In this document: positions 1-64,000 of the stretch, in pieces | Layout: each line of letters opens with the position of its first letter | How positions within the stretch are numbered: the first letter of the stretch is position 1 | DNA from: a virus | Length of the DNA stretch: 64,000 bases | Reading direction: 5' to 3' (one strand) | IMG/VR virus record: IMGVR_UViG_3300012662_000001 | Coordinates: 1-64,000 of that record | The notes under the pieces: model-generated | Seen by the model: only the letters and a program-made list of their open reading frames with translations | Databases searched by the model: none | Told to the model about the DNA's origin: nothing | Made by a program: the position numbers and the translations under genes

Positions 1-10
1 CTTTGGTGAT

Positions 11-484
11 GTGAATTCTCAGGAATATCGTGACTGGAAAGAAAATATGGCTTGTGTGACCATTCATAATGGAGCGGTATTGAATTCTTTTACAGGGCGT
101 GACATATTGCGTAATGTAGGTGAATTTACGAAGTGTATTGCAGGTCAGGATGTGTGGGCGAAGTACACAATGCAGTCCCTATATTCACGAATAGCGTGTC
201 AGCCGTTTCGTTCGGACGTGTGTGTGCAGGGTGTCCGAGTGCTTATAGGGTCAGTGCGATTTAAGTGTGAAGCCCAGAGTATATTTGAACTCTTTAGGAA
301 TGTGACTGCTAATCTGGATAGTTTTGTGAATCCGTCCTTACATTTTATATTTTGTGATTATCATTCATTAAATTATGACGCTACAAGTAGTCACGTCAGT
401 GAAGCACTTGCACAGGCTGTGCTGGACACAGGGGAATACAGAGATGGTGATGATATCACTTGGTTGATAGACACAATGATATGA
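11..484 (+). CDS. hypothetical protein; frame is open to the window edge, so possibly 5'-truncated
   Basis: 157-codon ORF; its TGA overlaps the next ATG (ATGA at 481-484); no recognisable motif. Confidence 0.35.
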   Translation: MNSQEYRDWKENMACVTIHNGAVLNSFTGRDILRNVGEFTKCIAGQDVWAKYTMQSLYSRIACQPFRSDVCVQGVRVLIGSVRFKCEAQSIFELFRNVTANLDSFVNPSLHFIFCDYHSLNYDATSSHVSEALAQAVLDTGEYRDGDDITWLIDTMI

Positions 485-1959
485 GACAGGAATTTGAACA
501 GTATCTGCAGAGAAATCTGATGTCATACACGGAGGTCAGTCCTTATATGTATGAGATAGGGGGTAAAATCTTTGAACTCTATAAGCCTGACAATGACGGT
601 GCATTGTTTGATGATGACTTTAGGTTCACAGGCATTCCGGCCAATCCAGAGAGGTACACTTCCGCAGAGACAACAGTGGACACACAGTGTGACTTCTATG
701 CCTACAAGTTTGGAGGGGTGTGGTATATGCTCCCTAAGGATGACAGAGATAAGGTCAAGTTGAAACGTCTGAAATATTTCGGTGAAGCAGTGCAGGAGAT
801 TCCAACGCCTGTCTTTATGGGTGTTCACGGTCAGTATGAGATTATGTCAGGTTCTGGGACTTATGCTGATTGGTGTGCCAAGGCGAAGTTCTATGGTGTT
901 ACAACACTTGGCATCTGTGAAAGGAACACTCTGTCTGGAGCGTTGAAGTTTCAGGTGGAGTGTCAGAAAAATGGTCTGAAGCCTGTCATTGGGATGGAAT
1001 GCACGGTGTATGACACTGTTAAGGACTTCAGGTTCACGGCCAAGGTGTTTGTCAGGAACGAGGTAGGGTGGCAGAGCCTCCTCACTATGTCGGAAGCCAT
1101 CAACTGTGATAATCCTGGATATATTCCTCTTGATCAGTTTAAGGAGGAAATAAACCGAAATGCGGAAGGATTGGTGGTGGTTGCAGACCCCAAGACGACT
1201 GACTATGATAGGTTCGCTGAAATCGGCTTGAAAATTGACTATTATCAGCTTGACCCTGTCAGGTATGTGGAGGAATCTCGTGATGAGGTGTATCTTAAGA
1301 ACTTGAAGAAGTTTTATCACAGTGGTATGCTCGCTCTTCCTATGTCTGACGCTTGGTATCTGGATGAGGAGTACAGTTGCATTCGGGCGAGACTTGCAAG
1401 CATAGGAGGTTCCAACTTTTATGACAGTGATGATCAGTGGTTCAAACCGAATGACGTGCTATTCTGTCAGCTTGCTGATATGTTTCCAAGTACGGATGAT
1501 GGTCTGGGGCTTGCGTATCAGGATTTCTTGGATGCGCTTGAAAGATTTATGGACATTGCTGACGGTATTGACTTCACCATCGACACAACAAAGCGTCATC
1601 TTCCACGCTACATTATGACGAAGGACGAAGCCGCCAAGTATGCCACCAATGAAGATATGTTCTGGGGGCTTATTGATGAGGGACTTCAGCGACATCCGGA
1701 ATTGATTGAACAGTATGGTGAGGAGGTGGTGATGGAGCGTATTGATAGGGAAGTTGGTGTAATTAAATTGGGAGACACGATTGATTACTTCCTAATCACA
1801 AGAGATATCATTAATTGGTGTCATCAGAATGGTATTATGACAGGTATTTCCAGAGGTTCGGCCGGAGGATGCTTAATTTCGTATCTCCTTGGGATCACAA
1901 AACTGGATCCAATAGGTTATAATCTTCTTTTCGAGAGGTTCTTAAACGAGGGTCGTGTT
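481..1959 (+). CDS. dnaE: DNA polymerase III alpha subunit (DnaE-type), exon 1 (PHP domain to start of palm)
   Basis: SRGSAGGCLISYLLGITKLDPIGYNLLFERFLNEGRV matches the conserved DnaE block GSAAGS..GIT..DP...LLFERFLNPERV. Similarity ends at about 1959, followed by 53 unrelated codons and a stop at 2116-2118. ATG at 481 preferred over TTG at 460. Confidence 0.8.
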
Positions 1960-3080
1960 GGTTATTGGAAGGATGAACAGATTGTTACTATTGACTTTGA
2001 AGATGGTCGACAATTGGAATTCAATGCTAAAAAGAAACTTGTGGTGGAACGTAATGGTCAACATATAGAATTATGTGCGAAGAATTTTGAAGTCGGGGAC
2101 AATATACTTGCATATTGATAATGATTTTGTACCTTTGTAAAAAGAAATTAAGTTATGGAAGATTATTTATTAAAATGCGTAAATTACAGCATTGAGCCTG
2201 TACGATTTGATGGTACAAAATTTGTTTATCTTTATGAAACTACGAATTTATGTAATGGGCATATTTACATAGGAGTAAGAGTGTATGATGGTAATCATCC
2301 TGAGAATGATCATTACATTGGTAACGGTTGTGGCATTAGAGTGAAGTCTGGTGCATTGTATAAAAGGAAAGGTAAAGAAACATATTTTAGAAGGGAACTT
2401 TCTAAATGGGGGTATCTTAACTTTAAGAAGAAAATTATTTGTTATTTTACTTCACTTGACGATGCACTACTTTCTGAAAAGAATATTGTGAATGAGGATT
2501 TTCTTGCTCGTAAGGATGTGATGAATATGGTTGAGGGGGGAGGTTTTCCTCCTTATGGTTGTGGTGAAAGTAATAGTAATTACGGTCATTATTGGACAGA
2601 GGAACAGAAACAGGCTTTATCCAAGAAACGTAAAAAACGTGGAAAGAGCAAGGGGGCAAATAATCCAAAGGCTACAGAGTGTTGGGTTTATGATTTATGG
2701 ACTGATAAAATTCATCATTTGCCTTTTATGAATCAAGCTGTTCAAATGGGATTGGTTGATAGATTGGCTTGTGGTATGAATCGGCTTTATAATTTTAGAT
2801 ATCTTTTTACTTCAAAAGAAGTAGGTGATGTAGAAACTTATCTTATGGAAAATTGTAAACCAAAATATCGTGACACCTATAAATTAATTCAGTTGGTTAA
2901 GTCTGGAAAAACTCGTGATGAAATCCACGAAATGGGTATAGTTAATGGTGGATTTTTAGGTAGGTTTTTCACTAAATATGATAAATATGTCGAAGATAAC
3001 AAAAATTAAGATTGAGGACAGGAAGGGATTCGTGCGTGTTTCCCTTCCTGACGAGTAGCCCCCATCAGTGATGGTGGGGG
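1960..3080 (+). mobile_element. putative group I intron interrupting dnaE, carrying a GIY-YIG homing endonuclease ORF (splice sites approximate)
   Basis: The DnaE catalytic motif EIDTDF (3087-3104) lies in frame upstream of the first ATG (3138). That frame is closed by TGA at 3069-3071 and has no start codon. Exon 1 ends after a U (1959 or 1962). Strong hairpins at 3020-3049 and 3059-3080 end in G3080. The insert is AT-rich. Confidence 0.55.
2155..3009 (+). CDS. GIY-YIG family homing endonuclease (intron-encoded)
   Basis: N-terminal KFVYLYETTNLCNGHIYIGV (GIY...YIG spacing); later basic NUMOD-like repeats (YGHYWTEEQKQALSKKRKKRG); AT-rich relative to the flanks; sits inside a split dnaE. Confidence 0.7.
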   Translation: MEDYLLKCVNYSIEPVRFDGTKFVYLYETTNLCNGHIYIGVRVYDGNHPENDHYIGNGCGIRVKSGALYKRKGKETYFRRELSKWGYLNFKKKIICYFTSLDDALLSEKNIVNEDFLARKDVMNMVEGGGFPPYGCGESNSNYGHYWTEEQKQALSKKRKKRGKSKGANNPKATECWVYDLWTDKIHHLPFMNQAVQMGLVDRLACGMNRLYNFRYLFTSKEVGDVETYLMENCKPKYRDTYKLIQLVKSGKTRDEIHEMGIVNGGFLGRFFTKYDKYVEDNKN

Positions 3081-6065
3081 CAAAGTGAAATTGATACTGA
3101 TTTTCCCGGAGAAGACCGAGGAAAAGTCAAGCAGTATATGGAACAGCGGTTCGGAGAGGTTAATGTTTGTTCAGTGGGTACTTACTCCGCCTTGCAGTTG
3201 AGAGCGGCTATCAAGGATATGTCTCGTGTGTATGGTCTGGAGTTTCAGGAAGTGAATGATATGATGAAGCTCTTTGCCGTGGATGATCGCAAACCGGAGG
3301 ATCTCTTTAGGATAGCCTGTGCGCAGCCACGTGTGAAGAAGTTTGTTAAGGAACACCCTGACTTGGTGAATGAAGTGATGTTGATTATGCCAGCACCAAA
3401 GGCACGCTCTGTTCACGCCTGTGCCACTATGATATTTCCAAAGGAGCACGATATGTTTCACTGGACACCTATTCGCAAGCAGAATGGAGAGTATGTGACA
3501 GAGTGGGAGGGTGGTGAGATGGATGGCGCAGGATTCCTAAAGAATGACATTTTGGGTATCAAGCAACTGGATAAGTTTCAGAATATGGTACGTCTTGTCA
3601 AGGAAAATGAGGGTGTTGATGTGGATATCTTCAGTGTGCCACTTGATGATGTGGAGGTGTATCGCTACTTTCAGAACGGCTGGACGGAGGATAATTTTCA
3701 TTTTGGCTCTCGTGGTCTAACAGGCTACTGCAAGGAAATGAAACCAGAGAATATAGAGGACTTGATTGCGGCTATTGCTTTATATCGTCCTGGAGCGATG
3801 GAGAATGGTTTTCACACGGAGTATGTCAAGCGTAAGGAGGGTGCTCCTGTGAGTTACTTTGTGGGTTCTGAGGGGATTCTTTCTAATACTTATGGTATCT
3901 TCTGTATTGCGGAGAATAGTGATGTGCTGACTAAAAGAGGTCTTGTTAAGATTCAGGACATTGTTCCTGGAAGGGATAAAGTAAAGACAGAGGATGGTTC
4001 TTTTCAGACAGTGTATCTTAAGAAGGATAACGGTGTTAGAGGTGTCGTTGAAGTTCGAACGACTTTTGGTCGTTCAGTGCTCTGCACTCCTAATCATAAG
4101 TTTTTAACGAGAGAACGTGGTTGGCAGGAAGCACAGAATTTGCGGCATAATGAGGAAGTTTTGTGCTATTTTGAACAATCCTTAAGAAAGGATAATCTAA
4201 CTGAAAGGGAACGTCTTGAACATTGGTTGTTAGGGTATTTTCTTGCGGAGGGCAGTTGTGGTTCATCTCCATATCTTACTGTTACTAATCAGGAAATTGC
4301 TGAAAAAGTGTCCAGGATTATATTGGAACTTTTCCCATCTATGACAATGAGTGTTAATGTGAAAAAGATTGTTCATAAGTCAGGTCGGATTGGTACGACA
4401 ACACGAGTATATGTAAAACAGAAGGACGGTAACAATGGTTATTTTAATGTGAATTATGAGCCTAATCAGTTTGTTGCTTGGTTGAAAAAGTGGGGTGTTT
4501 GGGGTCAGAACTGTTACACCAAGAGACTTCCTAAGGATTATTCTTTGGATATGATTGTCGGCCTATTGGAGGGGGATGGTTGTATGAAGAATTATACTTT
4601 GCGTCTCTGTAACAAGGAACTTTCTATGGATGTTTATATGGGGTTGCAGTCTTATGGAATTCAGTCTTCATACAGAATTAATAAAAGCGGAATACCTATC
4701 GTAAGTTGGAATGATTTGAATCAGGAGTTCAATCTTCGTTTATTTAGTCATAAGAAGTTAGTGAGACCATCAACGGTGCATTCTGGTTATGGTAGAGTCC
4801 GTTCCATTATTCCTATGGGAGCACGAAGAGTGTATGATTTGAGTGTGGATAATGTTCATAGTTTTGTTGTAAATGGCTGTGTTGTAGCGAATTGCTTCCA
4901 GGAACAAATTATGGAATTGTGTAAACATCTTGGAGGACTTTCACTTGTGGAAGCAGATGACGTGCGAAAGGCGATGGTGAAAAAGAAGTATGAAGCACTT
5001 CATCAGTATCACCCAAGGTTTGTTGAAAATTATGTGACACAGTTTGGTGTGACGAATGAATATGCTGAGAATGCGTGGAGTGCGATTGACAAGGCCTCCT
5101 CCTATTTGTTTAATCGTTCACACGCTGTTGCATACGCTTTGACAGGTTATATCTCACAGTGGATGAAAGTTCACTATCCGATAGAATACTGGAGCGTGGC
5201 GTTTAAGGAAGCGATGACGGAGGACTATCCTCGCTACATTGCTGAGATTAACAAGACAGGTGTTTGCACGGTAAAGCCTGTGGACATCAATCTGTCAGGA
5301 ACAGGCGTGTATATTGACTTTACAGCCAGAACACTCTATTGGTCTGTTACAGGAGTGAAGCAGGTGGCTGAAAAGGCGGCCACACAGATACTCAAGGAGC
5401 GTGATGAGAATGGTAGATACTGGTCTCTGGATGATTTTGTGACACGCCACAAGTGGAAGGGATCAGCGGTGAACACGAGAGTGGTGCAGAACCTTATTCT
5501 CGCAGGGGCGTTTGATGACGTGGAGAACATCACTGATGCCTCTCAGAGGGTGGAACTGTTAATATCCTATCTGGCTTCCACGAAGAACAAGCTGAATGAG
5601 GATGATCCTATCATAGCAGGGTTTGACACTCACAGGAATGACGCTTGGTGGTGGCAACTTATGCAGAAAAAGCTCTCAGGACTTGCGTTCTTTGACTATG
5701 AGAATATCTACGACAAGGTGCGGCAGTTCTTTCCTGAGGACTATGAGTATCACACCTTTGAGGAATGCAGTGACGTTGAATATCGTCCTAACAGAGGATA
5801 TGTCATAGTCGGCGGCTATGTGTCAGCGGTTGATCTGAAGAAGACAAAGAAAGGTGACATTCTATGTCGCATAACACTGGAGAATAATTATGAGTTTCTG
5901 GACTTGGTTGTGTTTCAGACTGAATATGAAAGACTTCAGGAGGAGATTGCTGCAAGCAAGGATAATATCATATTCCTGAATGCAACGCTCTATTATGACG
6001 CACGAAATGACAAAAATGCCTTGAGGGCTGATATGGAGACCGCTATGGTGACATTTAAGTTATAA
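3081..6065 (+). CDS. dnaE: DNA polymerase III alpha subunit (DnaE-type), exon 2 (palm/fingers/OB), includes an intein
   Basis: In-frame QSEIDTDFPGEDR (catalytic Asp pair), GTYSALQLRAAIKDM, RSVHACA, NDILGIK, ALYRPG, TYGIF|CFQEQIMEL, ADDVRKAMVKKK, FNRSHAVAYA. All are DnaE-like blocks. Confidence 0.8.
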   Translation, partial: QSEIDTDFPGEDRGKVKQYMEQRFGEVNVCSVGTYSALQLRAAIKDMSRVYGLEFQEVNDMMKLFAVDDRKPEDLFRIACAQPRVKKFVKEHPDLVNEVMLIMPAPKARSVHACATMIFPKEHDMFHWTPIRKQNGEYVTEWEGGEMDGAGFLKNDILGIKQLDKFQNMVRLVKENEGVDVDIFSVPLDDVEVYRYFQNGWTEDNFHFGSRGLTGYCKEMKPENIEDLIAAIALYRPGAMENGFHTEYVKRKEGAPVSYFVGSEGILSNTYGIFCIAENSDVLTKRGLVKIQDIVPGRDKVKTEDGSFQTVYLKKDNGVRGVVEVRTTFGRSVLCTPNHKFLTRERGWQEAQNLRHNEEVLCYFEQSLRKDNLTERERLEHWLLGYFLAEGSCGSSPYLTVTNQEIAEKVSRIILELFPSMTMSVNVKKIVHKSGRIGTTTRVYVKQKDGNNGYFNVNYEPNQFVAWLKKWGVWGQNCYTKRLPKDYSLDMIVGLLEGDGCMKNYTLRLCNKELSMDVYMGLQSYGIQSSYRINKSGIPIVSWNDLNQEFNLRLFSHKKLVRPSTVHSGYGRVRSIIPMGARRVYDLSVDNVHSFVVNGCVVANCFQEQIMELCKHLGGLSLVEADDVRKAMVKKKYEALHQYHPRFVENYVTQFGVTNEYAENAWSAIDKASSYLFNRSHAVAYALTGYISQWMKVHYPIEYWSVAFKEAMTEDYPRYIAEINKTGVCTVKPVDINLSGTGVYIDFTARTLYWSVTGVKQVAEKAATQILKERDENGRYWSLDDFVTRHKWKGSAVNTRVVQNLILAGAFDDVENITDASQRVELLISYLASTKNKLNEDDPIIAGFDTHRNDAWWWQLMQKKLSGLAFFDYENIYDKVRQFFPEDYEYHTFEECSDVEYRPNRGYVIVGGYVSAVDLKKTKKGDILCRITLENNYEFLDLVVFQTEYERLQEEIAASKDNIIFLNATLYYDARNDKNALRADMETAMVTFKL
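3903..4892 (+). mobile_element. intein with LAGLIDADG homing-endonuclease domain inside DnaE
   Basis: Starts with Cys (CIAENSDVLT). Block B is TPNHKF. Two LAGLIDADG motifs (LLGYFLAEGS, IVGLLEGDGC). Ends ...HSFVVNGCVVAN followed by Cys+1. Excision restores TYGIF-CFQEQIM, equivalent to the DnaE YQEQ(V/I)M block. 330 codons, AT-rich. Confidence 0.85.
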
Positions 6066-6082
6066 CTAAAAGCACACGAATT

Positions 6083-6613
6083 ATGGTAATCACAACACAC
6101 TTTGCGAATGTTCCAGTGGAACTGGAGACCAACGGCTTTGACGGTCGCATAGACATAGATCGCCTGACAAGCATAGACTATCAGAATCTGTTCGGGGAGG
6201 CCGTTACGGTCAGCGCTTTGTTGAACAAGGTGGGTCTTCTCAGGGCAGAAGCTGAAAAGGCGGTGGCCGAGAAGAAACTGGAGAAGGATATCTATGAAGC
6301 AGACAGAAAGAAGTTTTATCGTAGACAGGCACAGAAGAATGGTGGCAAGTTTTTCTTTGACAACGATGAGATAAAGATGTCGGAGAAGGCTCTTGAGGAA
6401 GTCATCCTATTGGATGAGGATTATCAACAGTTGTCCTGTGAACTTATAGAAGCGCAGAAGAACTTCGCGATTTTGGATACGTTGCAGTGGTCAATCCAGG
6501 ATAAAAGTCGTAAATTGAATAATCTCTTGAAGCCTGTTACTCCAGCGGAATTTCTGCAGGAACTGGTGGAGGGGGAGGTGAACTCCTTTTTGATACGTAA
6601 GAAAGGATTTTAG
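6083..6613 (+). CDS. hypothetical protein (coiled-coil)
   Basis: 176-codon ORF tightly following dnaE; no motif recognised. Confidence 0.5.
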   Translation: MVITTHFANVPVELETNGFDGRIDIDRLTSIDYQNLFGEAVTVSALLNKVGLLRAEAEKAVAEKKLEKDIYEADRKKFYRRQAQKNGGKFFFDNDEIKMSEKALEEVILLDEDYQQLSCELIEAQKNFAILDTLQWSIQDKSRKLNNLLKPVTPAEFLQELVEGEVNSFLIRKKGF

Positions 6614-6631
6614 AAGAATTCTTGAAAAGTT

Positions 6632-6663
6632 CCTTGGATATTCCAGAAGAATGACTATCTTTG
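6632..6663 (+). promoter_or_regulatory. promoter/operator cassette P1 (CCTTGGATATTCCAGAA, then TATCTTTG -7 box)
   Basis: CTTG(-33), 19-nt spacer containing TGGA-TAT-TCCA, then TAnnTTTG. Followed by the TAATCATTAAGG leader and ATG at 6690. Confidence 0.6.
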
Positions 6664-6689
6664 CAGTGTAATCATTAAGGAACAAGGTT

Positions 6690-6956
6690 ATGAAAGCACT
6701 CACAAATAGTCAAATGGCACTTCTTATTCAGGAAAAGGTTCAGAATAATTTCTGTGAAATTGGAAAGGATTTCACTTATTTTGACACTGATATTAGGAAG
6801 GAACGTAAGGACATTCTTTGTGAAGTGAATTTTGTATGGTGTGGCAATATTTGCAAAGTGGGTTTGAGATTATATAGTTTTGGTTGGATTGGTTATAGAG
6901 AACTAACTCACGCAGATAGAAAGAAAGTGGAGAAAATGGTTAGGGAAATTCAGTAG
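6690..6956 (+). CDS. hypothetical protein
   Basis: 88-codon ORF directly behind P1. Confidence 0.5.
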   Translation: MKALTNSQMALLIQEKVQNNFCEIGKDFTYFDTDIRKERKDILCEVNFVWCGNICKVGLRLYSFGWIGYRELTHADRKKVEKMVREIQ

Positions 6957-6996
6957 AAAACACGTTTAATTATTAACAAATTCATAACAACGAATT

Positions 6997-8409
6997 ATGG
7001 CAAGTTTTAACAGAGACAGATTCAGGGCTACTCCCCTGTCAACGGTGAATTCAACTGTTACCGAGACAAAACAGTATGACACCTATTACGGTGGAAGCAG
7101 TGACTATGCACCGTTCTTTAAGAACGTGGATGGTGTGACCATTAAGAGGGTGCTTCCGGCACACGAGCCTGGAGACAGCCCCTATGTTCCTATGATGACC
7201 TCAATGCTTGAGTGTGAGGTTGAGGACAGAAAGGATGGTGTGGTTATCGGCAAGAAGATTGCCAAGAAGAAGATCTTCATTGCAACGCTTCACGCAGGAT
7301 CAAAGTACGACATCATTGATGAGTACATCAAGAGGGTCTATGCTCTTGCCGAGCAGTATCAGGACAAGGACGAGCGTAGTCGCTTCCTGAACCCTATTAC
7401 AGGGTATAGAATGGGTAAACAATGGGTGTCAGGTATTCGTCCACAGTTAGAGTATGTCTATTATGCTCTTATTAACGGACAGATTTATCGTGACAGTTTG
7501 AAACCGAAACAGATGGAAGCCCTTAACAAGGAATCCGCCGAGATGTGTGCCCAGGACGACACAGCCGCAATCGACATCTTTAGTGACCCTACAACTGGAT
7601 ACCCTATTCAGTGGTCACGAGAAAAGGACGAGAACGGTAAGACTGTTGAGGTGCTCAAGGCGTTGCCGCTTCCTCGCACAATGTCCTGGGATCAGTATTT
7701 CGAGAAGTATGCCGTTCCGGATAAGGTGCTGGAGGATCTTCTCAAACTTCCTTCACTGAAGAGTTTGTATGTCGGCTCCTATCGCAAGAAGGACTTCGAG
7801 TATGCGCTGGATGGCCTGAAGAGGTTTGATCAGAACAACAACTACAACATCTTCGCTGATGAGGACTATCTGGACTACATAGAGAAGGCCGAAACCGAGC
7901 TTTCCAAGAAGTGGGGTTTAGAGGAAGAAAGCAGTCCAGCTCCACAGCCAAGAGTAGCAGCATCTCAGGAGGAGACTCCATCGAAGCCGAAGCCTGTTGC
8001 AAAGAAGCCGACAGCTAAAAAGGCCACTTCGGAGGAGCCGACACTGGAACAGAAGTTGAAGGTCATCAACGAGGAGTTCATCAGACAGTATGGCAACGAG
8101 TATGAAGAAATCACCGCTGACGACTTGGGTGATGATCTTGATTCCACCTATGCTCTTGCTGTCAAGAGGGAGGATCTTGGCTACGACCTTGATCACGTTC
8201 CTGGATGGGACGCCAAGCCGGAGGTTTCATCAAAGCCGAAGCCAAAGGTAGCACCAAAGGTTGAGGAGACGAAGCCTGAATCTAAAGCAGCACCAGAGCC
8301 ACAGCCGCAGACCGCAGTCGCTCCACAGCCGACAGGCAGCACAACGGCACAATCCGCTCTTGAAAGAATCAAGGCTATGCGTGAGAGAGCCAAGCAGAAC
8401 AAGCAGTAA
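6997..8409 (+). CDS. hypothetical protein with Pro/Lys/Glu-rich low-complexity C-terminal half
   Basis: 470-codon ORF; terminator follows. Sits in the replication/recombination module, but no diagnostic motif was seen. Confidence 0.55.
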   Translation: MASFNRDRFRATPLSTVNSTVTETKQYDTYYGGSSDYAPFFKNVDGVTIKRVLPAHEPGDSPYVPMMTSMLECEVEDRKDGVVIGKKIAKKKIFIATLHAGSKYDIIDEYIKRVYALAEQYQDKDERSRFLNPITGYRMGKQWVSGIRPQLEYVYYALINGQIYRDSLKPKQMEALNKESAEMCAQDDTAAIDIFSDPTTGYPIQWSREKDENGKTVEVLKALPLPRTMSWDQYFEKYAVPDKVLEDLLKLPSLKSLYVGSYRKKDFEYALDGLKRFDQNNNYNIFADEDYLDYIEKAETELSKKWGLEEESSPAPQPRVAASQEETPSKPKPVAKKPTAKKATSEEPTLEQKLKVINEEFIRQYGNEYEEITADDLGDDLDSTYALAVKREDLGYDLDHVPGWDAKPEVSSKPKPKVAPKVEETKPESKAAPEPQPQTAVAPQPTGSTTAQSALERIKAMRERAKQNKQ

Positions 8410-8428
8410 CGAAGTGATGATATGATTG

Positions 8429-8459
8429 AGGGGTGGTGTTGATGCCACCCCTTTTATTT
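8429..8459 (+). terminator. rho-independent terminator
   Basis: GAGGGGTGG-tgttgat-CCACCCC followed by TTTTATTT. Confidence 0.7.
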
Positions 8460-8467
8460 CAATTCTT

Positions 8468-9493
8468 ATGAAACAACCTTTAGCGATAATTAGCACCGAT
8501 TGGCACATTAAGGCTGACAACAAGGAATCCATTTTGAACATTGCGAAGCAGGAGATTCAGTTGGCTCAAAATCGTGGTGTGGACACGATTATATGGCTTG
8601 GAGATATGTTTGACAGCAGAACAAGTCAGAGCCAGGAACTTCTCACTCTTATGGATAGCATCCTGAATCTGTACTATCTGGCAGGACTGACCATACACTG
8701 CATTCCTGGGAATCACGACAAGACGGACTATGGCGATAATAGGAGTTTCCTGACGGTGTTCAAGTATCATCCTAACTTTCATCTTCACGAGACGCCTGAT
8801 ATGGTGGACTTTGGTGTTGTGAAGTTCTGGTTTATGCCGTTCTATAGGCAGGATGCCTATCTGGAAAGATTTCAGATGTGTATGCCACTTGGCAGGTGTG
8901 TTTTGTTCAGTCACACGGCTATCCAAGGTTCAATTAATAACGACGGCAGCAAGGTGGAGTCACCTATTAATGCTTCACTGTTTGAGGGCTTTGAAAAGGT
9001 CTTTCTTGGACACTATCATAATAGGCAGCAGCCAGCGAGGAACATTTTTCACTTACCGAGTGTTCAACAGAACAACTTTGGAGAGGATGAGGATAAGGGT
9101 TTTACCGTTTTGTATGATGATTTGTCATTTGAATCCGTAAGGTCGGTTTTTAAGCCGTACAGAGAAATTGTGGTTGATGCACGGACGGTTACATCAGAAG
9201 AGCTTGCGGAACTTTCTAAATCGTCCGTTGAAGGGGTGAATTTGCGGCTTACGTTCACAGGAGATCAACAGGCTGTGAAGAAGATTGATCGCAAGAAGTT
9301 TTCAGCGGTTGGTATCAGTGTTCAGGTCAAGTATGATGACATTGACGTTGAGGATGCTGATGAGCCGCACGGCATTACGGTTCTGGACGGTTCAAGCATT
9401 GGCGAGCGGTTCGAGAACTTCTGCAAGGAAAAGGGTTATGACTATGTAAAGGGATATAAACTATTAAAGGAAATAATGGGATGGCAGGAATAG
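8468..9493 (+). CDS. sbcD: SbcD/Mre11-family nuclease (calcineurin-like phosphoesterase)
   Basis: ISTDWH, GDMFD, GNHDK and GHYH motifs in the canonical order. ATG at 8468 chosen because the upstream TTG lies inside the terminator. Confidence 0.8.
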   Translation: MKQPLAIISTDWHIKADNKESILNIAKQEIQLAQNRGVDTIIWLGDMFDSRTSQSQELLTLMDSILNLYYLAGLTIHCIPGNHDKTDYGDNRSFLTVFKYHPNFHLHETPDMVDFGVVKFWFMPFYRQDAYLERFQMCMPLGRCVLFSHTAIQGSINNDGSKVESPINASLFEGFEKVFLGHYHNRQQPARNIFHLPSVQQNNFGEDEDKGFTVLYDDLSFESVRSVFKPYREIVVDARTVTSEELAELSKSSVEGVNLRLTFTGDQQAVKKIDRKKFSAVGISVQVKYDDIDVEDADEPHGITVLDGSSIGERFENFCKEKGYDYVKGYKLLKEIMGWQE

Positions 9494-10443
9494 AGGAACT
9501 TGTGTCGACGTTACAGAAGAAGTTCGGCAAGGAGATTGTGGCTGGAAACACTTCACAGGAGGTCACGTTCATTTCGTCAGGCAGTATGGGTCTTGACTTG
9601 GCTCTGGGTGGTGGTTATCCTCTTGGCAGGATAGTGGAACTCAGAGGGTATGAATCCAGTGGAAAGACCACGCTTGCCCTGACGGCCTGTGCAAGCATAC
9701 AGAAACAGACAGGCAAGGCGATTGTCTATGTGGACAGAGAGAACGCCATTGATATGGACTATGTGGAGGCACTCGGAGTGGACGTGTCATCTCAGAAGTT
9801 CATTCTTACACAGGCTGGAACGGCTGAGGAGTGTCTGGAAATCATACGTGAATCAGCGAGGTCAACAGCGGTGGGCGGTATTGTTATGGATTCAGTGGCG
9901 GCTATGTTTCCACGATGCTATCTGGAAGCGGAGGTCGGGGATGCCAAGATGGGTGTTCTGGCTAGACTGATGTCAGCTTGGCTTCCTGGAATTGTGGGTG
10001 ATCTGAAGAGAAACAATATTATTGCACTGTTTATCAATCAGTATCGTGAAAAGATAGGTGTGATGTACGGTTCACCAAAGACTACTCCAGGAGGAAAGAG
10101 CTTGGGCTTCTATGCAAGTCAGATTCTGGACATTGCCAAGTCAGGTGTTGTGGGTGATAAGGGTGAGGAATCAGCCATTCACGTCAAGGTGCGTGTGGAG
10201 AAGAACAAGGTCGCTCCACCGTTGCGCAAGGCGGAGTTTGACATTCGCTTCGGTGAGGGTGTGGATAGAGCGTCTGAGGTGCTTGGACTTGCGGTTGAGT
10301 ATGAGATTGTGGAGAAGAAAGGTGCATTCTTCCGCTACAACGGTAATCTCATCGGGCAGGGTTCAGAAAGGGCAAGGGCTTTCCTTGCTGATAATCTTGA
10401 GTTGATGCAGGAGATTGAAGCAAAGATAACGGAAAAGATTTAG
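9481..10443 (+). CDS. recA: RecA recombinase
   Basis: GSMGLDLALGGGYPLGRIVELRGYESSGKTTLAL (Walker A), DSVAAM, ARLMS, FINQYREKIGVMYGSPKTTPGGKSLGFYAS. Confidence 0.9.
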   Translation: MAGIEELVSTLQKKFGKEIVAGNTSQEVTFISSGSMGLDLALGGGYPLGRIVELRGYESSGKTTLALTACASIQKQTGKAIVYVDRENAIDMDYVEALGVDVSSQKFILTQAGTAEECLEIIRESARSTAVGGIVMDSVAAMFPRCYLEAEVGDAKMGVLARLMSAWLPGIVGDLKRNNIIALFINQYREKIGVMYGSPKTTPGGKSLGFYASQILDIAKSGVVGDKGEESAIHVKVRVEKNKVAPPLRKAEFDIRFGEGVDRASEVLGLAVEYEIVEKKGAFFRYNGNLIGQGSERARAFLADNLELMQEIEAKITEKI

Positions 10444-10447
10444 ACTT

Positions 10448-12442
10448 ATGAGACTGGAAACATTAAGGCTGAAGAACTTTCTTTCCTTTAGGGAACTGAA
10501 TCATACGTTTAGGAACGGTGCGATACTTATACAGGGGCGTAATCTCACAGAGGACAGCAAGGAGACGAACGGTGCTGGAAAGTCCACTATGGAAGCCGGA
10601 ATCTCCTATGCGTTGATGGCCACACCACTTCGCAAACAGACACTTGATAGAGATCTGATAAGATGGGGTGAGGATGAAGCTGAGATTGAACTGACGGTGT
10701 TCTGTCCAGTTCGAGGGCAGCGACTTCGAATATTCAGGAAGATTCGTGTAAAGGGTTCAGCGACGTTGGAACTGTATCTGAATGAGCAGCCTGTACAGTT
10801 TGCTTCCGTGCTGGAGGGGAACAGATACATTCTGGATTGGATAGCGATAACCCCTGAGGACTTGAAGTCCTTCTATATTCTAAACAAGGAGAACTACAAG
10901 TCCTTTCTGAGTGCTTCCAACACTGACAAGCTCGCTCTCATCAATCGTTTTATGAGGGCAGAGCGTCTGGAAACGGCTGATGACGTCATAAAGGAGCAGA
11001 GTGTTCTCTACATTGAGAAACGTGATGCAGCCCAGAAAAAGGTCTTTTCCGTGGAGGGTGAATTAAACGCCTATAAGAGCCAGTTGAACTATGAGCAGTC
11101 TCGTAATCTTGATGAGGAACTGGAACAGCAGGTACAGGCAATTAGTGAACGAATAGATGAGTATAGACTGAAGATTCAAGCGTGTGAAAATGATAACAGA
11201 CAGATGGAGGAATCCAGAGGTGGGGTTGAATCAGAGGTTCTTAGTGCGAAGGAACACCTAAATATAGTGAAGCAGTCTCTTGAAGCGATGATTGCTGACA
11301 GCACTCTTGAGCAGCGAAAAGAATCCATTAGACAGGAACGTCAGGGTCTTGATAGTGCCGTGGTGGAAGCACGGAATTTTCGTAGTGAGGAACATCGACA
11401 ACTTGATGAGACGAATAGAAAATTGACTGAACTGAACAAGGTGCTTGCAGGAGTGATCACGTGTCCACACTGTCACCATAGATTTTTATTGAATGATACG
11501 GAATGTTCCGTTGCTGAACTTGAGAATGAAAGGGCAGGAGTGACTACTGACATAGATGTTCATAATAAGACAATTGATGAAATCAATGCCGTGCTTGATG
11601 AACTTGCTGACAACCTTTCCACCTATGATGGCGAGGAAAAAGAAATTGTTAATGCTATGAATAGACGTGATGCTGAGATTGCGACATTGCGTAAACAGAT
11701 TGCTAATGCGGAGCGTGATATCTGTGGCAAGGAGATTATATTAAGTCAGTGTAAAGAGAACGTCAAACGTAATAACAACACTATTGAGAATCTGAACAAG
11801 GATATTCAGCAGGAGGAGAAAAGAATTACCGTGCTGATGGAAGATGGTATTCAAACAAAGGTTGAGGAATATAAGGGGTTGATAACCTTGACAGAAAAGA
11901 AGTTGGAGCGTGCTCAGAAGGAACTTGAGAAGGCCGAAACCGAACTTGGTGAGCTTCAGCAGTGGGGGCAGCGATTCAAGGATTTCAGAATGTCCTTGGC
12001 CTGTGAACAGTTGAAGACGATTCAGGATGTGGCCAATCTATCACTGGAAAGACAGAAGTCCGAGCTTCGTGTGTCCATTGATGGTTTCAAGGTGAACGCC
12101 AAGGGTCAGATCAAGAGTGAGATTACTGTTCTGGTCATCAACGGTGAGGGCGAATACAAGAGTTTTTGGTTATATAGCGGTGGTGAACGTGCCAGAGTGG
12201 AGGTGGCAATGATACAGGCGTTTCAGGAGATGCTCAACGCCACCAATCCCTATGGAGGTCTGGACTTTCTGATGATAGACGAGGTACTTGAGGGGACGGA
12301 TCCTCTTGGCTTGAGCCTACTTATTGAATCTTTGAAGGACGTGGAAAATCCAGTTTATATCATTAGTCACGTGATGAATATCAAGGCTGGTGTTCCAACG
12401 TTGACGATTACCAAGGAGAACGGTATAAGCAGACTTGAATGA
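10448..12442 (+). CDS. sbcC: SbcC/Rad50-family ATPase
   Basis: N-terminal NGAGKST Walker A, long central coiled coil with a CPHC hook-like motif, C-terminal YSGGERARV signature and LMIDEV Walker B. Confidence 0.8.
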   Translation: MRLETLRLKNFLSFRELNHTFRNGAILIQGRNLTEDSKETNGAGKSTMEAGISYALMATPLRKQTLDRDLIRWGEDEAEIELTVFCPVRGQRLRIFRKIRVKGSATLELYLNEQPVQFASVLEGNRYILDWIAITPEDLKSFYILNKENYKSFLSASNTDKLALINRFMRAERLETADDVIKEQSVLYIEKRDAAQKKVFSVEGELNAYKSQLNYEQSRNLDEELEQQVQAISERIDEYRLKIQACENDNRQMEESRGGVESEVLSAKEHLNIVKQSLEAMIADSTLEQRKESIRQERQGLDSAVVEARNFRSEEHRQLDETNRKLTELNKVLAGVITCPHCHHRFLLNDTECSVAELENERAGVTTDIDVHNKTIDEINAVLDELADNLSTYDGEEKEIVNAMNRRDAEIATLRKQIANAERDICGKEIILSQCKENVKRNNNTIENLNKDIQQEEKRITVLMEDGIQTKVEEYKGLITLTEKKLERAQKELEKAETELGELQQWGQRFKDFRMSLACEQLKTIQDVANLSLERQKSELRVSIDGFKVNAKGQIKSEITVLVINGEGEYKSFWLYSGGERARVEVAMIQAFQEMLNATNPYGGLDFLMIDEVLEGTDPLGLSLLIESLKDVENPVYIISHVMNIKAGVPTLTITKENGISRLE

Positions 12443-12939
12443 GTGAGAAGACTATAATAGGGGTGGATCCTGGAAAGGAGGGATTCATAACCGTAATGAG
12501 GGGTGGTGTGTTTACGCACCATCCTATTCCTATGGTAGGTCACAAGGAACTGGATATGGTGTCTCTTTCGACCTTAATTGTTGGTATAGCGAGTGAATGT
12601 GATCCGAGGATGACACAGGTTGTCATAGAAGATGTTCACGCAATATACGGCAGTGCCGCAGGAGCCACGTTCACATTCGGTGGAATAGCCTATGCGTTGA
12701 GGATGGGATTTATTATGGTCGGACTTCCTGTTGTGCTTGTGTCTCCAAAGAAGTGGCAGAAGGAGATGTTTGAAGGCATAAAGGTTGATTCTGACAAGAA
12801 AGTGATGTCCATTGCGGCAGCGAAGCGTCTGTGTCCTGGAACCGACCTACGACGGTCACCACGATGCAGTAAGCCTGATGACAATCTTACTGATTCACTT
12901 CTTATAGCGATATATGGGTCAAGACATTATGTGTTATGA
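12439..12939 (+). CDS. RuvC-like Holliday junction resolvase
   Basis: IIGVDPGKEG, VVIEDVHAIYG, C-terminal DDNLTDSLLIA. RuvC-fold acidic residues are in order; ATGA overlap with sbcC. Confidence 0.6.
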   Translation: MSEKTIIGVDPGKEGFITVMRGGVFTHHPIPMVGHKELDMVSLSTLIVGIASECDPRMTQVVIEDVHAIYGSAAGATFTFGGIAYALRMGFIMVGLPVVLVSPKKWQKEMFEGIKVDSDKKVMSIAAAKRLCPGTDLRRSPRCSKPDDNLTDSLLIAIYGSRHYVL

Positions 12940-13289
12940 AATGGGTTTTGAAATGTTCAAATAGAGCGAGGTGTGAGTTTGCTCGTGATGGTCAATGGTT
13001 GGAATCAGGGCATTATACATTAAAGTATGATAAGAAACGTGGAAGAATGTTTCCAGTCTCAGATGAGGAGGTGAAGTGTCCAGTGTGTGGTGAGCCGCTT
13101 CGATGGGAGGAGCAGGTCGTTCCTATATCGAATTTTGGTGTCAGCACGTTCAACGGTCTTTCAGATGAGGTGAAGAAGAAAGTGCTTCGTGAACGATTTG
13201 ACGCTGACAACAGACGCACTGGAAATGATGTTAAGGCAAACAACCATCGCAGGGCGGTGGAAAAGATGATAGGTTATGACAAGCAATGA
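12936..13289 (+). CDS. hypothetical zinc-ribbon protein
   Basis: CSNRARC...CPVCGEP cysteine pairs; overlaps the neighbours. Confidence 0.45.
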   Translation: MKWVLKCSNRARCEFARDGQWLESGHYTLKYDKKRGRMFPVSDEEVKCPVCGEPLRWEEQVVPISNFGVSTFNGLSDEVKKKVLRERFDADNRRTGNDVKANNHRRAVEKMIGYDKQ

Positions 13290-13593
13290 AATGTTTCTGG
13301 ATGCCTGTCAGGGCATCGTGATGAACTGCAACAGGCAGATTCTTGTGATTAGAATTATGGATGAGTGGCACGCAGTGCTCACACAGTATGTTCGTCTCCC
13401 TAACAGGGAGGTTCGCTATTCGGAGGTCACAGGTCAGGACATAACTCGAATAGTGAAGAATGTGCAGAGCAACTTCCAGAATATGACGGAGCAGCGACTT
13501 GAGGAACTTGTTCAGTCAATATGTGTGCAGACGTTTAAGTTTGAGACAGAGGACTATATTTGGTTGACCAAGGTGGACTTGAAACGAGTTTAA
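13276..13593 (+). CDS. hypothetical protein
   Basis: 105-codon ORF. Confidence 0.4.
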   Translation: MTSNEMFLDACQGIVMNCNRQILVIRIMDEWHAVLTQYVRLPNREVRYSEVTGQDITRIVKNVQSNFQNMTEQRLEELVQSICVQTFKFETEDYIWLTKVDLKRV

Positions 13594-13636
13594 ATCGATG
13601 TGAAATGACTAAATTTGGGTCGTATATTAATGCTTT

Positions 13637-14260
13637 ATGACGATGGGTACAACACAGATTGTAGGTTCGGCGATTGACACAGGCAGGGCGATCGGCGATG
13701 TTGGTATGATGGCCGTTACGGCTGGATTTTTTCTTGTTCTTTCTGGCATCCTTATGGTGGTGTGCTTTAAGTGGTTTATTCGACTTATTAACAGTATGTT
13801 GGAGGATCAGAAACGAACAATGGAGGAACTCCTAAAGGAGACACGCAATCAGAATTCACAGCTCGCCGAGTTGTCAGAATGTTTGGCCCCAGGAAATCAA
13901 CTGAAGACAAAGGTCATCTCGAATGCGTTTTTTGACTTGGGTGTGGAAAAGGTCTGCCACTTGATTAAGAAAGTGAGAGCCGAGAACCATATAGCGGATA
14001 GACAGGCCACAGAGAAAAAGGTTTATAAACTGTTGAAGAATCTACACAATGACCGAAACACTAAGTTGGATTCATTCACCTATCACGGACGTTCGCTTTC
14101 AAGTTATACAAATGAAGAGTGGATAGACAGGGTTAAGGTCGTTGTTCTGGAGGAACTTTACAATACCACTGGAGCCAATGATGAGCGTGCCAATACCAAT
14201 GTGGTGGCAATCTATGATCAGATAAAACTGGACTTTTATAGTAATATGATGCAGAAGTGA
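13637..14260 (+). CDS. hypothetical membrane-anchored protein
   Basis: N-terminal hydrophobic segment (MMAVTAGFFLVLSGILMVVCF). Confidence 0.5.
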   Translation: MTMGTTQIVGSAIDTGRAIGDVGMMAVTAGFFLVLSGILMVVCFKWFIRLINSMLEDQKRTMEELLKETRNQNSQLAELSECLAPGNQLKTKVISNAFFDLGVEKVCHLIKKVRAENHIADRQATEKKVYKLLKNLHNDRNTKLDSFTYHGRSLSSYTNEEWIDRVKVVVLEELYNTTGANDERANTNVVAIYDQIKLDFYSNMMQK

Positions 14261-15387
14261 TGGGTCTCTTTGAATTTATAGCAAAATCTCGTTCAGGTGT
14301 GTATAAGGATACATCTGAGAATCGTAGACTTCACCGTGTTGGACAGAAGTATGGTGGGCAGAAACAATTGGAGGATGAGGGTGAATTGATCCCTGGAATG
14401 CCTAATTCCACCAAGGTGAATCTGAAGAAGTATTTGTCTGATAAGGTAAAGGAACAAGTTGAGGAATATATTGCTAATGTTTCCACTCTTAAGGGGTTGT
14501 GGAATAAATCTGAGGGTCTGGATGCTATAATTGATCAGATTCAACATCATTTTAATAAGAATTTTGATTCCATTCCCAAGGCACAGAGAGCCTTTTATGT
14601 GGCAGTAGTGAAATGTCTTCTGGAACGTAAGGAAGAACTTCGTACAGGTGAAAAGAAAGATGTTTCCACTATGACTGAGACTGAAGAATTTGCTATTAAG
14701 CAGCAGAATGCAAGGCTTGAACGTGCTAAAAGACAACAGGCAGATTTTGAATTGTTAGCCAAGACATACGGAATTGAACGTGGTGCTCCTATGTCAATTG
14801 ATTTGGCAGACAGCGAACACGCAAATCCAAGGTATTGTACTCTTGTGGATGGAAGTTTTCGCCCTTATACTTCGAACTGTCAGACCTGTGTGGTTGCCTA
14901 TGAACTTCGTAAACGAGGATATGATGTTGAAGCAATAGGTGTTGCTGTTAAAAAGGGTGAGTATTCAAACGGTTTTCAACAAAGTATAGCAAGAGATAGC
15001 ACTTTTTCATTCGAAGAAGATGTGGATCCTGTTAAGTTGAATGGTGGTATTAAATCTAACACAGATAAGGGTCGTAGACAGTTTTTGGAAAATATCTGTA
15101 ATGTCACAAAGGAAAGTGGAACATATTTCTTTTCTTTTAAGAACAAAGGCAGATTTAGTGCTCATATAGTAGTGCTTGAAAGATTGTCTGATAAACTTCT
15201 TTTGGTTGATCCACAGGCGAATATAAAGAAGAATCTTTTGGAACCGATTGAATATACAAGATACTTTAAGAGTATTGATATTGTTTCTGAACATAATCAG
15301 GTCTTTCGGGTGAATGATTTAACATTCAAACCAGAAGTCTTTTCTATAGTGAAAAAGGCAGATATAAAATTAGACAACAATGATTGA
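14257..15387 (+). CDS. NRRLHRVGQxYG-motif protein with possible C-terminal papain-fold (Cys/His/Asp) domain
   Basis: N-terminus SRSGVYKDTSENRRLHRVGQKYG is shared with 54695..55876 and occurs twice in 53060..54622. C-terminal part has SNCQTCVVAYELRKRGYD, then SAHIVVLE, then LLLVDPQ. AT-rich. Confidence 0.55.
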   Translation: MMGLFEFIAKSRSGVYKDTSENRRLHRVGQKYGGQKQLEDEGELIPGMPNSTKVNLKKYLSDKVKEQVEEYIANVSTLKGLWNKSEGLDAIIDQIQHHFNKNFDSIPKAQRAFYVAVVKCLLERKEELRTGEKKDVSTMTETEEFAIKQQNARLERAKRQQADFELLAKTYGIERGAPMSIDLADSEHANPRYCTLVDGSFRPYTSNCQTCVVAYELRKRGYDVEAIGVAVKKGEYSNGFQQSIARDSTFSFEEDVDPVKLNGGIKSNTDKGRRQFLENICNVTKESGTYFFSFKNKGRFSAHIVVLERLSDKLLLVDPQANIKKNLLEPIEYTRYFKSIDIVSEHNQVFRVNDLTFKPEVFSIVKKADIKLDNND

Positions 15388-15616
15388 CGAAAAGGATATA
15401 TTGAAGATCTGTGAAACAGCAGGTTGGAAAGGTGGCAAGCTGATTTACGGTGGGTTCGCTGACGGCAAGTATTACGTTTCCTACGGAGCGGAGAGTGACG
15501 GTGCTGAACTTGCGTGTGTGGGTGCTCCTATAATTCTTGTCGTGGAGAACGGCAGGTGTAGAACAGCCACTGACAAGGAATGGGTTTACTTTTACGAAAA
15601 TTTTGTGAAAGATTAA
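15380..15616 (+). CDS. hypothetical small protein (immunity-like position)
   Basis: 78-codon ORF overlapping the end of the preceding gene. Confidence 0.4.
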   Translation: MIDEKDILKICETAGWKGGKLIYGGFADGKYYVSYGAESDGAELACVGAPIILVVENGRCRTATDKEWVYFYENFVKD

Positions 15617-15623
15617 GGATTGT

Positions 15624-15656
15624 TCCTTGGATTATCAGGATGAATGATTATATTTG
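15624..15656 (+). promoter_or_regulatory. promoter/operator cassette P2
   Basis: TCCTTGGATTATCAGGA, then TATATTTG; 19-nt spacer. Confidence 0.55.
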
Positions 15657-15684
15657 CATAGTGAAAATTAAAAATGATTTCGTT

Positions 15685-16137
15685 ATGATTAAGATTGTCA
15701 CAAAATCTCAGGATCGTTTTCGTCAGGCTGCTGAAATAGCAGTTCAGGCGCATCGGGGTCAAGTTGACAAGAATGGTGTTCCGTACATCTGTCATCCTAT
15801 TGCCGTTGCTCAGAAGTGTCCATATTATACAGCCAAGTGTGTGGCTATGCTTCACGACGTGCTGGAGGATACGGAGTTTACCTCAGAGGACTTGCTTGCT
15901 ATGGATGTTGATCCATATATCGTTGAATGTGTAGAAAAGTTGACACACGATTCAAAGGTTCCATATCTGGACTACATTCAAAGCATAATTGACACACGAG
16001 ACACAAATATCATCAGCATAAAGTATGCTGATCTGTGTGACAATCTTGATCCGACGAGGGGTGGCTTGAACAAGGAGAAGTTATCTCTGTATAGTAAGGC
16101 CAGAAGAATGATGGAGGAAGCCTTATGTCTTGTGTAG
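15685..16137 (+). CDS. small HD-domain (p)ppGpp pyrophosphohydrolase (SpoT/MESH1-like)
   Basis: AHRGQVDKNGVPYICHPIAVA...MLHDVLEDT...VEKLTHD matches the RelA/SpoT hydrolase-domain signature. ATG at 15685 chosen because P2 lies inside the longer ORF. Confidence 0.7.
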   Translation: MIKIVTKSQDRFRQAAEIAVQAHRGQVDKNGVPYICHPIAVAQKCPYYTAKCVAMLHDVLEDTEFTSEDLLAMDVDPYIVECVEKLTHDSKVPYLDYIQSIIDTRDTNIISIKYADLCDNLDPTRGGLNKEKLSLYSKARRMMEEALCLV

Positions 16138-18047
16138 AACTAAGAAATGAAATCCTCCGTCTAAATTCCCTGTATAGGCAGGGCAAGCCGGAGGTTAGTG
16201 ATGTTGAATATGACGCACTCGTGGAACAGTTGAAAGCGATGTCTCCTGATGATGACTTCTTTAGGTCAGGCGTTGCTGAAAAGGCGACTGACAGAATGCA
16301 GAAACTTCCTCTTCCTATGTTCTCTCTGGAGAAAATAAAGACGTTTAAGGAGTTTTTTGTGTGGGTCACGAGAATGGTCAAGGTTGGGTGTGAAAATCTT
16401 GTTATAACGCCTAAATATGACGGAATAAGTCTTCTTGTCAGTGAACTGTCACAGGCGGCCTGGACGAGGGGTGACGGTGTGCAGGGTCAACGTAGTGACG
16501 CACATTTTGCACGAATGAAAAATGGTGAGGACAGAGAACCTGTGTTTGAGTACACTTGGGGTGAGGCAATATGTTCCAGAGACGACTTTGAAAAGGTCAA
16601 GGGTGAATATAAGAATGCTCGCAATATGGTTGCAGGGCTGTTCAACTCCCCTATGGGAGCCAATACGGAGCAGATAGGAGCTGTGACATTTGTGAGGTAT
16701 GGCCTTGATTCTGATGAGAACAAGTCTGTGCAGCTTACTTATATGGAGAAACAGTATCTGTATGTTACTCCATTCAAGATGATTAAAGCAAAGGACATTC
16801 TATCCTATGATGAGAGTAGTATTCTGGATATGTTGAACACACTTTATAGGTTATGGAAACAGACCTACCAGATAGACGGTTTGGTTATTGAAGTGGATGA
16901 GAGCGGTGTTCGCAAGACACTGGGACGCAAGCCAAACGGAAATCCTGACTATGCCGTTGCGTTCAAGCGTGAGGAGTGGCTTCAATCCTACACCACAGTG
17001 GTGGAGAGGGTTGAATGGAATGTTAGCAAGGACGGTTGTCTATGTCCAGTGATATGTGTAAGGCCTGTGGAGATGGAGAGTGCCACCGTGTCCAGAGTGA
17101 CAGGTTATAATGCTCAATATATTCTGGAGAACAATATAGCGAGCGGTTCCACGATAGACATCATTCGCAGCGGTGACGTTATTCCAAAGCATATCAGAAC
17201 ACTTGGTTATTTGGAAAAGACCTGTTTACAGGAATTCCCTACCGTGTGTCCGTGTTGTGGCAAGCCTATTCAGTGGGACTCCACTCACACCGAGCTCGTG
17301 TGTGTGAATGAGAATTGTAGGCAGCAGGTCATTTCTCGTATGGTGTATTTCTTTAGGACGATGGGCTGTGAGGGCTTTGATGAGCCTATTGTGCGTCGCC
17401 TATATGACGCAGGAATGGACAGTGTCCAGGTTGCTGTGGCAAACAAGTCCACCGTATTTATGTACATACTTGGAGAGAATAAAGGTCTGGCGGTGTACAA
17501 TGAGATTCAGAGGAGAGTGCTTCACACGAAGAATTCCGTTGCACGACTTATGACAGCCTTTAATGTGTTTGGCGGTGCTCTTGCTGAGAAGACTGCACAG
17601 AACATCATAGACGGCAGTGAAGCGGTTCAGTATCTACTGGACGTGGGTGAGCCGATTGATGATAATGACATTCTGGCGGTGGTTCGTGAGGAGTTATACT
17701 CCATCTTTGGAGTGGGTGAGGTTACGGCTGACACGTTTATTGCAGGTATGGACAGGTTCCTGAGGATGAAGTATATGTATCCTCACTATGTCTACAGACC
17801 GCAGAGGGTGATTGCTGATGACTGTATGCACGTCTGTATGACAGGCTTTCGGAGCAGGGAACTGGAGGAGGAACTTGTAAGGCAGGGACACGAGGTTCTG
17901 AGCGGTGTCACGGCCAAGTGTACGGTTCTTGTAGTGGCTGATCTGAACTCGACAAGCAGCAAGATGCAGAAAGCTCAGAAGATGGGGATACGTATTGTGG
18001 ATAGAAAGACATTTGAAAATGAAATATACGGCAAGGAGAATAAATAG
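16125..18047 (+). CDS. ligA: NAD-dependent DNA ligase
   Basis: N-terminal SDVEYDALVEQL, adenylation motif TPKYDGISL (KxDG), zinc finger CPCCG...CVNENC, C-terminal BRCT-like segment. Confidence 0.85.
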   Translation: MSCVELRNEILRLNSLYRQGKPEVSDVEYDALVEQLKAMSPDDDFFRSGVAEKATDRMQKLPLPMFSLEKIKTFKEFFVWVTRMVKVGCENLVITPKYDGISLLVSELSQAAWTRGDGVQGQRSDAHFARMKNGEDREPVFEYTWGEAICSRDDFEKVKGEYKNARNMVAGLFNSPMGANTEQIGAVTFVRYGLDSDENKSVQLTYMEKQYLYVTPFKMIKAKDILSYDESSILDMLNTLYRLWKQTYQIDGLVIEVDESGVRKTLGRKPNGNPDYAVAFKREEWLQSYTTVVERVEWNVSKDGCLCPVICVRPVEMESATVSRVTGYNAQYILENNIASGSTIDIIRSGDVIPKHIRTLGYLEKTCLQEFPTVCPCCGKPIQWDSTHTELVCVNENCRQQVISRMVYFFRTMGCEGFDEPIVRRLYDAGMDSVQVAVANKSTVFMYILGENKGLAVYNEIQRRVLHTKNSVARLMTAFNVFGGALAEKTAQNIIDGSEAVQYLLDVGEPIDDNDILAVVREELYSIFGVGEVTADTFIAGMDRFLRMKYMYPHYVYRPQRVIADDCMHVCMTGFRSRELEEELVRQGHEVLSGVTAKCTVLVVADLNSTSSKMQKAQKMGIRIVDRKTFENEIYGKENK

Positions 18048-19711
18048 TGAGGTACTTCTATCGTGATAGTGCTTGGTGGCACATTGGGTTCAGTTATGAT
18101 CCGGAGTTGGTGAAGGAAGTAAAATCCTTTGCCAATTCTGGGTATAATCCCGAGTTAAAGGAGTGGTATGTGCCTGTTCATATAACTACATCGGCAGCGG
18201 TGCAGAAGTGGCTTGCAGACCATAATTTTCGGGAGGAGAGAGTCTATACACCGTCACGTAGAGTGGTGGAATATCAAGAGCCGCCGGAGGTGATAACATC
18301 TGATGACGTGCTTGTGGCCTGTGAAGAGGTCGGTCTGAAGCGCACACCACGTTATTATCAGGCGGAGGGTGTTGCCTATATGATTAATCACGGCAACTGC
18401 ATAAACGGTGATGATTGCGGCCTTGGCAAGACAGGGCAGTCCATTGTCACCGTGGAACTGATGGATGTATTTCCTACACTTGTTATTTGTCCAGCGTCCG
18501 TTAAGTATAACTGGAAGAAGGAGTGGCAGCGATGGAATCCAGCCAGAACGATGGGTATAGTGGAATCCGGAAGGAAGTATGATGAATCCGTTTGGGATAG
18601 TGACGTGGTGGTGGTAAATTTTGATATACTTGGTGAGCGGAGTACGGACAAGCCAAAGGTGAAGTACAAAGAACTTCTGAAGAAGTATTGGGGTTCGTGC
18701 ATAATTGATGAGATACACTTTTTGAAGTCAGAAAAGGCGATGCGTACACGAATGACGAAGAAGATAACGAAGCATATCGCTCACATTTGGGGTCTTACTG
18801 GAACGCTGACGCAGAATCGTCCTCTGGAACTTGTGCAGCCGTATCAGATACTTCGTAGGTTCACTGAAATCTTTGGTGACACTCTCGCATTCAAGTTTAG
18901 GTATTGCGACGCCAAGAAAACGATGTTCGGCTTTGATGCGAGTGGTTTTAGCAATCTGGAGGAACTCCACGAGCTGTTGCGAATGGCTGGATATGTTCGT
19001 AGACAGAAGAGAGACGTGCTCACGGAGCTTCCACCTGTCATAGAGCAGACCGTGGATGTTCCTATAAGCAATGTAAGGGAGTATCATCACGCAGAGGATG
19101 ACTTGTTGAATTACCTTGAAACAATAGACGTGGAAAAGGCAAGTTCAGCGGCTAATGCTCCTCATCTTGTTATGCTGAACACGCTTCGCACGTTAAGCAT
19201 TGTCGGGAAGATGGCCTTTATCAAGTCCTATATTCAGGAGTGGCTGGATTCAAACGAGGACAGACAGCTTGCCGTCTTTGGGGTACATCGTGAGCCGCTT
19301 CAGGAACTTGCTGACCACTTCAAGGCTCCAGTCATACAGGGTGGTGTGTCCATAGAGAACAAGCAGAGAATCGTGGACGCCTTTGCCGCACGGAAGCACC
19401 GACTTCTATTTGCCAACATTCAGTCCGCTGGAACTGGAACGGACGGTCTGCAGACACACTGTTCAGATATGGTCTATATAGAATTGCCTGACCGCAGTAC
19501 TGACGTTGAGCAGACGAACGCCCGACTGGAGCGTATGGGTCAGAGGAGCACAATCACAGTTACCTATTTACTGTCTCCCGAGACAATTGACGTGGAAATG
19601 AAGGAAACCCTGGACAGCAAGAAGATGCTCACTGACATTGTGAACGCAGGACATAGCGAGAACGAGCTTATTGCTATGAAATTCTTTAGAAATCGTAGGA
19701 GAAATCCTTGA
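18047..19711 (+). CDS. SNF2-family helicase/ATPase
   Basis: YYQAEGV, DDCGLGKTGQSI (motif I), IIDEIHFLKS (motif II), LTGTLTQN, helicase-C part with QSAGTGTDGLQ. GTG start overlaps the ligA stop. Confidence 0.85.
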   Translation: MRYFYRDSAWWHIGFSYDPELVKEVKSFANSGYNPELKEWYVPVHITTSAAVQKWLADHNFREERVYTPSRRVVEYQEPPEVITSDDVLVACEEVGLKRTPRYYQAEGVAYMINHGNCINGDDCGLGKTGQSIVTVELMDVFPTLVICPASVKYNWKKEWQRWNPARTMGIVESGRKYDESVWDSDVVVVNFDILGERSTDKPKVKYKELLKKYWGSCIIDEIHFLKSEKAMRTRMTKKITKHIAHIWGLTGTLTQNRPLELVQPYQILRRFTEIFGDTLAFKFRYCDAKKTMFGFDASGFSNLEELHELLRMAGYVRRQKRDVLTELPPVIEQTVDVPISNVREYHHAEDDLLNYLETIDVEKASSAANAPHLVMLNTLRTLSIVGKMAFIKSYIQEWLDSNEDRQLAVFGVHREPLQELADHFKAPVIQGGVSIENKQRIVDAFAARKHRLLFANIQSAGTGTDGLQTHCSDMVYIELPDRSTDVEQTNARLERMGQRSTITVTYLLSPETIDVEMKETLDSKKMLTDIVNAGHSENELIAMKFFRNRRRNP

Positions 19712-19723
19712 TATTTTCGTTAT

Positions 19724-19924
19724 ATGTGTAATAAAATAATTTTGTTGATGGAAAACACTAAAAGATTCAAGTGTCGATTCTTCGGCAGTAAGGAACGTAA
19801 GGGTCAGATCACACAGCAGACAGTCTTTGTCACGGCTTATGACCGTGCTATGGTTGAGGAGGTTCTCAACAATCAGGGGTGGGTGAAGATTAACGGCCTG
19901 AAGATAAGAGAATGCGAAGAATAG
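19724..19924 (+). CDS. hypothetical small protein (start uncertain; ATG at 19748 possible)
   Basis: short ORF between the SNF2 gene and rnhA. Confidence 0.3.
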   Translation: MCNKIILLMENTKRFKCRFFGSKERKGQITQQTVFVTAYDRAMVEEVLNNQGWVKINGLKIRECEE

Positions 19925-20388
19925 ACATATACACGGACGGCAGCTGTAACGCACGAACCAAGGTGGGCGGCTATGGTGTGTATGTCAAGGAAGATGACAG
20001 TGAGGTTGTTGTTCATCAGGGCTACACGGATACCACGACGGCACGAATGGAGATGCGAGCCGTGCTTCACGCAGTACGCCTGACACCCTATGATTCTGTG
20101 GACGTCTATATCCATTCTGATTCTCAGTTCATTGTAAGGGCGTTCAAGGATGGGTGGCTGTCACGCTGGAGGACGGCAGGATTTGTTGGTGTGAAGAACG
20201 CCCCCATCTGGAAGACCATTGTGTTCGAGATGGCGAAACGTTCACAGGCTCATTTTCACATCAGGTGGCTTCACGGTCACCAGAAGGACATTCTGGATGA
20301 CACCATCTTTGGAAACACGGTGGCTGACGCACTGGCTGACTATAAGAATCAGGAATCATACATTAAGGACACCGATGACAGTATATGA
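19912..20388 (+). CDS. rnhA: ribonuclease HI
   Basis: IYTDGSC...GGYGVYV...TTARMEMRAVLHAV...IHSDSQF...GNTVADALA; RNase H D-E-D-D motif order. Confidence 0.85.
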   Translation: MRRIDIYTDGSCNARTKVGGYGVYVKEDDSEVVVHQGYTDTTTARMEMRAVLHAVRLTPYDSVDVYIHSDSQFIVRAFKDGWLSRWRTAGFVGVKNAPIWKTIVFEMAKRSQAHFHIRWLHGHQKDILDDTIFGNTVADALADYKNQESYIKDTDDSI

Positions 20389-21839
20389 CACCAGACAAGT
20401 ATCAACAGGCGGTTATAGATGAATATAGAAAGACAAACCGCAACATTTTTATAAGTGCGACGGCAGGATCAGGCAAGACGACCTGTTTGTTGGAGTTGGC
20501 CAAGAGGACATCACCGTTAAAATCCACTATGTTTTTAGCATTTAACAAGTCAATAGCGGAGGAACTTGGCAGGAAACTTCCTCCTACCGTAAAGGCTATG
20601 ACTCTTCACGGATGCGCTCTGGCGGCTCTTCGTAAGACGTTTGCCCTGAAGTTTATGGTCAAGGACAACAAGTATTTCAGTCTTGCAAGTGAGATTCTGG
20701 AATCGCATAAGGTGCATTTCAAGCGAATTCCGGGGCTTGCAGTGCGTATGTGCAGACTACACGACCTTATGCGATACAATCTTGTCAGTGATGGTGTGGA
20801 TGAGGTCTGTGCACTTGCTGAAAGGTATGGTGAAGACTGTGATGAGAAAGTGGCTGGATACACCTGTGAACTGCATTCAGCGGCAAAGCGAGCAGCTGAT
20901 ACGTTCTTTGCAGGTGGCGCACAGGGAACCATTCCTATGGACTTTACGGATATGCTTGTATGGGCGGTGAGGTATGTGCCTAAAACGGAGTTCAAGCAGT
21001 ATAGTGTGGTGATGTGTGATGAATGTCAGGATATTAGCACATTACAGTATGAATTGATAAAGAGATTAAAGACCCCCAAGGGGCGTCTTGTGGCCGTGGG
21101 TGATCCGAAGCAGTCCATCTATTCGTTTCAGGGTTCCAATCTGGATTCGCTTCACGCAATACAGAACTCTCCCAACACAGTGACGCTCCCTCTGTCCATC
21201 ACCTATCGCTGTGCCAAGGCCATTGTGAAGGAAGCTCAGAGGGTGTTTCCAGAGGGTATAGAAGCGGCTCCGACGGCTGTTGAGGGTATAGTCACGAGAG
21301 GACTACTTAATGAAGTAGTTGAGGGTGACTTCATCCTATGTCGTAATAATGCACCGTTGATAGATGCTTGGCTGAAGTTGGTTAAGATGGGTCGTAGATG
21401 CGTGATACTTGGCAAGGACTTTGGTGACGCTCTTATGGAGATTCTGGACGGTGCGGAGTGTGTGGATGACCTTGAGAAGCCGCTTGTGGATCTTCTGGAG
21501 CGACTGCACCGCAAGGGCATCGAGCGACCTGAACGAACGGAGGCATACGCCAATCTGGATGAAAAGGTGGGCATTCTATTGAACCTGTTTGACTTCTTTG
21601 GCAGTCTTGAAGCAGTGAGAGAAAGAATTTTTGATATTTTCGTGGAAAACACTGATGAGAAGCACGTTATTCTATCAACAATTCACAAATCTAAGGGGCT
21701 TGAAACGGATAGAGTGTTCTTCCTTGAGCCAGAGTTGATTCCAAGCAGGTTTGCGACGACGGAACTCGCTATGTATGCTGAGAGATGTCTTATGTTTGTG
21801 GCTATAACAAGAGCGAAGAAAGAATTGATTTACATATAG
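20385..21839 (+). CDS. UvrD/PcrA-like SF1 helicase (paralog 1)
   Basis: TAGSGKTT (Walker A), MCDECQD, VGDPKQSIYSFQG, TIHKSKGLE, VAITRAKKEL. Confidence 0.85.
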   Translation: MTPDKYQQAVIDEYRKTNRNIFISATAGSGKTTCLLELAKRTSPLKSTMFLAFNKSIAEELGRKLPPTVKAMTLHGCALAALRKTFALKFMVKDNKYFSLASEILESHKVHFKRIPGLAVRMCRLHDLMRYNLVSDGVDEVCALAERYGEDCDEKVAGYTCELHSAAKRAADTFFAGGAQGTIPMDFTDMLVWAVRYVPKTEFKQYSVVMCDECQDISTLQYELIKRLKTPKGRLVAVGDPKQSIYSFQGSNLDSLHAIQNSPNTVTLPLSITYRCAKAIVKEAQRVFPEGIEAAPTAVEGIVTRGLLNEVVEGDFILCRNNAPLIDAWLKLVKMGRRCVILGKDFGDALMEILDGAECVDDLEKPLVDLLERLHRKGIERPERTEAYANLDEKVGILLNLFDFFGSLEAVRERIFDIFVENTDEKHVILSTIHKSKGLETDRVFFLEPELIPSRFATTELAMYAERCLMFVAITRAKKELIYI

Positions 21840-21843
21840 AATT

Positions 21844-22239
21844 ATGGGAAAGGAAAAGGAATTTAAGATCTACATCACCGTGCCAAGAGGTGAGGAACGT
21901 GTGTTGCTTAACTGCAACGATATGAAATCTATGAACGGTCTTACGCCGACAGCCGAGATTCTTGCCACACACTTTCAGGCGGAGCGTGTCAGGGTGGCTA
22001 TATGGGAACGAGATCATAAGGACAAAAAGAAGAACGAGGAACAGCCGTACAGACCACAACCCCTCTACATTGAGACGCAGCCTGATAGGTTCAAGGCCAT
22101 TGTGGATGAAATTAGGGGCAAGGTCACAGGGTGCAATGACCTATCACACATCGCCCTGACGATGGATTCCGCCTATATGCCTTGCTGCATTATAAGTGAG
22201 TTCCACCCTGATGAGTATGAGAAACAATCCATTAAATAA
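21844..22239 (+). CDS. hypothetical protein
   Basis: 131-codon ORF. Confidence 0.5.
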   Translation: MGKEKEFKIYITVPRGEERVLLNCNDMKSMNGLTPTAEILATHFQAERVRVAIWERDHKDKKKNEEQPYRPQPLYIETQPDRFKAIVDEIRGKVTGCNDLSHIALTMDSAYMPCCIISEFHPDEYEKQSIK

Positions 22240-22251
22240 AAGAAGATTACG

Positions 22252-23865
22252 ATGAACACAAGAATTCTGTTTGGAAAGGACGCAAGGGCGGCTCTGCTTG
22301 CAGGAGCGGAGGAACTCTATTCAGCCGTGGCGTCCACTCTCGGTCCGAGAGGGCACACTGTCGCCATTGATAAGGGGTACGGCATTCCTCACATCACCAA
22401 GGATGGTGTGACGGTGGCTCGTGCCTATGACACTGATGACCCGATGAAGCGAATGGGGGCGACACTGGTGAAGATGGTGGCTGCAAAGACCTGTGATCAG
22501 GCAGGTGATGGAACGACAACGGCCACGATACTCTCCTACGCTATGATGAAGCGTGGTGTGAGCGGTCTGGTAAACATTCAGAACCCACACGAGTATCGTA
22601 GAGGAATGGAGGATGCTCGAGATGAGGCAGCCCATTATATTCAATCCAATGCCGTGAAAATAGAATCTGATGAAATTGATAGAATTAGACAGGTAGCCAA
22701 AGTGTCAGCCAATGGTGACGATATGGTCGCTGATCTTATTACTTCAGCGATAGAAAGCGTCGGCAATGACGGCATTATAACCGTTGAAGAAAGCACCAAG
22801 GGTGATGAATCCACTGTGGAGGTCACCACTGGGTTTCAGTGGGGCAAGGGTATCATCAATCCATACTTTGTCACGGATCCGGAACGAATGGAATGCGTGC
22901 TGGACAGACCGTATGTGCTTATCTGGGGTCAGAACATCAACTATGTGCAGGAGATTCTTGCCGTGGTGCAGACCGTTTATACGGCCAAGAGGTCACTTCT
23001 TATAGTGGCTCCTAATGCTTCCAATGACGTTATAAAGTTTCTTGTAACCAATGTTCAGCAGAACAATGGGCTAAAGGCGTGCTTCGTTAAGGCTCCTGGA
23101 TTTGGTCAGATGCAGAAGGACTTGATGCAGGACTTGGCCGTAAAGGTGGGCGGTAGAATTGTCGGCGAGGAGTACGGCAACGCCATTGAATCATTCGGCA
23201 CGGACTGGCTTGGTGAGGTGGACAGAGCCACTGTTTCAGCGAATAGAACCATTCTCGTGGGCGGTGCTGGAAAGGACGGTGACATCAACGCCCGAATAGA
23301 GTTCATAAAGAACGAGATGGAAGGCAACTCCAACACCTATGACAGAGAGAAGTACAGGGAGCGCATCAGTCGTCTTACAGGCGGTGCGGCCGTCATCTAT
23401 GTGGGTGCGGATAGTGAGGTGGAGATGAAGGAGCGCAAGGACAGAGTGGATGACGCCATTGCGGCCACCAGAGCGGCTCTTGATGAGGGTTATGTTCCTG
23501 GAGGAGGAACTGTGCAGTACAAGATAGCCAAGATTCTGGAAGGATCACTAAAGAGCAATCCAGGATGGAACATTGACTATGTGGAGGGCTATCGTGCCGT
23601 GATTGAAGCTCTAAAGGAACACTTCCATATCCTATGTCAGAACGCAGGTGTGGAGCCTGTTCGTGTTGAGGTTATGATGGACTTGAAGTCCAAGGACTTT
23701 CAGCAGGGGTATAATCCGTTCAAGAACAGAATTGAGGATATGTATAAGGCAGGAGTGATAGATCCAGCCAAGGTCACAAGAACATCTTTGGAGAATGCAG
23801 TGTCAGTGGCTGTTCAGTTTCTTGGTATGTCTTGCGCTATGTCAGGTGAGGAGAAGACTAAATAA
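22252..23865 (+). CDS. groL: GroEL-type chaperonin (Cpn60)
   Basis: LGPRGHTV, AGDGTTTATIL, ITVEESTKG, AAVIYVGADSEVEMKERKDRVDDAIAATRAALDEGYVPGGG, DPAKVTR. Confidence 0.9.
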   Translation: MNTRILFGKDARAALLAGAEELYSAVASTLGPRGHTVAIDKGYGIPHITKDGVTVARAYDTDDPMKRMGATLVKMVAAKTCDQAGDGTTTATILSYAMMKRGVSGLVNIQNPHEYRRGMEDARDEAAHYIQSNAVKIESDEIDRIRQVAKVSANGDDMVADLITSAIESVGNDGIITVEESTKGDESTVEVTTGFQWGKGIINPYFVTDPERMECVLDRPYVLIWGQNINYVQEILAVVQTVYTAKRSLLIVAPNASNDVIKFLVTNVQQNNGLKACFVKAPGFGQMQKDLMQDLAVKVGGRIVGEEYGNAIESFGTDWLGEVDRATVSANRTILVGGAGKDGDINARIEFIKNEMEGNSNTYDREKYRERISRLTGGAAVIYVGADSEVEMKERKDRVDDAIAATRAALDEGYVPGGGTVQYKIAKILEGSLKSNPGWNIDYVEGYRAVIEALKEHFHILCQNAGVEPVRVEVMMDLKSKDFQQGYNPFKNRIEDMYKAGVIDPAKVTRTSLENAVSVAVQFLGMSCAMSGEEKTK

Positions 23866-23879
23866 CCAACGTAAAGTAT

Positions 23880-24104
23880 ATGAGCAAGAAGATTATCGGC
23901 AAGGGCGACATCGTTCGCATACGTCACAACACGTCTGATCACTTCTTTAGGGAGAATGAACTTGTAGTTGTCAAGGAGACATATCCACTATATGAGGATG
24001 ATCCGGAATATCTCAAGTGTGCCAACAGGGAGACACACTGGATGGTCAATATGGAGGATGTCACCCTGTTTGAACGCAACCCACACCCTGACGACGATGA
24101 ATAG
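23880..24104 (+). CDS. hypothetical small protein (not GroES-like)
   Basis: 74-codon ORF after groL. Confidence 0.45.
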   Translation: MSKKIIGKGDIVRIRHNTSDHFFRENELVVVKETYPLYEDDPEYLKCANRETHWMVNMEDVTLFERNPHPDDDE

Positions 24105-24132
24105 AAATTAAGTTTAACCAATTAAAATAGAA

Positions 24133-24594
24133 ATGATTATGTATTACGAAGTAAAAGTTAAGAGAACGTGCATCACTGACGGCAACGCCTATGGCACACT
24201 GAAGGAATCCTATCTGGTGAATGCCGTGAGTTACACTGACGTTGAGGCAAGCGTGGCTCGCTATATGGAAACAGTCTATCCTGGAGCTGAGTACAGTGTT
24301 CAGCGCATCTCCAAGAGCAAGGTTGAGGACTTTGTTTCAGTGCTTCTGGCTGACGGTACGGAAAAGCCTGAAACCTACTACAAGGTGCGCTGTGCCTATC
24401 TGGAGGACATTGACGGTCACGCCAAGAAGCGCAAGGTGATGGCACTTGTGAACGCTCCTGACGTTGAAAAGGCCGCCACGACGGTGCTTTCCAGCTATGA
24501 CCCTGATGGAAATCTGCACTATGAGGTCGTAAAGGTGGAGAAGACTTCCATCGTTGACGTTATAAACACAAGTGATGAAGAACTCAGGTCATAG
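24133..24594 (+). CDS. hypothetical protein, possibly the DUF4494-like family common in Bacteroidota
   Basis: MYYEVKVKR...LKESYLVNAVSYTDVEASV resembles that family as I recall it; not verified. Confidence 0.45.
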   Translation: MIMYYEVKVKRTCITDGNAYGTLKESYLVNAVSYTDVEASVARYMETVYPGAEYSVQRISKSKVEDFVSVLLADGTEKPETYYKVRCAYLEDIDGHAKKRKVMALVNAPDVEKAATTVLSSYDPDGNLHYEVVKVEKTSIVDVINTSDEELRS

Positions 24595-24610
24595 TTCTGT
24601 GTGTGAATCA

Positions 24611-24641
24611 CCCCTGTCGCAGAGGAAACTTTCGGCAGGGG
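24611..24641 (+). terminator. hairpin terminator
   Basis: CCCCTGTCG...CGGCAGGGG followed by a T-rich tract. Confidence 0.55.
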
Positions 24642-24657
24642 TTAATTTCTTTCAGTT

Positions 24658-26097
24658 ATGGCGGATAGGAAACTGATACCGAAACGAGTGATAATGGAGC
24701 AGGACGTGGAACGCATTATGCGAACCGCTCCTGACTGGATTCTGGATGCGGCTGATGAGATTCACGATCTCTATGTGGCGTCGGAATGGGCAAAGGAGGA
24801 GCGTGACCTTTCTCCAAAGAGATACTTTGACATCACCCTGAACGCAGGTACAGCCAAGGAAAAGGAACTTCACATTGACTTTCAGCAGACGGTGAATCCG
24901 TCATCTGTCATCAAGTCATCAGGCGGCACTCTGGAGGATATGCAGAAAGCCAACGGAGCACGTCTCGGCTATCTGGCTCTTGACCGTGCCTACAACAATG
25001 CCGTTCTTGCCTTGAACACGGCTATGGGGATACGCAGTCGCAAGCCGAGGAACATTGTGGATTATACAGGCACGATAATGGAGCTGTTCGGCAAGTTCTA
25101 CACCGTGGCTGACGTGCATAACGTTCTGAGCAAGGAATATCGCATAAAGGTTCCTGAGGATGAACTTCGCAAGTTCTATGTTGAGCATCGTGACCTGATA
25201 ACAAAGCGCAGAGCCGACTATGTGCTTAACAGCAAGGAATTTAGAATAGCCACCGAGACAGGCCGTCTGGAGGTGCTGAACAGGCTTCTCGTGGAGTTTG
25301 AGGTGAAGAACAAGGCCGCAGGAGGAAGTAATCTGGAGATATCCAATATGATCCTTCGCATCATTGAACAGGCACGCAAAGAGGTCAAGGGCAACGAGCT
25401 GAAGATGACCGTTGACGGCAGAATAGACGTGTCAGCCACGGTTCACGCAGAATCCAACGTAGTGGAGGTGATGAAGCATCTTTCCATCAACGCTCTCGTC
25501 ATCGGCCTTACGGCGGCCAAGGCAGGACTGAATCCAGCCGTGCTGATAGGGCAGCTTGCGAACAGTTGGTATAGCCAGTTCAACGGATTCAACGGCAATA
25601 TTATGGAGGGTAAGGACGTGCGGCTTCCTTCCGCCCTGATACGCTCCTATGACTGGGACGTAATCGCCAAGGAAAGCAAGGCCTTCATCGGGGAATTCAC
25701 GCCTATTACGGACGTTGTTGACGAGCAGGATGCTGTGGCTCGGGAACAGGGTGAAAGTCGTCGTGAGGAGCTTGTAAATCGTCTTAGAACTATAAAGAAT
25801 GCAAAGGATAGAGAACAGAAAAGAGCCAATCCCTACACTACGGACGGATTATCTACGGAATCCTCCGGAGGTCTGGTGGCAACCCCTGTCGAAGGAGGAA
25901 CAACGGAGCTGAAGCACGAGTTTGAAGTGGATTATGCCCTGAACGGAAATCAGAAACAGAAACACAATATTCGCATTCGTGGAAAGATACGTGAATCCAT
26001 TGATCGTCACGCAGCACAGAGGGAAGCCATAGTTGAGGAAAGGCGCAAGGCCAGAGCCGTGCGCAGAAAGGATGCCACTAAGCTCAAGAATGAATAG
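24658..26097 (+). CDS. hypothetical protein with basic C-terminus
   Basis: 479-codon ORF; no Walker or other diagnostic motif. Confidence 0.55.
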   Translation: MADRKLIPKRVIMEQDVERIMRTAPDWILDAADEIHDLYVASEWAKEERDLSPKRYFDITLNAGTAKEKELHIDFQQTVNPSSVIKSSGGTLEDMQKANGARLGYLALDRAYNNAVLALNTAMGIRSRKPRNIVDYTGTIMELFGKFYTVADVHNVLSKEYRIKVPEDELRKFYVEHRDLITKRRADYVLNSKEFRIATETGRLEVLNRLLVEFEVKNKAAGGSNLEISNMILRIIEQARKEVKGNELKMTVDGRIDVSATVHAESNVVEVMKHLSINALVIGLTAAKAGLNPAVLIGQLANSWYSQFNGFNGNIMEGKDVRLPSALIRSYDWDVIAKESKAFIGEFTPITDVVDEQDAVAREQGESRREELVNRLRTIKNAKDREQKRANPYTTDGLSTESSGGLVATPVEGGTTELKHEFEVDYALNGNQKQKHNIRIRGKIRESIDRHAAQREAIVEERRKARAVRRKDATKLKNE

Positions 26098-26103
26098 AAT
26101 TGC

Positions 26104-26111
26104 TATATTTG
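26104..26111 (+). promoter_or_regulatory. -7 box TATATTTG
   Basis: Bacteroides-type TAnnTTTG just upstream of ATG 26119. Confidence 0.35.
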
Positions 26112-26118
26112 CAGTGTT

Positions 26119-26505
26119 ATGAAGATAGTGTATAACAAGATAATTCCCTTTGAGGGGTATCTCTGCATCAACCTGTTTGGGATGCTCTTTGTGCGTGGCA
26201 CGAAGAAGGAGATGGAACACCGCATCACAATCAAGGTGCAGAATCACGAGCGAATACACACGGCACAGATGAGGGAAATGGGTTACATCTTCTTCTATCT
26301 ATGGTATTTTGTGGAGTACTGCATCATCAGGCTCTTTCATCAGAAGCAGGGGTGTGCCTATCGGGATGTGTCCTTTGAGGAGGAGGCCTATCTACACGAG
26401 AACGACTATCAGTATCTGCAGAACAGACGTCACTACACTTGGTTTAGGTATCTCAAGGTGAGAAGCAATCATCTGCACACTGGACGTGGATTCTGCCAGA
26501 AGTAG
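26119..26505 (+). CDS. hypothetical protein with HExxH motif
   Basis: NHERIHTAQ (H-E-x-x-H) followed by a hydrophobic stretch. Confidence 0.45.
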   Translation: MKIVYNKIIPFEGYLCINLFGMLFVRGTKKEMEHRITIKVQNHERIHTAQMREMGYIFFYLWYFVEYCIIRLFHQKQGCAYRDVSFEEEAYLHENDYQYLQNRRHYTWFRYLKVRSNHLHTGRGFCQK

Positions 26506-26516
26506 AATGTAAAATC

Positions 26517-26540
26517 AGGACGTCCAGACGTGGACGTCCT
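26517..26540 (+). terminator. perfect 10-bp hairpin
   Basis: AGGACGTCCA-gacg-TGGACGTCCT. Confidence 0.55.
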
Positions 26541-26575
26541 TCAAATGTTTAATAATTATTAAATCTTAATTCATT

Positions 26576-27658
26576 ATGGCAAAACCAGATTGGATAACAT
26601 TAAGCAAGTCCTCAGGGTCAGGAAATGACACCGTGACCGTGACTGCTGCAAAAAACACGAGCACTACCGCAAGGAGTGGCTCAATCACGGTCAAGTCCGG
26701 CTCTCTTTCAAAGGTGGTTACAATCAGTCAGGAGGGGCAGACTCAACAAAAAGGCAAAATTTATTTGAAATTTCCTTCAGGGGCGGCATTTCCAGCATCT
26801 TATGTTGAACAGGAATTAATTATAAGTAAAAGTGCGGCAATTGAAGGAACTGTATCTAACTTCGTATCAGGTGGAACAATAGAATCTATATCTGATGGAA
26901 TTCTTGTTATTGATGTTAATGGAATAGATATCAATGATTTTGTAGAACAACTTAATACTGGAGATGTAAGTCAAGCAAAAAAGATTTTTTTTGGAACAGG
27001 ATCTGAAACTGACTGGATCGGTTTATTAACTACAACAGATCAAGATTCAGAAGATAATTATGTTTCCCAGTACATTGCTAAAGTCTGGCAGTATGCCTTT
27101 GTTGATGGTTCTGATCAAGAAATAACCTGTTCTATTTTACGAACAATATCTTTTAATAATGTAAATTTGGGAACCATCAGTATTTCTGATGAAAATTGGA
27201 CTGATTATATGAATGAAGTGAATTCACTTATAATTACACCAATTGTTCACATATATGATCCGTCAACATCAAATGCAGAGGCTGCTGCAACAATTCGATC
27301 TAACCATTCTATAATTTTGCAGAGAACAACAACAACTTCTGGTCAATTAGTAATGAACGCTGATCTAATGATTGATTTTGAAGGGCAACTTTCAGATATT
27401 TCCATAGAAATTATGGATGCTGATACTGAAAATCTGTTTGAATCTTGCTTAATAAGCACAAATCCGCAAGAAATAAAATTGGTATCTTCCTTATATGATG
27501 GTACATACACATATTATGCTACAAATACAGATGATAATTCCCTTTATGTCTGGAATGACAATAATATGATAAATGTTCTTCCAATTTCTGTAGGTCTTAA
27601 TGCAATTAGTATTGATGCCAACCCTACTATTTCATCAGAAATACAACAGATTTATTGA
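26576..27658 (+). CDS. BACON-domain protein (probable tail fibre/receptor-binding or surface-decoration protein), currently expressed form (constant N-terminus plus cassette A)
   Basis: N-terminal WITLSKSSGSGNDTVTVTAAKNTSTTARSGSITVKSGSLSKVVTISQEGQ is a BACON repeat; the AT-rich C-terminal 305 codons lie inside the IR-bounded segment. Confidence 0.8.
   Translation: MAKPDWITLSKSSGSGNDTVTVTAAKNTSTTARSGSITVKSGSLSKVVTISQEGQTQQKGKIYLKFPSGAAFPASYVEQELIISKSAAIEGTVSNFVSGGTIESISDGILVIDVNGIDINDFVEQLNTGDVSQAKKIFFGTGSETDWIGLLTTTDQDSEDNYVSQYIAKVWQYAFVDGSDQEITCSILRTISFNNVNLGTISISDENWTDYMNEVNSLIITPIVHIYDPSTSNAEAAATIRSNHSIILQRTTTTSGQLVMNADLMIDFEGQLSDISIEIMDADTENLFESCLISTNPQEIKLVSSLYDGTYTYYATNTDDNSLYVWNDNNMINVLPISVGLNAISIDANPTISSEIQQIY
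26692..26739 (+). repeat. IR-L, 48-bp perfect inverted repeat inside the BACON gene
   Basis: CAAGTCCGGCTCTCTTTCAAAGGTGGTTACAATCAGTCAGGAGGGGCA; its exact reverse complement is at 28448-28495. Confidence 0.95.
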
Positions 27659-27667
27659 TAAAAATCA

Positions 27668-27695
27668 AAAGGGTGACCAAATAAGGCCACCCTTT
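27668..27695. terminator. bidirectional hairpin between the two convergent cassettes
   Basis: AAAGGGTG..CC-aaataa-GG..CACCCTTT. Confidence 0.6.
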
Positions 27696-27702
27696 AATTT
27701 AT

Positions 27703-28447
27703 TTACGGTTTAACAATGTAAATTGTTCCAATGGCTGAAAATTCTTCACCTTCAGTATTTATACCTGTAACAGTAAACTCGTAAGTTGAATCCGTTGTTG
27801 CTGCTGAACTTATTGAAATGAATAAGGTAAACCTTCCAGAATCAATTTCATTTCCTGAAGGTTTACCTTGAGGAGCGATGGTAATGTTGTCAGTATCAAC
27901 CTTGCTTTCATCTATTTGAATTGAATTTGGAATGATGTCAACGAAAAGGACAGCGACCTCGCCATTGGTTTCAGGTGCAAGCTCTATAGTTTCGGGAGAA
28001 AGCACGATTTCACTTGAAAGGGAACTTGTTTCCTTATAGATTTTAAGGGTGGCGGCCTCACTTACAACAACCTTACCATCCTCACCGCTTAATCCATCAA
28101 TATAAAAGGACAATGTTCCATAATAAGGATCAGAAGCACTTCCACTACCGAAATAAGTGCAATCAATCATCTTCTCAAAAAGATCAAAATCACTGATGCT
28201 AACCTGGAAGTTAACTGTCTTTGTGTGAGTTGCATCATTTGTTGATACAACGACTCCTGTGAGAGACAAGCCATAATTTATAATATCCTCTCCGAACACT
28301 TCCTCACCGTTTATCGTAAAAATTATTCCATTCAAAGACGTAAAGAGTCCGTCAAAATATTTAAGATCTACATTTTGAGAAACAGGGGCATAATTCTGCA
28401 TTGACGGAAAATTTATTTCAGATGGCCATTCAAGGGCGTTACTTGTT
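27703..28447 (-). other. silent alternative C-terminal cassette B for the BACON protein
   Basis: The minus-strand frame runs in frame through IR-R (KSGSLSKVVTISQEGQ then TSNALEWP...). There is no ATG before or within the repeat, and stops lie just upstream. The protein is distantly similar to cassette A (TYFGSGSASDPYYGTL versus IFFGTGSETDWIGLL). Confidence 0.75.
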
Positions 28448-28495
28448 TGCCCCTCCTGACTGATTGTAACCACCTTTGAAAGAGAGCCGGACTTG
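28448..28495 (-). repeat. IR-R, 48-bp perfect inverted repeat
   Basis: exact reverse complement of 26692-26739. Confidence 0.95.
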
Positions 28496-28508
28496 CAGTT
28501 AATTAAAT

Positions 28509-29684
28509 ATGGAAAAGAAATTTAGGTTTATAGACCTGTTCTGCGGAATAGGGGGGTTCCATCAGGCGTTGTCTGATCTGGGTGGTGAATGTGTCTTTGC
28601 AAGTGATATTGACAGGCACTGTCAGGATGTTTATGAAAGGAATTATGGACTGCGACCTGTTGGGGATATAACCAAGGTGGATGCGGCTGATATTCCGGAG
28701 TTTGATATTCTGTGTGGCGGATTTCCGTGTCAGGCCTTTTCCTGTGCGGGAAAGCAACTTGGATTTGATGACCCCACACGAGGAACGCTGTTCTTTGAGA
28801 TTATGAGAATAGTTCATCACCATCATCCAAAATATGTCTTTCTGGAAAACGTGCGTAATCTGTTGAATCACGACGACGGCAACACGTGGAGGGTGATTCA
28901 CGACTGTCTGGATGAGGCAGGATACAACGTGAATCCTCTTCCTATTGTCTTCAGTCCGCACTGGCTTGGCATTCCGCAGCATCGTGAAAGAGTGTTCATC
29001 ATTGCCGTCAGAGAGGATATCGGTACACCGCCTGACTTCACGTTTAGTGAACGTGCGTGGGAGATGGAGAATATCTTTCAGAGTGATGATGAGATTCAGG
29101 ACATTGAACGATACAGACTAAAGCCGGAGGTCGTGAACATTCTTGATGGGTGGAATGAGTTGATTCAGAACATTCACACGGACGTGGTGCCGTGCAAGAT
29201 ATGGGCGAAGTATCTCTGTGATCCTGAGGACGTGGTGTTTGATAAGGAGCCTTCTGATAGTCAGGTGAGAACCATTGAGCGCAATGTGATGCTCTATATG
29301 GAGAACAGAGACTTTATTGATGACTGGCTTATAAGGATGAACAGAAATCCTTTGTTTGGGACGTACTGGAATCGACTTGAATGGCAGGTGAAGGACAAGT
29401 CCGTGCGTGACATCTGGAAGTGCTATATGCAGAGACGTCAGACTGGAATTCGTGTCAGGGATTCCATCTGCTTTCCAACTCTTGTCGCTATGTCGGGACA
29501 GATTCCTATTGTCGGTTCAAGGAGACGATACCTGACACCGAGGGAGTGCGCCAGACTGCAGAGTTTTCCTGATTCATTCATAATAGATGACAATGTCAAG
29601 CAGGCCTACAAGCAGTTCGGGAACAGCGTGAACGTGGAATGTGTGAAGTTGTTCGCTATGATGATGCTTGATGTTATGAAGTAA
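28509..29684 (+). CDS. dcm: DNA (cytosine-5)-methyltransferase
   Basis: FIDLFCGIGGF (motif I), GGFPCQAFS (motif IV), ENV (VI), QHRERVF (VIII), QFGNSV (X). Confidence 0.9.
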   Translation: MEKKFRFIDLFCGIGGFHQALSDLGGECVFASDIDRHCQDVYERNYGLRPVGDITKVDAADIPEFDILCGGFPCQAFSCAGKQLGFDDPTRGTLFFEIMRIVHHHHPKYVFLENVRNLLNHDDGNTWRVIHDCLDEAGYNVNPLPIVFSPHWLGIPQHRERVFIIAVREDIGTPPDFTFSERAWEMENIFQSDDEIQDIERYRLKPEVVNILDGWNELIQNIHTDVVPCKIWAKYLCDPEDVVFDKEPSDSQVRTIERNVMLYMENRDFIDDWLIRMNRNPLFGTYWNRLEWQVKDKSVRDIWKCYMQRRQTGIRVRDSICFPTLVAMSGQIPIVGSRRRYLTPRECARLQSFPDSFIIDDNVKQAYKQFGNSVNVECVKLFAMMMLDVMK

Positions 29685-29721
29685 CACGTGGATGAACGTT
29701 TATGATTAGCACAGATTAAAT

Positions 29722-30168
29722 ATGGAAGAGAACATTGTCATTACAAGATTGAACGAGCTGTTGGGGTCTCACTTTGTCGTGATGACTCACACTTGGGGCT
29801 GTCACTGGAACGTGACAGGAATGGGATTTAAGGCGGCTCACGACTTTCTGAAGGAACTTTATGAAATGGAGCAGGAGCGTGTTGATGCCGTCGCTGAAAG
29901 AATTCGTGCTCTGGGTGGACTGGCTCCAGCGTCCGTGGAGGAGATGGAACACAGAACTCTTATACCACCGACTGACAGTTCATTAAGCAGCATCAATATG
30001 GTGTCAGCGTGGAACACTCTCAGTCGTCTATGGAATGGCATCATAGGGATCATTGAGGGCACACACAGGGTGGTTCCTGAGAATGACATCGCCACACGAT
30101 CATTTCTGGAGAATATGGCAGAGGAAATGCAGAAGGAACTATGGATGATTAAGGCAAATCTTGAATAG
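29722..30168 (+). CDS. dps: Dps-like ferritin (DNA-protection-during-starvation family)
   Basis: HWNVTGMGFKAAHDFLKELYEMEQERVDAVAERIRALGG matches the Dps ferroxidase-centre helix pattern; 148 aa is the typical size. Confidence 0.7.
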   Translation: MEENIVITRLNELLGSHFVVMTHTWGCHWNVTGMGFKAAHDFLKELYEMEQERVDAVAERIRALGGLAPASVEEMEHRTLIPPTDSSLSSINMVSAWNTLSRLWNGIIGIIEGTHRVVPENDIATRSFLENMAEEMQKELWMIKANLE

Positions 30169-30170
30169 GT

Positions 30171-30602
30171 ATGAAGTACAGCATCTGGAAGAGAATAGCG
30201 ATGGTGTTCAGTCCAAGGCGACTGGAACAGGCCATTGGCAGTGAGGTTCAAAAGGTGAACACGGAGTGGCACAGAGTGCTGAACTCCACCTACACTGACA
30301 GACCGCTTGACGCTGACGTGACACCGTTCGTGTCACTTCACGTGACAAAGGCAGGAATCTGGTGTGACGGCAGAAAGTGGAATAGGAGTGATGTTATGTT
30401 CCAGCAGAGAGCCGTGGGTGAGGCCGTTGACTTCAGTCCAAGGGTTATGCAGGAGTTCTGGGATGGAGCGGCCAAGGCTCTCGGTGAGTACATTCTGGAG
30501 CACGGCTATGGTCAGATAGTGCTTTCCACCGACCCTATGGACAGGAATGTGAAGATTGCCAATGTGCGTCTGAACGCATATAATCCAGAAAAGGATAAAT
30601 AA
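30171..30602 (+). CDS. hypothetical protein
   Basis: 143-codon ORF. Confidence 0.5.
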   Translation: MKYSIWKRIAMVFSPRRLEQAIGSEVQKVNTEWHRVLNSTYTDRPLDADVTPFVSLHVTKAGIWCDGRKWNRSDVMFQQRAVGEAVDFSPRVMQEFWDGAAKALGEYILEHGYGQIVLSTDPMDRNVKIANVRLNAYNPEKDK

Positions 30603-30618
30603 CTAAAAACATACGATT

Positions 30619-30819
30619 ATGAGAGCTTTGGCATTGATTCAGGGTGTGTTTGTGGTGCTGGCGGTGCTTGTGTTCAGCGGTCTGAGCATCACGTGGGTGT
30701 TTGCAGGAACTGGACTGTTCTTCTTTGCGGTGGATTGCATTGTCTTCTATGACATTGTTCGTGGCAGGAAGGGAACTCCGGTGGACAGGTTCGTTCGGTG
30801 GCTTACTGAAAAATCATAA
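30619..30819 (+). CDS. small membrane protein (two TM segments)
   Basis: hydrophobic stretches ALIQGVFVVLAVLVFSGL and VFAGTGLFFFAVDCIVF. Confidence 0.5.
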   Translation: MRALALIQGVFVVLAVLVFSGLSITWVFAGTGLFFFAVDCIVFYDIVRGRKGTPVDRFVRWLTEKS

Positions 30820-30856
30820 CAGTACACTTTTCATATAGTTTTACCAAATGTTGACA

Positions 30857-30895
30857 GCAGCGGTCAGGACGTGAGTTCCGACCGTTGCTATTTTG
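30857..30895 (+). terminator. rho-independent terminator
   Basis: AGCAGCGGTC...GACCGTTGCT followed by ATTTTG. Confidence 0.6.
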
Positions 30896-30912
30896 TGAAA
30901 ATTCCGGAATGA

Positions 30913-30946
30913 TTCTTGGATATTCCAGGACGATTATGCAACTTTG
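30913..30946 (+). promoter_or_regulatory. promoter/operator cassette P3
   Basis: TTCTTGGATATTCCAGGA, then CAACTTTG. Confidence 0.55.
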
Positions 30947-30972
30947 CATCTGTAATTAAAACACACCGAACA

Positions 30973-31287
30973 ATGAAGTCACTAAAAAAAGTACTGAGAA
31001 ATCTTCTCACCAAGTCTGTGTCCAGACACATCTATATCAATGACAAGTCCGTTGAGGAACGTCTAGCTCTAATCTCCAGAGCGCACACGACCTACTTCAG
31101 CAGGGTTAATCTCATAAATTATGAGGATACGGTGCGTGGCTGGTTTGAATCAGCCGGATTCGTGGTGCGTCAGGCGTATTCCGACATCACACCGTTCACG
31201 GCCCGAATCACTGTCAATCTCTCCTACCTGAACGCTGATGGCAGCGTGGCTTCACGTGTTGTTGAACTGTTCACCAGAATCGCATAG
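30973..31287 (+). CDS. hypothetical protein upstream of the sigma factor
   Basis: ATG at 30973 chosen because P3 lies inside the longer ORF. Confidence 0.5.
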   Translation: MKSLKKVLRNLLTKSVSRHIYINDKSVEERLALISRAHTTYFSRVNLINYEDTVRGWFESAGFVVRQAYSDITPFTARITVNLSYLNADGSVASRVVELFTRIA

Positions 31288-31290
31288 ACT

Positions 31291-31905
31291 ATGGCGTACG
31301 TTATGAAGAGAACAAGGAGGGAAGCGGACTTCTTTCTCGTGCAGAGGGCAATCTGCGGTGATCAGTCCGCCTACACGAGAATCTATGAGGACTATCAGAA
31401 GTCCGTGCGCTATGCCGTTTCAAGAATTCTGTACAGAAGACCGATGGACGTGGAGGACGTGTGCATAGAGACGTTCGAGAGGGCGTTTTCTCTACTGCAC
31501 AGATTCCAGCCTGACTATCAGCTGTCGGCCTGGCTTGTTAGAATAGCGTCCAACAGAGCGCTGGACTGTCTGCGGAGGGGTGGTAGAATGGACATCACCT
31601 CGGTGGACGCCACCGCTGACGATGACAGTCCCGTGCTGGAGCTTCAGTTGATGGATGACGCACCGCTTCCAACGGAGCAGGTGGAACGCACGCAGGACAT
31701 ATCCTATCTGGAGACGCTTATTGCGGATCTTCCAAGCAATGAGCGTGACGCACTTCGTATGAAGTGTCTGGACGGTCTTTCCAGTGATGAGTGCGCCGAG
31801 CAGATGGGAACGACCAGACGCACCGTGCGGCACTCCGTGCGTGACGGCATACGTCACCTGAAGGATATGGTGGATGAGAATGATGTTGAACTTAGAAGCA
31901 GATAA
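31291..31905 (+). CDS. ECF-type sigma-70 family RNA polymerase sigma factor
   Basis: region 2: FERAFSLLHRFQPDYQLSAWLVRIASNRALDCLRR; region 4 HTH: ERDALRMKCLDGLSSDECAEQMGTTRRTVRHSVRDGIRHLK. Confidence 0.8.
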   Translation: MAYVMKRTRREADFFLVQRAICGDQSAYTRIYEDYQKSVRYAVSRILYRRPMDVEDVCIETFERAFSLLHRFQPDYQLSAWLVRIASNRALDCLRRGGRMDITSVDATADDDSPVLELQLMDDAPLPTEQVERTQDISYLETLIADLPSNERDALRMKCLDGLSSDECAEQMGTTRRTVRHSVRDGIRHLKDMVDENDVELRSR

Positions 31906-31911
31906 TGTATT

Positions 31912-32214
31912 ATGGCATCGTGTGAGATAAGCACCCTCCGCACGAGGGTAAGACAGGGGACAGGGGTCTCCATAGACCGCAGCACCCTGAAATATGAATG
32001 GGTCGAGGGCGGCAGCAATGGAATTCAGACATTCTTTATGACCGCTGATGAGTTGGAGGCCTTTGATGAAAAGCAGATGAAGAAGTTCGGGCGGTTGAAC
32101 CTGAAGACAATGAGGACGGAAAGGTGGGTGAAGGATCACTGGGAAACGGATAAGAGTGATGAGCCGACCGCTGATGAAATGGAGGAAACAGACTATGACG
32201 AAGAGAGTGAATAA
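31912..32214 (+). CDS. hypothetical acidic protein
   Basis: 100-codon ORF. Confidence 0.4.
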   Translation: MASCEISTLRTRVRQGTGVSIDRSTLKYEWVEGGSNGIQTFFMTADELEAFDEKQMKKFGRLNLKTMRTERWVKDHWETDKSDEPTADEMEETDYDEESE

Positions 32215-32680
32215 CGCAGACCCGAGAGTGGAAGCCATAAGACAGTCCATAGACGAAAGCAGCATTCCAGAGGAGATGGCCTCCTGTATGGTGATGGCCA
32301 CGGCTATGGAGACAGTGATGAATGACGTTATGGAGCGCATCAGGACGAGATACAAGGCCGCTGGACTTGACGTCAGGGGCAATGACGTGCTCAAGGGGCT
32401 AAGGGGCTACTGTCAGGCCGTGAAGACGGCTGGCTACTGGTTCGATAGAGAGGTTGAGCCGAGGAACGTCGAGTGCACCTTTGGAACATACGGAACGGCC
32501 ACCTCCTATGACGGCTTTCGTGCAAGATGCGGTAAGGTGGCTGAACTTGTTTCTATGATTGTGCAGGCAAGCAAGGATCCCTCCGCAATGGAGAAAATTA
32601 GAGACGCAGCGAGAGAAGCGGCTCGTGACCGAGGTGTTACCCTTGAGGACTGGACACGGCTACATTTAAGGACAGAATAA
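32195..32680 (+). CDS. hypothetical protein
   Basis: ORF 32156..32680; the internal ATG at 32195 minimises overlap. Confidence 0.45.
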   Translation: MTKRVNNADPRVEAIRQSIDESSIPEEMASCMVMATAMETVMNDVMERIRTRYKAAGLDVRGNDVLKGLRGYCQAVKTAGYWFDREVEPRNVECTFGTYGTATSYDGFRARCGKVAELVSMIVQASKDPSAMEKIRDAAREAARDRGVTLEDWTRLHLRTE

Positions 32681-32705
32681 TAGTGAAACTAATAAATGAG
32701 ATGTT

Positions 32706-33242
32706 ATGAACTTCTATGAAGCGGCAATACAGGCGGTCTGCACCGCCTATGAGATAACGCCCGAGACGCTGAAAGGCGAATGTCGGGATGAACGAATAGT
32801 GGAAGCGAGAAAGTGGTACTGTCTGCTGACCTCTCCACGACCTCTGGTGCAGTCCGGACGTCACATAAATCGTGATCACGCCACCGTACTGCATCATCGC
32901 AGGGAGATGCGTGACACTCTGGGGCTTTATTCCATCTACAGAGAGCGATGGCTTGTTATGAAGAAGCTCTTTGACAGAATATTGATGGAGGGGCGACTGA
33001 ATGAGTGTTCTGTGGGTGTGGTTGAATATAGGAGTCAGTGGAAGTCCTATCGGGATCTGCTGTCAGCCGCCGAGAGAGCGCGACGTAAACTGGAGGAGAT
33101 GTCCACGTCCGTCGCAGGTGAGCCGTGCGTGGTGTGTGAGAACGGTGACGGTGAGTTCCACGTGATAAGGGTTAAGAACAGACTTGCCGAGCCGCTGCAT
33201 CTGGAGTGTATGCTGAACATTATAAAAGAAAGAAACAAGTAA
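32706..33242 (+). CDS. protein with DnaA domain IV-like HTH (Bac_DnaA_C-like) N-terminal domain
   Basis: RDERIVEARKWYCLLTS...SGRHINRDHATVLHHRREM resembles the DnaA C-terminal DNA-binding signature (...R..a.yl...G..f.rDHtTV.ha). Confidence 0.5.
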   Translation: MNFYEAAIQAVCTAYEITPETLKGECRDERIVEARKWYCLLTSPRPLVQSGRHINRDHATVLHHRREMRDTLGLYSIYRERWLVMKKLFDRILMEGRLNECSVGVVEYRSQWKSYRDLLSAAERARRKLEEMSTSVAGEPCVVCENGDGEFHVIRVKNRLAEPLHLECMLNIIKERNK

Positions 33243-33264
33243 CAATCAATAAAAGAAGGAAATT

Positions 33265-33645
33265 ATGAAGATTGATGAATGTATTGAGATTCTGAATGCC
33301 GTAAGGCAGGGGAAGCCCCTTGAGTATAGAGTTAAGGGAACGATGACGTGGTTGACAAAAGAGGACGTTCTTGATTCTGATGGGTGTCCATCACTTAACT
33401 TTGATGAGGAGGATTATCGTGTGAAGGAGGACAGATACAGAGCCTATGGGATGGAGGAGTTCGTGAATGATGCGTGCAATCACGAGTGTATGCTTATGAG
33501 GAAGAGGGGTGGAGGACAGGTTCTTGTTCCATCCGCTATCAGTGACAGCGGTGTTCAGTGTGGGGACTTTCGATTCAATTACTCTGAACTCCTGGACAGA
33601 CTCGTGTGGTATGATGATGGAACGCCTGTGGGTGTGAAGCTGTAG
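33265..33645 (+). CDS. hypothetical protein
   Basis: 126-codon ORF. Confidence 0.5.
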   Translation: MKIDECIEILNAVRQGKPLEYRVKGTMTWLTKEDVLDSDGCPSLNFDEEDYRVKEDRYRAYGMEEFVNDACNHECMLMRKRGGGQVLVPSAISDSGVQCGDFRFNYSELLDRLVWYDDGTPVGVKL

Positions 33646-33715
33646 AGCGGAGCAGGGTGCATAATCAGATCTTATCACCCTCGATAAGCGAAACTTATGG
33701 TCTGTTATAATTGGT

Positions 33716-33762
33716 AGGCATACAGAGAATCCGGAGAATGATCCTGACCCTGTATGCCTTTT
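33716..33762 (+). terminator. 10-bp stem hairpin followed by a T-tract
   Basis: AGGCATACAG...CTGTATGCCT then TTT. Confidence 0.5.
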
Positions 33763-34422
33763 CGTGTGAACTCCGAAGGATGTTCACACCTGGAACGTTC
33801 GAACAGAACGTTCCCCAACTTCCTGATACTCAGGACACCCTCCTATTTCTATGATAAGCATTTCTTATAATTGATGATAATCCTTCCTTATATTGAGCAT
33901 ACAGACAGGGGGCTGTATGGAGGGGTCGGCTTGGGTGGGCACAGAAGGGATTATAGGGGTTGGAGGTGGTCGGTTTAGATGGAGGGGTTCTGGGTATTTA
34001 GAGCCGTGCGGAAACCTCCGTTCCTAAATCCCTTTCGCTCACGTCAGGGTTGTTTTCGAGAGAAATTGAACGATGATAGGGATGTCTGAGGTGGGTGATA
34101 TCCTATACAGTGGTGCAGTAAGGCAAACTCCGGGAATTTCGGTACTTAACGGAAGCTCATCGGGACAGGCGGATGCCGAGATTTTGTGAAAAATAGGGTG
34201 TGAAAATGACGTGAAAAACATAATCGACTGATAATGAGTGACCAATTTCAAATGTAAAGTGGGTGATAACAAAATCCCAGAGGGTATTAAAACGAAATTA
34301 AGGTAAAATCCCGAAATTCCGTAAAATGTAAAGCGGTTTACAGACGTCATTCCTATAACTCCCCTCAGGTATCCCGAGTTATGATGATTAAAATTGTAAG
34401 TTGGTGAAATTTCGTGGAAATT

Positions 34423-34455
34423 TCATTGGATATTCCAGAATATATGCCAACTTTG
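34423..34455 (+). promoter_or_regulatory. promoter/operator cassette P4
   Basis: TCATTGGATATTCCAGAA, then CAACTTTG (19-nt spacer). Confidence 0.55.
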
Positions 34456-34513
34456 CCCCATAACTACTAAAATCACCGACATCGGTGATAATGTTTGCTT
34501 ATAATAGAAACTT

Positions 34514-34696
34514 ATGGATATGACAACAAAGGAGAGAAACGCACACATCGTGCGAAATGCGGTGGCCACGTCGGACACCATCACAGTACGTCTCGGGGAT
34601 GGAACTGAACTGGAGTTTCATCACACCAAGAGCACGGCAGGACGCCTGTTCAGGGAGGAACTTGCCAGAATAGTGGAGCAGTATCTATTGGCATAA
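34514..34696 (+). CDS. hypothetical small protein
   Basis: 60-codon ORF behind P4. Confidence 0.4.
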   Translation: MDMTTKERNAHIVRNAVATSDTITVRLGDGTELEFHHTKSTAGRLFREELARIVEQYLLA

Positions 34697-34738
34697 TGAA
34701 AACTTATAATTAGAACTCCTGTATAGAAAGTCTCCTAT

Positions 34739-34873
34739 ATGGAGCAGGGTTCGTCAGCCGTTCACGTCACGACCTATGAGGGCAGACTGACACGGAGTGA
34801 GGTCGTGGAATTTCTGGGTCTAAACAGACCTGATGTCGTGTGGTACGAGGTCAATCTCGTGGGCATAAAGTAA
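34739..34873 (+). CDS. possible 44-aa HTH (excisionase/AlpA-like) protein, below the ORF-track cutoff
   Basis: MEQGSSAVHVTTYEGRLTRSEVVEFLGLNRPDVVWYEVNLVGIK; terminator hairpin follows at 34883-34910. Confidence 0.3.
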   Translation: MEQGSSAVHVTTYEGRLTRSEVVEFLGLNRPDVVWYEVNLVGIK

Positions 34874-34882
34874 AACTGATGG

Positions 34883-34910
34883 ATGGAGGACAGTGAAGTC
34901 CTCCATTTAT
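34883..34910 (+). terminator. hairpin terminator
   Basis: ATGGAGGAC-agtgaa-GTCCTCCAT followed by TTAT. Confidence 0.55.
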
Positions 34911-34929
34911 CATATATGATAAATGAAAA

Positions 34930-35163
34930 ATGGACGAAGAGAAATACTATTGTGCAAACTGTAGATTCTGGGAAGCAGGAGAATTGTGGCAGTCTACTCC
35001 TATAAATATGGAGAGAAGGATTCCAACGACTGTCATCGCACAGGGAACGTGTCACGTCACAGGCAGACCCTATGGACGAATGAATTATATGCCTATATGC
35101 AGACGATTTGAACGAGGATTATATGAAAATCCAGGAATGATTTCACGGAATTTCCAGAAATAG
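34930..35163 (+). CDS. hypothetical Cys-rich small protein
   Basis: YYCANCRFW...C..C pattern. Confidence 0.4.
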   Translation: MDEEKYYCANCRFWEAGELWQSTPINMERRIPTTVIAQGTCHVTGRPYGRMNYMPICRRFERGLYENPGMISRNFQK

Positions 35164-35196
35164 TCTTGGAAGTTTCCAGAAATAGCCCCAACTTTG
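35163..35196 (+). promoter_or_regulatory. promoter/operator cassette P5 (preceded by a tandem half-copy at 35140-35160)
   Basis: GTCTTGGAAGTTTCCAGAAATAG, then CAACTTTG. GGAATTTCCAGAAATAG lies immediately upstream. Confidence 0.5.
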
Positions 35197-35259
35197 CATC
35201 GTTGGTTCAGTTGAGTGCTGCCAACAGGGTTGAAAGTTTAACATCTAAATAATTTCGTT

Positions 35260-35763
35260 ATGAACACAGCAATCATTCTTCCGGACGTCACATTCTCAAT
35301 GAGAGAGCACATCCTCGCCAAGGACAAGACGGCAATGAAGTATGTCAACAGGACACAGATTCAGGCAGAAATCAACCTCCTACTTGGAAACATTCAAAAG
35401 GCAGGTGTGAACATCGTTCCTCCACAGAAGGAGGTGAAGTCCAAGACTGACCTTATGGACGTGTACGGCTGGCTCTACAAGGAATGTGAAAAGTACAATG
35501 CTGAGGTTCTGACCGAGCGTCAGCGCAAGGTCGAGCAGGAATCATCGGAGCAGGTGGCTGCACCCAATGGACACAAGCACAAGGCCGCACGTCTCAAGGA
35601 CGCCAGCGACAGGCTCCAGAGATACAGTGACGAGCTGAAGCAGCGTAAGGCAGGTGACACTATGGGGCTGGACGCCAGAGGTCAGAAGCACCGCATCGCA
35701 AGTCTAAAGCGCAAAATCGCTCGTGCTGAAGCAAGTCTGAAGAAACTTCAGGAAATTTCCTAA
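35260..35763 (+). CDS. hypothetical protein (basic, coiled-coil C-terminus)
   Basis: 167-codon ORF. Confidence 0.5.
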   Translation: MNTAIILPDVTFSMREHILAKDKTAMKYVNRTQIQAEINLLLGNIQKAGVNIVPPQKEVKSKTDLMDVYGWLYKECEKYNAEVLTERQRKVEQESSEQVAAPNGHKHKAARLKDASDRLQRYSDELKQRKAGDTMGLDARGQKHRIASLKRKIARAEASLKKLQEIS

Positions 35764-35771
35764 TCAAGCCG

Positions 35772-35801
35772 TAGGAAATCCAGGAAATCGTACTATCTTT
35801 G
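35772..35801 (+). promoter_or_regulatory. promoter/operator cassette P6 (degenerate -33)
   Basis: TAGGAAATCCAGGAA, then TATCTTTG, then the TAATCATTAAATCAC leader. Confidence 0.45.
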
Positions 35802-35828
35802 CATCGTAATCATTAAATCACACACGCT

Positions 35829-36731
35829 ATGTCACATTTCAACATAGTCACTTCACTCCAGAACCTCAAGGAGCAGTATCGCACTCTCGCTATGGCCAAT
35901 CACCCTGACAGGGGTGGTGACGTCAGGACAATGCAGGAGATCAACGATGAATATCGTCGTCTCTATGTCATCTGGGTCGGCAGAATAGAGGATGAGAATG
36001 TTCGTCCGACAATGACGGCCGAGCAGTCCATTCATCAGTTCTACACGCAGAACGGATGGGAGGGCTCACGATACGATCCGCATCTTAGTGAAAAGGAGAT
36101 AGCCGCACTGGTTCGTGAATACTGCAAGCGGAACTGGAATCAGTGGAGGTTCAGCGTCAGGTGTCACTTCGCTTCTATGTGCAGTGAGATATCGGTGACG
36201 CTCACTGGAGGTCCGATAGATTCAGGACTTACCGAGGAAGCACGAAAATTTCACCAGGACTATGGGGTGCAGACGGCCTATCAGTTCGGAAGCGACCGTC
36301 ACAACGACAGTGTCGCACCTGAAGCGGAGGTTGTTATGCAGGACGTCATCTCCTATCTTATGTCCTTCAACTATGACGACAGTGACGACCAGATTGACTA
36401 CTTTGATACCAACTTCTATGTTCACGAGCACGTGGCTGGACAGAACGAGTGGAAGCACATCCAGAAACAAGCTCGTATCACCGCTCCACAGCCGACGCCT
36501 ACTGATGAGGAACTGGCTCGTCCCGAGCTGAGTGAGGGCGTGAACGTCATCACCTACTCCGAAAAGGCTCTGGCCGTGGTGGGAGACACCAAGCCGCTGA
36601 GAGCACGCCTGAAGGAACTCAAGGGTCGGTTCAATCCAGGCCTTACCGTGGGCGGCATAAGGAGGGCTGGATGGGTGTTCAGCGCAAAGTTCTACACGGT
36701 TGACACTCTGAGACAGGCGATATTCGCCTGA
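35829..36731 (+). CDS. J-domain (DnaJ-like) protein
   Basis: YRTLAMANHPDRGGDVRTMQEINDEY, a canonical HPD J-domain; the remaining 230 aa are unrelated to DnaJ. Confidence 0.8.
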   Translation: MSHFNIVTSLQNLKEQYRTLAMANHPDRGGDVRTMQEINDEYRRLYVIWVGRIEDENVRPTMTAEQSIHQFYTQNGWEGSRYDPHLSEKEIAALVREYCKRNWNQWRFSVRCHFASMCSEISVTLTGGPIDSGLTEEARKFHQDYGVQTAYQFGSDRHNDSVAPEAEVVMQDVISYLMSFNYDDSDDQIDYFDTNFYVHEHVAGQNEWKHIQKQARITAPQPTPTDEELARPELSEGVNVITYSEKALAVVGDTKPLRARLKELKGRFNPGLTVGGIRRAGWVFSAKFYTVDTLRQAIFA

Positions 36732-36825
36732 AATCACGTTGAATTCACGAAAATTAGGGAGGTTTACTCACTATGTGACACACTTGGTCGGGCGACCTTC
36801 CGTAATCGCAAATAAACGACTAAAA

Positions 36826-37167
36826 ATGACATTTCTACAGATTGACACACAGACACGAAGAACTGATGTGACGGAGAACGGCAAGGCCGTGTTCAGTTCA
36901 CAGGAGGGATTCTTCCGCATCCCAGTGACAGGGCTGAGGGCGTGCGTTCTGGACGAACGCAGCGGCTTTCTGTCCATCAAGACACAGCATGAGACGCTCA
37001 ATCTCCACTCCACAGGCTGGAAGTGGGAGGATCTTCTGGACGTCTTTGTGGCGGCCACTGAAGCCCTGATGAGCCACTATGCTGACAGACCTGACCTTGA
37101 TGAGAAAGTGACCGTCACGGAAGCAGGAGGAATCACGACACTTGTAAATCTATACTGCAATGAATAA
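36826..37167 (+). CDS. hypothetical protein
   Basis: first ATG of ORF 36739..37167. Confidence 0.45.
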   Translation: MTFLQIDTQTRRTDVTENGKAVFSSQEGFFRIPVTGLRACVLDERSGFLSIKTQHETLNLHSTGWKWEDLLDVFVAATEALMSHYADRPDLDEKVTVTEAGGITTLVNLYCNE

Positions 37168-37558
37168 GGAAAATAGAGCGAATGAAGCCGAGGTTCTATT
37201 GAACAGGCTTATGGAGCTGCACGGTGGGTGGATAGCCCACGGATGCGAGCCAAGAGAGATTATGAAATTGACAGCCGCTATGATGGCCGTGCTGACGCAG
37301 AGGGCGTTCCCAAGAAACCCCACGCAGAACGATCTTATGGAGTTCCCGACACGTCTGCTGAACTGCAATATGGTGTGGGAAAGATTTGTGTCTCTGCACA
37401 GGGACGCACTCTTCTACTCCGCTGATATGTTCAGGAAGTGGGTGTGGGGACTGTATCGTGGTCACGCTGAGACAAGAGCCGGACTGTGGAAAGTTCTTGG
37501 ATGGGAGACGTTCAACACTAATGATGAAGAAACAAATGAAGAAGAAAGACAATGCTGA
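37160..37558 (+). CDS. hypothetical protein
   Basis: 132-codon ORF. Confidence 0.5.
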   Translation: MNKENRANEAEVLLNRLMELHGGWIAHGCEPREIMKLTAAMMAVLTQRAFPRNPTQNDLMEFPTRLLNCNMVWERFVSLHRDALFYSADMFRKWVWGLYRGHAETRAGLWKVLGWETFNTNDEETNEEERQC

Positions 37559-37974
37559 ACGGATGGATTAGATGGTTCATCATCATCTTCGGGATGTTGA
37601 ATCTGGCTCACTGCATCTATAGTGGATGTGTGGGCAAATGGGAAGTATCGTGCTGCGAGTTCACGATTTCTATGCTCTTCTTTCTGCTCGCCCTATACGA
37701 CTGGACGATGGAGGGGAGACTTTCCGCCACACGTCGGAAATGGTTCCGCAGCGGATGGGTTCAAGGTCTAAACGCAATGGATAGAGCGCTACTGACCAGA
37801 TACAAACAGCTCCTAAACGAGGAACAGTCAACCGTCAGTCCACGTGTGGACGAGATTAATCGCATCAGATGCAGAACATCCAACGATGCGTGGAACAGAC
37901 TGATCCAGATACTGAATAGAAACAACTTTAAGAATGATGATTATGAGAGGGAGAACAGCACTGAAGATAGTTAG
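37552..37974 (+). CDS. hypothetical membrane protein
   Basis: two N-terminal hydrophobic segments. Confidence 0.45.
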   Translation: MLNGWIRWFIIIFGMLNLAHCIYSGCVGKWEVSCCEFTISMLFFLLALYDWTMEGRLSATRRKWFRSGWVQGLNAMDRALLTRYKQLLNEEQSTVSPRVDEINRIRCRTSNDAWNRLIQILNRNNFKNDDYERENSTEDS

Positions 37975-38176
37975 ACGCATCCGAGAGCAACCTGAACTCC
38001 AGACTTCCTATGCTCCAGTCACTGTCAGGCGAGCATTATGCACGGTGTATCGCAGAAAGCGGTATATGTCCTGGATAAAGTCCCACGTGAGAATTCGATT
38101 TGATGATAGAACAGCCGTGCAGATGCCTGACAGGACACTCTGTTTTATACTAAACGAAGAATTTGACACACTATGA
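37934..38176 (+). CDS. hypothetical basic small protein
   Basis: 80-codon ORF. Confidence 0.3.
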   Translation: MMIMRGRTALKIVRRIREQPELQTSYAPVTVRRALCTVYRRKRYMSWIKSHVRIRFDDRTAVQMPDRTLCFILNEEFDTL

Positions 38177-38402
38177 ACGCACGACAGACACGACGAGCCA
38201 GACGGCTCATAATGAAGAAAGGGTACTGGCGAATGAGGCATCTTCAAATGCAGATGAATCTTCGCAATCTATAGCTGGACTACACCACCTATACAAGCGA
38301 GATAGGAGGGCACGCCAATATGGATCCTGGACTGTTCCAGTGGTACAGAAACAGATACTGAGAATTTCAAAGAAGATTGCCTACTACGAACGAAGAATGT
38401 GA
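38163..38402 (+). CDS. hypothetical small protein
   Basis: 79-codon ORF. Confidence 0.3.
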   Translation: MTHYERTTDTTSQTAHNEERVLANEASSNADESSQSIAGLHHLYKRDRRARQYGSWTVPVVQKQILRISKKIAYYERRM

Positions 38403-38494
38403 TGAAACGTTATATGAATGAGAATGGTTCATATTGAATTTAGTCATAGCTAAACGACAAAACCAAATTGTCTTTGGGTGAATTAATGATTATC

Positions 38495-38530
38495 GGAGCA
38501 GGGTCGCAGGGATGCGCTCCTGTTTTTCTT
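38495..38530 (+). terminator. rho-independent terminator
   Basis: GGAGC...GCTCC followed by TGTTTTTCTTT. Confidence 0.6.
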
Positions 38531-38633
38531 TATCTACTTCCAAAACGATACATATAACATACAGAATTATGAATCCTATATGCTATATGGCGTGATTTCA
38601 AATGTAATTAGGATGCCCCGATTTGGGTGGTTT

Positions 38634-39503
38634 TTATGCTTTCTTTTCATACTTAGCTCGCTCACGCTCAATGATTTCATCTAAAGATGGTTCCTCCTCT
38701 TCAACAGGCGGCTCACTTTCACATTCCTCCATAGAAGCGACACCATCTTCAGGATTCAGTACGGATCCATTATCAGTCACTGTAAATCGTATGGCAGTAA
38801 TGGGATCAAGACCTTTCCATTCGGCCTTGGACTTTATCTTTTCAAAGGTGAATTGAAGTCTGGTTCCGACTTCTTCAAATTCTCTGGCAGCCATTTCAAG
38901 ATACTTGTTCACGAATGCCCACGAATCAAGACTATCACTCGCTCCAACCCATTTCCTGATGTCCTCTATTCTGGCAGTCCAGGTCTCTCTCTTCATATTG
39001 CTGGATATGTAGAGATATGTCATCATAGCCTGTGGACGTGTAAGACGAAGAAATGACTGCACACAGAAGGACACGTATCCTACTTTCTTGGTGAAGTTCA
39101 ACAGCCAGCACAGACTTCGCGGAACGATTCCAACACCATACTGACCATTTGGATAGGTAATGATGTCATAGAATAGAGGGTAGGTGTGAAGAGCACCATT
39201 CTCATCCACTTCATCTATGATGTCCACTTTTTTCATTTTTAGAAGTGTTGCCTTGATACTATGTTTACCTGAAATAACATACTTCGCTGGAATAGGAATT
39301 TCCAGTTCCGCCTTGTCATTCAGTGGAAAATACTTCTGCAATGTTGCTCTGTCAGCTTTTTCCCAGTCAATGTCCTCCGTCTTGGGAATATACTCCTGAA
39401 GAGCTTCTACCACTACCGCCCAACATCTTTTCTGTCGGGCATACTCATAACGAGCCACACTTATTGCGGCCTGTTTTGTCGTTCTTACTACTTGTTTCTT
39501 CAT
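38634..39503 (-). CDS. putative replication initiator (Rep, plasmid iteron-type, winged-helix), paralog 1
   Basis: Paralogous to 51212..52003 (RTTKQAAISVARYEYARQKRCWAVVVEALQEYIP versus RTTKRATRDVTKYSSARQKRCWAVVVEALQEFIP). Iterons lie immediately upstream of its promoter. FCVQSFLRLTRPQAMMTYLYISSN resembles the Rep_3 pattern L.s.Ys.rlY. ATG at 39503 is downstream of the -7 box. Confidence 0.5.
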   Translation of the reverse strand: MKKQVVRTTKQAAISVARYEYARQKRCWAVVVEALQEYIPKTEDIDWEKADRATLQKYFPLNDKAELEIPIPAKYVISGKHSIKATLLKMKKVDIIDEVDENGALHTYPLFYDIITYPNGQYGVGIVPRSLCWLLNFTKKVGYVSFCVQSFLRLTRPQAMMTYLYISSNMKRETWTARIEDIRKWVGASDSLDSWAFVNKYLEMAAREFEEVGTRLQFTFEKIKSKAEWKGLDPITAIRFTVTDNGSVLNPEDGVASMEECESEPPVEEEEPSLDEIIERERAKYEKKA

Positions 39504-39527
39504 AATGTATAGAAATTTGTTTACACG

Positions 39528-39535
39528 CAAAAGTA
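39528..39535 (-). promoter_or_regulatory. -7 box TACTTTTG for rep paralog 1
   Basis: TAnnTTTG on the minus strand, about 25 nt upstream of ATG 39503. Confidence 0.45.
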
Positions 39536-39591
39536 ATCACTACATAGTAAATTTCAAAATTAGAATTCGTACATTAAAATCTCCATCTTAA

Positions 39592-39634
39592 ATGTAATAC
39601 ACCTCGTTTCTGTATGTAATACACCTCGTTTCTG
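39592..39634. repeat. two direct 21-bp iterons (22-bp period), ATGTAATACACCTCGTTTCTG
   Basis: copies at 39592-39612 and 39614-39634, identical, separated by 1 nt; core TACACCTC is shared with the second iteron array. Confidence 0.9.
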
Positions 39635-39666
39635 AAGTAATTAAGATTTGTGAAATCCCGACTACA

Positions 39667-39693
39667 TCGGGAGGGGGTCGGGAAAATTCGGGA
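39667..39693. repeat. three helically phased TCGGGA repeats
   Basis: TCGGGA at 39667, 39678 and 39688 (11 and 10 nt apart). Confidence 0.7.
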
Positions 39694-39821
39694 CTTTCCA
39701 GGGTCTTAAATAGTAGGAAATAGTATAAGAAAAAGAGAAATAGGGCTCCTGTCGGAGCTTCTATCTTTTAGAGAATCTCATACGAAATTTATGAAATTTC
39801 ATAAAGAAATCCTATATCATA

Positions 39822-39854
39822 TCTTGGATATTCTAAGAAATCACCCCAACTTTG
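39822..39854 (+). promoter_or_regulatory. promoter/operator cassette P7
   Basis: TCTTGGATATTCTAAGAA, then CAACTTTG, then the TAATCATTAAACATCAC leader. Confidence 0.55.
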
Positions 39855-39882
39855 CAGGCGTAATCATTAAACATCACATATT

Positions 39883-40233
39883 ATGAAACAGATTGACACT
39901 ATGAACATCACGACCCCTAAATGGCACATAGAAGAGCTTACGGGCTATAAGCCTGAGACGACGTTCTGGCAGGATTTCTCCGTCGTTGAGAAGATGAACG
40001 GCCTTAATGGCGTTCAGGAGACGTTCAACAGAGCGTTCAAGGAGTGGTCAGACCACTATAGATACCTCACCGAGCTTGTTCTCGTGCTCAACTGGAAGTG
40101 CTGGGACTGGTATGATCAGGGTGATGAGGATATGTCTATGCTCTACCAGAACCTCTTCTATCAGGCAAGGGACTATGCTCTGGACAACCTCAAGGACGAA
40201 GAACTTTCCTATTTCGTGAAAACTACGGATTAG
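39883..40233 (+). CDS. hypothetical protein
   Basis: 116-codon ORF behind P7. Confidence 0.5.
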   Translation: MKQIDTMNITTPKWHIEELTGYKPETTFWQDFSVVEKMNGLNGVQETFNRAFKEWSDHYRYLTELVLVLNWKCWDWYDQGDEDMSMLYQNLFYQARDYALDNLKDEELSYFVKTTD

Positions 40234-40266
40234 TCCTTGGATATTCCAGAAATATGACTACCTTTG
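40234..40266 (+). promoter_or_regulatory. promoter/operator cassette P8 (closest to consensus)
   Basis: TCCTTGGATATTCCAGAA, 19-nt spacer, TACCTTTG, then the TAATCATTAAATCAC leader. Confidence 0.6.
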
Positions 40267-40295
40267 TGGCCGTTAATCATTAAATCACTTACGTT

Positions 40296-41786
40296 ATGGG
40301 ATTCACACCGAGCAAGTATCAGCAGCGCATCTATGATTTCATAGAGCAGGGCACAGGCAACGCAGTCATCAACGCAGTCGCAGGAAGCGGCAAGACAACA
40401 ACCCTAATCAGTCTCCTGGAACGTGTTTCGGCCACGAGCAGGGTTCTCTTTCTGGCCTTTAATAAGAGCATCGTGGAGGAACTGAAGATAAAGACCTCCC
40501 GATTCAGCAATGTGGACGTTAGAACACTGCACTCACTCGGATGCTCGGCTCTCCGTAAGCAGCTCTCCATAGGAGACATCAACAGCAGCAAGTATCGTCA
40601 ATACGTCACGGAGCAGCTGAAGTCAGGAGCATACGCCCCCACACGAGAGCTGTCTCTGAAGGAGAAGTCTGAGTATAAGAGCAACGTGCTGGATCTCATC
40701 GACCTCGCACGTGTCAATCTGTGTCAGTCCGCTCAGGAGGTTGCCGCTGTGGCCGAGAAGCACGGTCTGTTCCTGCACGACAACGAGATACAGCTCGCCC
40801 TGAATGCAATTGTCTGGGGTCGCAGCGAAAGCGGCCTTTCCACCATCGACTTCACGGATATGATATATCTTCCTTGCTACTTCAGCGAGGTGCGGTTCTT
40901 CAAGTATGACCTCGTCCTAATAGACGAGTGTCAGGACTTGAATGCGGCTCAGAGAACTTTATTCCTCAAGACCATTAAGCGCAACGGACGCTTCGTGGCC
41001 GTGGGGGATCCTCGTCAGGCGATATACGGCTTCGCTGGAGCGGACGTGGAGTCATTCAACCTCCTCAAGTCCCTCCCTAACACGGTGGAGCTTCCGCTGT
41101 CAGTGTGCTATCGCTGTGACAGGGAGATTATCAGGAAAGCCCAGACGGAGGTTCCACAGATAGAGTGGCGTGAGAACGCTCCTGACGGCACGGTGAACAG
41201 TGACGCCAAAATTGCCGACGTCAAGGACGGTGATATGGTGCTGTGTCGTCTGTCAGCACCGCTCGTGGCTCTCTGCATCAGGTGGATAGGTGATGGCGTC
41301 AAGGCCTACATCAAGGGTCGTGACATCGGCACCAACCTCGTCAATATGCTCCAGAAGACCAAGCGTGTCCGCATCAAGGACGCTCTCAATGTTCTCCGCA
41401 AGGAATTGGCTCGTGTTCAGGGGGAGATACAGAGGACGTGCGGTATGTCTCCTGAGGAGGCCGTCCAGCACACCGCCTATGTCCTCTATGAGGATAAGAT
41501 TAAGGCGATAGAGGTCATCGCCGAGGGACTGACCAAGGTTGAGGAGGTGTGTGATCGCATCAACGCAATCTTCAGTGACGAGAGCAAGCAGGGCATCTGT
41601 CTTTCGACCGTTCACAAGTCCAAGGGACTGGAGAGTGACAGAGTGTTCATCGTCTGTCCTGACAAGTTCCTACTGAAGCGGTCAATGCGAATTCCGTGGA
41701 TGGCGGAGCAGGAGCACAACCTCGTCTATGTGGCCTACACAAGAGCGAAGCACTATCTCGGCTTCGTGACGGACTTTAAGATATAA
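40296..41786 (+). CDS. UvrD/PcrA-like SF1 helicase (paralog 2)
   Basis: VAGSGKTTT, IDECQDLN, VGDPRQAIYGFAGA, TVHKSKGLESDRVF, VAYTRAKHYL. Confidence 0.85.
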   Translation: MGFTPSKYQQRIYDFIEQGTGNAVINAVAGSGKTTTLISLLERVSATSRVLFLAFNKSIVEELKIKTSRFSNVDVRTLHSLGCSALRKQLSIGDINSSKYRQYVTEQLKSGAYAPTRELSLKEKSEYKSNVLDLIDLARVNLCQSAQEVAAVAEKHGLFLHDNEIQLALNAIVWGRSESGLSTIDFTDMIYLPCYFSEVRFFKYDLVLIDECQDLNAAQRTLFLKTIKRNGRFVAVGDPRQAIYGFAGADVESFNLLKSLPNTVELPLSVCYRCDREIIRKAQTEVPQIEWRENAPDGTVNSDAKIADVKDGDMVLCRLSAPLVALCIRWIGDGVKAYIKGRDIGTNLVNMLQKTKRVRIKDALNVLRKELARVQGEIQRTCGMSPEEAVQHTAYVLYEDKIKAIEVIAEGLTKVEEVCDRINAIFSDESKQGICLSTVHKSKGLESDRVFIVCPDKFLLKRSMRIPWMAEQEHNLVYVAYTRAKHYLGFVTDFKI

Positions 41787-41797
41787 TTTCCTGGATT

Positions 41798-41832
41798 GCT
41801 CCTTGGATATCCAAGGAGCAGCCTTATATTTG
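41798..41832 (+). promoter_or_regulatory. promoter/operator cassette P9 with a 24-bp perfect palindrome
   Basis: TGCTCCTTGGAT|ATCCAAGGAGCA (41798-41821), then TATATTTG (41825-41832). Confidence 0.6.
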
Positions 41833-41856
41833 CACACAGATTAAAACACACACGAT

Positions 41857-42327
41857 ATGACAGAAGGACTAAAAATCACCCTTGACGGATGGACAGGGAA
41901 CTACAACGTGACCGAAATAACAGCCAGTGAGGACGGAACGGTGACGCTCCGATGCACACCTCGGGATGGGGGTGTGAAAGTCGCCCAGAGGGCGGAAAAC
42001 TCGGGAACCGTGGCACGACCACGAATTCGTTCCTATATGCACTGTTCAGGGCTTGTGCGTATGCTCGTGAACGGCAGAATGGTTACGGCAGCCGTCACGC
42101 ACTGCACTGACAGAGCGGTGCGAGTGCTGAATCTCGAACTTGGTGCGGCCTGGATCCCCAAGAACGTTCTCAGGTGGTCAGAAGTGGCCGGAATGCTCTG
42201 TGTCGTGGACGCTGACTACTGGCCGGACTTCACGACGGAGGTCAGCCCATCTATGATGGAATATCCTGTTCTGTTCAACGCAGAGGAGCTGTATGACAGA
42301 GAATTCACTCCAAACACCTATCTTTGA
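41857..42327 (+). CDS. hypothetical protein
   Basis: 156-codon ORF behind P9. Confidence 0.5.
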   Translation: MTEGLKITLDGWTGNYNVTEITASEDGTVTLRCTPRDGGVKVAQRAENSGTVARPRIRSYMHCSGLVRMLVNGRMVTAAVTHCTDRAVRVLNLELGAAWIPKNVLRWSEVAGMLCVVDADYWPDFTTEVSPSMMEYPVLFNAEELYDREFTPNTYL

Positions 42328-42350
42328 TTCCGTTTCAAAACCACATAGAG

Positions 42351-42512
42351 ATGAAAATGGAAGATATGATAAATAGAACTCTCCTATGGCTTGAGGGTCT
42401 AAATCTTGTTGACAGGATGATGGCCGTCACAGCAATAATGATTGGGGCTGCATTCACTGGAGCACTTATAGCTCTCACGTTAATGAGCCTTTTATGCCTG
42501 ATAGCCAATTAG
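42351..42512 (+). CDS. small single-TM protein, holin candidate
   Basis: 53 aa with hydrophobic MMAVTAIMIGAAFTGALIALTLMSLLCLI; immediately upstream of the endolysin. Confidence 0.35.
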   Translation: MKMEDMINRTLLWLEGLNLVDRMMAVTAIMIGAAFTGALIALTLMSLLCLIAN

Positions 42513-42534
42513 TTAAACAGTTATAAAAAGAGAA

Positions 42535-43047
42535 ATGATTATGAAGGAAAGAACATTATGGCCACTCGTGATGGGAGTGGTTGCATTTGTAGGCATTGTA
42601 TTCACTGTAACACGATGCACTCACAGAACTGACGAGGTGGTGGAGGAATGTGAAGAACACCACTTTGACGACACTGTGCAGAATGCAGAGATTATGGAAT
42701 CCGTCTATGATAGAATCTTCCAGCTCCGTCTGGATCACCCTGACATCGTGATGGCGCAGTGTATTCTGGAAAGCGGTGAGTTCACTTCCGACCTGTTCAA
42801 GGAGGGTAACAACTGTCTCGGTATGAAAGTTCCTGGACATCGTCCAACGTTTGCCGTGGGTGTATATAGAAATCACGCCAAGTTCAGGTCGTGGCACGAC
42901 TGCATCGCCGACTATGCTCTGTGGCAGAGCGCCTATGGGAGGGGTCTTTCGGATGACGCCTATCTGGCTCTGCTGGATAGAATATATGCCGAGGACGGCT
43001 CGTATGCAGGCAAGTTGAAATCAATCATTCGCAAATATAATCTATAG
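42535..43047 (+). CDS. endolysin, glucosaminidase/FlgJ-like muramidase domain with N-terminal signal-anchor
   Basis: AQCILESGEFTSDLFKEGNNCLGMK and YAEDGSYAGKLKSII match the glucosaminidase family pattern (ESGwG.S.la...NN.fGiK ... YAtdp.Y..kl); N-terminal TM segment LWPLVMGVVAFVGIVFTV. Confidence 0.75.
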   Translation: MIMKERTLWPLVMGVVAFVGIVFTVTRCTHRTDEVVEECEEHHFDDTVQNAEIMESVYDRIFQLRLDHPDIVMAQCILESGEFTSDLFKEGNNCLGMKVPGHRPTFAVGVYRNHAKFRSWHDCIADYALWQSAYGRGLSDDAYLALLDRIYAEDGSYAGKLKSIIRKYNL

Positions 43048-43050
43048 TCT

Positions 43051-43206
43051 ATGTGGAAAATAGTCAAGTCCCGTGTGGACAGAAACGCTGACTTCTTCAA
43101 GCAGATGGAGGATCAGGGGTGGGAACTGAAGTCAGCCCTCTACTCGTGTATGGATGGAATGTATCACTATATCTTTAGAAAGGAGAGTGACGATGCACAG
43201 CGGTAG
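43051..43206 (+). CDS. possible 51-aa protein, below the ORF-track cutoff
   Basis: MWKIVKSRVDRNADFFKQMEDQGWELKSALYSCMDGMYHYIFRKESDDAQR; starts 1 nt after the endolysin stop codon (43045-43047). Confidence 0.3.
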   Translation: MWKIVKSRVDRNADFFKQMEDQGWELKSALYSCMDGMYHYIFRKESDDAQR

Positions 43207-43579
43207 AGCGGAGCGATTCCATCCCCATTGTTGCATCGTTCCGGGCAATGTCACACTTCTGCTATACTACATCACACGTGTCATCGGGAAGCCCGTGTTC
43301 GCCAGAACACAGCTTTCCCTTTTCCGAACTCCAGTGTGGTGGCAATGGATTCAGGAGAACAATCTACCTCCTTCAATAGTCAATCTTATGGACGGCACAC
43401 TGGAGGAGAACTATGGTCTTAAGATAGAGGGCGGTGACGTGGAGACGACGAACATCAATCTCGCTGATGACAGCGCTCTAATCTGTGAGCGGTGGCTGGA
43501 AGGGTGGCGCAAGCAGTGCGCTCATCGCTCATACAGGCAGCACAACACCACGGAGTTCCGACCTCTGCTTGCGAATTAG
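43193..43579 (+). CDS. hypothetical protein
   Basis: internal ATG of ORF 43154..43579. Confidence 0.35.
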   Translation: MHSGRAERFHPHCCIVPGNVTLLLYYITRVIGKPVFARTQLSLFRTPVWWQWIQENNLPPSIVNLMDGTLEENYGLKIEGGDVETTNINLADDSALICERWLEGWRKQCAHRSYRQHNTTEFRPLLAN

Positions 43580-43643
43580 GTGGATGAATCCAGGGAATAT
43601 TCAATGGAATGCACGTTATGTCTTTTTAAATTTATAAAGAAGT

Positions 43644-43973
43644 ATGAGACAGTCAGAATTATGCAAGGAGATAGCCGCCAGAACGGCTGTCAGACCGTTA
43701 GGCGTCAGGGCGTGTCTTGAAGCGTTCACGGACATTCTCAGGGAGAAGACCCTTGGGGAGGGCGTGGAGATCATCACTCCGTTCGGCAAGTTTGGCCGCA
43801 AGACGTTTGCGGCCAGAAAGTGTCGAAACCCGAAGACAGGAAAGATCACCGTGACGCAGGAGACACGAGCACTGGCGTTCAGCACCAGAAAGAAGCTAAA
43901 GCTTCACCTGATGGAGGACGGCTCCTATAAAGCCATTCCACCACGCAAGCGCAAGTCAACAGTAAAGAAGTAG
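43644..43973 (+). CDS. hup: HU/IHF-family DNA-binding protein
   Basis: MRQSELCKEIAART...ACLEAFTDILRE...FGKFGRKTFAARKCRNPKTGKITVTQETRALAF, the typical HU arm pattern R.gRNP.TGe.i.i. Confidence 0.8.
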   Translation: MRQSELCKEIAARTAVRPLGVRACLEAFTDILREKTLGEGVEIITPFGKFGRKTFAARKCRNPKTGKITVTQETRALAFSTRKKLKLHLMEDGSYKAIPPRKRKSTVKK

Positions 43974-43977
43974 CGTT

Positions 43978-44469
43978 ATGGCAGCACCGAGAAAAAAATC
44001 AGCAGCGTCGGACGTAATCGTTCCGAAATGGAACGCTCGATTCGAGATTCAACCTGTGAAATTTGATCTTCACGACCACATCGACTTTCACAATAGATGG
44101 TGGCCAAAAGTCATCTGGATGGATGGGGTATGGCCAAAGCGTAACAGCAACATCATTGTGGACGTCACAGGTCAGACGTACACGTTCCGTCAGGTGTCAG
44201 TTCGCTCAACGAATATGGAGACACCCTTCCCGACTGAAGCCCTCTACCTGATAGAGACGCCAAGCACCGTCACCGTCTGCTCCAGCTCCTCCTTCTGGAG
44301 CTATGGCAAGAAAGTTCTCGCCGAGGGACGCAAGGGTGCTCGTATGTGGCCGTCCTACCTCAACTATCTTATGGAGTTTGCCCTTGTGACGTACAGCCGT
44401 GAGGACTGGGGCAGGCTTCAGGCCGAGGGACACATCACCATTGTCGAGAGTCAAATCAAACAGCAGTAA
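43978..44469 (+). CDS. hypothetical protein
   Basis: 163-codon ORF. Confidence 0.5.
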   Translation: MAAPRKKSAASDVIVPKWNARFEIQPVKFDLHDHIDFHNRWWPKVIWMDGVWPKRNSNIIVDVTGQTYTFRQVSVRSTNMETPFPTEALYLIETPSTVTVCSSSSFWSYGKKVLAEGRKGARMWPSYLNYLMEFALVTYSREDWGRLQAEGHITIVESQIKQQ

Positions 44470-44475
44470 CGCATT

Positions 44476-44898
44476 ATGAAAAAGTGGATTAAGAAGAAGT
44501 TCAAGGGGTTTTTCGAGTGGGCTTTCAGTGAAGAACTCGACAATATGAGAACCACCTGTGACAGACAGCAGCACACAACATCCCAGATGCAGAAGGAGAT
44601 AGAAGACTTGCGCATCCTTCAGAACCAACTCAACATCTATGAGAGAAAGTTGAAGGCACTTCTGGGCAGCATCTCTGTGTCGGCCAATCTCCCTAAAAAG
44701 GCGGAAAACTGGGCGGTGATATCCATTCAGGGTGAGCAGATAGACTATGTGAAGTTCATCGCTCTACCGAAGAACGATATGATCGCCATCAGTCAGTTCC
44801 TTGCACAGTTCCAGTCTCACGCACTGGAGACAAGTCCAGCGAACTATAATCTTGTGAACGGCAAGATAATCGAAATTAAGAACAACAAACAGCAGTAG
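44476..44898 (+). CDS. hypothetical coiled-coil protein
   Basis: 140-codon ORF. Confidence 0.5.
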   Translation: MKKWIKKKFKGFFEWAFSEELDNMRTTCDRQQHTTSQMQKEIEDLRILQNQLNIYERKLKALLGSISVSANLPKKAENWAVISIQGEQIDYVKFIALPKNDMIAISQFLAQFQSHALETSPANYNLVNGKIIEIKNNKQQ

Positions 44899-44900
44899 AA

Positions 44901-45677
44901 ATGAAACTTTCAGAAAAAAGAATCGTGTTCGTCGATATGGACGACACCCTAATTAAGACAGCGTCAGGCAAGACCTTTCCTCTGGGCGTGTACGATATGA
45001 CGCTTCGCCTGGACGTGTTTGCAAAGATAAAGATGATAGCCCCGAATGCGGTGTTCATCGTGTCCAATCAGGGTGGTCTGGAGACAGGTAACGTCAACCC
45101 AACGCTCTTTCAGCACAAGTTTATGTATGTGATAGCGGCTCTGCAGGAGTTTCTCGGACTGCACACATTCGTCGCAGGAAAGTTCTGCCCGACCCAGAAC
45201 CCAAAATTTGAGGGTCGCAAGCCGAACACAGCAATGCTCACTTCTATGCTGGACGAGTTTGAGCAGATAGTGAAGGACTACAAGTTTACCAAGGAGGAGT
45301 GTGTGTACATCGGTGACACGCTCATTGACACGGAATGGAAGACGGCTGAGAACTTCGGATGTGACTTCGTGCCTGTGGAGGACTTCCTCGGTATGCACGT
45401 TGATCCTCCCACCTATCGCATCGTGAACAAAAAGGACTGTTCCGACTATGACGGCAGGATTCTTACCAAGGCTGAGGCCGTGCAGATAGTGCGTGAACAC
45501 ACTAATGAGAACGGTGAAACGGAATGGGACATCGTTCCAAGCAAGTTCCTCCCTCCAAAGCCTGATGCAGCTCCGGAACCTGAGGACAAAAACAAGCCGA
45601 GATCAAAGAAGGAAGTCAAGGTCGTCGTTCCTCCGTTCGTGAAAAAGGCGGCTGAGAAAGGAAAACTGAAGAACTAA
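44901..45677 (+). CDS. HAD-IIIA phosphatase (polynucleotide 3'-phosphatase/GmhB-like) with Lys/Pro-rich tail
   Basis: VFVDMDDTLIKT (DxDxT), VSNQGG, GRKPNTAML, IGDT. Confidence 0.7.
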   Translation: MKLSEKRIVFVDMDDTLIKTASGKTFPLGVYDMTLRLDVFAKIKMIAPNAVFIVSNQGGLETGNVNPTLFQHKFMYVIAALQEFLGLHTFVAGKFCPTQNPKFEGRKPNTAMLTSMLDEFEQIVKDYKFTKEECVYIGDTLIDTEWKTAENFGCDFVPVEDFLGMHVDPPTYRIVNKKDCSDYDGRILTKAEAVQIVREHTNENGETEWDIVPSKFLPPKPDAAPEPEDKNKPRSKKEVKVVVPPFVKKAAEKGKLKN

Positions 45678-45681
45678 GATT

Positions 45682-45708
45682 TTCGGGGAGCAATCCCCGA
45701 ATTTCTTT
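45682..45708 (+). terminator. rho-independent terminator
   Basis: TTCGGGGA-gcaa-TCCCCGAA followed by TTTCTTT. Confidence 0.7.
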
Positions 45709-45748
45709 ATGACATCAGTTATATCTACAACAAATAAAATTACAGATT

Positions 45749-46432
45749 ATGAATTCAGAGAACTACTATTTCGTGTTTAAGGATATGAACAGTTCCTGTG
45801 GACGTGTCAAGGTTATGACATACCCCATTGAGAATCCAAGCAAGAACGCCCTTAAGAAAAAGGCCAAGAACATCATTGACAACGCTCAGAAAGCAGGAAT
45901 GCGGCTGGCTCTGCTGGAAGCCTATCCAGTAACTGAAAATGTATCTCAGAATCTACCGAAGCTGTCACGTCACACCAGAAATGAGCACCTTTACAAATAT
46001 GAAATTAATATGGGTGACATCCGTAGTGACAGAACCATTCGTGTTGACATCTATGAGTGCAGCACCGCTCCATATCTTCTCAATGAGAAACGTATCAAGG
46101 TTGTGTCTGAGGAATATGTGCAGAACGAGATTCGCAACGGCTATGAGATACTTGGAATCGCCTTTATGGGCGAAGAACAGTTTGTCACCGAGCCTATTAG
46201 TGACAGTGTGGTGGAAAACTCTCGCAAATCGTCTAAAAAGGACGAATATGTGTGGGTTAAGGTCAAGGACGGTGATGACGGTAACGGCATTAATTGGATT
46301 CCGGCTCGCAGAACCTCCAACGGTGAGATTGTGTCCTTCGTGGGTCTTATGTTCACGGACACTCCGAAGGAGGACACTCGCTCGTTCACGGACTGTCCAG
46401 TTCCTGGATACGTTATTACTACAACGATGTAA
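45749..46432 (+). CDS. hypothetical protein
   Basis: 227-codon ORF. Confidence 0.5.
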   Translation: MNSENYYFVFKDMNSSCGRVKVMTYPIENPSKNALKKKAKNIIDNAQKAGMRLALLEAYPVTENVSQNLPKLSRHTRNEHLYKYEINMGDIRSDRTIRVDIYECSTAPYLLNEKRIKVVSEEYVQNEIRNGYEILGIAFMGEEQFVTEPISDSVVENSRKSSKKDEYVWVKVKDGDDGNGINWIPARRTSNGEIVSFVGLMFTDTPKEDTRSFTDCPVPGYVITTTM

Positions 46433-46477
46433 TGAGCATCGCATATTGTTTGTAAATTCCATTTGAATAGGTTGTTG

Positions 46478-46509
46478 CCCGATCGCCTGTGACAGGTTAT
46501 CGGGTTTTT
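46478..46509 (+). terminator. rho-independent terminator
   Basis: CCCGAT..CCTGT-g-ACAGG..ATCGGG followed by TTTTTC. Confidence 0.7.
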
Positions 46510-46520
46510 CTTTATATTAA

Positions 46521-46554
46521 TCCTTGGATAATTCCAGACATTCCACTATATTTG
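46521..46554 (+). promoter_or_regulatory. promoter/operator cassette P10
   Basis: TCCTTGGATAATTCCAGA, then TATATTTG, then the TAATCATTAAATCAC leader. Confidence 0.6.
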
Positions 46555-46582
46555 CCGTATAATCATTAAATCACGTTACACT

Positions 46583-46861
46583 ATGAACAGCAGCATCACA
46601 TTAAAATCATTCAAATTTCAGAACAGCTCAGGATACATCAAGACGGACTATGTTCAGATATGGTTCAAGGACAGAGAAGTGGGGGTCATCGCTCCGGAGG
46701 GCATCTTTCTTCGTATGTATGATCCTCACTGCAAGGAGGGCATCCTGAGGCCAATTGAAGCACCCAAAACAAACGATGTTTCAGTGCTTACAAGGTTCTT
46801 CAGGGGTCACTTTGACGCCATCAATGACCGCTACACGACTGTGTTCAGAAATGAGCAGTAG
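46583..46861 (+). CDS. hypothetical protein
   Basis: 92-codon ORF behind P10. Confidence 0.5.
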   Translation: MNSSITLKSFKFQNSSGYIKTDYVQIWFKDREVGVIAPEGIFLRMYDPHCKEGILRPIEAPKTNDVSVLTRFFRGHFDAINDRYTTVFRNEQ

Positions 46862-47044
46862 GTTGCACATAAAACAAACTAAACGTATATTTGCCCCAAA
46901 GAAAAACGTTTCATAAGGGTGAATTGGTTTAGTCTTTTTGTTAGTGTTTAGGTTAAACTGGGGATTGACATTGCGGCTTACGAACTTCTTTCTTGTTGTT
47001 TGATTGGTTGTTATGTATTTGCTTAGATTTCTTTTCAATGAGCA

Positions 47045-47082
47045 GCCGAGGAGTACGGGCGTGACGCTTCTACTTCCTCGGC
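47045..47082. terminator. hairpin at the convergence point of the plus- and minus-strand blocks
   Basis: GCCGAGGAGTA...TACTTCCTCGGC (one bulge). Confidence 0.5.
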
Positions 47083-47118
47083 AATCCTTTTGTATATATA
47101 TGTTCGCAGAAATGTTTC

Positions 47119-47574
47119 CTACACAATCGTGAAGTCAAGATGGACGTCGTCCACATCAATGAAGCCCTGTTCCACAAGCAGAGTTGCTATTGTACAGCCG
47201 TCCGTGAACCGCACGTCAATGACTGGATACAAATTAGTGACAACGGTGAACGAGCCAACCTTTTCTCTGTGCAGATTGTCCCATACAGGCACGACAGGCG
47301 GCCTTCGCTCTCGTGTGCGCACGCCGAACGTGCCGCCATCCTTGAGAATCGTTCTTGGCTGAACCAGAACTGTCTCCAGAGACCTGATGTACTTGCGCTT
47401 CAGCAGACAGAATGCCGTTCTACAGACGTCTCTGTTCAGTGTGATGTAGTCAGCGGACACGTGAAACTCCTCACGCACTCTATTACGAAAGTAGTTCGTG
47501 TCCTCCTTCAGCATATCGTCAAAGTCCATACGAAGCAGGTTCAAAAGCCGCTCCTCTACTTTAGCATTACCCAC
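47119..47574 (-). CDS. hypothetical protein (last gene of the minus-strand island)
   Basis: 151-codon ORF overlapping the peptidase gene by 19 nt. Confidence 0.5.
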   Translation of the reverse strand: MGNAKVEERLLNLLRMDFDDMLKEDTNYFRNRVREEFHVSADYITLNRDVCRTAFCLLKRKYIRSLETVLVQPRTILKDGGTFGVRTRERRPPVVPVWDNLHREKVGSFTVVTNLYPVIDVRFTDGCTIATLLVEQGFIDVDDVHLDFTIV

Positions 47575-48152
47575 GATTCAATGATTTTATCAAAGTCACT
47601 TATAGGAAGACAGCCGTATCCATACGACCCCCAATCCAGACCCCACGTGTTCTTAAAGGTAAGTTCATCCTCACTGAACGCAGTCACCGTGACAGCGTGA
47701 TAACCCACAGGGCGACCCTCTCCAAGCCAGAACTGATTCGTTGCATTGTAGACAGGCAGAGCGATGAGAATCGGACCGCACGACACAAGAGCCGACTTCA
47801 TAGCCATAACGGACGGAATTCGAGCGTATAGAGAGACAATGCCGTTCTTCCGAAGTATTTCCATACCCTCCCGAGGTGTCATTCCCTCAACGGCCTTATT
47901 CTGTCTTCTGTCGTACACCCATCGTCTGTCTATGGGACACGTGTCACGGCTCCACTTCTCTCTGTCATACCTGACCATCTCATATAGGCACTGAGACACG
48001 CAGCTTCCATCAGCACCCTGATTGATGACGTCATTCCTAACATCAGCTCCAAAGAGTTTTGGAGTGGCTGTTGACAGAATCTGAACATATTCCACGTCCT
48101 TTGAACTTGCTCCTGACGGCTCGCAGCCGCATCTAATGTTCTTCAGTATCAT
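47556..48152 (-). CDS. papain-like cysteine peptidase (C1 family)
   Basis: VINQGADGSCVSQC (Gln oxyanion plus catalytic Cys), GYHAVTVTAF (His), KNTWGLDWGSYGYG (Asn-x-Trp-Gly). Confidence 0.7.
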   Translation of the reverse strand: MILKNIRCGCEPSGASSKDVEYVQILSTATPKLFGADVRNDVINQGADGSCVSQCLYEMVRYDREKWSRDTCPIDRRWVYDRRQNKAVEGMTPREGMEILRKNGIVSLYARIPSVMAMKSALVSCGPILIALPVYNATNQFWLGEGRPVGYHAVTVTAFSEDELTFKNTWGLDWGSYGYGCLPISDFDKIIESWVMLK

Positions 48153-48468
48153 AGTAGATTGAAATTATCAGCCATATCAGTGAATCCGTGCAGACGCAGA
48201 ACGTGCTGAAGCTCGTGCACAAACTCGACTTTTATGTTTCCAGACCAAAAACAATTCTTGTTTGAATCATAGTCCAGAATGAAGTCTGGATCCTCTTTAT
48301 CACCCATAGAATAGGCCGCCCATCCTTGCTTCCAGCCGTCTCGCAGAAGCCGACTTCAATCTCTTCGTGTCAATCTTCAAAAGTTTCATCACAAAACGAC
48401 ATTCTTCTTGGTTTATTGCTAAAGATAACCTCCTCTCTGTGCTTCCAGTTTACCGCTACCCACGCCAT
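48149..48468 (-). pseudogene. disrupted HExxH metallopeptidase-like gene, or alternatively two short genes of 32 and 52 aa
   Basis: The 3' part (48149-48307) encodes MGDKEDPDFILDYDSNKNCFWSGNIKVEFVHELQHVLRLHGFTDMADNFNLL and ends in an ATGA overlap with the peptidase start. The 5' part (48370-48468) ends at an in-frame TGA and is in a different frame. Confidence 0.35.
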
Positions 48469-48469
48469 A

Positions 48470-48769
48470 CTACTTCCTTCTAAATCTAACGATTGATTTT
48501 TCATTCATTAGTTCCAAAACAGAAATGGTGTATGTTTTACGTCTAAATCTTACTTCATTGTTCACCATTGTCATAGTTGTGGAATCACTTGCTGTGAGCA
48601 CGGCTCTATCCGTCCACATATCATAGGGAAGCAGAATGAAACCGTTGGACGTTGTTAGACTGTCAATTGTCCTCTGTGGGGTGTAGGTGCGTACCTCCAG
48701 ATACTGAACTCCGGAGCCACAGCCTACAAGCAACATTGCAGTCATAGTAATTATCATTAATCGTTTCAT
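48470..48769 (-). CDS. lipoprotein
   Basis: MKRLMIITMTAMLLVGCGSG, a signal peptide plus lipobox Cys. Confidence 0.6.
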   Translation of the reverse strand: MKRLMIITMTAMLLVGCGSGVQYLEVRTYTPQRTIDSLTTSNGFILLPYDMWTDRAVLTASDSTTMTMVNNEVRFRRKTYTISVLELMNEKSIVRFRRK

Positions 48770-49281
48770 AAGTCGTATTCCTTTGCTATTTTAACGGATT
48801 CCTCCTTGGTCATCGGGCGAACGTGATCCCAGCCCAAGTCATCAAGCAAACCCTGTGTTATGGGATAGTTCACGTGAACGTTGCCGTCCAAAGTGCAGTA
48901 GCATCTATGCTCATCATCACGGAACAGCACCACGTCCGGATAATTCTGTCTCCAGAATATAGGGTCGGAGAACGCCACCATAACGTCACTCCACTCCGTT
49001 TCCAGACCGTGCGGCCTGTCAACATTAGGTTGAACGGACATTATTGACCGAAATTCACTCTCTGTGAGACGTCTTGCAGGTGCTTGCAGTGAACTGGACT
49101 GTTGCTGTTCCAGAAGTCGCTGTAACTCGGTGTTCTTGATCGTAAGCTCCTCAATCAGAGCGTTGGCGTTGTCAAGCTCCTTCTGTAGATCCTTGACCTC
49201 ACGTTCCTTGAAATACATCTTTCTTTCAAGGCGGTCTATCTCCGCCTTGAAAGTTTGCATATTTTGTTCTATCACTGACAT
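48766..49281 (-). CDS. hypothetical coiled-coil protein
   Basis: 171-codon ORF; N-terminal heptad-rich region. Confidence 0.55.
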   Translation of the reverse strand: MSVIEQNMQTFKAEIDRLERKMYFKEREVKDLQKELDNANALIEELTIKNTELQRLLEQQQSSSLQAPARRLTESEFRSIMSVQPNVDRPHGLETEWSDVMVAFSDPIFWRQNYPDVVLFRDDEHRCYCTLDGNVHVNYPITQGLLDDLGWDHVRPMTKEESVKIAKEYDL

Positions 49282-49283
49282 TG

Positions 49284-49856
49284 TTAGTCCTTTAATGCAG
49301 TGTCCTGATTTATCTCCCCGATACCGAACTCCTTATAGTCTCGACCAATGAAGACGATGTAGATTCTTGAAGCATAAGGCTTGTCCCAGAACTGATAATT
49401 GTATCTAAATGTATGCTGATGTTCTGTAAGATACATAATCTCTTCTCGAGGATTGCCATCACTATGATAGTTATAGACTTCACATTCCTTTTCCAGTATC
49501 TTACAGTATTCCTCTATTGCCTGTTGTCTGTTGGAACTTACACCGTCTTCCTTGAATAAAGGGAGTGTCTTTATCATTCGAGTGTCACTCCAGATAATAT
49601 TCTTGCTGTTGGCCGCAAGCATAACTTCCCCAATGGATCTCAATCCAGCATCACTGCATCTACCAAAGTTGATATAGACCTGATTATAGCCGACTACTTC
49701 ATAGGAAACATTTCCCTTGCGAAGCTCTGAAAGCAGAACTGTGAGATTACCACCGACGTGCATTTCCTCGATGGAGAAGAAATCAGCGGCATAGACTGAA
49801 ATCGAAAGACAAAATGCTGCAATGACAGCAGCGATAATTGTAATAAATCTTTTCAT
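49284..49856 (-). CDS. secreted hypothetical protein
   Basis: MKRFITIIAAVIAAFCLSISVYA signal peptide. Confidence 0.55.
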   Translation of the reverse strand: MKRFITIIAAVIAAFCLSISVYAADFFSIEEMHVGGNLTVLLSELRKGNVSYEVVGYNQVYINFGRCSDAGLRSIGEVMLAANSKNIIWSDTRMIKTLPLFKEDGVSSNRQQAIEEYCKILEKECEVYNYHSDGNPREEIMYLTEHQHTFRYNYQFWDKPYASRIYIVFIGRDYKEFGIGEINQDTALKD

Positions 49857-49869
49857 AATACGAAATTGT

Positions 49870-50823
49870 CTATAGTTGTGAAAATATGTGTTTCAGTAGA
49901 ATGCCAACGAAGTTCACGTCCCAGCCGTTGCCAGCTCTGTTCCAGAGTTGATTGGGTGTCAGTCCGGCATAGTCAAGTTCACCGTCTCTAAACCCCATAA
50001 ATCTGAATCGTTCATCAGCGGACATACGTCTGACAATTTCTCTTCCGTCACGTGGCGGCTCAACCACATAGAAAACGTTGTGTTCCTCCAGTATGGTTCC
50101 AGAGAGACCGTCCGTGCGAACCTTGCGATTGTAGAGGTCGAGATTGGCGGCTTCAGTGACCTGAAGCTGATTGCCGAGCCTGTACTTCTCTTTGATGTAC
50201 TGTATACGCTTATCACTAAGATACAGTGATGGGTCTGGGTGCTCGTCAAGAAGATCCTTGAAGCGCAGACTAGAAGGACACTTCGATGGAACAATACTGA
50301 ACCCCTCCGGAAGACCTCCAAGCCGTGCGAATATCCAGACACGTTCCCTGTTCTGCGGTATGCCGTAGTCCTTGCTGTTCATAAGGCCGTAGGCGATATC
50401 ACCATAGCCAAGCTCCTTGAATGCGTCTTTGATAAGGTTAAATGTCTCTTCAAACTTCCTGGATAGGAAGCCCTTGACATTCTCCAGAAGAACATACTTC
50501 GGCTTCTTAACGGAGCACACATAGATGATGTCAGCGAAAAGTGTGCCACGACCATAGCGGTCTCTTTCTCCTTCCTGATCACCTATGAGGCTGAACGGCT
50601 GACACGGAAAGCCGCCTGTGAACAGGTCAAAGTCAGGCAGCTCCTCTGGATTCAACTTGGTGATGTCACCGTAGTTCCTGATGTCAGGGAAGTTAGCGGC
50701 CAAAAGTTTGTTGGCATCCTTGTTGATGTCGGACTGACCCACTACCTTAAACGGTATTCCGGAGCGTCTTAGACCGAATGACGCTCCACCGTATCCTGCG
50801 AATGTTTCAAATACTCGTAGCAT
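49870..50823 (-). CDS. dcm: DNA (cytosine-5)-methyltransferase (second copy, different family member)
   Basis: FETFAGYGGASFG (I), GGFPCQPFS (IV), ENVKG (VI), QNRERVW (VIII), GNGWDV (X). Confidence 0.9.
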   Translation of the reverse strand: MLRVFETFAGYGGASFGLRRSGIPFKVVGQSDINKDANKLLAANFPDIRNYGDITKLNPEELPDFDLFTGGFPCQPFSLIGDQEGERDRYGRGTLFADIIYVCSVKKPKYVLLENVKGFLSRKFEETFNLIKDAFKELGYGDIAYGLMNSKDYGIPQNRERVWIFARLGGLPEGFSIVPSKCPSSLRFKDLLDEHPDPSLYLSDKRIQYIKEKYRLGNQLQVTEAANLDLYNRKVRTDGLSGTILEEHNVFYVVEPPRDGREIVRRMSADERFRFMGFRDGELDYAGLTPNQLWNRAGNGWDVNFVGILLKHIFSQL

Positions 50824-50825
50824 AA

Positions 50826-51098
50826 TTATCTGTAGTTTTGGATTTTCTCGAAAAAGACATTAATGGCTTCCAGAATGGCCTGAAGATCCAGACCGCTGAA
50901 CTCTGACGGCTCATATTCATTACCCCAGATGTCGGCCACGTTGATCCAACCGTTCCCCTTGCGAATCACTGACTTAATCTGTGCGAAGTCACCGTTAACA
51001 GTTGCACAGTCAAGTGGGTGTGAAAAGAAAAGTTCCGTGTTAAGAGGAAGAGTGGACTTGATGAATGACTTAAAGTCAGAAACTGAAAAACGTGCCAT
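50826..51098 (-). CDS. hypothetical protein
   Basis: ATG at 51098 is the first start downstream of the minus-strand promoter cassette. Confidence 0.4.
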   Translation of the reverse strand: MARFSVSDFKSFIKSTLPLNTELFFSHPLDCATVNGDFAQIKSVIRKGNGWINVADIWGNEYEPSEFSGLDLQAILEAINVFFEKIQNYR

Positions 51099-51153
51099 AA
51101 TGCAAAGCAAAATAAAAACCAACAAACAAAGGCAACCAACCTGATTGCAAGTG

Positions 51154-51186
51154 CAAAGGTAGTCATCTTTCTTGGAAATCCAAGGA
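51154..51186 (-). promoter_or_regulatory. promoter/operator cassette P13 on the minus strand
   Basis: minus strand reads TCCTTGGATTTCCAAGAAA, 19 nt, then TACCTTTG. Confidence 0.55.
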
Positions 51187-51211
51187 TTTTATCAAGAATT
51201 TTCTAAAAAAT

Positions 51212-52003
51212 CTATTCGTCCAAAGATGGGTTTTTATTACTCATACAGCCGTTATCTGTAACCTTAAATCTTATGCCAATAACACGAGCCCTTTTCTTGG
51301 CAATCACCTTTTTAAGAATATATTCATACTCGAATGTAAGCCTACATCCTCTATCATCAATCTCCTTTTTACATTCCTTAATATAGTCCGTAACAAAGCG
51401 ATTAGTGTCTATCTGTTCTGGACAGTCCAGCCGCTTGCGAAGTTCCTGCAAGTCCGCATCCCAAACTCCAGCACCATATTTAGGATGCTTGCGGTTAAGG
51501 TTTTCTGACAAATAAAGGTACAAATTCATAGATGTAGGCCGTTGAAGAGCCATAAAAGATTGAACACAAAAAGAAGCATAACCTGTTTTCTTGGAAAAGT
51601 CCAACAACCATCTAAGAGAACGTGGTGGAATTCCCACCCAATATCTTCCATCCTTATTTAGAAGAGTGTAGAATAGAGGAAATGTAGCCTTTCTACCTTG
51701 TTCATCCACTTCATCTATGACGTTAATCTGCGTCATCTTTTCAAGTAGAGATCTTACACTGCCATTATGAGACATTACATATTTAGGTTCGATCTCTACT
51801 TCAAATTCAGAAAGGCTGTTTAGTGGAAAAATTTGTTTTAACCTTTCTGTGTCAAGAGTTTTCCAGTCCACTTCTTCATTTCCTGGAATAAATTCCTGCA
51901 AGGCTTCCACTACAACAGCCCAACAGCGTTTCTGTCGAGCAGAACTGTATTTTGTCACATCTCTTGTTGCACGTTTCGTTGTGCGTAAAATTCTTTTGCT
52001 CAT
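51212..52003 (-). CDS. putative replication initiator (Rep), paralog 2
   Basis: Paralog of 38634..39503 along its whole length; iteron array directly upstream. ATG at 52003 is downstream of the -7 box. Confidence 0.5.
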   Translation of the reverse strand: MSKRILRTTKRATRDVTKYSSARQKRCWAVVVEALQEFIPGNEEVDWKTLDTERLKQIFPLNSLSEFEVEIEPKYVMSHNGSVRSLLEKMTQINVIDEVDEQGRKATFPLFYTLLNKDGRYWVGIPPRSLRWLLDFSKKTGYASFCVQSFMALQRPTSMNLYLYLSENLNRKHPKYGAGVWDADLQELRKRLDCPEQIDTNRFVTDYIKECKKEIDDRGCRLTFEYEYILKKVIAKKRARVIGIRFKVTDNGCMSNKNPSLDE

Positions 52004-52023
52004 TTCGTTTGTAATTTGATGCA

Positions 52024-52031
52024 CAAATATA
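52024..52031 (-). promoter_or_regulatory. -7 box TATATTTG for rep paralog 2
   Basis: TAnnTTTG on the minus strand, 20 nt upstream of ATG 52003. Confidence 0.45.
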
Positions 52032-52067
52032 CAAATTATTTTCATAAACTATAATCCGTTCGTCTGT

Positions 52068-52146
52068 GGGGGGTTTTACACCTCTATTTGGGGGGTTTTA
52101 CACCTCTATTTGGGGGGTTTTACACCTCTATTTGGGGGGTTTTACA
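52068..52146. repeat. 3.6 tandem 22-bp iterons, GGGGGGTTTTACACCTCTATTT
   Basis: perfect copies at 52068-52089, 52090-52111 and 52112-52133; partial fourth copy at 52134-52146. Confidence 0.95.
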
Positions 52147-52943
52147 TTTCTGTAAAATTCTGTAAATGAAATAGTTATCGGGAAAAGAGGCCTCCTGTAA
52201 TAGTAGGGGTAATAGATATTGGGTAATAGTATGATTGTTTATTGATAGTATTACTCCTAAAGTCGTAATACATATCACAATCATACTATTACCTGAAATA
52301 GAAGGGAAATTAAGAAAAGGGAACCGAAACGTCACATCTGAAAATGGAGGGGCTTCGAAAGGGGACTCCTCCCTTACGGTCGGAGGTCTTGTCTTCCCCT
52401 TTCTACGCCCAGGAGAGGGTCGACAGAGCGACCCTGTTTCCTTATAGGAGAATCCTGTATGAAATGCCGTTATACAAACAGTCGTGTCAAGGCCGCAAAG
52501 AATTCAACATTCTTCCCTTCACACGCTTGAGAACGGATAGCATAGATGGGCAGTGCAGTTCCCTATGAAAGTCGTTTATGGAGCAGACATAAAAAGACAC
52601 ATAGCGAAAAGACGGTTGGTTCGATTCCACCTCCGTGGCCTAATTATTTCGGCCTTGTGCTGTAACGTGTTTTGTATTTGATTTGTGATTAGGTGAATTT
52701 GTCAGTTTTTAGACGATTTAGGCGATGTTTGATGTTGGTTCAGTGTAGTTGTCAGGTTTGTGATTAGTTTGTTCCTATATTGCGTAGAATTTTAGTTTGG
52801 ATATCATATTTACGAAAAATTGAGTTTTATCAGTAGTTTTAGAGTTTACAGAATTTTTCTTTTTCGTGTCATTATGCAGGTCGTCCACCGTCTGGGAAGT
52901 AAGGTTCTCCACGGTGGGCATTTTTATGAAAAATCGTGAAAAG

Positions 52944-52977
52944 TTCATTGGAAATTTCAGAAAGGCCACTATATTTG
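52944..52977 (+). promoter_or_regulatory. promoter/operator cassette P11 (a second TATATTTG lies at 53025-53032)
   Basis: TTCATTGGAAATTTCAGAAA, 19 nt, then TATATTTG. Confidence 0.5.
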
Positions 52978-53059
52978 TAGTGTGATAAGACAGAGTGATA
53001 GTTCTTTTAATAGGCTTGTTCTGCCTATATTTGTATCACGAAATTTTAATTCTTTAGAT

Positions 53060-54622
53060 ATGGCAGAAAAGAAATTGGTTCCAGTCGAGAGGTTCAGGGA
53101 GGTTGCCCTGAACAACGGCTATGAAGTGTTTGATGAGACACAGGTGGCGGACTATGCCAAGGACGCTATGATGAAGTCTCAGGCAGGTGTTCTTTCAAAG
53201 GAGGACAAGGATGAGTTCGCCGTGGAGATGGCGGGACTTATGAAGGCTATCTGTGCGAATGGGGACGGCAGTCAGTGCACTCTCTACTATCGCAAGCCGC
53301 TTGTTGACTGGAAAGTTGACGGCAACGGTGTCGTGATGAAGGGGATCGCAGGAACGTACACTGACACCCCTGAGAACAGAAAGTTGAATCGTGTGGGTCA
53401 GGCTTATGTTCCAAGTTCTGATGTTATTAAGTCTATCTATGGTGCTGGAAAGGAGGACATCGAGGAGAATAAGGTTGATGCTGAGATGGCAGAACAGGCC
53501 TCTTTCATTAGAAAGTCCTGTGCCGTTGTGGCCGCTGATGCGGAGAGAAGACTTGCCCTTGGTGAGATTGATGAAAAGCTCTGCAAGTCAGTGAAGACCG
53601 AGGTTGGTATGTATCTGACTTCGTGGGGTGACACGCTTGATGAGTGCTGCGACGTTGTGAAGTCTGAGGACTTGGCTGACGTGCGTGAGGACTTGGCTGA
53701 CGCCAAGGCGGCATTTGTTGACATTGTCAAGGCCGCTCACGGTCGCTATGCTGACACCGCCAAGAATAGAAGACTGCATCGTGTTGGTCAGGAGTACGGC
53801 AAGGCGGCTCAGGAGAAGGACAAAGATGAGAAGAAGCAGGGTGCGACTGATGGTGTATCAGGTGGGAAGCCGTCTCGCAATGGTGATTCCGTGAAACGTG
53901 ATCTTTCCATTCTTGAGGAGAACAAGGATAGGATTGTTGAGAAGTACGGCCAGGAAGCCTATGATAGGAAAGTTGAAACCCTAAAGAAGGAGGGTGATGA
54001 CTACGAGCAGAAGGAGACCGTGAAGCAACTCAAGGAGCGTGCTGACAAGCAGGACGCTGAGGAGGAGGAACGCAAAAAGGCTGATAAGAGAGCCAAGCGT
54101 CAGGAGAAGCGCAGAGCACGTCACGCAGCCAAGCGTGAGGCCGCTAAAAAGGCCAAGGAGGAAGTCGAAGTCAAGGCAAAGGCTGAAGTGGAGAAACAGC
54201 ATCCTGAGGAGAAAGAACAACCTGAAAAGAATGCGAATAGCATTGAGTTGACTTCTAAGGGCATTAAGGACTATGTTGACAAGAATAGCAGTACCCCTGA
54301 TGCTCGTATGCAAGCGATGGCCGCAGCCTATAAGGCACTCAAGGATAGTGGCAAGAGTAAGAAAGTTGACACGTTTGTTAAGGAGGTGTCAACTGGAAGT
54401 CCAAAAGTTGATATGGTTACACGGAAGTATGTGGAAGCTACTATGGCTGGAGCCACACACGAGGAAGCCAAGGCGTTTGCTGAAAAGGAGTTCAACTTAC
54501 TTGAGCACGGTATTCAGATGGCTCAGACTGCCATAGAGGACAATCTTCCTCAAGGTATGGCACAGCATTTGATGAAGACAGCCTATGCCGTCTTTGATAA
54601 GGCGAAGTTTACAAAGAAGTAG
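53060..54622 (+). CDS. NR(K/R)L.RVGQ-motif protein (two motif copies), Lys/Glu-rich; candidate internal virion/ejected protein
   Basis: GTYTDTPENRKLNRVGQAY (53351-53407) and GRYADTAKNRRLHRVGQEYG (53741-53800). The C-terminal 120 aa are paralogous to 54695..55876. ATG at 53060 is downstream of the promoters. Confidence 0.55.
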   Translation: MAEKKLVPVERFREVALNNGYEVFDETQVADYAKDAMMKSQAGVLSKEDKDEFAVEMAGLMKAICANGDGSQCTLYYRKPLVDWKVDGNGVVMKGIAGTYTDTPENRKLNRVGQAYVPSSDVIKSIYGAGKEDIEENKVDAEMAEQASFIRKSCAVVAADAERRLALGEIDEKLCKSVKTEVGMYLTSWGDTLDECCDVVKSEDLADVREDLADAKAAFVDIVKAAHGRYADTAKNRRLHRVGQEYGKAAQEKDKDEKKQGATDGVSGGKPSRNGDSVKRDLSILEENKDRIVEKYGQEAYDRKVETLKKEGDDYEQKETVKQLKERADKQDAEEEERKKADKRAKRQEKRRARHAAKREAAKKAKEEVEVKAKAEVEKQHPEEKEQPEKNANSIELTSKGIKDYVDKNSSTPDARMQAMAAAYKALKDSGKSKKVDTFVKEVSTGSPKVDMVTRKYVEATMAGATHEEAKAFAEKEFNLLEHGIQMAQTAIEDNLPQGMAQHLMKTAYAVFDKAKFTKK

Positions 54623-54634
54623 AAAAATTCACAG

Positions 54635-54672
54635 AGCACTCCTTGGAATCTCCTGAGGAGTGCTTATATTTG
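54635..54672 (+). promoter_or_regulatory. promoter/operator cassette P12 embedded in a 9-bp-stem inverted repeat
   Basis: AGCACTCCTtggaatctcctgAGGAGTGCT, then TATATTTG. Confidence 0.55.
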
Positions 54673-54694
54673 CATTGTGAAAAAATTGAGAGTT

Positions 54695-55876
54695 ATGTTA
54701 ATAGAGAAATCAAGAAGTGGTGTCTATCAGGACAATCCGGAAAATAGGCGGCTGCATCGTGTCGGTCAACGCTATGGTGAACAGAAACAATCGGAGGAAA
54801 AGAAAGGTGGTGATGATGGTGTAAGGGATGTGGAGATTGTTACTTCCAAGCAGGGGGTTAAGACATTTCTTTCCGGGAAAGTTGGTGGCGACTACTATAA
54901 GGCTGTTGCTGAAGCCCATAAGGCATTAAAGAGAAGTGGTAAGAATAAGTCTGTTTCTCTTATGCTTGCTGAATCCGGAAGCGGTGAGCCGTCCAAGGAT
55001 GTTCCTGCAAGGAAATATGTGGAAGCTGTTAATGGTGGTGCTTCTCACGATGAGGCCGTCGTCTTTGCCAATGGCTGTTACGATGAACTTCTGGCAAAGA
55101 TAAAGAACGTTCAGGAAAAGGTTCATAGCGAGGGTGTTAGCTCTTCCGCTTCTACGAAGATGTTTGCGGCTGTGAACAAGTGGTTTAATGATCAGAAGTT
55201 TGAGAAGAAAGTTATTTCAGAATCTAAATCCATTGCTGATAGAATGAAGGAAGCAGGGTTTAAGCAGACTAATGAGGGGTGGGAGAAGTCCAATGGGGAT
55301 ATAACTGTGTCAGTTAAGAAACTAGCTTCGGGATATTACATTGGTGCAAATGATGGTAAACCCAAAACTTTAGTGCCTACACAGGCACATTTTTCTGGAG
55401 ATCCATTTGAAAAGATGCTTGCGGCTGTTGACAAGCGTCTTGTTTCTGCGGAAGCAGCCAGAAAACAGGCTGAGGAGATTGATAGAGGGGTTCGTGCGGC
55501 AGAGGAGAAGCACAATCTGGAGGAGATTAAGCGAATTAATGAGAAGATGAATGCTTTTATGAAGAAGCAGCCCGACGCTGATAAGAAATCGACTGAAACG
55601 TCGGAAAAACCGACTTCACGTGTCACGTTTGTTGATGTTCCACACGCCAAGGATGTAAATTTGAAGAAATATCTTACTGATTCAAGGCGTAAGCAAGTTG
55701 ATTATTTGATGAAGGCTGCAGAAGTTATGCCGAAAAGCACTTTGAAACAGATGCACGACGAAGCCGTTAAGAAGTTCAATGACAACTTTGACAGTATGAA
55801 GAAGTCAGAGCGTGCTTCCGCTCTTTATGTCATTATGAAATATAAGGACTTGATGAATAAAAAAATCCTTAAATAA
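54695..55876 (+). CDS. NRRLHRVGQxYG-motif protein; candidate internal virion/ejected protein
   Basis: The N-terminus EKSRSGVYQDNPENRRLHRVGQRYGEQKQ is nearly identical to that of 14257..15387. Its C-terminal NLKKYLTD...KFNDNFDS is also paralogous to that gene. Confidence 0.55.
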   Translation: MLIEKSRSGVYQDNPENRRLHRVGQRYGEQKQSEEKKGGDDGVRDVEIVTSKQGVKTFLSGKVGGDYYKAVAEAHKALKRSGKNKSVSLMLAESGSGEPSKDVPARKYVEAVNGGASHDEAVVFANGCYDELLAKIKNVQEKVHSEGVSSSASTKMFAAVNKWFNDQKFEKKVISESKSIADRMKEAGFKQTNEGWEKSNGDITVSVKKLASGYYIGANDGKPKTLVPTQAHFSGDPFEKMLAAVDKRLVSAEAARKQAEEIDRGVRAAEEKHNLEEIKRINEKMNAFMKKQPDADKKSTETSEKPTSRVTFVDVPHAKDVNLKKYLTDSRRKQVDYLMKAAEVMPKSTLKQMHDEAVKKFNDNFDSMKKSERASALYVIMKYKDLMNKKILK

Positions 55877-55886
55877 GGAGAAGAAT

Positions 55887-56285
55887 ATGAAAATGCACGA
55901 CGATATAGTCAAGAGAATGTCTGATGCCAAGGTGTCATTCGGTTCCATAGAGGATGTTCTTAGGGAGGGGGCAAGAAGTAAGAGCGGTGACTCCGGAGCC
56001 TATGTTGGTGACATTGAAGTTGACCTCAGTGGTTCTTATAATGAGCACGCCTGGAATTCTTCTGGCAGGAACAAGCCAAAGAAGACATATCAACTTATAA
56101 TTCACACGAAGAAGATAGACGGTGTGGATAACTTTGGTATCGTGCGAGCCTTTAATGACGGCACTCTTACAAGAGATCAGATCGAGAGTGTCACTCTTGC
56201 GGAAAGTAATCCGTGGGAGGGTTACTGGACAAAGATTAGAGAAGTGGATTTGGATGATATGCCTGTAAAGGCCGATAGAAAATAG
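55887..56285 (+). CDS. hypothetical protein
   Basis: 132-codon ORF. Confidence 0.5.
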   Translation: MKMHDDIVKRMSDAKVSFGSIEDVLREGARSKSGDSGAYVGDIEVDLSGSYNEHAWNSSGRNKPKKTYQLIIHTKKIDGVDNFGIVRAFNDGTLTRDQIESVTLAESNPWEGYWTKIREVDLDDMPVKADRK

Positions 56286-56318
56286 TTGTGGTCAGTTGAT
56301 ATCAATTGATTATTTCAA

Positions 56319-56338
56319 CTTTGAAATGATTATATTTG
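56319..56338 (+). promoter_or_regulatory. plain Bacteroides-type promoter (TTTG, then TATATTTG)
   Basis: CAACTTTGAAATGATTATATTTG upstream of ATG 56376. Confidence 0.4.
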
Positions 56339-56375
56339 CCGTGTAGTCAGTGAGTGATTAAAAATTACATAAGAG

Positions 56376-57050
56376 ATGAAAAAGTACATTTACACCAAGG
56401 AGAGTGAATTCGTTATCGTGGAGACTGACGGTCTTGGCAGAATCGATAATTTTATGGTGACAGGTGTCATCGGAAAGAATTACAGCAATCTTGTGCAGTC
56501 CGGATTCTGCTTCAAGATGGGTGATGAGGTCAGCATTGCTTCTATGCTTAATATGGCGAAGCTCTGCAAGGCCAAGGTTGAGTGTTTCGAGGGCAACGCT
56601 CTTGTTTCGGATGAGTCAGTTGACTACACTGAGGAGCCTGTTGTTGAGCCAGTGGTTTCAGTGTATGGCGTTTCAATTGAGCGTCCGGAGAATGTCGTTG
56701 CAGGTGAGACATACGATGTCAAGACAACACTTAAGACCCTTACCAAGGGTGACAAGGGCTATGACAAGGTGATTGTCAGGTTTGCCACCGTGGCTCCGGA
56801 GGGTGGTGAGTGCACGATGACGCTCGTTGATTCTCAAGGCAGTCAGTTCAAGTTTGTGAATAACGGTACTTGGGGTCCGAGTGAGGGCTTTCCTCTTCCA
56901 GCGGAGTATGAAGCCACGACTCCTATGCAGGTGTCCTACAATCAGGCCGGAACCTATGTTCACACGACAGAGCTTGTGAACCTTGAGGATAACAGCGTTA
57001 TTATATCAGACACAGCCGAGGTTACTGTGGTTGAAAAGTCTGGGGACTAA
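56376..57050 (+). CDS. hypothetical protein, beta-rich (Ig-like?) C-terminal half
   Basis: 224-codon ORF just upstream of the portal gene. Confidence 0.5.
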   Translation: MKKYIYTKESEFVIVETDGLGRIDNFMVTGVIGKNYSNLVQSGFCFKMGDEVSIASMLNMAKLCKAKVECFEGNALVSDESVDYTEEPVVEPVVSVYGVSIERPENVVAGETYDVKTTLKTLTKGDKGYDKVIVRFATVAPEGGECTMTLVDSQGSQFKFVNNGTWGPSEGFPLPAEYEATTPMQVSYNQAGTYVHTTELVNLEDNSVIISDTAEVTVVEKSGD

Positions 57051-57071
57051 TTATGTAGAAACATTTTCTAT

Positions 57072-58790
57072 ATGTCAAGAAGACAGCGAAATAGAAGTCA
57101 TCGTATGGGAGCTGAATCAACGGCTCCCATAGATGCTTTAGAGGGGATGTCCATTCAGGAGTTGAGCCTGATGTCACAGGCCGCTCCGCTTGCTCTTCAG
57201 AATCGGCTGGAAAAGGCTCTTCGTTCAGAGAACGTTGAGGACGTGCTAAAGGCACAGGCGTTCATCGCACAGCAGGAGAAGAGCGGCAGAGCTGTCAAGC
57301 CTGACATCAAGTCCATCCTATGGAATCCATCTGACATAGGGTTCAATGGTCGTGGCTATCGTGATCCGAACAATGGCATACCGTTCACCACACTTCAGCG
57401 GATGGGTGATATCTATATTATTAAGGCCATCATTAACACTCGTATTGAACAGATACAGAATTTCTTGCGATATAGTGATGATGATCAGAAGCCTGGATTC
57501 CAGCTGCGATACAAGCAGATGCTCGGCGGTGACATTAAAGAGATATCCAAGAAGGATATGAAAGTTGTTGAGGGGCTTGTGCGCTTTTTGGAGGATGGTG
57601 GTGAGAATGATAAGTGGTCTTCGGAGGACAATTTTCAGGATTTTACACGTAAGACCATCAAGGATTCACTCTGTCTGGATCAACTCTGCTTTGAGGTTGT
57701 TCGCAGTCGGAGTATGAAAGTGAATAAGTTCAGAGCGGTGGATGCCTCTTTGATACGGCAACTTGACACGGATGATCCTCGCTATGCAAGTATGTTTGAA
57801 TCATATAGGTGGCACGGTTATCTTCCTCGCTATGCGATGGTCTATGACAGTCAGATAATACGTAATCCAGCAACTGATGAGCTTGTTGTCTACTATCCGT
57901 GGGAACTTGGTTACGGCATACGTAATAAGACGACCAATGTGTTTAGGAATGGCTATGGCTGTTCTGAACTGGAGACCCTTATAGAGGTCGTGACGTGGAT
58001 TCTGTGGGGTATGCAGTATAACGGTAATTTCTTTAAGCAGGGTTCACAGCCAAAGGGATTCATTAATGTCAAGAATTCCAATATTGACCAAGGCACGCTG
58101 AATGAGTTTCGTCAGGACTGGAAACAGACGATGTCCACTGTTTATAATGCTCACAAGATTCCTGTAATACAGGGTATTGATCTTGAGTGGGTAGACTTGC
58201 AGCAGTCCAACAAGGATATGGAGTTCACGGAGTGGATTAAGTTCCTTTTCGTGGTGACGTGCGCTGTGTATCGTATTGACCCATCAGAGTTGGGTTTTCA
58301 GTTTCAGGATGCAGCAAGGGTGTTCGGACAGGACGGTCAGAAGGAGCGTCTTGACCATTCACAGAAGAAAGGTCTCTTTCCTCTACTCATTTTCTTTCAG
58401 AACATTGTGAATCGCTATATCATATCTGAGATAGATGACCGTTTTGAATTCGTGTTTACAGGCGTGGACATCAAGGACGAATCTGCTCAGATAGAGATTG
58501 ACAAGAAGAAGTTGGACGCAGGTGTTGTTTCTCTGGAGGATATGTTCCGCAAGTATTCGGGGCGTGACCTTGACCCTGAGAAGGATACCATTCTCAATTC
58601 CATCTATCAGACGGCACAGAGCAACAAGATGATGGGTGGTGAGGATATGAACGGAGCCGTTGATCAGATGAACGGTGAGGGTGGCGGTGACGACTTTGAC
58701 ATTGCTGATATGCTTATGCAGAAGTCACAGGGCAACCCTATTCTTGGCAAGGCACTGGAGTTTATTGATAATCAGTTATCGGCAAAATAA
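57072..58790 (+). CDS. portal protein (by size and synteny)
   Basis: 572 aa; immediately precedes a MuF-like gene, as in SPP1-type head modules (portal then gp7/MuF); no motif verified. Confidence 0.55.
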   Translation: MSRRQRNRSHRMGAESTAPIDALEGMSIQELSLMSQAAPLALQNRLEKALRSENVEDVLKAQAFIAQQEKSGRAVKPDIKSILWNPSDIGFNGRGYRDPNNGIPFTTLQRMGDIYIIKAIINTRIEQIQNFLRYSDDDQKPGFQLRYKQMLGGDIKEISKKDMKVVEGLVRFLEDGGENDKWSSEDNFQDFTRKTIKDSLCLDQLCFEVVRSRSMKVNKFRAVDASLIRQLDTDDPRYASMFESYRWHGYLPRYAMVYDSQIIRNPATDELVVYYPWELGYGIRNKTTNVFRNGYGCSELETLIEVVTWILWGMQYNGNFFKQGSQPKGFINVKNSNIDQGTLNEFRQDWKQTMSTVYNAHKIPVIQGIDLEWVDLQQSNKDMEFTEWIKFLFVVTCAVYRIDPSELGFQFQDAARVFGQDGQKERLDHSQKKGLFPLLIFFQNIVNRYIISEIDDRFEFVFTGVDIKDESAQIEIDKKKLDAGVVSLEDMFRKYSGRDLDPEKDTILNSIYQTAQSNKMMGGEDMNGAVDQMNGEGGGDDFDIADMLMQKSQGNPILGKALEFIDNQLSAK

Positions 58791-58960
58791 TGGCTTATAG
58801 AGAACGAGTTCCAAGAGTGCAGAGACACGTTGACCCTATGCGCTATCCAGCTGTGCAGGGGCGATATGAACGTGAAGCGATGAAGAGTTTTGCACCTGTG
58901 GAGCTGTTTGGCAATATTGTTGAGACGATGACGAAGATAGTCAAGGAGAAGCGAGGTTGA
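58790..58960 (+). CDS. possible 56-aa protein, below the ORF-track cutoff
   Basis: its ATG overlaps the portal stop (TAATG) and it ends 1 nt before the MuF start. Confidence 0.3.
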   Translation: MAYRERVPRVQRHVDPMRYPAVQGRYEREAMKSFAPVELFGNIVETMTKIVKEKRG

Positions 58961-58961
58961 T

Positions 58962-59909
58962 ATGCTTTTTACGGACAAGGACATACAGCGTATTCTAAAG
59001 GAAGTGGACTTGTCCACGGCCAAGTTGGTGGCTCGTGTTCTTGGCAGAAATTACCTGACGAAGTATGACCTCGATTTGTTGAAGAAGCGTGGTGTTGACC
59101 TATTAAAGTTGATACCGAAGTTTCCAGTGCATTATCAGTCGTTCCTGTTTGGTCGTGTTTCGGCCGCACTGGGCGATTCCATCACTAGAACGATGGGTTA
59201 TTCTGATCTGTTACAGTTTCTTCCTAAAATGGGTGATTTTGTCCCGACTGCGATGGAATTGTCCTTCTATGACGTGGCGGCTAATAAGACCTACACACAT
59301 ATAAAGGGCTTTGGTGATAGACTGAAGAATGACGTGCGAAACGCTATTTCCGCCGAGGAGATGTCCTATATACAGACTGAACAGGCCGCAAGGGCGAACA
59401 AGGTCATTCACGATGAGATATTGAATGGTACTGTTCAGAAGCGGACGGTGCAGAAGATTGCTTCCAATATAGCACATCAGATGGATGACTGGAATAGGGA
59501 TTGGGGGCGTATTGTGGAGACGGAGTGTCAGGATGTGTTCAATCTTGGTAGGGCACAGACGTTTATGCAGGATGACGCTGATCCCAAGGTGTTCTTTCAA
59601 GTGTATCCTGGAGCCTGTAAGCACTGCATCCGTCTATATTTGACACACGGTGTGGGTTCACAGCCGAGGATATTCAGGCTTTCAGAGTTGTTGGCCAACG
59701 GCACGAACTATGGTGTTAAGTCGAAGGAATGGAAGCCTACCGTTCACCCAGTACATCCCTTTTGCCGCTGCCAAATAACCAGACTTCCAGAGGGTTATGT
59801 ATGGAGTGAGGAGAATCACAGGTTTGAACCTCCTAAGAACTATGTTCGTAAGGTACAGCGCAGGAGCAAGGTTCACATTGATATCGGTGACAAACATTAT
59901 GACGTATAA
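58962..59909 (+). CDS. MuF-like minor head protein (SPP1 gp7 family)
   Basis: C-terminal ...CKHCIRLY...VHPVHPFCRCQITRLP matches the Phage_Mu_F H-P-x-C-R-C signature. Confidence 0.75.
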   Translation: MLFTDKDIQRILKEVDLSTAKLVARVLGRNYLTKYDLDLLKKRGVDLLKLIPKFPVHYQSFLFGRVSAALGDSITRTMGYSDLLQFLPKMGDFVPTAMELSFYDVAANKTYTHIKGFGDRLKNDVRNAISAEEMSYIQTEQAARANKVIHDEILNGTVQKRTVQKIASNIAHQMDDWNRDWGRIVETECQDVFNLGRAQTFMQDDADPKVFFQVYPGACKHCIRLYLTHGVGSQPRIFRLSELLANGTNYGVKSKEWKPTVHPVHPFCRCQITRLPEGYVWSEENHRFEPPKNYVRKVQRRSKVHIDIGDKHYDV

Positions 59910-59916
59910 AAATTAT

Positions 59917-61245
59917 ATGATTATGAGATTCAAGAAATGGCTTGGGATAATGACTCCGCAGGAAAAGCTGGAGGAGTATCACGATCTTAGAAAGCGGCTT
60001 GCTCAGATAGAGGATGAGGGTAAAGAACTTGCTCATCAGTTCTCTATTCAGAAGTCCATTGTTGACAGCATTGGTGAGGGTGTGCCTGATTCCAGAAGAG
60101 CGGAGGTGCTTGCGAAGCACACCGACTTTATGAAAGGTCACACGAAGCGTGTCACTGCCTGTGTCAATGAGCGTGAAAAGATTCTGAAGGGAATTGCCGT
60201 GCTTGTTGAGGAATGTCAGGAGGTGCGTGATGAGATTGCCAAGAGCCGCAAGTTGAACGGTCTGATGGAACTTCGCAAGGTTGGCAAACTGAACGAGAGT
60301 GAATATTTTAATCTTGTCAAGTCAGTGGACGGCAAGCCTGTTCGGTATGCTGATATGGTTGCTATGCGTGAATCAGACGGCAAGATTCTCATTCTGCATC
60401 GTGTGGATGATGAGATGTGTTCGACAGGTGAGGTGTGCATTCCTGGAGGTCACGTTGAGCCTGACGAGGACTTTAAGACAGCGGCCTTGCGTGAGTTTAA
60501 GGAAGAGACGAATCTTGATCCTATTGTGGCCAGAGGTATTCGTTATCTCGGTGAGTATAAGAGCGTTGATGCTCACATTCAGTATTTTCAGGTCTATGTG
60601 GATCCAGGACAGCCGATTACGGTTGATGCCACAGAGGAGTGCTTCTATGAGTGGATAGACATAAGTGAGATTCCGTTCAAAAACTTTATCTTTGACCAAG
60701 GGAAGAATGTGCTGAATATGATGAACAGGGTATGGCGTATGGATTCCGTTGAGCCGCTTGACACGGTTGTTAAGGCTGTTCAGGATGGTCGTATGTCCGT
60801 TCAGTGTTTTAAGGAAATCTGTTCTGACATTGTGAAAAAGGCACTGGCCACGGAGAACGCAGCACCTGTCATTCCGGAGAGTATGGAGGGTGACGTGAAG
60901 AAACTCACTATGCCTGTTCGTGACCCGATGTGTGGTGTTGAAACGCTTTTGAAGGGAATCAACGGTGTTGACGAGGTGGTTGTGAACGGCACGGAGACTA
61001 TTAAGTTTGTTAAGCCGTTGTTCATTCATAGTGTTTCCTATGAGGAAAATCCGGAGACAAATAGACTTGTTCAATGTGAGGTTGCCTATGTTGGTGAGGA
61101 TTCAGATATGAGCAAGCTGATTGACGTCTTGCGGAATGGTTTGAGGAATGGTTCGGTGAATTTCAGAGTTAAGGAAGAGGAATTTACTTCCGTTAATGAG
61201 AACGGCACGGACTATGTCGGTGACCCCATCTTTGCGGTTATGTAA
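59917..61245 (+). CDS. Nudix hydrolase domain protein with long N- and C-terminal extensions
   Basis: Nudix box GGHVEPDEDFKTAALREFKEETNL (Gx5Ex7REUxEExGU). ATG at 59917 is the first start after the MuF stop. Confidence 0.75.
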   Translation: MIMRFKKWLGIMTPQEKLEEYHDLRKRLAQIEDEGKELAHQFSIQKSIVDSIGEGVPDSRRAEVLAKHTDFMKGHTKRVTACVNEREKILKGIAVLVEECQEVRDEIAKSRKLNGLMELRKVGKLNESEYFNLVKSVDGKPVRYADMVAMRESDGKILILHRVDDEMCSTGEVCIPGGHVEPDEDFKTAALREFKEETNLDPIVARGIRYLGEYKSVDAHIQYFQVYVDPGQPITVDATEECFYEWIDISEIPFKNFIFDQGKNVLNMMNRVWRMDSVEPLDTVVKAVQDGRMSVQCFKEICSDIVKKALATENAAPVIPESMEGDVKKLTMPVRDPMCGVETLLKGINGVDEVVVNGTETIKFVKPLFIHSVSYEENPETNRLVQCEVAYVGEDSDMSKLIDVLRNGLRNGSVNFRVKEEEFTSVNENGTDYVGDPIFAVM

Positions 61246-61281
61246 GTTTCTGATTATTTTTGTCCATAATTATTGACGTGA

Positions 61282-61944
61282 ATGAGCGGAACGAATGACT
61301 TTAACTTCTTTCTTCCAGCTGATCTTGTAAAGGCGGAGGATTCAACTCGGTATCCTCGTGGTGACGAAAGACGCTACGAGAATATGGTGTTTGAAGGAAT
61401 CGCGAGTGACAATAGCAAGGACTATGAGGGAGAGAGTATGGAGCCGAAAGGCTTTGACTTGAGTCACTTCCTGAAGCACGGTCTGTTGAATCTTGATCAC
61501 CTTACTATAAGAGCGAAGGAACTAAAGTCCAGATTCTGGATTGGTGAGCCGCTGGAGGCCAAGATTGTTGACAACAAACTCTGGGTGAAAGGTAAGCTCT
61601 GGAAGGATAGTCCTGAAGCAAGGGCGTTCTGGGATAAGTGCATTGAGATGGCTGAGAGTGGCTCGACACGCAAGCCAGGAATGTCCATCGAGGGGCGTGC
61701 TCTGGAACGTGACCCGAAGAACCCAAAGCATATACTCAAGGCTATTATCAATAATATAGCGATGACGTTCACTCCAGTGAACTTCAATTCCTATATTGAG
61801 ATTGCAAAGGGAATTCAGTCGCAGGATTTCTATCCTACTGACGGTTCAATAGCAGTTAGTGATGATGTGATGCTGGAGGTTGTGCGTGGTGGCAGGAAGT
61901 TTATTATTAAATCAGATTTTACAACGGTGGAAGAAAGCATCTAA
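61282..61944 (+). CDS. prohead protease (HK97/S78-like)
   Basis: FEGIASDNSKDYEGESM, LLNLDH (His), GMSIEG (Ser), NIAMTFTPVNFNS. Pattern and position (between portal/MuF and the capsid gene) are typical. Confidence 0.6.
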   Translation: MSGTNDFNFFLPADLVKAEDSTRYPRGDERRYENMVFEGIASDNSKDYEGESMEPKGFDLSHFLKHGLLNLDHLTIRAKELKSRFWIGEPLEAKIVDNKLWVKGKLWKDSPEARAFWDKCIEMAESGSTRKPGMSIEGRALERDPKNPKHILKAIINNIAMTFTPVNFNSYIEIAKGIQSQDFYPTDGSIAVSDDVMLEVVRGGRKFIIKSDFTTVEESI

Positions 61945-61989
61945 TGGCTACGATTCCAGTAGAATGTAAACAATAAATTTTTTAGTGTT

Positions 61990-62754
61990 ATGTTAGAATT
62001 GACAGAAAACCAGAAGAATGATGAACTCGTAAAGTCTCTGTTGGATAGCGGCTTTTCTGAGGAGACCATTGCAGGTTGGATCAACTCTGGCGACATTACC
62101 CTGAAGTCTGAGGAAACCAAGGGCGACGGTGGTGAGGAAGAGGAGCCAAAGAATGATCCTGACAACGGTTCTGAGGGTGAGGGCGGTGAGCACGAGCCTG
62201 AGGAAGAGGATGACAAGGACAAGAAGGAAAAGTCCGAAGGCTGTGACGGTGACGGCAAGGAGGGTGAGAATGATGACCCCGAACCGCCTATTGCCAAGAG
62301 CCTTGACAAGGATGATCTGATGAAGAGCCTTGCTTCCGTGCTTGATGAGCGTGATGACGTTCTGAAATCTATGGTTGCTGATTCCTTTAAGGATGTGCTT
62401 GCAAAGGTTGACGGTCTTGTTAAGTCCATTGACGGTCTTGTTACAAAGATTGATGCAATCGGTGATCAGGCTCCAGCGTTTAAGTCAGTTGGACTGAATC
62501 GTGCTGTACTTGAGAAGTCCATTGGTGGCGGCGCAAAGGATGACAATGACAAGACTATTCTCAGTGTCAGCCGTGATCGTATGGTTGTTAGAGCGCTGAT
62601 TGAAAAGGCCATTGACGAGGAGAAGGATGAGGTTATTCAGAAGTCACTTCGTGACGAGACCCTGAACTACCTTATAGATCCTATTGGTGGTGCAATCGGT
62701 GAGACAGCCGCACGCTATATGTACAATAACAAGAACGTGCGTCTTGTGAAATAA
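61990..62754 (+). CDS. scaffolding-like acidic protein
   Basis: a very acidic Glu/Asp/Gly tract, then a helical region; lies between the protease and the capsid gene. Confidence 0.4.
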   Translation: MLELTENQKNDELVKSLLDSGFSEETIAGWINSGDITLKSEETKGDGGEEEEPKNDPDNGSEGEGGEHEPEEEDDKDKKEKSEGCDGDGKEGENDDPEPPIAKSLDKDDLMKSLASVLDERDDVLKSMVADSFKDVLAKVDGLVKSIDGLVTKIDAIGDQAPAFKSVGLNRAVLEKSIGGGAKDDNDKTILSVSRDRMVVRALIEKAIDEEKDEVIQKSLRDETLNYLIDPIGGAIGETAARYMYNNKNVRLVK

Positions 62755-62791
62755 TTTCGCAGTTATAAACTACTTAATTTTATAGTTCATT

Positions 62792-64000
62792 ATGGATTTG
62801 TTTAACTACACAGGCAACGAAAATGCCAATTCGCTTGAGTCAATGTCCTCAGAGGAGATTCTCAAGGCGATGGAAGCTGGTCTGCTGACTGGAATGCAGT
62901 ATGACAATCAGCTCAACAACGGTGGCGGTCTGAAACCGGAATCTCTGGACGGAGTTCTCAAGAACCTCGAGAACAGGCTTGATCAGCTTGTTTTCTGGAA
63001 TGAACTCGGAAGACAGAGAATCGAGAACACCGTACATCAGTACAATCAACTCTACAAGTACGGTCAGGAAGTCGGCATCTTCAATGTTGAAGGAGAAACC
63101 CCTACCGAGACCGATTCTATCTACAGACGTAAGTCAGTAGTTGTGAAGTTCACAGGCGTTACTGGACAGGTAACTCATCCGGGAATGATTGTGAAGACCG
63201 TTGTGGGCTCGCTCTACACCAAGGAGGTTGAGAATAAGACAATTTTGCTTCAGACCATTCTTGACAAGAAAGTCATTGATGCTGATTCTAACAAGGTTCC
63301 GGAGGAGTTTGACGGTGTGTTCGCACAGCACGTTGCAGGTATCAATGACATCACAGGTGGTCTTCTCGGTAAGACTTCTGAGCAGGTGCTTGACGCCTAC
63401 TTCGGAGACGTGGCCGTTATTAACGCAAATGGTTCAGTTCTTACTGACGCACTTGTTGAGGATGCCGCACAGGCTGTTGTCAATGACAGAAACGGTATCA
63501 TCGATCGCATTGTTTCCTCTCCAGTCGTATTCAACAACTATGTTAAACTCTTTCACGAATCGAAGCGTGTCATTGTTGGAATGCAGGGTGGCGTCGTAGG
63601 TGCTACTATGGGTCAGTCCGTCAACGATATCACAACTCAGTTCGGTAAGGTTGCTATCAAGGCCGACAAATACTTTGACTGGAACGCTCCAGTGAAACTT
63701 GGTCGCGCCAAGACATCTGACAAGGCTCCAAACGCTCCAGTGAAGGACACTTCCGCAGCCGTATCAGTGGCCGTTGATGCAAAGGGTCAGTTTGGTACAA
63801 TGCACGCTGGAAACTACTTCTATGCAGTGGTGGCTGTTAATAGATATGGTGAATCAGAACTCGTACTTCTTAACGATGATGCACAGGCGGTAGGTGCAAC
63901 ACAGTCTGTGACATTGAAGTTCACAGGTGCTATATCGTCTGCATATCCTGAGACCTGTTATGTTATCTATCGTACCGAAGCCAATCCAGCAGACAAGAAC
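62792..64000 (+). CDS. major capsid protein (HK97-fold), 3'-truncated by the window edge
   Basis: 403 codons from ATG 62792 to the window end with no stop, so it is absent from the ORF track. Starts MDLFNYTGNENANSLESMS...GGGLKPESLDGVLKNLE. Position after protease/scaffold is typical. Confidence 0.6.
   Translation, partial: MDLFNYTGNENANSLESMSSEEILKAMEAGLLTGMQYDNQLNNGGGLKPESLDGVLKNLENRLDQLVFWNELGRQRIENTVHQYNQLYKYGQEVGIFNVEGETPTETDSIYRRKSVVVKFTGVTGQVTHPGMIVKTVVGSLYTKEVENKTILLQTILDKKVIDADSNKVPEEFDGVFAQHVAGINDITGGLLGKTSEQVLDAYFGDVAVINANGSVLTDALVEDAAQAVVNDRNGIIDRIVSSPVVFNNYVKLFHESKRVIVGMQGGVVGATMGQSVNDITTQFGKVAIKADKYFDWNAPVKLGRAKTSDKAPNAPVKDTSAAVSVAVDAKGQFGTMHAGNYFYAVVAVNRYGESELVLLNDDAQAVGATQSVTLKFTGAISSAYPETCYVIYRTEANPADKN

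Follow-up and report, generated by a model that had tools for sequence, protein, structure and literature searches.

A promoter cassette repeated through the genome of an uncultured gut phage resembles host tRNA promoters

About 15 operons of this phage are led by copies of one conserved cassette, and the explanation that we somewhat favor is that these copies are strong promoters for the host RNA polymerase, modelled on stable-RNA promoters and doubling as recombination junctions. The source is an uncultured gut phage with a 106-kb genome, and the window is the 64,000-nt stretch of it that was analysed. The initial annotation of the window described a cassette of about 35 nt at 13 or more sites and read it as a Bacteroides primary-sigma promoter with an operator for a dimeric regulator in its spacer. 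The promoter reading was supported, and the dimeric operator did not hold as the main explanation.

Distribution and anatomy of the cassette

All 13 listed sites in the window carry the cassette. With these sites as a profile HMM, an nhmmer search of the whole 106,557-bp genome matched the window at exactly these 13 places (E 1e-17 to 5e-7), and outside the window it matched a strong cassette at 102000-102081 on the plus strand (site 102032+) and a weak antisense one at 67497-67418 on the minus strand (site 67447-). The sequence CTTGGATATTCCA with at most 2 mismatches occurs 8 times versus 1.9 expected, a number reached in 0 of 100 shuffles, and the 16-mer with at most 3 mismatches occurs 14 times in the whole genome versus once for a reversed control. 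Four close relatives contribute about 50 further cassettes, giving 64 sites across 5 related genomes. The features of the window are the following.

6604-6683, plus strand: cassette promoter (nhmmer E 1.2e-17) 5' of an 88-aa gene (6690-6956) and a 470-aa gene; TTG-19-TATCTTTG, start codon 26 nt past the box.
15596-15683, plus strand: cassette promoter (E 5.5e-12) 5' of an HD_4-domain gene (15688-16137) and an NAD ligase gene (Pfam HD_4 and DNA ligase domains); in relatives the locus has an additional gene and a second cassette.
30887-30970, plus strand: cassette promoter of the ECF sigma operon (E 1.4e-13), spacer 20, box CAACTTTG; the operon extends from a 104-aa gene across that of the sigma factor to the DnaA-IV-like gene.
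31291-31905, plus strand: cassette-driven ECF-type sigma factor gene (Pfam Sigma70_r2, Sigma70_r4_2, Sigma70_ECF); homologues in every sister clade at 30-62% identity (G002, G006, G007, G008).
32706-33242, plus strand: gene of an orphan DnaA-domain-IV (HTH) protein of 178 aa (Pfam Bac_DnaA_C, E 5.9e-10).
34397-34481, plus strand: cassette promoter (E 2.1e-13) 5' of small genes (34514-35163).
35136-35222, plus strand: cassette promoter (E 4.4e-12) 5' of a 167-aa gene; the preceding gene's stop codon is 3 nt 5' of the TTG, the leader has a conserved hairpin, and G006 and G007 have the orthologous cassette.
35747-35818, plus strand: degenerate cassette (E 4.5e-7) 5' of a 300-aa LPD29/DnaJ-like gene; site 35772 reads TAGGAAATCCAGGAA, without TTGG and with a 16-nt spacer.
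39794-39875, plus strand: cassette promoter (E 3.3e-9) 5' of a 116-aa gene; one partner in a cassette-to-cassette deletion in relative G004.
40209-40295, plus strand: cassette promoter (E 4.5e-14) 5' of a UvrD-type helicase gene (40296-41786; Pfam UvrD-helicase).
41771-41853, plus strand: cassette promoter with a palindrome (E 1e-13).
46492-46579, plus strand: cassette promoter (E 3e-10) 5' of a 92-aa gene; orthologous cassette in G006 and G007.
51130-51215, minus strand: cassette promoter of the C5 DNA methylase island (E 1.3e-14); a Pfam DNA_methylase match lies at 49870-50823 in this minus-strand island.
52917-52999, plus strand: cassette promoter (E 7.2e-14) 5' of a 520-aa gene; a second, plain -7 box (53026) follows 56 nt past the cassette.
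54619-54694, plus strand: cassette promoter with a stem (E 4.5e-12) 5' of a 393-aa gene, itself upstream of the portal gene.

The genes headed by the cassettes form a coherent non-structural set, in agreement with the shared gene class proposed initially: small accessory genes, the ECF sigma operon, the UvrD helicase, the HD-domain protein with the ligase, the methylase island, as well as two genes located 5' of the portal gene.

The conserved unit proved to be about 80 nt long, from about -60 to +25, rather than 35 nt. It starts with an A/T-rich, UP-element-like GAAAATTCC-GGAAT block at about -60 to -40, followed by TCCTTGG, which includes the -33 TTG, and ATATTC(C/A)AGAA; then come 7 free nucleotides and the -7 box, with consensus nAnnTTTGCA. 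Within the spacer the element T(T/C)C(A/C)AGAA is fixed exactly 11 nt 5' of the box, and the corresponding TTC[AC]/A-run is found at only 1 of 34 non-cassette -7 boxes of this phage. At 14 of 15 sites, 19-20 nt separate the TTG from the box. TAnnTTTG holds as the general form of the box, with CAACTTTG in its place at four sites. The leader, conserved as GTAATCATTAAATCAC, is A-rich, unstructured and about 20-30 nt long, and would be suited to the Shine-Dalgarno-less translation of Bacteroidota. The cassettes are intergenic and most start codons are 22-36 nt downstream. Only four of the 13 sites (6635, 30917, 34427, and 40238) have an exact TGGA-N3-TCCA repeat, which was initially described as strictly conserved; in the consensus dyad, TTCCTTGGAT|ATTCMAGAA, 7 of the 9 positions pair.

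These features include those of the Bacteroidota sigma-ABfr promoters, described as a -33 TTTG, 19-21 nt, and a -7 TAnnTTTG (Bayley 2000; Vingadassalom 2005, as cited in PMC7366714). The cassette shares with them both promoter elements (-7 box and -33 TTG), their spacing of 19-20 nt, the placement between genes and the short A-rich leaders, and adds three conserved blocks to that consensus, one upstream, one in the spacer and one in the leader.

Cassettes of related phages and host tRNA promoters

The clade of this phage consists of five genomes with portal proteins at least 93% identical, and sister phages have portals 70-73% identical. The sister phages G006 (15 sites) and G007 (10 sites) possess positionally orthologous cassettes that precede the orthologues of the sigma gene, of genes 35260, 41857, 46583, 54695 and 6997, and of the HD/ligase genes. 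Each clade has its own version of the entire module, leader included, 5' of the same orthologous operons. Comparison with relatives, by which the initial annotation proposed to judge its operator, went largely against it: the upstream block, -33, -7 and leader are conserved, and the spacer information is 4.7-7.0 bits in sister clades versus 11-14 bits in this clade, about a twofold difference. G006 nevertheless retains TTCA in the same register.

Scanning 185,579 species genomes with the pattern TTGGATATTCMAGAA-N6-9-TAnnTTTG yielded 44 matches, 37 of them in Bacteroidota chromosomes. The phage 15-mer, held in an unchanged register relative to the -7 box, is present at chromosomal tRNA promoters of Chryseobacterium and Cryptobacteroides, 11-14 nt 5' of tRNA-Ser(GGA) and tRNA-Leu respectively, and of Bacteroides, about 25 nt 5' of a tRNA cluster in a MAG. 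Thirty Chryseobacterium tRNA-Ser promoters picked blind to the motif retain ATTC(C/A)A(G/T)AAA and vary in the 3-4 nt after TTTG. In three Bacteroidales MAGs, TTC[AC] is located exactly 11 nt before the box in 10 of 26 tRNA promoters versus 5 of 47 other boxes (Fisher p = 0.007), and the next 6 nt contain a mean of 4.5 A in the tRNA promoters versus 2.1. TTCA followed by an A-run 11 nt 5' of the -7 box is a general feature of Bacteroidales tRNA promoters.

The host promoters share with the phage the arrangement TTGG, 3-5 nt, and TTC(A/C)A(A/G)AA(A) exactly 11 nt before TA(C/A)CTTTGCA; some match the phage 15-mer exactly, and some have an upstream GAGAAATTTC-type element. They differ in that the 3-5 nt after TTG(G) vary in hosts whereas the phage clade fixes GGATA, and in that Bacteroidales mostly have an A-tract directly 5' of the -33 in place of the GAAAATTCC-GGAAT of the phage clade. 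Neither GGATA nor the G of MAGAA is conserved in the Chryseobacterium and Bacteroidales tRNA promoters examined, and both are under some clade-specific constraint in the phages. The exact phage 15-mer is one natural variant of the host spacer and not the host consensus. It occurs only once or twice per carrying host genome, like the control, and its independent host matches number about 14, little more than a rough estimate of chance would give for promoters; both counts weigh against the host-type reading.

The same arrangement exists in the unrelated Bacteroides phage B124-14, whose repeated promoter we take to be a possible source of the engineered phage promoter P_BfP1E6. It is multi-copy, with conserved upstream A/T elements, -33, -7 box, a conserved leader and a spacer in which TT(T/C)A and an A-run lie 11 nt 5' of the box; unlike the present cassette it has only 5 copies, and there is no sequence similarity beyond this common grammar. 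P_BfP1E6 is described as combining UP elements with a -7 box (10.1101/2025.03.18.644028).

The conserved spacer would mostly not be an operator, and would mirror its counterpart in the stable-RNA (tRNA) promoters of the hosts. Most likely, therefore, it sets promoter strength, either by contact with RNA polymerase or through DNA shape, and is an element missing from the textbook -33/-7 consensus. Precedents exist in that, in E. coli, the spacer sequence alone can alter the strength of a promoter by as much as 600-fold (PMC12641261) and that the spacer can be read by the RNA polymerase core (PMC3173786).

Alternative explanations for the conserved spacer

Of the regulators suggested in the initial annotation, the 178-aa orphan DnaA-domain-IV protein fits best, for the GGATA part, and it is the best candidate to bind the -33-proximal spacer (CCTTGGATA; bottom strand TATCCAAGG) as an operator in this clade. 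We regard such an operator as unlikely, although it can coexist with a host-type promoter. It is favored by the higher spacer information of this clade and the dyad symmetry, which, like the non-host GGATA and G conservation, weigh against the host-type reading. GGATA creates a DnaA-box-like TATCCAAG on the bottom strand, whose TATCCA is common to the DnaA box TTATCCACA (PMC5043019). The helix-5 motif RDHATVLH of the protein aligns with DnaA, and the protein retains equivalents of the E. coli DnaA contact residues R399, R432, D433, H434, L438 and H439, with T435 replaced by A (residue list from PMC5043019). Its AF2 model, a predicted stand-alone domain-IV fold in which the base-contacting helix is kept, superposes on DNA-bound DnaA DNA-binding domains, the top Foldseek match being 3pvp DnaA-DBD (target-normalised TM 0.82, rmsd 2.0 A). 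The phage shows no enrichment of canonical DnaA boxes (4 versus 4 in the control), so the cassettes would be the only obvious targets of the protein on phage DNA. A precedent is GafA of the Rhodobacter gene transfer agent, in which a DnaA-like domain beside a sigma-like domain acts at promoters of a virus-derived element (PMC9638019); the phage protein, a predicted binder, has neither an AAA+ nor a sigma-like domain. Because its gene belongs to the cassette-driven sigma operon, the protein would feed back on all of the approximately 15 promoters together, with repression or shut-off the likelier direction since the site overlaps the -33, and GafA-like activation together with the phage sigma as the alternative. 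Of 21 related genomes, the five with the gene are exactly those with the motif enrichment, but these five are one clade, so that this is a single evolutionary event, and the entire 30-38 kb block has the same pattern. Moreover, the clade-specific part of the spacer amounts to only about 3-6 bits, the site agrees with the DnaA box at 6 of 9 positions, missing positions 8-9, and the putative half-sites share 4 bp, an unusual arrangement for a dimer. Away from promoters or in another register the motif never occurs, the identical 15-mer is the spacer of tRNA promoters in hosts without such a protein, and the protein could target host DnaA boxes instead.

That the spacer is functionless and was kept alike by recombination or gene-conversion homogenisation, or by recent spread from one founder, is improbable. 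This would make the cassettes comparable to the promoter-early stem-loops (PeSLs) of T4-type phages, composite promoter/terminator cassettes and repeated early-promoter modules in variable regions that behave so (PMC2839356, PMC4122927). Here, too, cassettes sit at the borders of indels and replacements between clade genomes, some copies have a terminator hairpin, and the chimeric cassette G004/42220, with a 39824-type 5' half and a 40237-type leader, marks the deletion of the intervening gene. Homogenisation is also favored by the clade-specific version of the whole module, leader included. The PeSLs differ in host phylum and promoter grammar, and the hairpin in this clade is optional and inside the promoter spacer rather than upstream. 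However, the copies have become entirely random in the 7 nt 5' of the box (about 0 bits) and in parts of the upstream block, whereas the core keeps 0.8-1.9 bits per position with each genome taken separately. Such position-specific conservation indicates selection and not recent copying, and the element keeps its register in host tRNA promoters and B124-14.

Very improbable, finally, are a dyad acting as a nucleic-acid hairpin (terminator or processing site for upstream read-through) and a cassette that is the promoter class of the phage ECF sigma. At 41771-41853 the core extends to a perfect 24-nt palindrome, TGCTCCTTGGATATCCAAGGAGCA (fold -21.4 kcal/mol, z = -6), a terminator-like hairpin just 5' of the T-rich -7 box whose flanks show compensating changes in G002, and at 54619-54694 it is framed by a 9-bp stem (AGCACTCCT ... 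AGGAGTGCT; -20.7 kcal/mol, z = -6.7) that in G002 and G003 differs in sequence with pairing kept. Extended hairpins of this kind, with the T-rich -7 box after them and compensating stem changes between genomes, are found in 3-4 orthologous groups (-18 to -21 kcal/mol, z -6 to -7.6), and G006 cassettes bear GC hairpins whose U-run is the -33 element. At the majority of sites, in contrast, folding is weak (-2 to -8 kcal/mol, z about 0). In every clade a cassette precedes the sigma gene, but TAnnTTTG and the -33 TTG are primary-sigma hallmarks that stay constant although the phage sigma diverges to 30-41% identity. The same promoters precede host tRNA genes, which argues against both the hairpin and the phage sigma.

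A probable host-type module in the phage family

According to the host-type promoter explanation, the cassette would be a complete, self-contained module some 80 nt in length that serves the host primary-sigma (sigma-A) RNA polymerase as a strong promoter, and the phage would deploy it at about 15 places, ahead of its early or middle (non-structural) operons. The module would be ancestral to a family of approximately 100-kb gut Bacteroidales phages, each clade holding its own version, and because the copies are so alike they also serve as crossover points for the gain, loss and replacement of genes, in the manner of the PeSLs.

Anatomy of the repeated unit

The 106,557-bp virus record whose bases 1-64000 form the window carries direct terminal repeats. 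Genes for a glucosaminidase and a head protease were recognised among the phage genes, together with the following:

31291-31905, plus strand, ECF-type sigma factor gene (Pfam and PHROG protein scans)
15688-18047, HD_4-domain protein gene, then NAD ligase gene
40296-41786, UvrD helicase gene
49870-50823, minus strand, C5 DNA methylase gene
57072-58790, portal gene

The HD_4 match, which belongs to the gene called a ppGpp hydrolase by the initial annotation, is weak. The region 3' of the sigma operon includes a 393-nt stretch free of ORFs (33646-34038) with G-rich repeats (GGGG and GGAGG) and no Rfam match. An Rfam scan of the window found no family, and megablast with 8 kb of it gave no match.

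A profile HMM was made from the 13 cassette sites listed by the initial annotation and used with nhmmer to search the whole genome (G000) and four relatives. The cassette is present at every one of these sites, and the matches inside the window fell at exactly the 13 places (E values of 1e-17 to 5e-7). Beyond the window, matches were found at 102000-102081 (+) and, as a weak antisense copy, at 67497-67418 (-). The pattern was counted eight times in the window vs 1.9 expected, and the 16-mer pattern 14 times in the whole genome vs once in the reversed control. The five genomes carry 14-16 copies each, which are densest at 30-55 kb, a region of variable gene content. A BLAST comparison of the cassette to 50,697 cultured phage records gave no significant match, and an IMG/VR scan with an exact 17-mer returned the four close relatives and chance matches within genes.

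Although the cassette is a repeated unit as described, the conserved portion is longer than the roughly 35 nt originally assigned to it. The consensus over 64 sites, aATTTtaaGAAAATTCcTGGAaTAtTCCTTGGATATTCAAGAAaaatgaCTAtCTTTGCAttGTAATcAtTAAA, runs from an upstream block through the -33 TTG, the conserved part of the spacer and seven free bases to the -7 box, after which comes a conserved leader. The inverted repeat TGGA-N3-TCCA, on which the initial annotation laid stress, is exact at only 4 of the 13 sites, but its interpretation of the -33 and -7 elements as those of the Bacteroidota primary sigma factor agrees with both the box and the position of the TTG. The -7 box is TAnnTTTG at nine of the window sites and CAACTTTG, which retains the A and the TTTG, at four; the base that follows is C or T at all 13. 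Of the 15 genome sites, 14 have the TTG 19 or 20 nt from the box; the exception is the degenerate site 35775, where 16 nt separate the two. At most cassettes the start codon lies 22-36 nt past the -7 box. Since the preceding gene stops just 3-21 nt before the TTG in eight cases, the upstream block there runs into coding sequence.

Within each genome the core positions hold 0.8-1.9 bits of information, and the 7 nt before the -7 box about 0 bits. Neutral positions have been randomised among the copies, and the core must therefore be under constraint; its conservation reflects selection and not recent copying. The position matrix includes a dyad centred on TTCCTTGGAT|ATTCAAGAA, with seven of nine pairs around T|A, as well as a direct periodicity of 10-11 nt and 21-22 nt. 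The TTG and CAA arms of this dyad are also accounted for by the -33 element and by the spacer element of host promoters described below. A general role of the dyad as an RNA or DNA hairpin or terminator was rejected, because at most of the 64 sites the predicted fold is no stronger than that of shuffled sequence. The palindrome is lengthened to a strong hairpin in three or four orthologous groups, namely those of 41771-41853 and 54619-54694 plus two found in relatives. From genome to genome their stems show compensating changes, and the T-rich -7 box comes next; by predicted fold these cassettes are local terminators built on the promoter.

Some sites have features of their own. The leader of the 35166 cassette is unlike the others, with 63 nt from the -7 box to the start codon and a conserved hairpin, GTTGGTTCAGTTGAGTGCTGCCAAC, that may act as a regulatory 5' UTR. 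It is located as follows:

35198-35222 in the window, divergent hairpin leader
15438 in G002, 9882 in G003 and 48879 in G004 (close relatives of the phage), orthologues of this leader

Two -7 boxes in tandem, a cassette box at 52970 and a plain one at 53026, lie 56 nt apart upstream of the 520-aa gene, and the promoters they belong to may be active at different times. The weak cassette-like promoter at 67418-67497 (-) of the genome is directed, in antisense, into the 3' end of gene 66600-67448 (plus strand); it is conserved in G003 and G004 with its relative orientation unchanged. It could drive an antisense RNA or be the fossil of an inverted module.

Relatives, sister clades and recombination joints

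A portal-protein search identified 80 related loci, with identities from 95% down to 45%. The cassette profile and the 16-mer enrichment were limited to G000 and the close relatives G002, G003, G004 and G009, whose portals are at least 93% identical; in sixteen other relatives, mostly complete, the 16-mer counts equalled the control. When cassettes were sought in the sister-clade phages G006 and G007 by self-comparison and iterated profiles, a different version was found, in 15 and 10 copies respectively, and the profiles of the G000 clade, G006 and G007 match one another weakly. The sister-clade cassettes head orthologues of the sigma, 167-aa, 156-aa, 92-aa, 470-aa, HD-domain and ligase genes, as well as of the 393-aa gene located upstream of the portal gene. 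As these copies precede orthologous operons, the promoter class is ancestral and positionally conserved.

Information content of cassette parts (sample-size-corrected bits)
Spacer, 14 nt after the TTG: G000 clade, 11.3-13.7; G006, 7.0; G007, 4.7
Upstream block: G000 clade, 12-16; sister clades G006 and G007, 20-23

The initial annotation had proposed that divergence of the spacer in relatives, with the -33 and -7 elements maintained, would speak against its operator, and this is largely what was found, with the caveat that G006 retains TTCA in the same register. The G006 upstream block forms a GC-rich hairpin, variable in sequence, whose U-run (TTTCTTTG) doubles as the -33 element, and these cassettes are predicted to be compact terminator-promoter fusions. 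Examples are:

9244-9328 of G006, hairpin cassette
22308-22389 of G006, hairpin cassette

The cassettes also act as recombination joints. At sites 6634, 15627, 30916, 39824, 40237, 54643 and 51183 one or more of G002, G003 and G004 lack the flanking DNA or have other DNA in its place, and the cassette at position 42220 of G004 is a single chimera, with a 5' half of the 39824 type and a leader of the 40237 type, from which the intervening 116-aa gene has been lost. The PeSL cassettes of T4-type phages behave likewise at the borders of indels and replacements (PMC2839356, PMC4122927). As in PeSL, the phage cassettes are a repeated composite motif of the early-promoter kind, intergenic and located in variable regions, and the copies border indels or replacements between close relatives. 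As to a stem-loop (terminator) component, strong hairpins are present here in three or four orthologous groups only, with z about 0 at most sites. In G006 most copies have the GC hairpin and U-run.

Host tRNA promoters and the role of the cassette

A scan of one genome per species (185,579 prokaryote species) with the pattern TTGGATATTCMAGAA-N6-9-TAnnTTTG revealed 44 matches, 37 of them in Bacteroidota chromosomes. About 21 represent one orthologous Chryseobacterium promoter, with 11 nt between the end of its -7 box and a tRNA-Ser(GGA) gene; in Cryptobacteroides another is 14 nt from a downstream tRNA-Leu gene, and one is at the head of a tRNA cluster in a Bacteroides MAG. Because matches selected by the motif cannot show its conservation, 30 Chryseobacterium tRNA-Ser loci were fetched by tRNA sequence alone. 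Their promoters have the consensus GTGGAGAAATTTC ... AATAATTTG[G/C]nnATTC[C/A]A[G/T]AAAWTnnnCTATTTTTGCA, in which the phage core's right half is retained, as is an upstream element of the GAGAAATTTC type; the bases right after TTTG are variable.

In three Bacteroidales MAGs, 26 -7 boxes 5' of tRNA genes or clusters were compared to 47 other boxes. The tRNA promoter consensus was AAAAAtTTGG-nnnn-TtCaaAAAAA-nnnnn-TACCTTTGCA. TTC[AC] is present exactly 11 nt before the box in 10 of the 26 tRNA promoters vs 5 of the 47 others (Fisher p = 0.007), and the next 6 nt after this position include a mean of 4.5 A residues vs 2.1. The host tRNA spacer element, TTC(A/C)A with an A-rich run after it, placed at exactly 11 nt from the downstream TA(C/A)CTTTGCA, is absent from the textbook -33/-7 consensus. 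One host tRNA-Lys promoter, AGAAAATTTCGCGTCAGAAAATTTGGATAATTCAAAAAAACTGACTAACTTTGCA, is close to the phage consensus over most of its length. In these tRNA promoters of Bacteroidales MAGs and of about 30 Chryseobacterium species, TTGG at -33 and an upstream A-tract or GAGAAATTTC element were also often observed. The loci of the host tRNA promoters and of an unrelated Bacteroides phage, B124-14, are:

L207-L236, L143, L148, L151 and L177-L206, host tRNA promoters
37968, 24522, 6405, 4193 and 2836 of L237, B124-14 cassette copies

The 15 nt before the box of the phage cassettes carry T(T/C)CMAGAA in the register of the host tRNA promoters, and this type of element is found at only 1 of 34 non-cassette boxes of the phage. 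The phage cassettes have the features of a stable-RNA-type promoter (TTC(A/C) and a purine- or A-rich run 11 nt from the box, TTGG at -33), a class defined within this analysis on a host sample of three MAGs and one genus. B124-14, a cultured phage, has its own five-copy cassette, composed of GTTAAA repeats upstream, TTG, TATTWAAAT, TCCT, TAnnTTTGCA and the leader GTCAAAAGGAAACAAATTACTAACA, with TT(T/C)A and A-rich sequence at the same offset. Its architecture is analogous to that of the cassette described here, but the sequences are unrelated.

We think it somewhat probable that the cassette is a module that provides a strong promoter for the host polymerase and follows the design of stable-RNA promoters, and that its spacer is chiefly a part of this promoter, in constant register with the -7 box. 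Host RNA polymerase would read it like a host stable-RNA promoter, the spacer being held at a fixed distance from the box. Promoter strength, timing and the mode of spacer action are deduced here from sequence. In E. coli it is established that RNA polymerase can read spacers and that spacers can alter output several hundred-fold (PMC3173786, PMC12641261), and by analogy the spacer may affect output in Bacteroidota. Cassettes serve accessory genes, genes of DNA metabolism, and those for the sigma factor and the methylase. Plain -7 boxes are found 5' of the structural operons (56331, 61255, 69978, 83626 and 101022), which argues for the cassettes being an early or middle class.

Neither the cassette nor the clade motif is likely to be read by the phage ECF sigma factor, as this factor is present in sister clades that lack the motif and its identity across clades is 30-62% while the primary-sigma-type -33 and -7 elements are constant. 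No promoter class assignable to this factor was found. The gene (31291-31905, +), which is always behind a cassette promoter, evolves fast, with 62% identity where the portal is 93% identical and 30-41% in the sister clades. In the late operons the -7 boxes are plain, and a clear -33 element is mostly absent.

The operator proposal and the 178-aa protein

The initial annotation took the spacer for the operator of a dimeric regulator. This is unsupported as the main explanation, as the same 15-mer is found in the same register in host tRNA promoters. The 15-mer was never seen in the phage outside a promoter or in another register. It is no mark of a host regulon with many operator copies, since the host genomes that bear it have one or two copies, as in the reversed control. 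A narrower proposal, which we regard as doubtful, is that the GGATA next to the -33 TTG is the site of a phage regulator, the candidate being a 178-aa protein with a DnaA domain IV.

The gene for this protein, 32706-33242 (+), is located in the sigma operon behind the cassette 30887-30970, and it coincides with the motif enrichment in the same 5 of 21 genomes; these five, however, form one clade and represent a single evolutionary event, and a whole 8-kb block has the same distribution. [quoted passage not shown] When it was aligned to M. tuberculosis DnaA, using the list of base-contact residues in PMC5043019, helix 5 read RDHATVLH (RDHTTVLH in E. coli DnaA) and the R399 equivalent was invariant. 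The AlphaFold model has a mean pLDDT of 74.5, with residues 1-70 above 90, and resembles DNA-bound DnaA domains (Foldseek matches 3pvp, 8btg, 1j1v and 1l8q; target-normalised TM of 0.82 for 3pvp). As modelled, the protein has the DnaA-domain-IV fold and base-contacting residues in an HTH; C-terminal to this are two long helices and a small beta domain, modelled with low confidence, that contains CxxC. If the protein is a promoter regulator, its T435-to-A change might even be an adaptation to the hypermodified thymidine of the phage. Homologues number only 10 among 5.8 billion proteins, all from phage contigs of the same clade, and Pfam and PHROG recognised no other DNA-binding protein among the clade-specific genes (about 45 proteins). 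The protein is thus the best candidate among the regulators initially listed, its binding being putative. Precedent exists in GafA of the Rhodobacter gene transfer agent, in which a DnaA-like domain acts at promoters beside a sigma-like domain (PMC9638019).

With respect to the site itself, the surplus GGATA specific to the clade gives a bottom strand TATCCAAGG that shares TATCCA with the DnaA box. The canonical DnaA box is the 9-mer TTATCCACA (TTWTNCACA). The bottom strand (A)TATCCAAG matches it at six of nine positions, with differences at positions 8 and 9, so that the cassette core does not conform to the 9-mer, and canonical boxes are not enriched in the phage (4 vs 4 in the control). Moreover, the spacer sequence is identical in hosts without the 178-aa protein, where it works in their promoters, and the target of the protein could instead be host DnaA boxes. 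For these reasons, and because the co-occurrence is one event, the link between operator and protein is weak. It is thus improbable that a captured DnaA DNA-binding domain has become a stand-alone global transcription regulator that reads a DnaA-box-like TATCCAAG at the -33 of about 15 tRNA-like early promoters, its own operon included; if it had, one small protein would switch a whole temporal class.

Strong conservation and a rough palindrome in a promoter spacer do not on their own count as evidence for an operator. The comparison points to a Bacteroidota promoter element outside the textbook consensus, TTCA and an A-run fixed at 11 nt 5' of the -7 box, which was observed in the tRNA promoters of both Bacteroidales and Flavobacteriales, and again in two unrelated phages. 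Should this element aid strength or growth-rate control, it would be directly useful in promoter design for Bacteroides synthetic biology, and it may bear on why the phage carries the gene with the weak HD_4 match. A large family of abundant uncultured gut Bacteroidales phages places its non-structural genes behind one portable promoter module, which probably mimics the strongest promoters of the host and serves as a recombination joint for gene swapping.

Follow-up and report, generated by a model that had tools for sequence, protein, structure and literature searches.

A probable inversion switch that exchanges the C-terminal part of a BACON-domain protein in uncultivated gut phages

Described inversion systems and the layout of the locus

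In the Mu G, P1 C, e14 P and p15B Min systems, a constant 5' gene part is followed in frame by either of two inverted 3' cassettes. These switches act on tail-fibre genes and depend on the serine invertases Gin, Cin, Pin and Min, whose gene adjoins the segment and contains a Fis-dependent enhancer, and on a 26-bp hix/gix-type crossover site that is dyad-symmetric about a 2-bp core. Inversion of G and C is mainly a process of the prophage state. Shufflons (R64 Rci, pilV) also provide a constant N-terminus with C-terminal alternatives by DNA inversion, using several segments and many 19-bp sites in one genome and a dedicated tyrosine recombinase. The intragenic invertons of Bacteroidales (Chanin et al., bioRxiv 10.1101/2023.03.11.532203) are protein-recoding inversions in coding sequence; they are found in bacterial chromosomes, are mostly short and are attributed to invertases. 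In flip-flop isomerisation (herpesvirus L/S, plastid repeats, and 30-kb isomers of a cyanophage, bioRxiv 10.64898/2026.02.14.705889), identical homogenised repeats of hundreds to thousands of bp recombine during recombination-rich replication without a dedicated recombinase, and no genes are spliced. Finally, de Jonge et al. (2019, PMC6949934) report gut phage proteins with a single, non-tandem BACON domain whose genes lie close to those for replication, outside the tail module; neither inversion nor alternative C-terminal cassettes are mentioned there.

Here, we analysed a locus of an uncultivated, apparently virulent, myovirus-type phage of gut Bacteroidales with a genome of ~106.5 kb. The window, i.e., the whole stretch of DNA that was analysed, comprises 64 kb of this genome. 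A weak hint at the host came from tblastn with GroEL, which reached only distant Bacteroides phages (DAC19 and others) at 42%. The locus (Table 1) lies in the replication/early region, outside the tail module, and is flanked by a protease-like 128-aa gene and the gene of a Dcm methylase. The gene that contains the left arm (IR-L) spans 26576..27658 on the plus strand and encodes 360 aa, of which residues 3-53 match the Pfam BACON profile (E 7.8e-14, 51.9 bits). As this exceeds the gathering score of 25, membership of the BACON family (PF13004) is met. The repeat constitutes the last 16 codons of a constant 55-residue BACON part, so that the peptide from IR-L lies at the end of the domain. On the minus strand, the right arm (IR-R) encodes the same peptide and remains open in frame down to a stop at 27703-27705.

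Table 1. Features of the BACON-cassette locus and candidate recombination genes, in window coordinates.
Feature	Coordinates	Strand	Basis or remark
Constant 5' part (start codon and most of BACON domain)	26576..26691	+	Pfam BACON; conserved N-terminus
IR-L, left switch arm, encodes KSGSLSKVVTISQEGQ	26692..26742	+	Breakpoints of all observed inversions map here
Invertible segment, 1,708 bp, two convergent cassettes	26740..28447	.	L030 equals the window with this segment reverse-complemented
Cassette A, now expressed, C-terminal ~305 residues and stop	26743..27658	+	
Common hairpin, probable two-way terminator	27668..27695	.	11-pair stem
Cassette B, now silent, 246 codons and stop, lacking a start outside the repeat	27703..28444	-	
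IR-R, right arm, in frame with cassette B	28445..28495	-	Upstream stops at 8 and 10 codons
SbcD-like nuclease, UvsX/RecA-like recombinase and SbcC-like subunit, adjacent genes	8468..12442	+	Candidate machinery, inferred, not shown

A first-pass annotation, made from the sequence alone, had reported a perfect 48-bp inverted repeat. This held exactly, and the repeat extends to 51 nt with a single mismatch (G at 26740 vs A in the other arm). A perfect 48-nt pair has a chance expectation of ~3e-20, and the pair is the longest inverted repeat of the window (the runner-up is 33 nt at 88%). That IR-L lies in an expressed gene and that IR-R continues with the same peptide into a 246-codon ORF held as well. 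So did the absence of an ATG between IR-R and the in-frame stops just upstream of it, with the qualification that an in-frame GTG lies inside the repeat, from which gene callers call an ORF of 256 aa. The shared hairpin was confirmed (six of its pairs are GC pairs, it is scored as a terminator, and it has an A-run upstream and a T-run downstream), as was the higher AT content of the cassettes, with a GC fraction of 0.30-0.40 over both versus 0.45-0.53 in the flanks. The annotation had also called the two cassettes distantly related, which was not supported: profile-profile comparison (hhalign) aligned only the common BACON N-terminus, and homology between A and B remains undetected. A sigma-70 promoter scan of the locus showed no enrichment, and such a scan is ill suited to Bacteroidales-type promoters.

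The annotation had further compared the locus to the Mu G and P1 C segments. The layout is indeed matched, including a 1.7-kb segment, repeats within coding sequence, a silent cassette without a start and products that differ in their distal, presumably binding, part, features that are shared with e14 P and p15B Min. Membership of this family fails on the invertase and the site. Unlike the Gin/Cin/Pin/Min systems, the phage switch has no invertase gene beside the segment or elsewhere in the genome searched and no dyad-symmetric site of the gix/hix type in its repeat, and its arms are perfect over 42-62 nt and evolve in concert. Unlike in Mu G and P1 C, each cassette is a single ORF without a second gene of the U/U' type, and the product, instead of being a recognised tail fibre, is a BACON-domain protein whose gene lies in the midst of replication/early genes. 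Like shufflons, the clade has a repertoire of more than two cassette types, whereas each genome has two cassettes and one repeat pair, and no Rci-type recombinase was found with Phage_integrase profiles or by tblastn with XerD and FimB. The Bacteroidales invertons share the ecosystem and probably the host group with our locus, which differs in being part of a phage genome, in swapping whole domains of ~250-300 aa and in having homology-type arms. Compared with flip-flop isomerisation, the phage repeat is only ~50 bp, is an in-frame part of a gene and changes a protein upon inversion. The criteria of homology-driven isomerisation are met for concerted arms and, in silico, for general recombination without a dedicated recombinase, and not met for repeat length. 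As in the single-BACON proteins mentioned above, one BACON domain is encoded near replication genes.

Both orientations occur in near-identical genomes

The first-pass annotation had predicted that inversion of 26740-28447 would fuse the 55-aa N-terminus to cassette B, and comparison with homologous phages, which it had proposed as a check, bore this out. The exact 302-aa fusion was present in a collection of 15 billion proteins (P0059), and the silenced cassette A was found as a 314-aa ORF (P0065) on the same contig (L030). This contig equals the window flipped in silico at 2539 of 2542 bases (3 SNPs), as opposed to 1209 mismatches with the unflipped form, and it spans both flanks, from the end of the upstream 128-aa gene to the start of the methylase gene. 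L030 is also 99.8% identical, with the segment inverted, to an unflipped contig of 106,955 bp, the two samples having neighbouring accession numbers. A second pair consists of L066, with cassette D expressed and B' silent, and L010, with B' expressed and D silent. Their collinear flanks share 99.7% and 99.2% identity, and the inverted stretch of 1845 nt shares 99.7%. In the third pair, cassette C is expressed and B' silent in L008 (equal to L069), whereas B' is expressed and C silent in L009 and L001. Here the collinear flanks are 88-95% identical and the segment matches only as its reverse complement, at 93-94%.

In all pairs, the exchange is precise and in frame and the breakpoints lie within the repeat. 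Both orientations of this segment exist among near-identical genomes. Across all relatives, the constant N-terminus is 81-100% identical irrespective of the cassette that follows it. Each genome contains one repeat pair and two cassettes, and the lineage as a whole contains at least four to five cassette types (A, B/B', C, D and a decayed E) that are variously paired. For example, L005 carries a truncated cassette of type A in the silent slot (91% identical), and in the distant relative L004 the B-type fusion is the only form. We consider it very likely that this is a real, recurrently used switch. In the absence of reads, it is not shown that both orientations coexist within a single clonal population, nor at what rate they switch.

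Three observations on contig ends and coverage touch on mixed orientations. One contig of 967x coverage (L068) ends at the last base of its IR-L, which is a hint only. Breaks in Logan contigs were rejected as a sign of mixed orientation, as these contigs stop 30 nt into IR-L, which is expected at k=31. That the switch contigs have only half coverage (7.2x vs 14.2x and 9.0x vs 16.5x) was not accepted as a sign of a 50:50 mixture of orientations. A strain mixture fits this better, because the segment interior is common to both orientations and should show full coverage.

The silent cassettes are open across 246-320 codons in eight genomes, and dN/dS between pairs of silent cassettes (0.29, 0.38 and 0.35) falls in the same range as between expressed pairs. 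Purifying selection (dN/dS 0.29-0.38) therefore keeps the silent cassettes intact, from which we infer that switching is recurrent. In L007, the arms have decayed to 78% and the silent cassette is in fragments. In every genome, the start-less frame stays fused to the repeat. On the minus strand, the genomes share no conserved sequence upstream of IR-R (a methylase gene in the window, unrelated sequence in L005, L008, L009 and L010), which means that the silent cassette has no conserved promoter or start context. As three cassette pairs are found in both orientations, two of them at 99.2-99.9% identity over aligned blocks, flips are much faster than point divergence. In our judgement, dN/dS values of 0.3-0.8 are high for phage genes, which we count in favour of a binding role.

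Neither megablast of the 4.2-kb locus nor tblastn of the fusion protein matched GenBank phage records, the clade is absent from the INPHARED collection, and a scan of bacterial genomes found no relative. A search for the tail module with a 295-aa protein as query gave no match, and the module was reached from the other side. The switch was not described in the literature that we searched.

Mechanism of exchange and rival explanations

The first-pass annotation had noted that no invertase lies in the window. This held, and the same can now be said of practically the entire genome, partly via a relative. No match to the Resolvase or Phage_integrase families of Pfam was found among the 68 window ORFs; for the first half of the window, this covers 25 of the 34 matched families. 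The ±10-kb extensions of the same strain and the remaining terminase-to-tail part of a relative that is 85-95% identical likewise yielded no serine or tyrosine recombinase, and tblastn with Hin, Gin, XerD and FimB returned only noise. This absence rests on Pfam and tblastn, with part of the genome checked only in the relative, and many ORFs are unannotated, so a novel kind of recombinase cannot be excluded. The phage does encode SbcD-like, UvsX-like and SbcC-like proteins (PHROGs; 6.1e-44, 7.7e-64 and 5.4e-58, respectively), and the UvsX-like protein matches Pfam RecA at 2.3e-78.

The arms themselves provide a further indication. Within a genome they are identical over 42-62 nt (100% in seven genomes), and between genomes there are ~6 mostly synonymous differences, each variant being present on both arms. 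The outer and inner limits of this identity shift between genomes, even for one cassette pair: the arms of L001 are identical through GGGACAGACCCA, those of L009 only to AAGTCAAGA. These shifting limits resemble conversion tracts that vary in length. Dyad symmetry is lacking in the arm (494 of 500 shuffles were equal or better), as are an Mpi motif and a hix/gix-like site, the best consensus match being wrong at 10 of 20 specified positions. For this comparison we used what we take to be the 26-bp hix/gix consensus.

Because no recombinase was found, UvsX/SbcCD-like genes are present, arms are identical within genomes with shifting limits, and dyad symmetry is lacking, we favour homology-driven exchange over a host invertase. 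Of the agents named by the first-pass annotation (a recombinase elsewhere in the genome, a host-encoded one, or phage RecA), phage RecA is now the best candidate. Exchange by homology without any site-specific invertase is as easily doubted as believed. A repeat of 48-62 bp is short for RecA-type exchange, the perfect arms may partly reflect constraint on the protein, and hosts of the Bacteroidales type carry many trans-acting invertases, while the host genome is not in view. The neighbouring Dcm methylase, mentioned in the annotation, is irrelevant: it was rejected as a switch component, as relatives that have retained the switch lack it or carry only fragments of it.

An alternative agent is a serine or tyrosine invertase supplied in trans by the host, acting on a site inside the long perfect repeat. 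The lack of a phage recombinase and the precise, in-frame exchange in all pairs are compatible with this, and intragenic invertons are known from Bacteroidales (Chanin et al.). Trans-acting host invertases are established in Bacteroides. However, the arm lacks dyad symmetry, a hix/gix-like site and an Mpi motif; a fixed binding site neither needs nor predicts matched arm variants and shifting identity limits; and a virulent phage would have to rely on a host enzyme within a short lytic cycle. We therefore consider this explanation unlikely. Less probable still, and very unlikely in our view, is a phage recombinase that acts on the repeat and escapes recognition by Pfam, PHROGs and BLAST. Many ORFs without a family match could be candidates, such as the 479-aa ORF just upstream (24658-26097). 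However, this ORF and the 128-aa ORF are also present in relatives without the switch (L011, L004 and L076), no gene was observed whose presence follows that of the switch, and the concerted evolution of the arms and their shifting limits argue for a dependence on homology.

Two further explanations dispense with a programmed switch. The inversions could be rare accidents between copies of a duplicated gene fragment that became fixed occasionally in separate lineages, with the second cassette expressed from the GTG in the repeat. Each assembled contig shows one orientation, there are no read-level data, and the 256-aa ORF called from the GTG means that independent translation of the silent cassette retains a small probability. 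This is nevertheless very unlikely given the three cassette pairs in both orientations (two between genomes 99.2-99.9% identical over aligned blocks), the start-less frame fused to the repeat in every genome without a conserved promoter or start context upstream of IR-R, and the decay of the arms together with that of the silent cassette. Alternatively, the flipped contigs could be artefacts of an assembler that threads the segment either way, as inverted repeats longer than k make the assembly graph ambiguous, and the Logan contigs (k=31) do break within IR-L. This is all but excluded. The repeat of 42-62 nt is shorter than ordinary reads, and in L030 and L068, which have SPAdes-style names, its 51-53 nt are below the usual top k of 55 in metaSPAdes. 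That value is the metaSPAdes default; the actual settings of these assemblies are unknown. L001 and L005 have MEGAHIT-style names (k119 and k141); if these denote the final k-mer, it exceeds the repeat and the orientation is supported by reads. Moreover, several assemblies and collections gave the same outcome, and distant relatives such as L004 contain the B-type fusion as their only form.

Role of the protein and proposed model

Structure prediction, which the first-pass annotation had suggested for both fusion proteins, was applied to both cassettes. The cassette B model consists of two Ig-like beta-sandwich domains (mean pLDDT 86.5) whose fold resembles phage Ig-like, BIG2, tail-fibre and BACON proteins; its PDB matches are generic proteins with two Ig domains (scFv), without a specific function. 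AlphaFold gave a poor model for cassette A (pLDDT 55.7) that is confident only in an alpha/beta domain at residues ~56-190, and Foldseek against the PDB returned only meaningless matches. Neither cassette form of the BACON gene matched PHROGs. Two proteins of the structural module that adjoin the tail sheath likewise begin with a BACON domain of this kind, at 37-45% identity. That the BACON-cassette protein is a binding protein displayed on the virion is inferred and not shown, and we lean slightly against it: given the replication/early location and the lack of a PHROG family, a role in the virion is a guess. Host-range switching, as the annotation had proposed, likewise remains an inference, as the gene does not lie in the tail module.

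On balance, we prefer to explain the locus as a working gene-splicing inversion switch that is driven by homology and acts on a virion-displayed protein, a reading that we hold with moderate confidence. In this model, the promoter-proximal start of the gene would always yield the constant 55-residue BACON domain, and exchange between IR-L and IR-R would flip the 1.7-kb segment, placing the N-terminus in frame with either cassette A (~305 aa) or cassette B (~247 aa, two Ig-like domains). The hairpin between the convergent cassettes would probably stop transcription in either state. The exchange may be carried out by the UvsX-like recombinase and SbcCD-like nuclease of the phage during recombination-dependent replication, or alternatively by host RecA or by template switching at forks. 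The BACON domain would be the constant displayed part, the swapped domains may bind variable host or mucosal glycans, and the switch could serve as a hedge against the phase-variable surfaces of Bacteroidales. A bolder reading is that a virulent phage has programmed phase variation of a surface-binding protein without a site-specific recombinase, in which an in-frame repeat of ~50 bp is flipped at a useful rate by its own UvsX/SbcCD, a clade-wide pool of cassettes is traded via the repeat, and the whole is a counter-move to phase-variable capsules and S-layers. This bolder reading is possible, and our doubts about it slightly outweigh our belief.

If the model is true, a short coding repeat and general recombination suffice for the gene-splicing design of Mu and P1, with no need for a dedicated invertase, and searches that start from invertases will miss similar switches. 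The repeat and the cassette junctions provide ready assays, by orientation-specific PCR or read mapping, for gut metagenome series. Gut Bacteroidales use inversions of the promoters for their surface structures to evade phages, and how virulent gut phages counter this is an open question. The locus described here offers a testable candidate for the phage's part in this contest. Its protein switch has two states, both of which are present in public metagenomes, and it is found across a clade of ~100-kb phages that has at least four cassette types.

An invertible segment in a BACON-domain gene

The inverted repeat that bounds the segment is by far the longest in the window, where the next-longest is 33 nt at 88%, and a pair like it is expected by chance at about 3e-20. 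Residues 1-55 of the expressed gene that contains the left arm form a BACON domain (PF13004; Pfam E 7.8e-14), and the downstream part of this gene is referred to as cassette A. Cassette B follows the right arm on the opposite strand and is currently silent; no ATG lies between this arm and the in-frame stops 8 and 10 codons upstream of it. An in-frame GTG within the repeat is used as a start by gene callers. Both cassettes have a GC content of 0.30-0.40 versus 0.45-0.53 in the flanks, and they converge on a hairpin (Table). At window position 26740 the left arm has a G, whereas the opposite arm has an A, as do both arms of three sister genomes (L002, L030 and L061). This SNP is recent and lies at the repeat's inner edge; the repeat is perfect over 51 nt in the sister genomes versus 48 nt here.

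Table. Positions of the switch and of other features; L-handles denote contigs or loci of relatives or of the same strain.
Feature	Source	Position	Remarks
Inverted repeat	window	arms 26692-26742 and 28445-28495	51 nt, one mismatch; 48 nt perfect
BACON gene	window	26576..27658	360 aa; contains left arm
Right arm and cassette B ORF	window, minus strand	stop 27703-27705	same 16 residues, then 246 codons in frame
Hairpin	window	27668-27695	11 pairs; scores as terminator; A-run on one side, T-run on the other
128-aa gene	window	26119-26505	conserved, directly upstream of switch; HExxH motif (HERIH); PHROG annotated protease, 1.3e-37
Dcm-type C5 cytosine methylase	window	28509-29684	beside switch
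Second Dcm-type C5 cytosine methylase	window	35-64 kb	
SbcD-like nuclease, UvsX-like recombinase, SbcC-like subunit	window	8468-12442	side by side
DNA polymerase III alpha	window	3138-6065	Intein_splicing domain between finger domains
Large terminase and polymerase inteins	window; L019; L034	3138-6065; 1-672; 7878-9977	terminase with Hint domain and LAGLIDADG homing endonuclease
HNH_3 endonuclease gene in dUTPase	L019 (same strain)	3755-5052	~5.4-6.7 kb upstream of window start; dUTPase split into 91-aa and 85-aa ORFs
HMUD2, HMUDK_hel, thymidylate-synthase-like gene	L019/L020	5747-8631	grouped
Motif TCCTTGGATAT[T/C]C...	window	40234-40266, 41789-41812, 51154-51186	both orientations; several sites apparently intergenic
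Structural-module BACON proteins	L022	17969-18601, 20030-20663 onward	BACON from Met1 (MAKxxWLT...)
Structural-module BACON proteins	L071	3282-3911, 4766-7021	BACON from Met1 (MAKxxWLT...)
BACON-switch-methylase block	window; L011	26576-29581; 6465-6615	whole block missing in L011 (IMG/VR contig 3300045988_142678)
Two BACON-X genes	L076	3648-5684	223 and 227 aa, 212-aa ORF between; one strand; no inverted repeat

To search for the flipped state, the hypothetical fusion of the 55-aa N-terminus to cassette B was used as a query against a collection of 5.8 billion protein clusters. The query was spanned over 98-100% by 20 clusters of 302-314 aa that have a BACON N-terminus, so proteins that combine BACON with B do exist in relatives. 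The hypothetical 302-aa flipped protein itself (P0059) was then retrieved by its exact sequence. P0059 and P0065, a 314-aa ORF that corresponds to cassette A read from the GTG of the repeat, are both encoded on one 2,542-bp contig (L030; ERZ26858487 NODE_23006), which also reaches into the end of the 128-aa gene upstream and the beginning of the methylase gene. This contig matches the window at 2539 of 2542 positions when 26740-28447 is reverse-complemented, versus 1209 mismatches against the unaltered window. It is also 99.8% identical, with the segment inverted, to the unflipped locus on a 106,955-bp contig from a neighbouring sample accession. The main reading of the first-pass annotation, that inversion joins the constant N-terminus to cassette B, is thus borne out, as are its inverted repeat, start-less ORF (with the GTG as qualification), hairpin and AT-richness. 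Its claim that the two cassettes are distantly related failed: in a profile-profile comparison of A-type with B-type proteins, the alignment covered only the common N-terminus, and no relatedness between the cassettes was detectable.

Relatives carry further cassette types (B', C and D), also in opposite orientations. L066 expresses D with B' silent, and L010 expresses B' with D silent. The flanks of these two loci are collinear (99.7% and 99.2% identical), and 1,845 nt including both repeats match solely as reverse complement, at 99.7%. Similarly, C is the expressed cassette and B' the silent one in L008 (identical to L069), and these roles are reversed in L009 and L001, the flanks being collinear at 88-95% and the segment inverted at 93-94%. 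C is also expressed in L005, where a truncated A-type cassette is silent behind a perfect 62-nt repeat, and L067 expresses B' with D silent. L004 has a single BACON-B gene without the repeat. Both switch states are therefore documented in public data, and the finding is real.

Recurrence of switching

Switching is very likely recurrent, although both orientations have not been shown within one clonal population, as no reads were available. Silent cassettes are open across 246-320 codons in eight genomes. When both compared copies are silent, dN/dS is 0.29 (B'), 0.38 (C) and 0.35 (D), in the same range as among expressed copies (0.26-0.82). Had a cassette never been expressed, it would not have stayed open with such values. 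Expression from a start of its own is not supported by any conserved promoter or start upstream of the right arm, where the minus strand carries the methylase gene in the window and unrelated sequence in L005, L008, L009 and L010. In L007, which expresses D, the repeat has decayed to 78% and the silent cassette is in fragments, so that arm decay is accompanied by cassette decay. Two of the three flipped pairs join genomes that are 99.2-99.9% identical in aligned blocks, which means that flips outpace point mutation.

The near-complete genome L068 (ERZ1034925 NODE-24, 105,212 bp, 967x) ends exactly where its 53-nt left arm does (locus position 4170). This is the branch point expected in a k=55 graph if two continuations coexist in the sample, and is no more than a hint. 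In two samples, coverage of the switch contigs was about half that of the main phage contigs, for which a mixture of strains is the likelier explanation than coexisting orientations. Breaks in Logan contigs were rejected as a sign of mixed orientation, as they are plain k=31 repeat breaks.

Recombinase search and candidate mechanisms

A search for resolvase/invertase and tyrosine-recombinase families found none in the 68 ORFs of the window (for its first half, the best 25 of 34 matching families, the rest weaker than 6e-6), none in 10 kb on each side of it in the same strain, and none in the remaining terminase-to-tail stretch, for which a relative with 85-95% identity was used. Tblastn with Hin, Gin, XerD and FimB returned only noise. 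The first-pass annotation had seen no invertase in the window, and this holds and now extends to the flanks and the relative's stretch. Its comparison with Mu G and P1 C held for layout (one constant 5' part and two inverted 3' cassettes, of which the silent one has no start, with the repeats inside coding sequence) and failed for family membership: neither an adjacent serine invertase nor a gix-type site was found, and the cassettes lack a second (U-type) gene. The switch thus lies outside that family. Unlike a shufflon, it has a single repeat pair and no Rci-type enzyme. The repeats of homology-driven flip-flop isomerisation systems are 10- to 100-fold longer, and they do not splice a gene.

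The rival to inversion itself is that the flipped contigs are assembly artefacts. This is very unlikely: the repeats are shorter than ordinary reads, the MEGAHIT-style names of L001 and L005 (k119, k141) suggest that the final k exceeded the length of the repeat, and several independent assemblies gave the same result.

As to mechanism, seven genomes each have arms that match at 100% over 42-62 nt. Between genomes, the arms differ at about six mostly synonymous positions, every variant being present on both arms. The outer limit of identity varies among genomes (starting at SITVKSG, KSG or SGS), and the inner limit varies even for one cassette pair: in L001 identity extends through GGGACAGACCCA and cassette C starts EGQTHVAMK, and in L009 it ends at AAGTCAAGA and cassette C starts DASTVVAMK. 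Such shifting limits are the pattern produced by conversion tracts that vary in length. The arm lacks dyad symmetry (494 of 500 shuffles equal or better) and contains neither a hix/gix-like site nor an Mpi motif. Judged from its sequence, the repeat resembles a homology substrate rather than a protein-binding site. Because of this, and because no recombinase was found, we rank homology-driven exchange first, although it is as likely to be wrong as right; the chief point against it is that ~50 bp is short for RecA-type exchange. It could run via the phage's own recombination-replication machinery, and the SbcD-like, UvsX-like and SbcC-like genes make up a T4-type recombination set. Host RecA or fork template switching would be alternative homology routes. 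A host invertase acting in trans is ranked second and considered unlikely, and a phage enzyme that escaped recognition is ranked third and considered very unlikely; for both, the repeat resembles the wrong kind of substrate.

Phage background and possible role of the switch protein

A near-identical contig of 106,510 bp indicates that the window covers 64 kb of a ~106.5-kb circularly permuted genome. Its genes specify a portal, an SU10-like capsid protein, tail sheath, tail tube, baseplate J and an intein-bearing terminase; a large replication set with helicases, ligase, RNase H and a split, intein-containing DNA polymerase III alpha; and GroEL, ferritin and an ECF sigma factor. Inteins are thus present in two essential genes. 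The HNH_3 gene in the dUTPase could reflect either a mobile intron or the insertion of a free-standing homing endonuclease. The TCCTTGGATAT motif may serve the phage as a promoter or regulatory element, perhaps one recognised by its ECF sigma factor. From gene content, the HMUD2/HMUDK_hel cluster may indicate 5-hydroxymethyl-dU-type thymidine hypermodification, which, if true, could affect restriction and sequencing. By GroEL, the nearest isolates are Bacteroides thetaiotaomicron phages (42%). As no integrase was found in the phage genome, and a scan of one bacterial genome per species revealed no relative of the switch protein, the phage is likely virulent.

The switch block is accessory and dispensable, as shown by its absence in the close relative L011. 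The 128-aa HERIH gene is also present in switch-less relatives. The adjacent methylase is missing in L005, L008, L009 and L010 and is broken into three ORFs in L001, which makes it an accessory gene of variable presence that is not related to the switch. The paired BACON-X genes of the more distant L076 possibly represent the ancestral state.

Cassette B was confidently modelled (mean pLDDT 86.5) as two Ig-like beta-sandwich domains. Its matches in the PDB are generic two-Ig-domain proteins, and those in BFVD are phage Ig-like, BIG2, tail-fibre and BACON proteins. The cassette A model is confident solely at residues ~56-190, an alpha/beta domain for which no structural match was found. Two structural-module proteins (210 aa and ~750 aa) just before the tail sheath have the same type of N-terminal BACON, which shares 37-45% identity with the constant part of the switch protein. 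In a third (295 aa), BACON matches only weakly and at an internal position. The common BACON, the raised dN/dS and the many cassette types suggest that the switch protein is displayed on the virion, an inference that the balance tips slightly against. No family annotation supports a structural role, and the switch gene is located among early/replication genes, as are genes for single-BACON phage proteins (de Jonge et al., PMC6949934). If displayed, the constant BACON part would be common to several virion proteins and the distal part would bind variable glycans.

No description of the switch was found in the literature searched. Its nearest ecological parallel is the intragenic invertons of gut bacteria, which are chromosomal and attributed to invertases (bioRxiv 10.1101/2023.03.11.532203). 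The mechanism and function of the switch remain inferred and its design principle is classical; with no invertase found, it represents a gene-splicing inversion in a probably virulent gut phage, with a pool of cassettes that spans the clade.

Follow-up and report, generated by a model that had tools for sequence, protein, structure and literature searches.

The region between 38.5 and 39.8 kb of the window, by which we mean the whole 64,000-nucleotide stretch of viral DNA analyzed here, is probably an iteron-type replication origin accompanied by the gene for its initiator, with a design like that of theta plasmids such as F, R6K and pPS10, as judged from the nucleotide sequence and a predicted protein structure. 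The window represents 64 kb of the ~100-kb genome of an uncultured, myovirus-like gut phage, whose host probably belongs to the Bacteroidota and whose phage group resembles the candidate family 'Gratiaviridae'. All of the elements that an earlier note had picked out in this region (a -7 box, two iterons, a hairpin, phased TCGGGA repeats and AATAGTA repeats upstream of a Rep-like gene) are present at the coordinates given below, and each of the repeats exceeds chance. The features of this first module (module 1) are as follows.

38536..38557, plus strand: lone iteron-type site ACTTCCAAAACGATACATATAA, inverted, 77 nt downstream of the rep1 stop codon
38634..39503, minus strand: rep1, 289 aa, N-terminus MKKQVV; divergent Rep_3-family (RepE/π-like) initiator by profile comparison and predicted fold
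39528..39558, minus strand: rep1 promoter of the Bacteroidota type, as read from the sequence (-7 box 39528-39535, -33 TTTG 39555-39558)
39592..39656, minus strand: rep1 iteron array, two exact 21-nt copies followed by a degenerate unit (39635-39656)
39653..39693, no strand: G+C-rich spacer with four TCGGGA/TCCCGA boxes
39705..39744, no strand: A+T-rich stretch, candidate DNA-unwinding element, with three (G)AAATAG repeats (CTATTT on the rep strand)
39743..39760, no strand: G+C-rich hairpin with T-rich tails on both strands, resembling a bidirectional terminator, at the far edge of the origin

Rep1 as a divergent member of the Rep_3 family

The rep1 product begins with a family-specific N-terminal region of ~90 aa, which is followed by two winged-helix domains (WH1 and WH2); a disordered acidic linker then spans residues 253-272 and leads to a C-terminal helix. 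Its start was placed at the ATG rather than at the upstream TTG (39530) because the start is conserved among the homologues, in which an RQKRCWA motif is also invariant within the family-specific N-terminal region.

Comparison of Rep1 with the Pfam model Rep3_C (WH2, PF21205) gives 17.9 bits, below the gathering cut-off of 21.1, and there is no match to Rep3_N (WH1, PF01051) at E<=1. Among 22 Rep1 homologues, Rep3_C matches 14 and Rep3_N matches six, the latter weakly (E<=0.1; best E values 7.5e-6 and 1.2e-4, respectively), and the cut-offs for both models are passed by more distant members of the family, three of which (P0025, P0030 and P0036) pass Rep3_N with 33-39 bits. The family itself is narrow, with 26 matches at E<=1e-10 in a profile search of 1.84 billion proteins; the ten matches that were checked are nearer members and longer distant proteins, mostly canonical Rep3_N plus Rep3_C. 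Although Pfam fails on Rep1 itself, Rep_3 homology is supported because the profile-profile test is positive: hhalign aligns residues 91-243 of the Rep1 family alignment (A1) with canonical Rep_3 at 99.3% probability (E 2.5e-20), the target being 15 proteins taken from among the remote matches of the profile search, of which four were checked and all four are canonical Rep_3.

The same relationship is seen in the AlphaFold (AF2) model of Rep1 (pLDDT 82, pTM 0.80), which has the tandem winged-helix fold that the earlier note had proposed to look for. In a Foldseek comparison of this model with the PDB, RepE or π accounts for each of the top 46 chains, which for the most part are complexes with iteron DNA, the best being iteron-bound RepE54 and π (probability 1.0, E 2e-8 to 6e-6, ~255 aligned columns, target TM 0.60-0.69), and the first match to any other protein has an E value of 0.33. 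Searches with Rep1 alone gave no useful match in the PDB (by sequence or profile), PHROGs or NCBIfam, nothing useful in the INPHARED phage collection (DNA or protein) and, among plasmid records, no more than a weak similarity (23% identity, E 7e-3) to Enterococcus rep genes. Judged by the profile comparison and the modeled fold, Rep1 is a very divergent Rep_3 (RepE/π) initiator, homologous to this family, and the Rep-like gene of the earlier note is upheld.

The rep1 promoter and iterons

The -7 box at 39528-39535 reads CAAAAGTA on the plus strand, corresponding to TACTTTTG (TAnnTTTG) on the gene strand, a motif that, from established knowledge of Bacteroides promoters, we take to mark a Bacteroidota promoter; the -33 TTTG lies 19 nt upstream of it. 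Most relatives likewise have a TAnnTTTG-like box 20-30 nt before the ATG. A sigma-70 promoter scan was set aside as uninformative, because Bacteroidota promoters are of a different type.

Upstream of the promoter, two exact copies of ATGTAATACACCTCGTTTCTG (ACAGAAACGAGGTGTATTACAT in the orientation of rep) are found at 39592-39612 and 39614-39634, with a period of 22, a match that none of 100 shuffles reproduced. In Tandem Repeats Finder the array reaches as far as 39641 (2.3 copies, score 84) and ranks second in the window. The blocks AAACGA-N4-TATTA are common to these iterons and to those of a related contig (L007) whose Rep is 80% identical. The earlier note had the iterons overlapping the rep promoter region and linked this to an autoregulated Rep; in fact they begin 34 nt upstream of the -33 TTTG, leave the core promoter free and adjoin it, so that autoregulation does not follow for this module. 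Near the promoter itself there is just one 9-nt A+T-rich inverted repeat (39570-39578 with 39588-39596), whereas contigs L005 and L015 have clear inverted iterons between array and promoter.

Two full iterons are few for an origin. The copy number may be underestimated by the assembly, since seven related contigs, including one whose Rep is 99% identical to Rep1, end inside the iteron array; the relatives with readable upstream sequence all have 3-5 direct repeats, with a 22-bp unit except in L018 (21 bp), and their repeat sequences differ from one relative to another. The lone inverted site downstream of rep1 agrees with the iterons of L007 at 20 of 22 positions and with those of L001 at 21 of 22, and the window has just three occurrences of the pattern AAACGA-N4-TATWA, where 0.01 would be expected. 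L007 has a degenerate copy of the lone site at the same place.

Elements of the proposed origin beyond the iterons

In the G+C-rich spacer, TCGGGA occurs at 39667, 39678 and 39688 (spacings of 11 and 10), and an inverted TCCCGA at 39656 can pair with the first direct copy as a 6-bp hairpin. Four such boxes within 45 nt are the maximum for the window and were reached in none of 300 first-order Markov simulations. The CCCGA/TCGGG hairpin was rejected as a conserved structure: its stem is mismatched in L007, and L003 and L005 lack the inverted partner. What is kept of the hairpin region in more distant relatives is only the box that is closest to the iterons and reads TCGGGATTT on the rep strand; this box is invariant in the four aligned origins.

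Beyond the spacer, AAATAG(TA) repeats start at 39708, 39718 and 39738, and three per 45 nt is again the window maximum (0 of 300 simulations). CTATTT repeats are found in all relatives examined (L003, L005, L007, L009, L011, L012 and L015), down to 33% Rep identity. The least stable intergenic 30-mer (39705-39734) falls in this stretch, with a dG of -29.8 kcal/mol, past the 99th percentile of the window (-31.5). The placing of the candidate unwinding element is uncertain, however, because it lies ~70 bp from the iterons, with the G+C-rich spacer in between, and because the promoter side has an A+T-rich stretch of almost the same instability. At the far edge of the origin, the stem of the terminator-like hairpin varies among relatives with pairing kept (GCTCC/GGAGC, GCCAC/GTGGC, GCCCC/GGGGC). 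As a whole, the layout of hairpin, CTATTT repeats, TCGGGATTT box, iterons, Bacteroidota-type promoter and rep is kept in four close relatives.

DnaA boxes (TTATCCACA, with at most one mismatch) are absent from 39.5-39.9 kb and from 52.0-53.0 kb, and their total in the window is at chance level. Such boxes are common in plasmid origins, not universal.

A second, paralogous module

A second module with the same layout lies 12 kb from module 1 in the same window.

51212..52003, minus strand: rep2, Rep_3-family paralogue of rep1, 46% identical (BLASTP E 1e-83)
52068..52155, minus strand: rep2 iterons, three exact copies and one degenerate copy of the 22-bp unit AAAACCCCCCAAATAGAGGTGT (rep orientation)
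52169..52300, no strand: A+T-rich region of module 2 with AATAGTA/AATAGA-type repeats and one TCGGGA box (52178), counterpart of 39653-39744

Rep2, which lacks the acidic tail and C-terminal helix of Rep1, passes the Rep3_C cut-off of 21.1 with 23.9 bits. Its iterons form the best tandem array in the window (period 22, 3.6 copies, score 160), and each of the two Rep paralogues has one of the two best arrays of the 64 kb immediately upstream of its promoter. The core GAGGTGTA is common to the rep1 and rep2 iterons, and all five occurrences of TACACCTC in the window fall within the two arrays. In the A+T-rich region of module 2, the 30-mer at 52224-52253 ranks second in instability within that intergenic region. 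Scans for tRNAs and known RNA families found none across the window, and a T-loop-like sequence near 52616-52640 is not a recognizable tRNA, since the tRNA scan of the window was empty.

Domain swapping among Rep-iteron pairs

Among the Rep proteins of the related contigs, all of which were retrieved via their Rep gene, is a natural chimera, P0016, whose WH1 matches the WH1 of P0009 at 94% identity and whose WH2 matches the WH2 of Rep2 at 75%. The iteron of this chimera, AAAACCCCCCAAATCACGCTGT, consists of a Rep2-type half joined to a P0009-type half. Across ten loci, overall Rep identity and iteron similarity are not significantly correlated (Mantel r=0.20, 567 of 5000 permutations); with this test non-significant, global co-variation of Rep and iteron was dropped, and only the domain-wise case of the chimera is informative.

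The module also differs in genomic position. It lies between the sigma factor and LPD29 genes in L003, L005, L011 and L015 and next to the portal block in L012, as does module 2 of the window; module 1 lies between the LPD29 block and a UvrD-like helicase. A 'ghost origin' at 33646-34500, where the relatives have their Rep module, was considered and dropped, because this segment has no nucleotide similarity to the relatives' origins; it contains a few repeats and a TTCGGGATTT box only.

Proposed mechanism of initiation

In the proposed scheme, each 22-bp repeat would take up a Rep1 monomer whose WH1 and WH2 enter consecutive major grooves; the conserved blocks are AAACGA and TATTA, separated by 4 bp. 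Together, the monomers on the array would distort the DNA and open the A+T-rich CTATTT stretch at 39705-39744, with the TCGGGATTT box probably serving as the binding site of an accessory factor and the conserved hairpin presumably shielding the origin from transcription. Rep could then recruit a replicative helicase, of the host or of the phage, after which the DnaE polymerase of the phage would take over. The phage genes include those for DnaE, SF1 and SF2 helicases, RecA, RNase H, SbcCD and ligase, with a portal among the structural genes; no replicative helicase or primase was identified within the window. The inverted iteron-type site downstream of rep1 may act in control by looping or titration, comparable to incC in F, and Rep2 with its own iterons would constitute a second origin of different specificity.

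Alternative explanations

The alternative that survives best, and that we nevertheless regard as unlikely, is that of a phage-plasmid, in which one Rep-iteron module keeps the genome as a low-copy plasmid (a carrier or lysogen-like state) and the other module, or another origin, is lytic, as with oriR and oriL of P1. In its favor, the combination of a Rep_3 protein and iterons is classically that of low-copy plasmids, the genome contains two paralogous modules whose iterons differ, and the inverted site downstream of rep1 resembles the iterons that control copy number in F and P1; a similar proposal exists for crAssphage with its two RepL genes (PMC10983915). The absence of an integrase from the window, stated in the earlier note, would also fit, and indeed none is among the Pfam matches listed for the larger ORFs. 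However, the same matches (from a scan of 44 further ORFs plus singly scanned ORFs, in 64 kb of the ~100-kb genome) include no ParA, ParB or other partition protein, resolvase, toxin-antitoxin system or repressor, and the genes present are those of a large phage that encodes its own replisome. In close relatives, L007 and L016 among them, there was only one Rep match per contig. Moreover, no relative of the Rep or portal proteins was found in 185,579 GTDB species-representative genomes, bacterial and archaeal, a pattern-based search that gives weak negative evidence. Between the two possibilities left side by side in the earlier note, a phage-plasmid lifestyle and a Rep-dependent phage origin, the latter is favored because the phage has its own replisome, no partition protein or integrase is listed and no relatives were found in the 185,579 genomes; the most likely reading of module 1 is an origin of a familiar plasmid type that serves phage replication, in a genome with a second paralogous copy.

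A more speculative scheme, which we consider rather unlikely, would make the two modules independent origins with separate specificities, one for low-copy plasmid-like persistence (a carrier state) and the other for lytic amplification, with swaps of WH1, WH2 and iteron halves creating new incompatibility groups among co-circulating phages.

The occurrence of the module at no fewer than three different genomic positions in related phages, the shuffling of WH1 and WH2 among lineages and the presence of orphan iteron-like sites of other specificities, both beside rep1 (38536-38557, 38590-38612) and in L011 and L005, could instead reflect a selfish or competitive cassette, that is, a mobile Rep-iteron unit kept by over-replication, or by iteron incompatibility or titration against co-infecting relatives, rather than an essential origin. 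This is quite improbable: mobility is compatible with an essential origin role, no second kind of initiator was recognized in the window, and a sample of contigs collected via the Rep gene cannot show whether these phages dispense with the module. That Rep1 is a transcription regulator only, with the repeats as its operator, is highly improbable even though Rep_3 proteins double as autorepressors and the repeats adjoin a divergent promoter region, given that the repeats lie upstream of the core promoter without overlap, that direct repeats with a 22-bp period, a block of A+T-rich repeats and a conserved layout resembling an origin are all dispensable for repression, and that no Rep_3 member is known to act solely as a regulator.

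Significance

The Rep-dependent phage origin proposed here provides a concrete candidate for origin and initiator in large uncultured gut phages resembling 'Gratiaviridae', the describing paper of which makes no mention of an initiator or origin. Rep1 extends RepE/π-type initiators to virulent-looking Bacteroidota phages, in a form too divergent for Pfam, PHROGs and NCBIfam. The family offers natural Rep/iteron pairs, including one domain-swap chimera, from which the reading of iteron halves by WH1 and WH2 may be followed, and the compact Rep-plus-iteron cassette of ~1.3 kb might be tried as a replicon for Bacteroidales vectors. The presence of two paralogous modules in one genome puts the phage-plasmid question within reach of a direct test.

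Comparison with known replication systems

The closest parallels to module 1 are the theta plasmids whose initiators, RepE of mini-F (ori2), π of R6K and RepA of pPS10 and pSC101, are WH1-WH2 proteins homologous to Rep1. As in module 1, these origins have direct repeats with a period of two helical turns, a rep gene adjoining the iterons and an A+T-rich repeat block beside them, of which the A+T-rich stretch of module 1 is the candidate counterpart. The likeness extends to F, in which incC lies beyond rep as the extra inverted iteron-type site lies beyond rep1, and to the inverted iterons near the promoter of RepE/π plasmids, which recur in relatives L005 and L015. In contrast to these systems, identity between Rep1 and RepE or π is just 14-17% in structural alignments, the N-terminal ~90 aa are specific to the Rep1 family, and Rep1 has an acidic tail and C-terminal helix. 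The origin also differs, lacking DnaA boxes and including the conserved TCGGGATTT box and a hairpin, and the module resides in a ~100-kb phage with its own DnaE replisome rather than in a plasmid.

Among phages, P1 (RepA/oriR with incA, and the lytic oriL/RepL) and the SSU5 group likewise have an iteron-binding initiator in a phage genome, two replication modules and no integrase. P1, however, encodes partition and addiction functions and occurs in isolates as a plasmid; for the present phage neither is seen. The two modules of P1 also differ from those described here, which are paralogues of one family. Phage lambda (O/oriλ) and SPP1 (G38P at oriL and oriR) also combine an origin-binding protein with an array of short direct repeats beside an A+T-rich stretch. 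In lambda the iterons are inside the O gene, in SPP1 one initiator serves both origins, and the folds of λ O and G38P are unrelated to that of Rep1.

Closer in fold are three uncultured-phage proteins in BFVD (A0A8S5VL36, A0A8S5VMZ0 and A0A6J5MGL1, 'COG5527 plasmid replication initiation'), which match the Rep1 fold with E values from 2.5e-17 to 1e-8 and TM scores of up to 0.83, indicating that Rep_3-like initiators are already present in metagenomic phage contigs. Their identity to Rep1 is at most 22%, and none is characterized or derived from a cultured phage.

The prototypic crAssphage, a ~100-kb gut Bacteroidales phage, has two diverged RepL genes, for which two origins have been proposed (PMC10983915). 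Its initiators are RepL (PF01719) rather than Rep_3, its lineage is unrelated and no iterons are described there, but it shares with the present phage the presence of two diverged plasmid-type initiator genes in a gut phage genome of ~100 kb.

Rep1 is a predicted, highly divergent Rep_3 initiator

The predicted plasmid-style replication module of this uncultured phage, which combines a Rep_3 protein with iterons, is real, well formed and very divergent. Rep1, the product of the minus-strand gene that the earlier note had described as Rep-like, scores below threshold against Pfam Rep3_C when searched alone (17.9 bits versus a cut-off of 21.1) and has no match in PHROGs, NCBIfam or, by sequence, the PDB. 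A database search returned 21 homologues, all unnamed and metagenomic, several of them on contigs of 92-106 kb, and within the family Rep3_C matches 14 of the 22 members and Rep3_N six. When 1.84 billion representative proteins were searched with a profile, 26 matches were obtained at E ≤ 1e-10 (the narrow family) and, beyond these, a long tail consisting mostly of proteins of 300-450 aa; in most of the ten near and distant matches checked, Rep3_N and Rep3_C exceed or come close to the Pfam thresholds. Aligned profile to profile with 15 proteins of the distant tail, the family scored a probability of 99.3% (E 2.5e-20, residues 91-243).

The AlphaFold model of Rep1 (pLDDT 82, pTM 0.80) bears out the earlier assignment: its best 46 PDB matches are exclusively RepE54, the RepE dimer or π, mostly as complexes with iteron DNA (about 255 aligned columns, E 2e-8 to 6e-6), and the next match has an E of 0.33. 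Taken together, the Pfam matches of the family, the profile-profile comparison and the structural matches of the model identify Rep1 as a Rep_3 initiator of a highly divergent kind. The N-terminal segment of about 90 aa is family-specific, with an invariant RQKRCWA motif; further features are a disordered acidic linker and a helix at the C-terminus.

The probable rep1 origin region

The gene, its -7 box, the 21-bp iterons at a period of 22, the three TCGGGA repeats phased at 10-11 nt and the AAATAG(TA) repeats all lie where the earlier note had placed them.

Features of the rep1 locus
38634-39503, minus strand: rep1, 289 aa, N-terminus MKKQVV
39528-39535: -7 box (TAnnTTTG); plus strand CAAAAGTA, gene strand TACTTTTG
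39555-39558: TTTG (-33 element), 19 nt further upstream than the -7 box
39592-39612 and 39614-39634: iterons, plus strand ATGTAATACACCTCGTTTCTG, two exact 21-nt copies, period 22
39656, plus strand: TCCCGA
39667, 39678 and 39688, plus strand: TCGGGA
39708, 39718 and 39738, plus strand: AAATAG
39743-39760: G+C-rich hairpin with T-rich tails on both strands

Conservation of the start among the 21 homologues favours the ATG of this reading frame over an upstream TTG. The elements of the locus are non-random. The iteron 21-mer has no further match in the window at up to three mismatches, and none of 100 shuffles gave a match; the four TCGGGA/TCCCGA boxes within 45 nt and the three AAATAG copies within 45 nt are window-wide maxima, each reached in none of 300 Markov simulations. 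In fact, the two best tandem arrays of the 64 kb are a 22-bp array at 52067-52146 (score 160) and the rep1 array (score 84), in which a degenerate third unit follows the two exact copies. The AAATAG (CTATTT) stretch is the best candidate for an unwinding element because it contains the intergenic region's least stable 30-mer (-29.8 kcal/mol, beyond the window's 99th percentile), an A+T-rich stretch on the promoter side being nearly as unstable. Contrary to the earlier note, which had the iterons overlap the promoter region, they lie clear of the rep1 core promoter: the array begins 34 nt beyond the -33 element on its upstream side, and autoregulation is therefore no more than a possibility for the rep1 module.

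No canonical DnaA boxes are found at either the rep1 or the rep2 predicted origin. A 178-aa protein with a DnaA domain IV helix-turn-helix (32706-33242; Bac_DnaA_C, 39.5 bits) might bind a conserved origin box. Divergent from rep1 lies a gene for a 116-aa protein without a family match (39883-40233), followed by a UvrD/PcrA-like SF1 helicase gene (40296-41786).

Predicted origin layout and iteron copy number in related phages

Wherever the sequence upstream of a homologue could be read, three to five direct repeats immediately precede the promoter, with a period of 22 bp (21 bp in the related contig L018). The iteron sequences themselves are largely unrelated between homologues, as illustrated by the contigs L007 (ACTTCCAAAACGATACCTATTA), L003 (ATTGCAAATCACGCTCTATTAC), L005 (CGGAACATCCACAATCACGCTG), L011 (GTCAAATAGTTCTCAAATGGGG), L012 (GGTAAAAAACCTCATAAATCGG) and L009 (AAAAACCACACTACCGAGGGTG); inverted iterons occur near the promoter in L005 and L015. 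The four aligned origins share an invariant order: ATCTCTAAAAG, hairpin, three to five CTATTT repeats, TCGGGATTT box, iterons, TAnnTTTG promoter and rep. The stem of this hairpin varies yet remains paired (GCTCC/GGAGC, GCCAC/GTGGC, GCCCC/GGGGC). The CCCGA/TCGGG hairpin of the earlier note is not conserved; only its TCGGGATTT box is retained.

Seven related contigs (L001, L008, L010, L013, L014, L018 and L019) end inside the iteron array; two are genome-length (99 kb and 108 kb) and one encodes a Rep 99% identical to Rep1. These breaks most likely reflect failure of short-read assembly at the tandem repeat; iteron copy numbers from such assemblies are therefore unreliable, and the count of two at rep1 may be too low.

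A second module and domain swapping

Features of module 2 (51212-52300)
51212-52003, minus strand: rep2, paralogue, 46% identical to rep1
52068-52155: iterons upstream of rep2, 22-bp unit, three exact copies and one degenerate
52178: TCGGGA box, with AATAGTA-type repeats, upstream of rep2

The Rep3_C score of Rep2 exceeds the Pfam threshold. Each of the five copies of TACACCTC in the window falls inside the rep1 or the rep2 array, so the two types of iteron have a core in common. Module 2 stands at the head of a 5-kb cassette on the minus strand (47119-52045), which includes a C5 cytosine methylase gene (49870-50823). The G+C-rich segment at 52300-52980 has no ORF of at least 110 aa; a T-loop-like sequence lies near 52616-52640, and neither a tRNA nor an Rfam family was found there.

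The Rep family is a mosaic, in which the two winged-helix halves (WH1 and WH2) are recombined across lineages (homologues P0009, P0013, P0015, P0016, P0006 and Rep2; family alignment A1). P0016 shares 94% identity with P0009 in WH1 and only 33% in WH2, where it is 75% identical to Rep2, and its iteron (AAAACCCCCCAAATCACGCTGT) joins a Rep2-type half (AAAACCCCCCAAAT) to a P0009-type half (CACGCTG). This natural domain swap supports a reading of each repeat by two domains, a reading that depends on this single clean chimera. Over ten loci as a whole, iteron similarity nevertheless showed no significant correlation with Rep identity (global Mantel test, r = 0.20; 567 of 5000 permutations).

Genome context, mobility and lifestyle

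The window comes from a large phage. Its portal is 34% identical to the portals of Bacteroides phages DAC/SJC and of a Chryseobacterium phage, and it also encodes SF1 and SF2 helicases, SbcCD, an NAD-dependent ligase, a GroEL-like chaperonin (22252-23865), RecA, RNase H, ferritin, a BACON domain, NUDIX, an ECF sigma factor and a second C5 methylase. The phage DnaE (Pol III alpha) is encoded by two ORFs split by a 284-aa ORF without assigned function (460-2118, 2155-3009, 3138-6065), the second part containing an intein with a LAGLIDADG domain. This gene content fits the published description of 'Gratiaviridae', a candidate family of Bacteroides phages (PMC8008677), and the Bacteroidota-type promoters agree with a Bacteroides-phage host.

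The Rep module occupies at least three distinct positions across related phages and is therefore mobile. At the position of the relatives' module, the window segment 33646-34500 has no ORF of at least 110 aa and no similarity to the relatives' origins; it carries two copies of a 23-bp repeat as well as a TTCGGGATTT box.

The earlier note had offered either a phage-plasmid lifestyle or a Rep-dependent phage origin. The latter is favoured, since no partition, integrase or resolvase family is among the matches listed for the window's larger ORFs (the note, too, had seen no integrase) and a search of 185,579 genomes of bacteria and archaea yielded no relative of Rep or of the portal. A phage-plasmid is improbable, though the two Rep-iteron modules in one genome and an analogous proposal for crAssphage (PMC10983915) lend it some weight.

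Comparison with known systems

Rep_3-like folds are already known from a few metagenomic phage proteins, so the principle is not new; what is of interest here is the second module with its paralogous Rep, the conservation of the accessory elements and the shuffling of domains. In addition to the arrays, a third, inverted rep1-type site lies at 38536-38557, 77 nt past the stop codon of rep1; it agrees at 20-21 of 22 positions with the iterons of L001 and L007, both close relatives, and conforms to the rep1 core motif AAACGA-N4-TATWA, which is present exactly three times in the window (0.01 expected). A second iteron-like site downstream of rep1 (38590-38612) resembles the L003-type iteron (ACATTTGAAATCACGC). 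Both sites may have a control function or be left over from an exchange of modules, and the inverted site at 38536-38557 recalls incC of the F plasmid, whose iterons flank repE.
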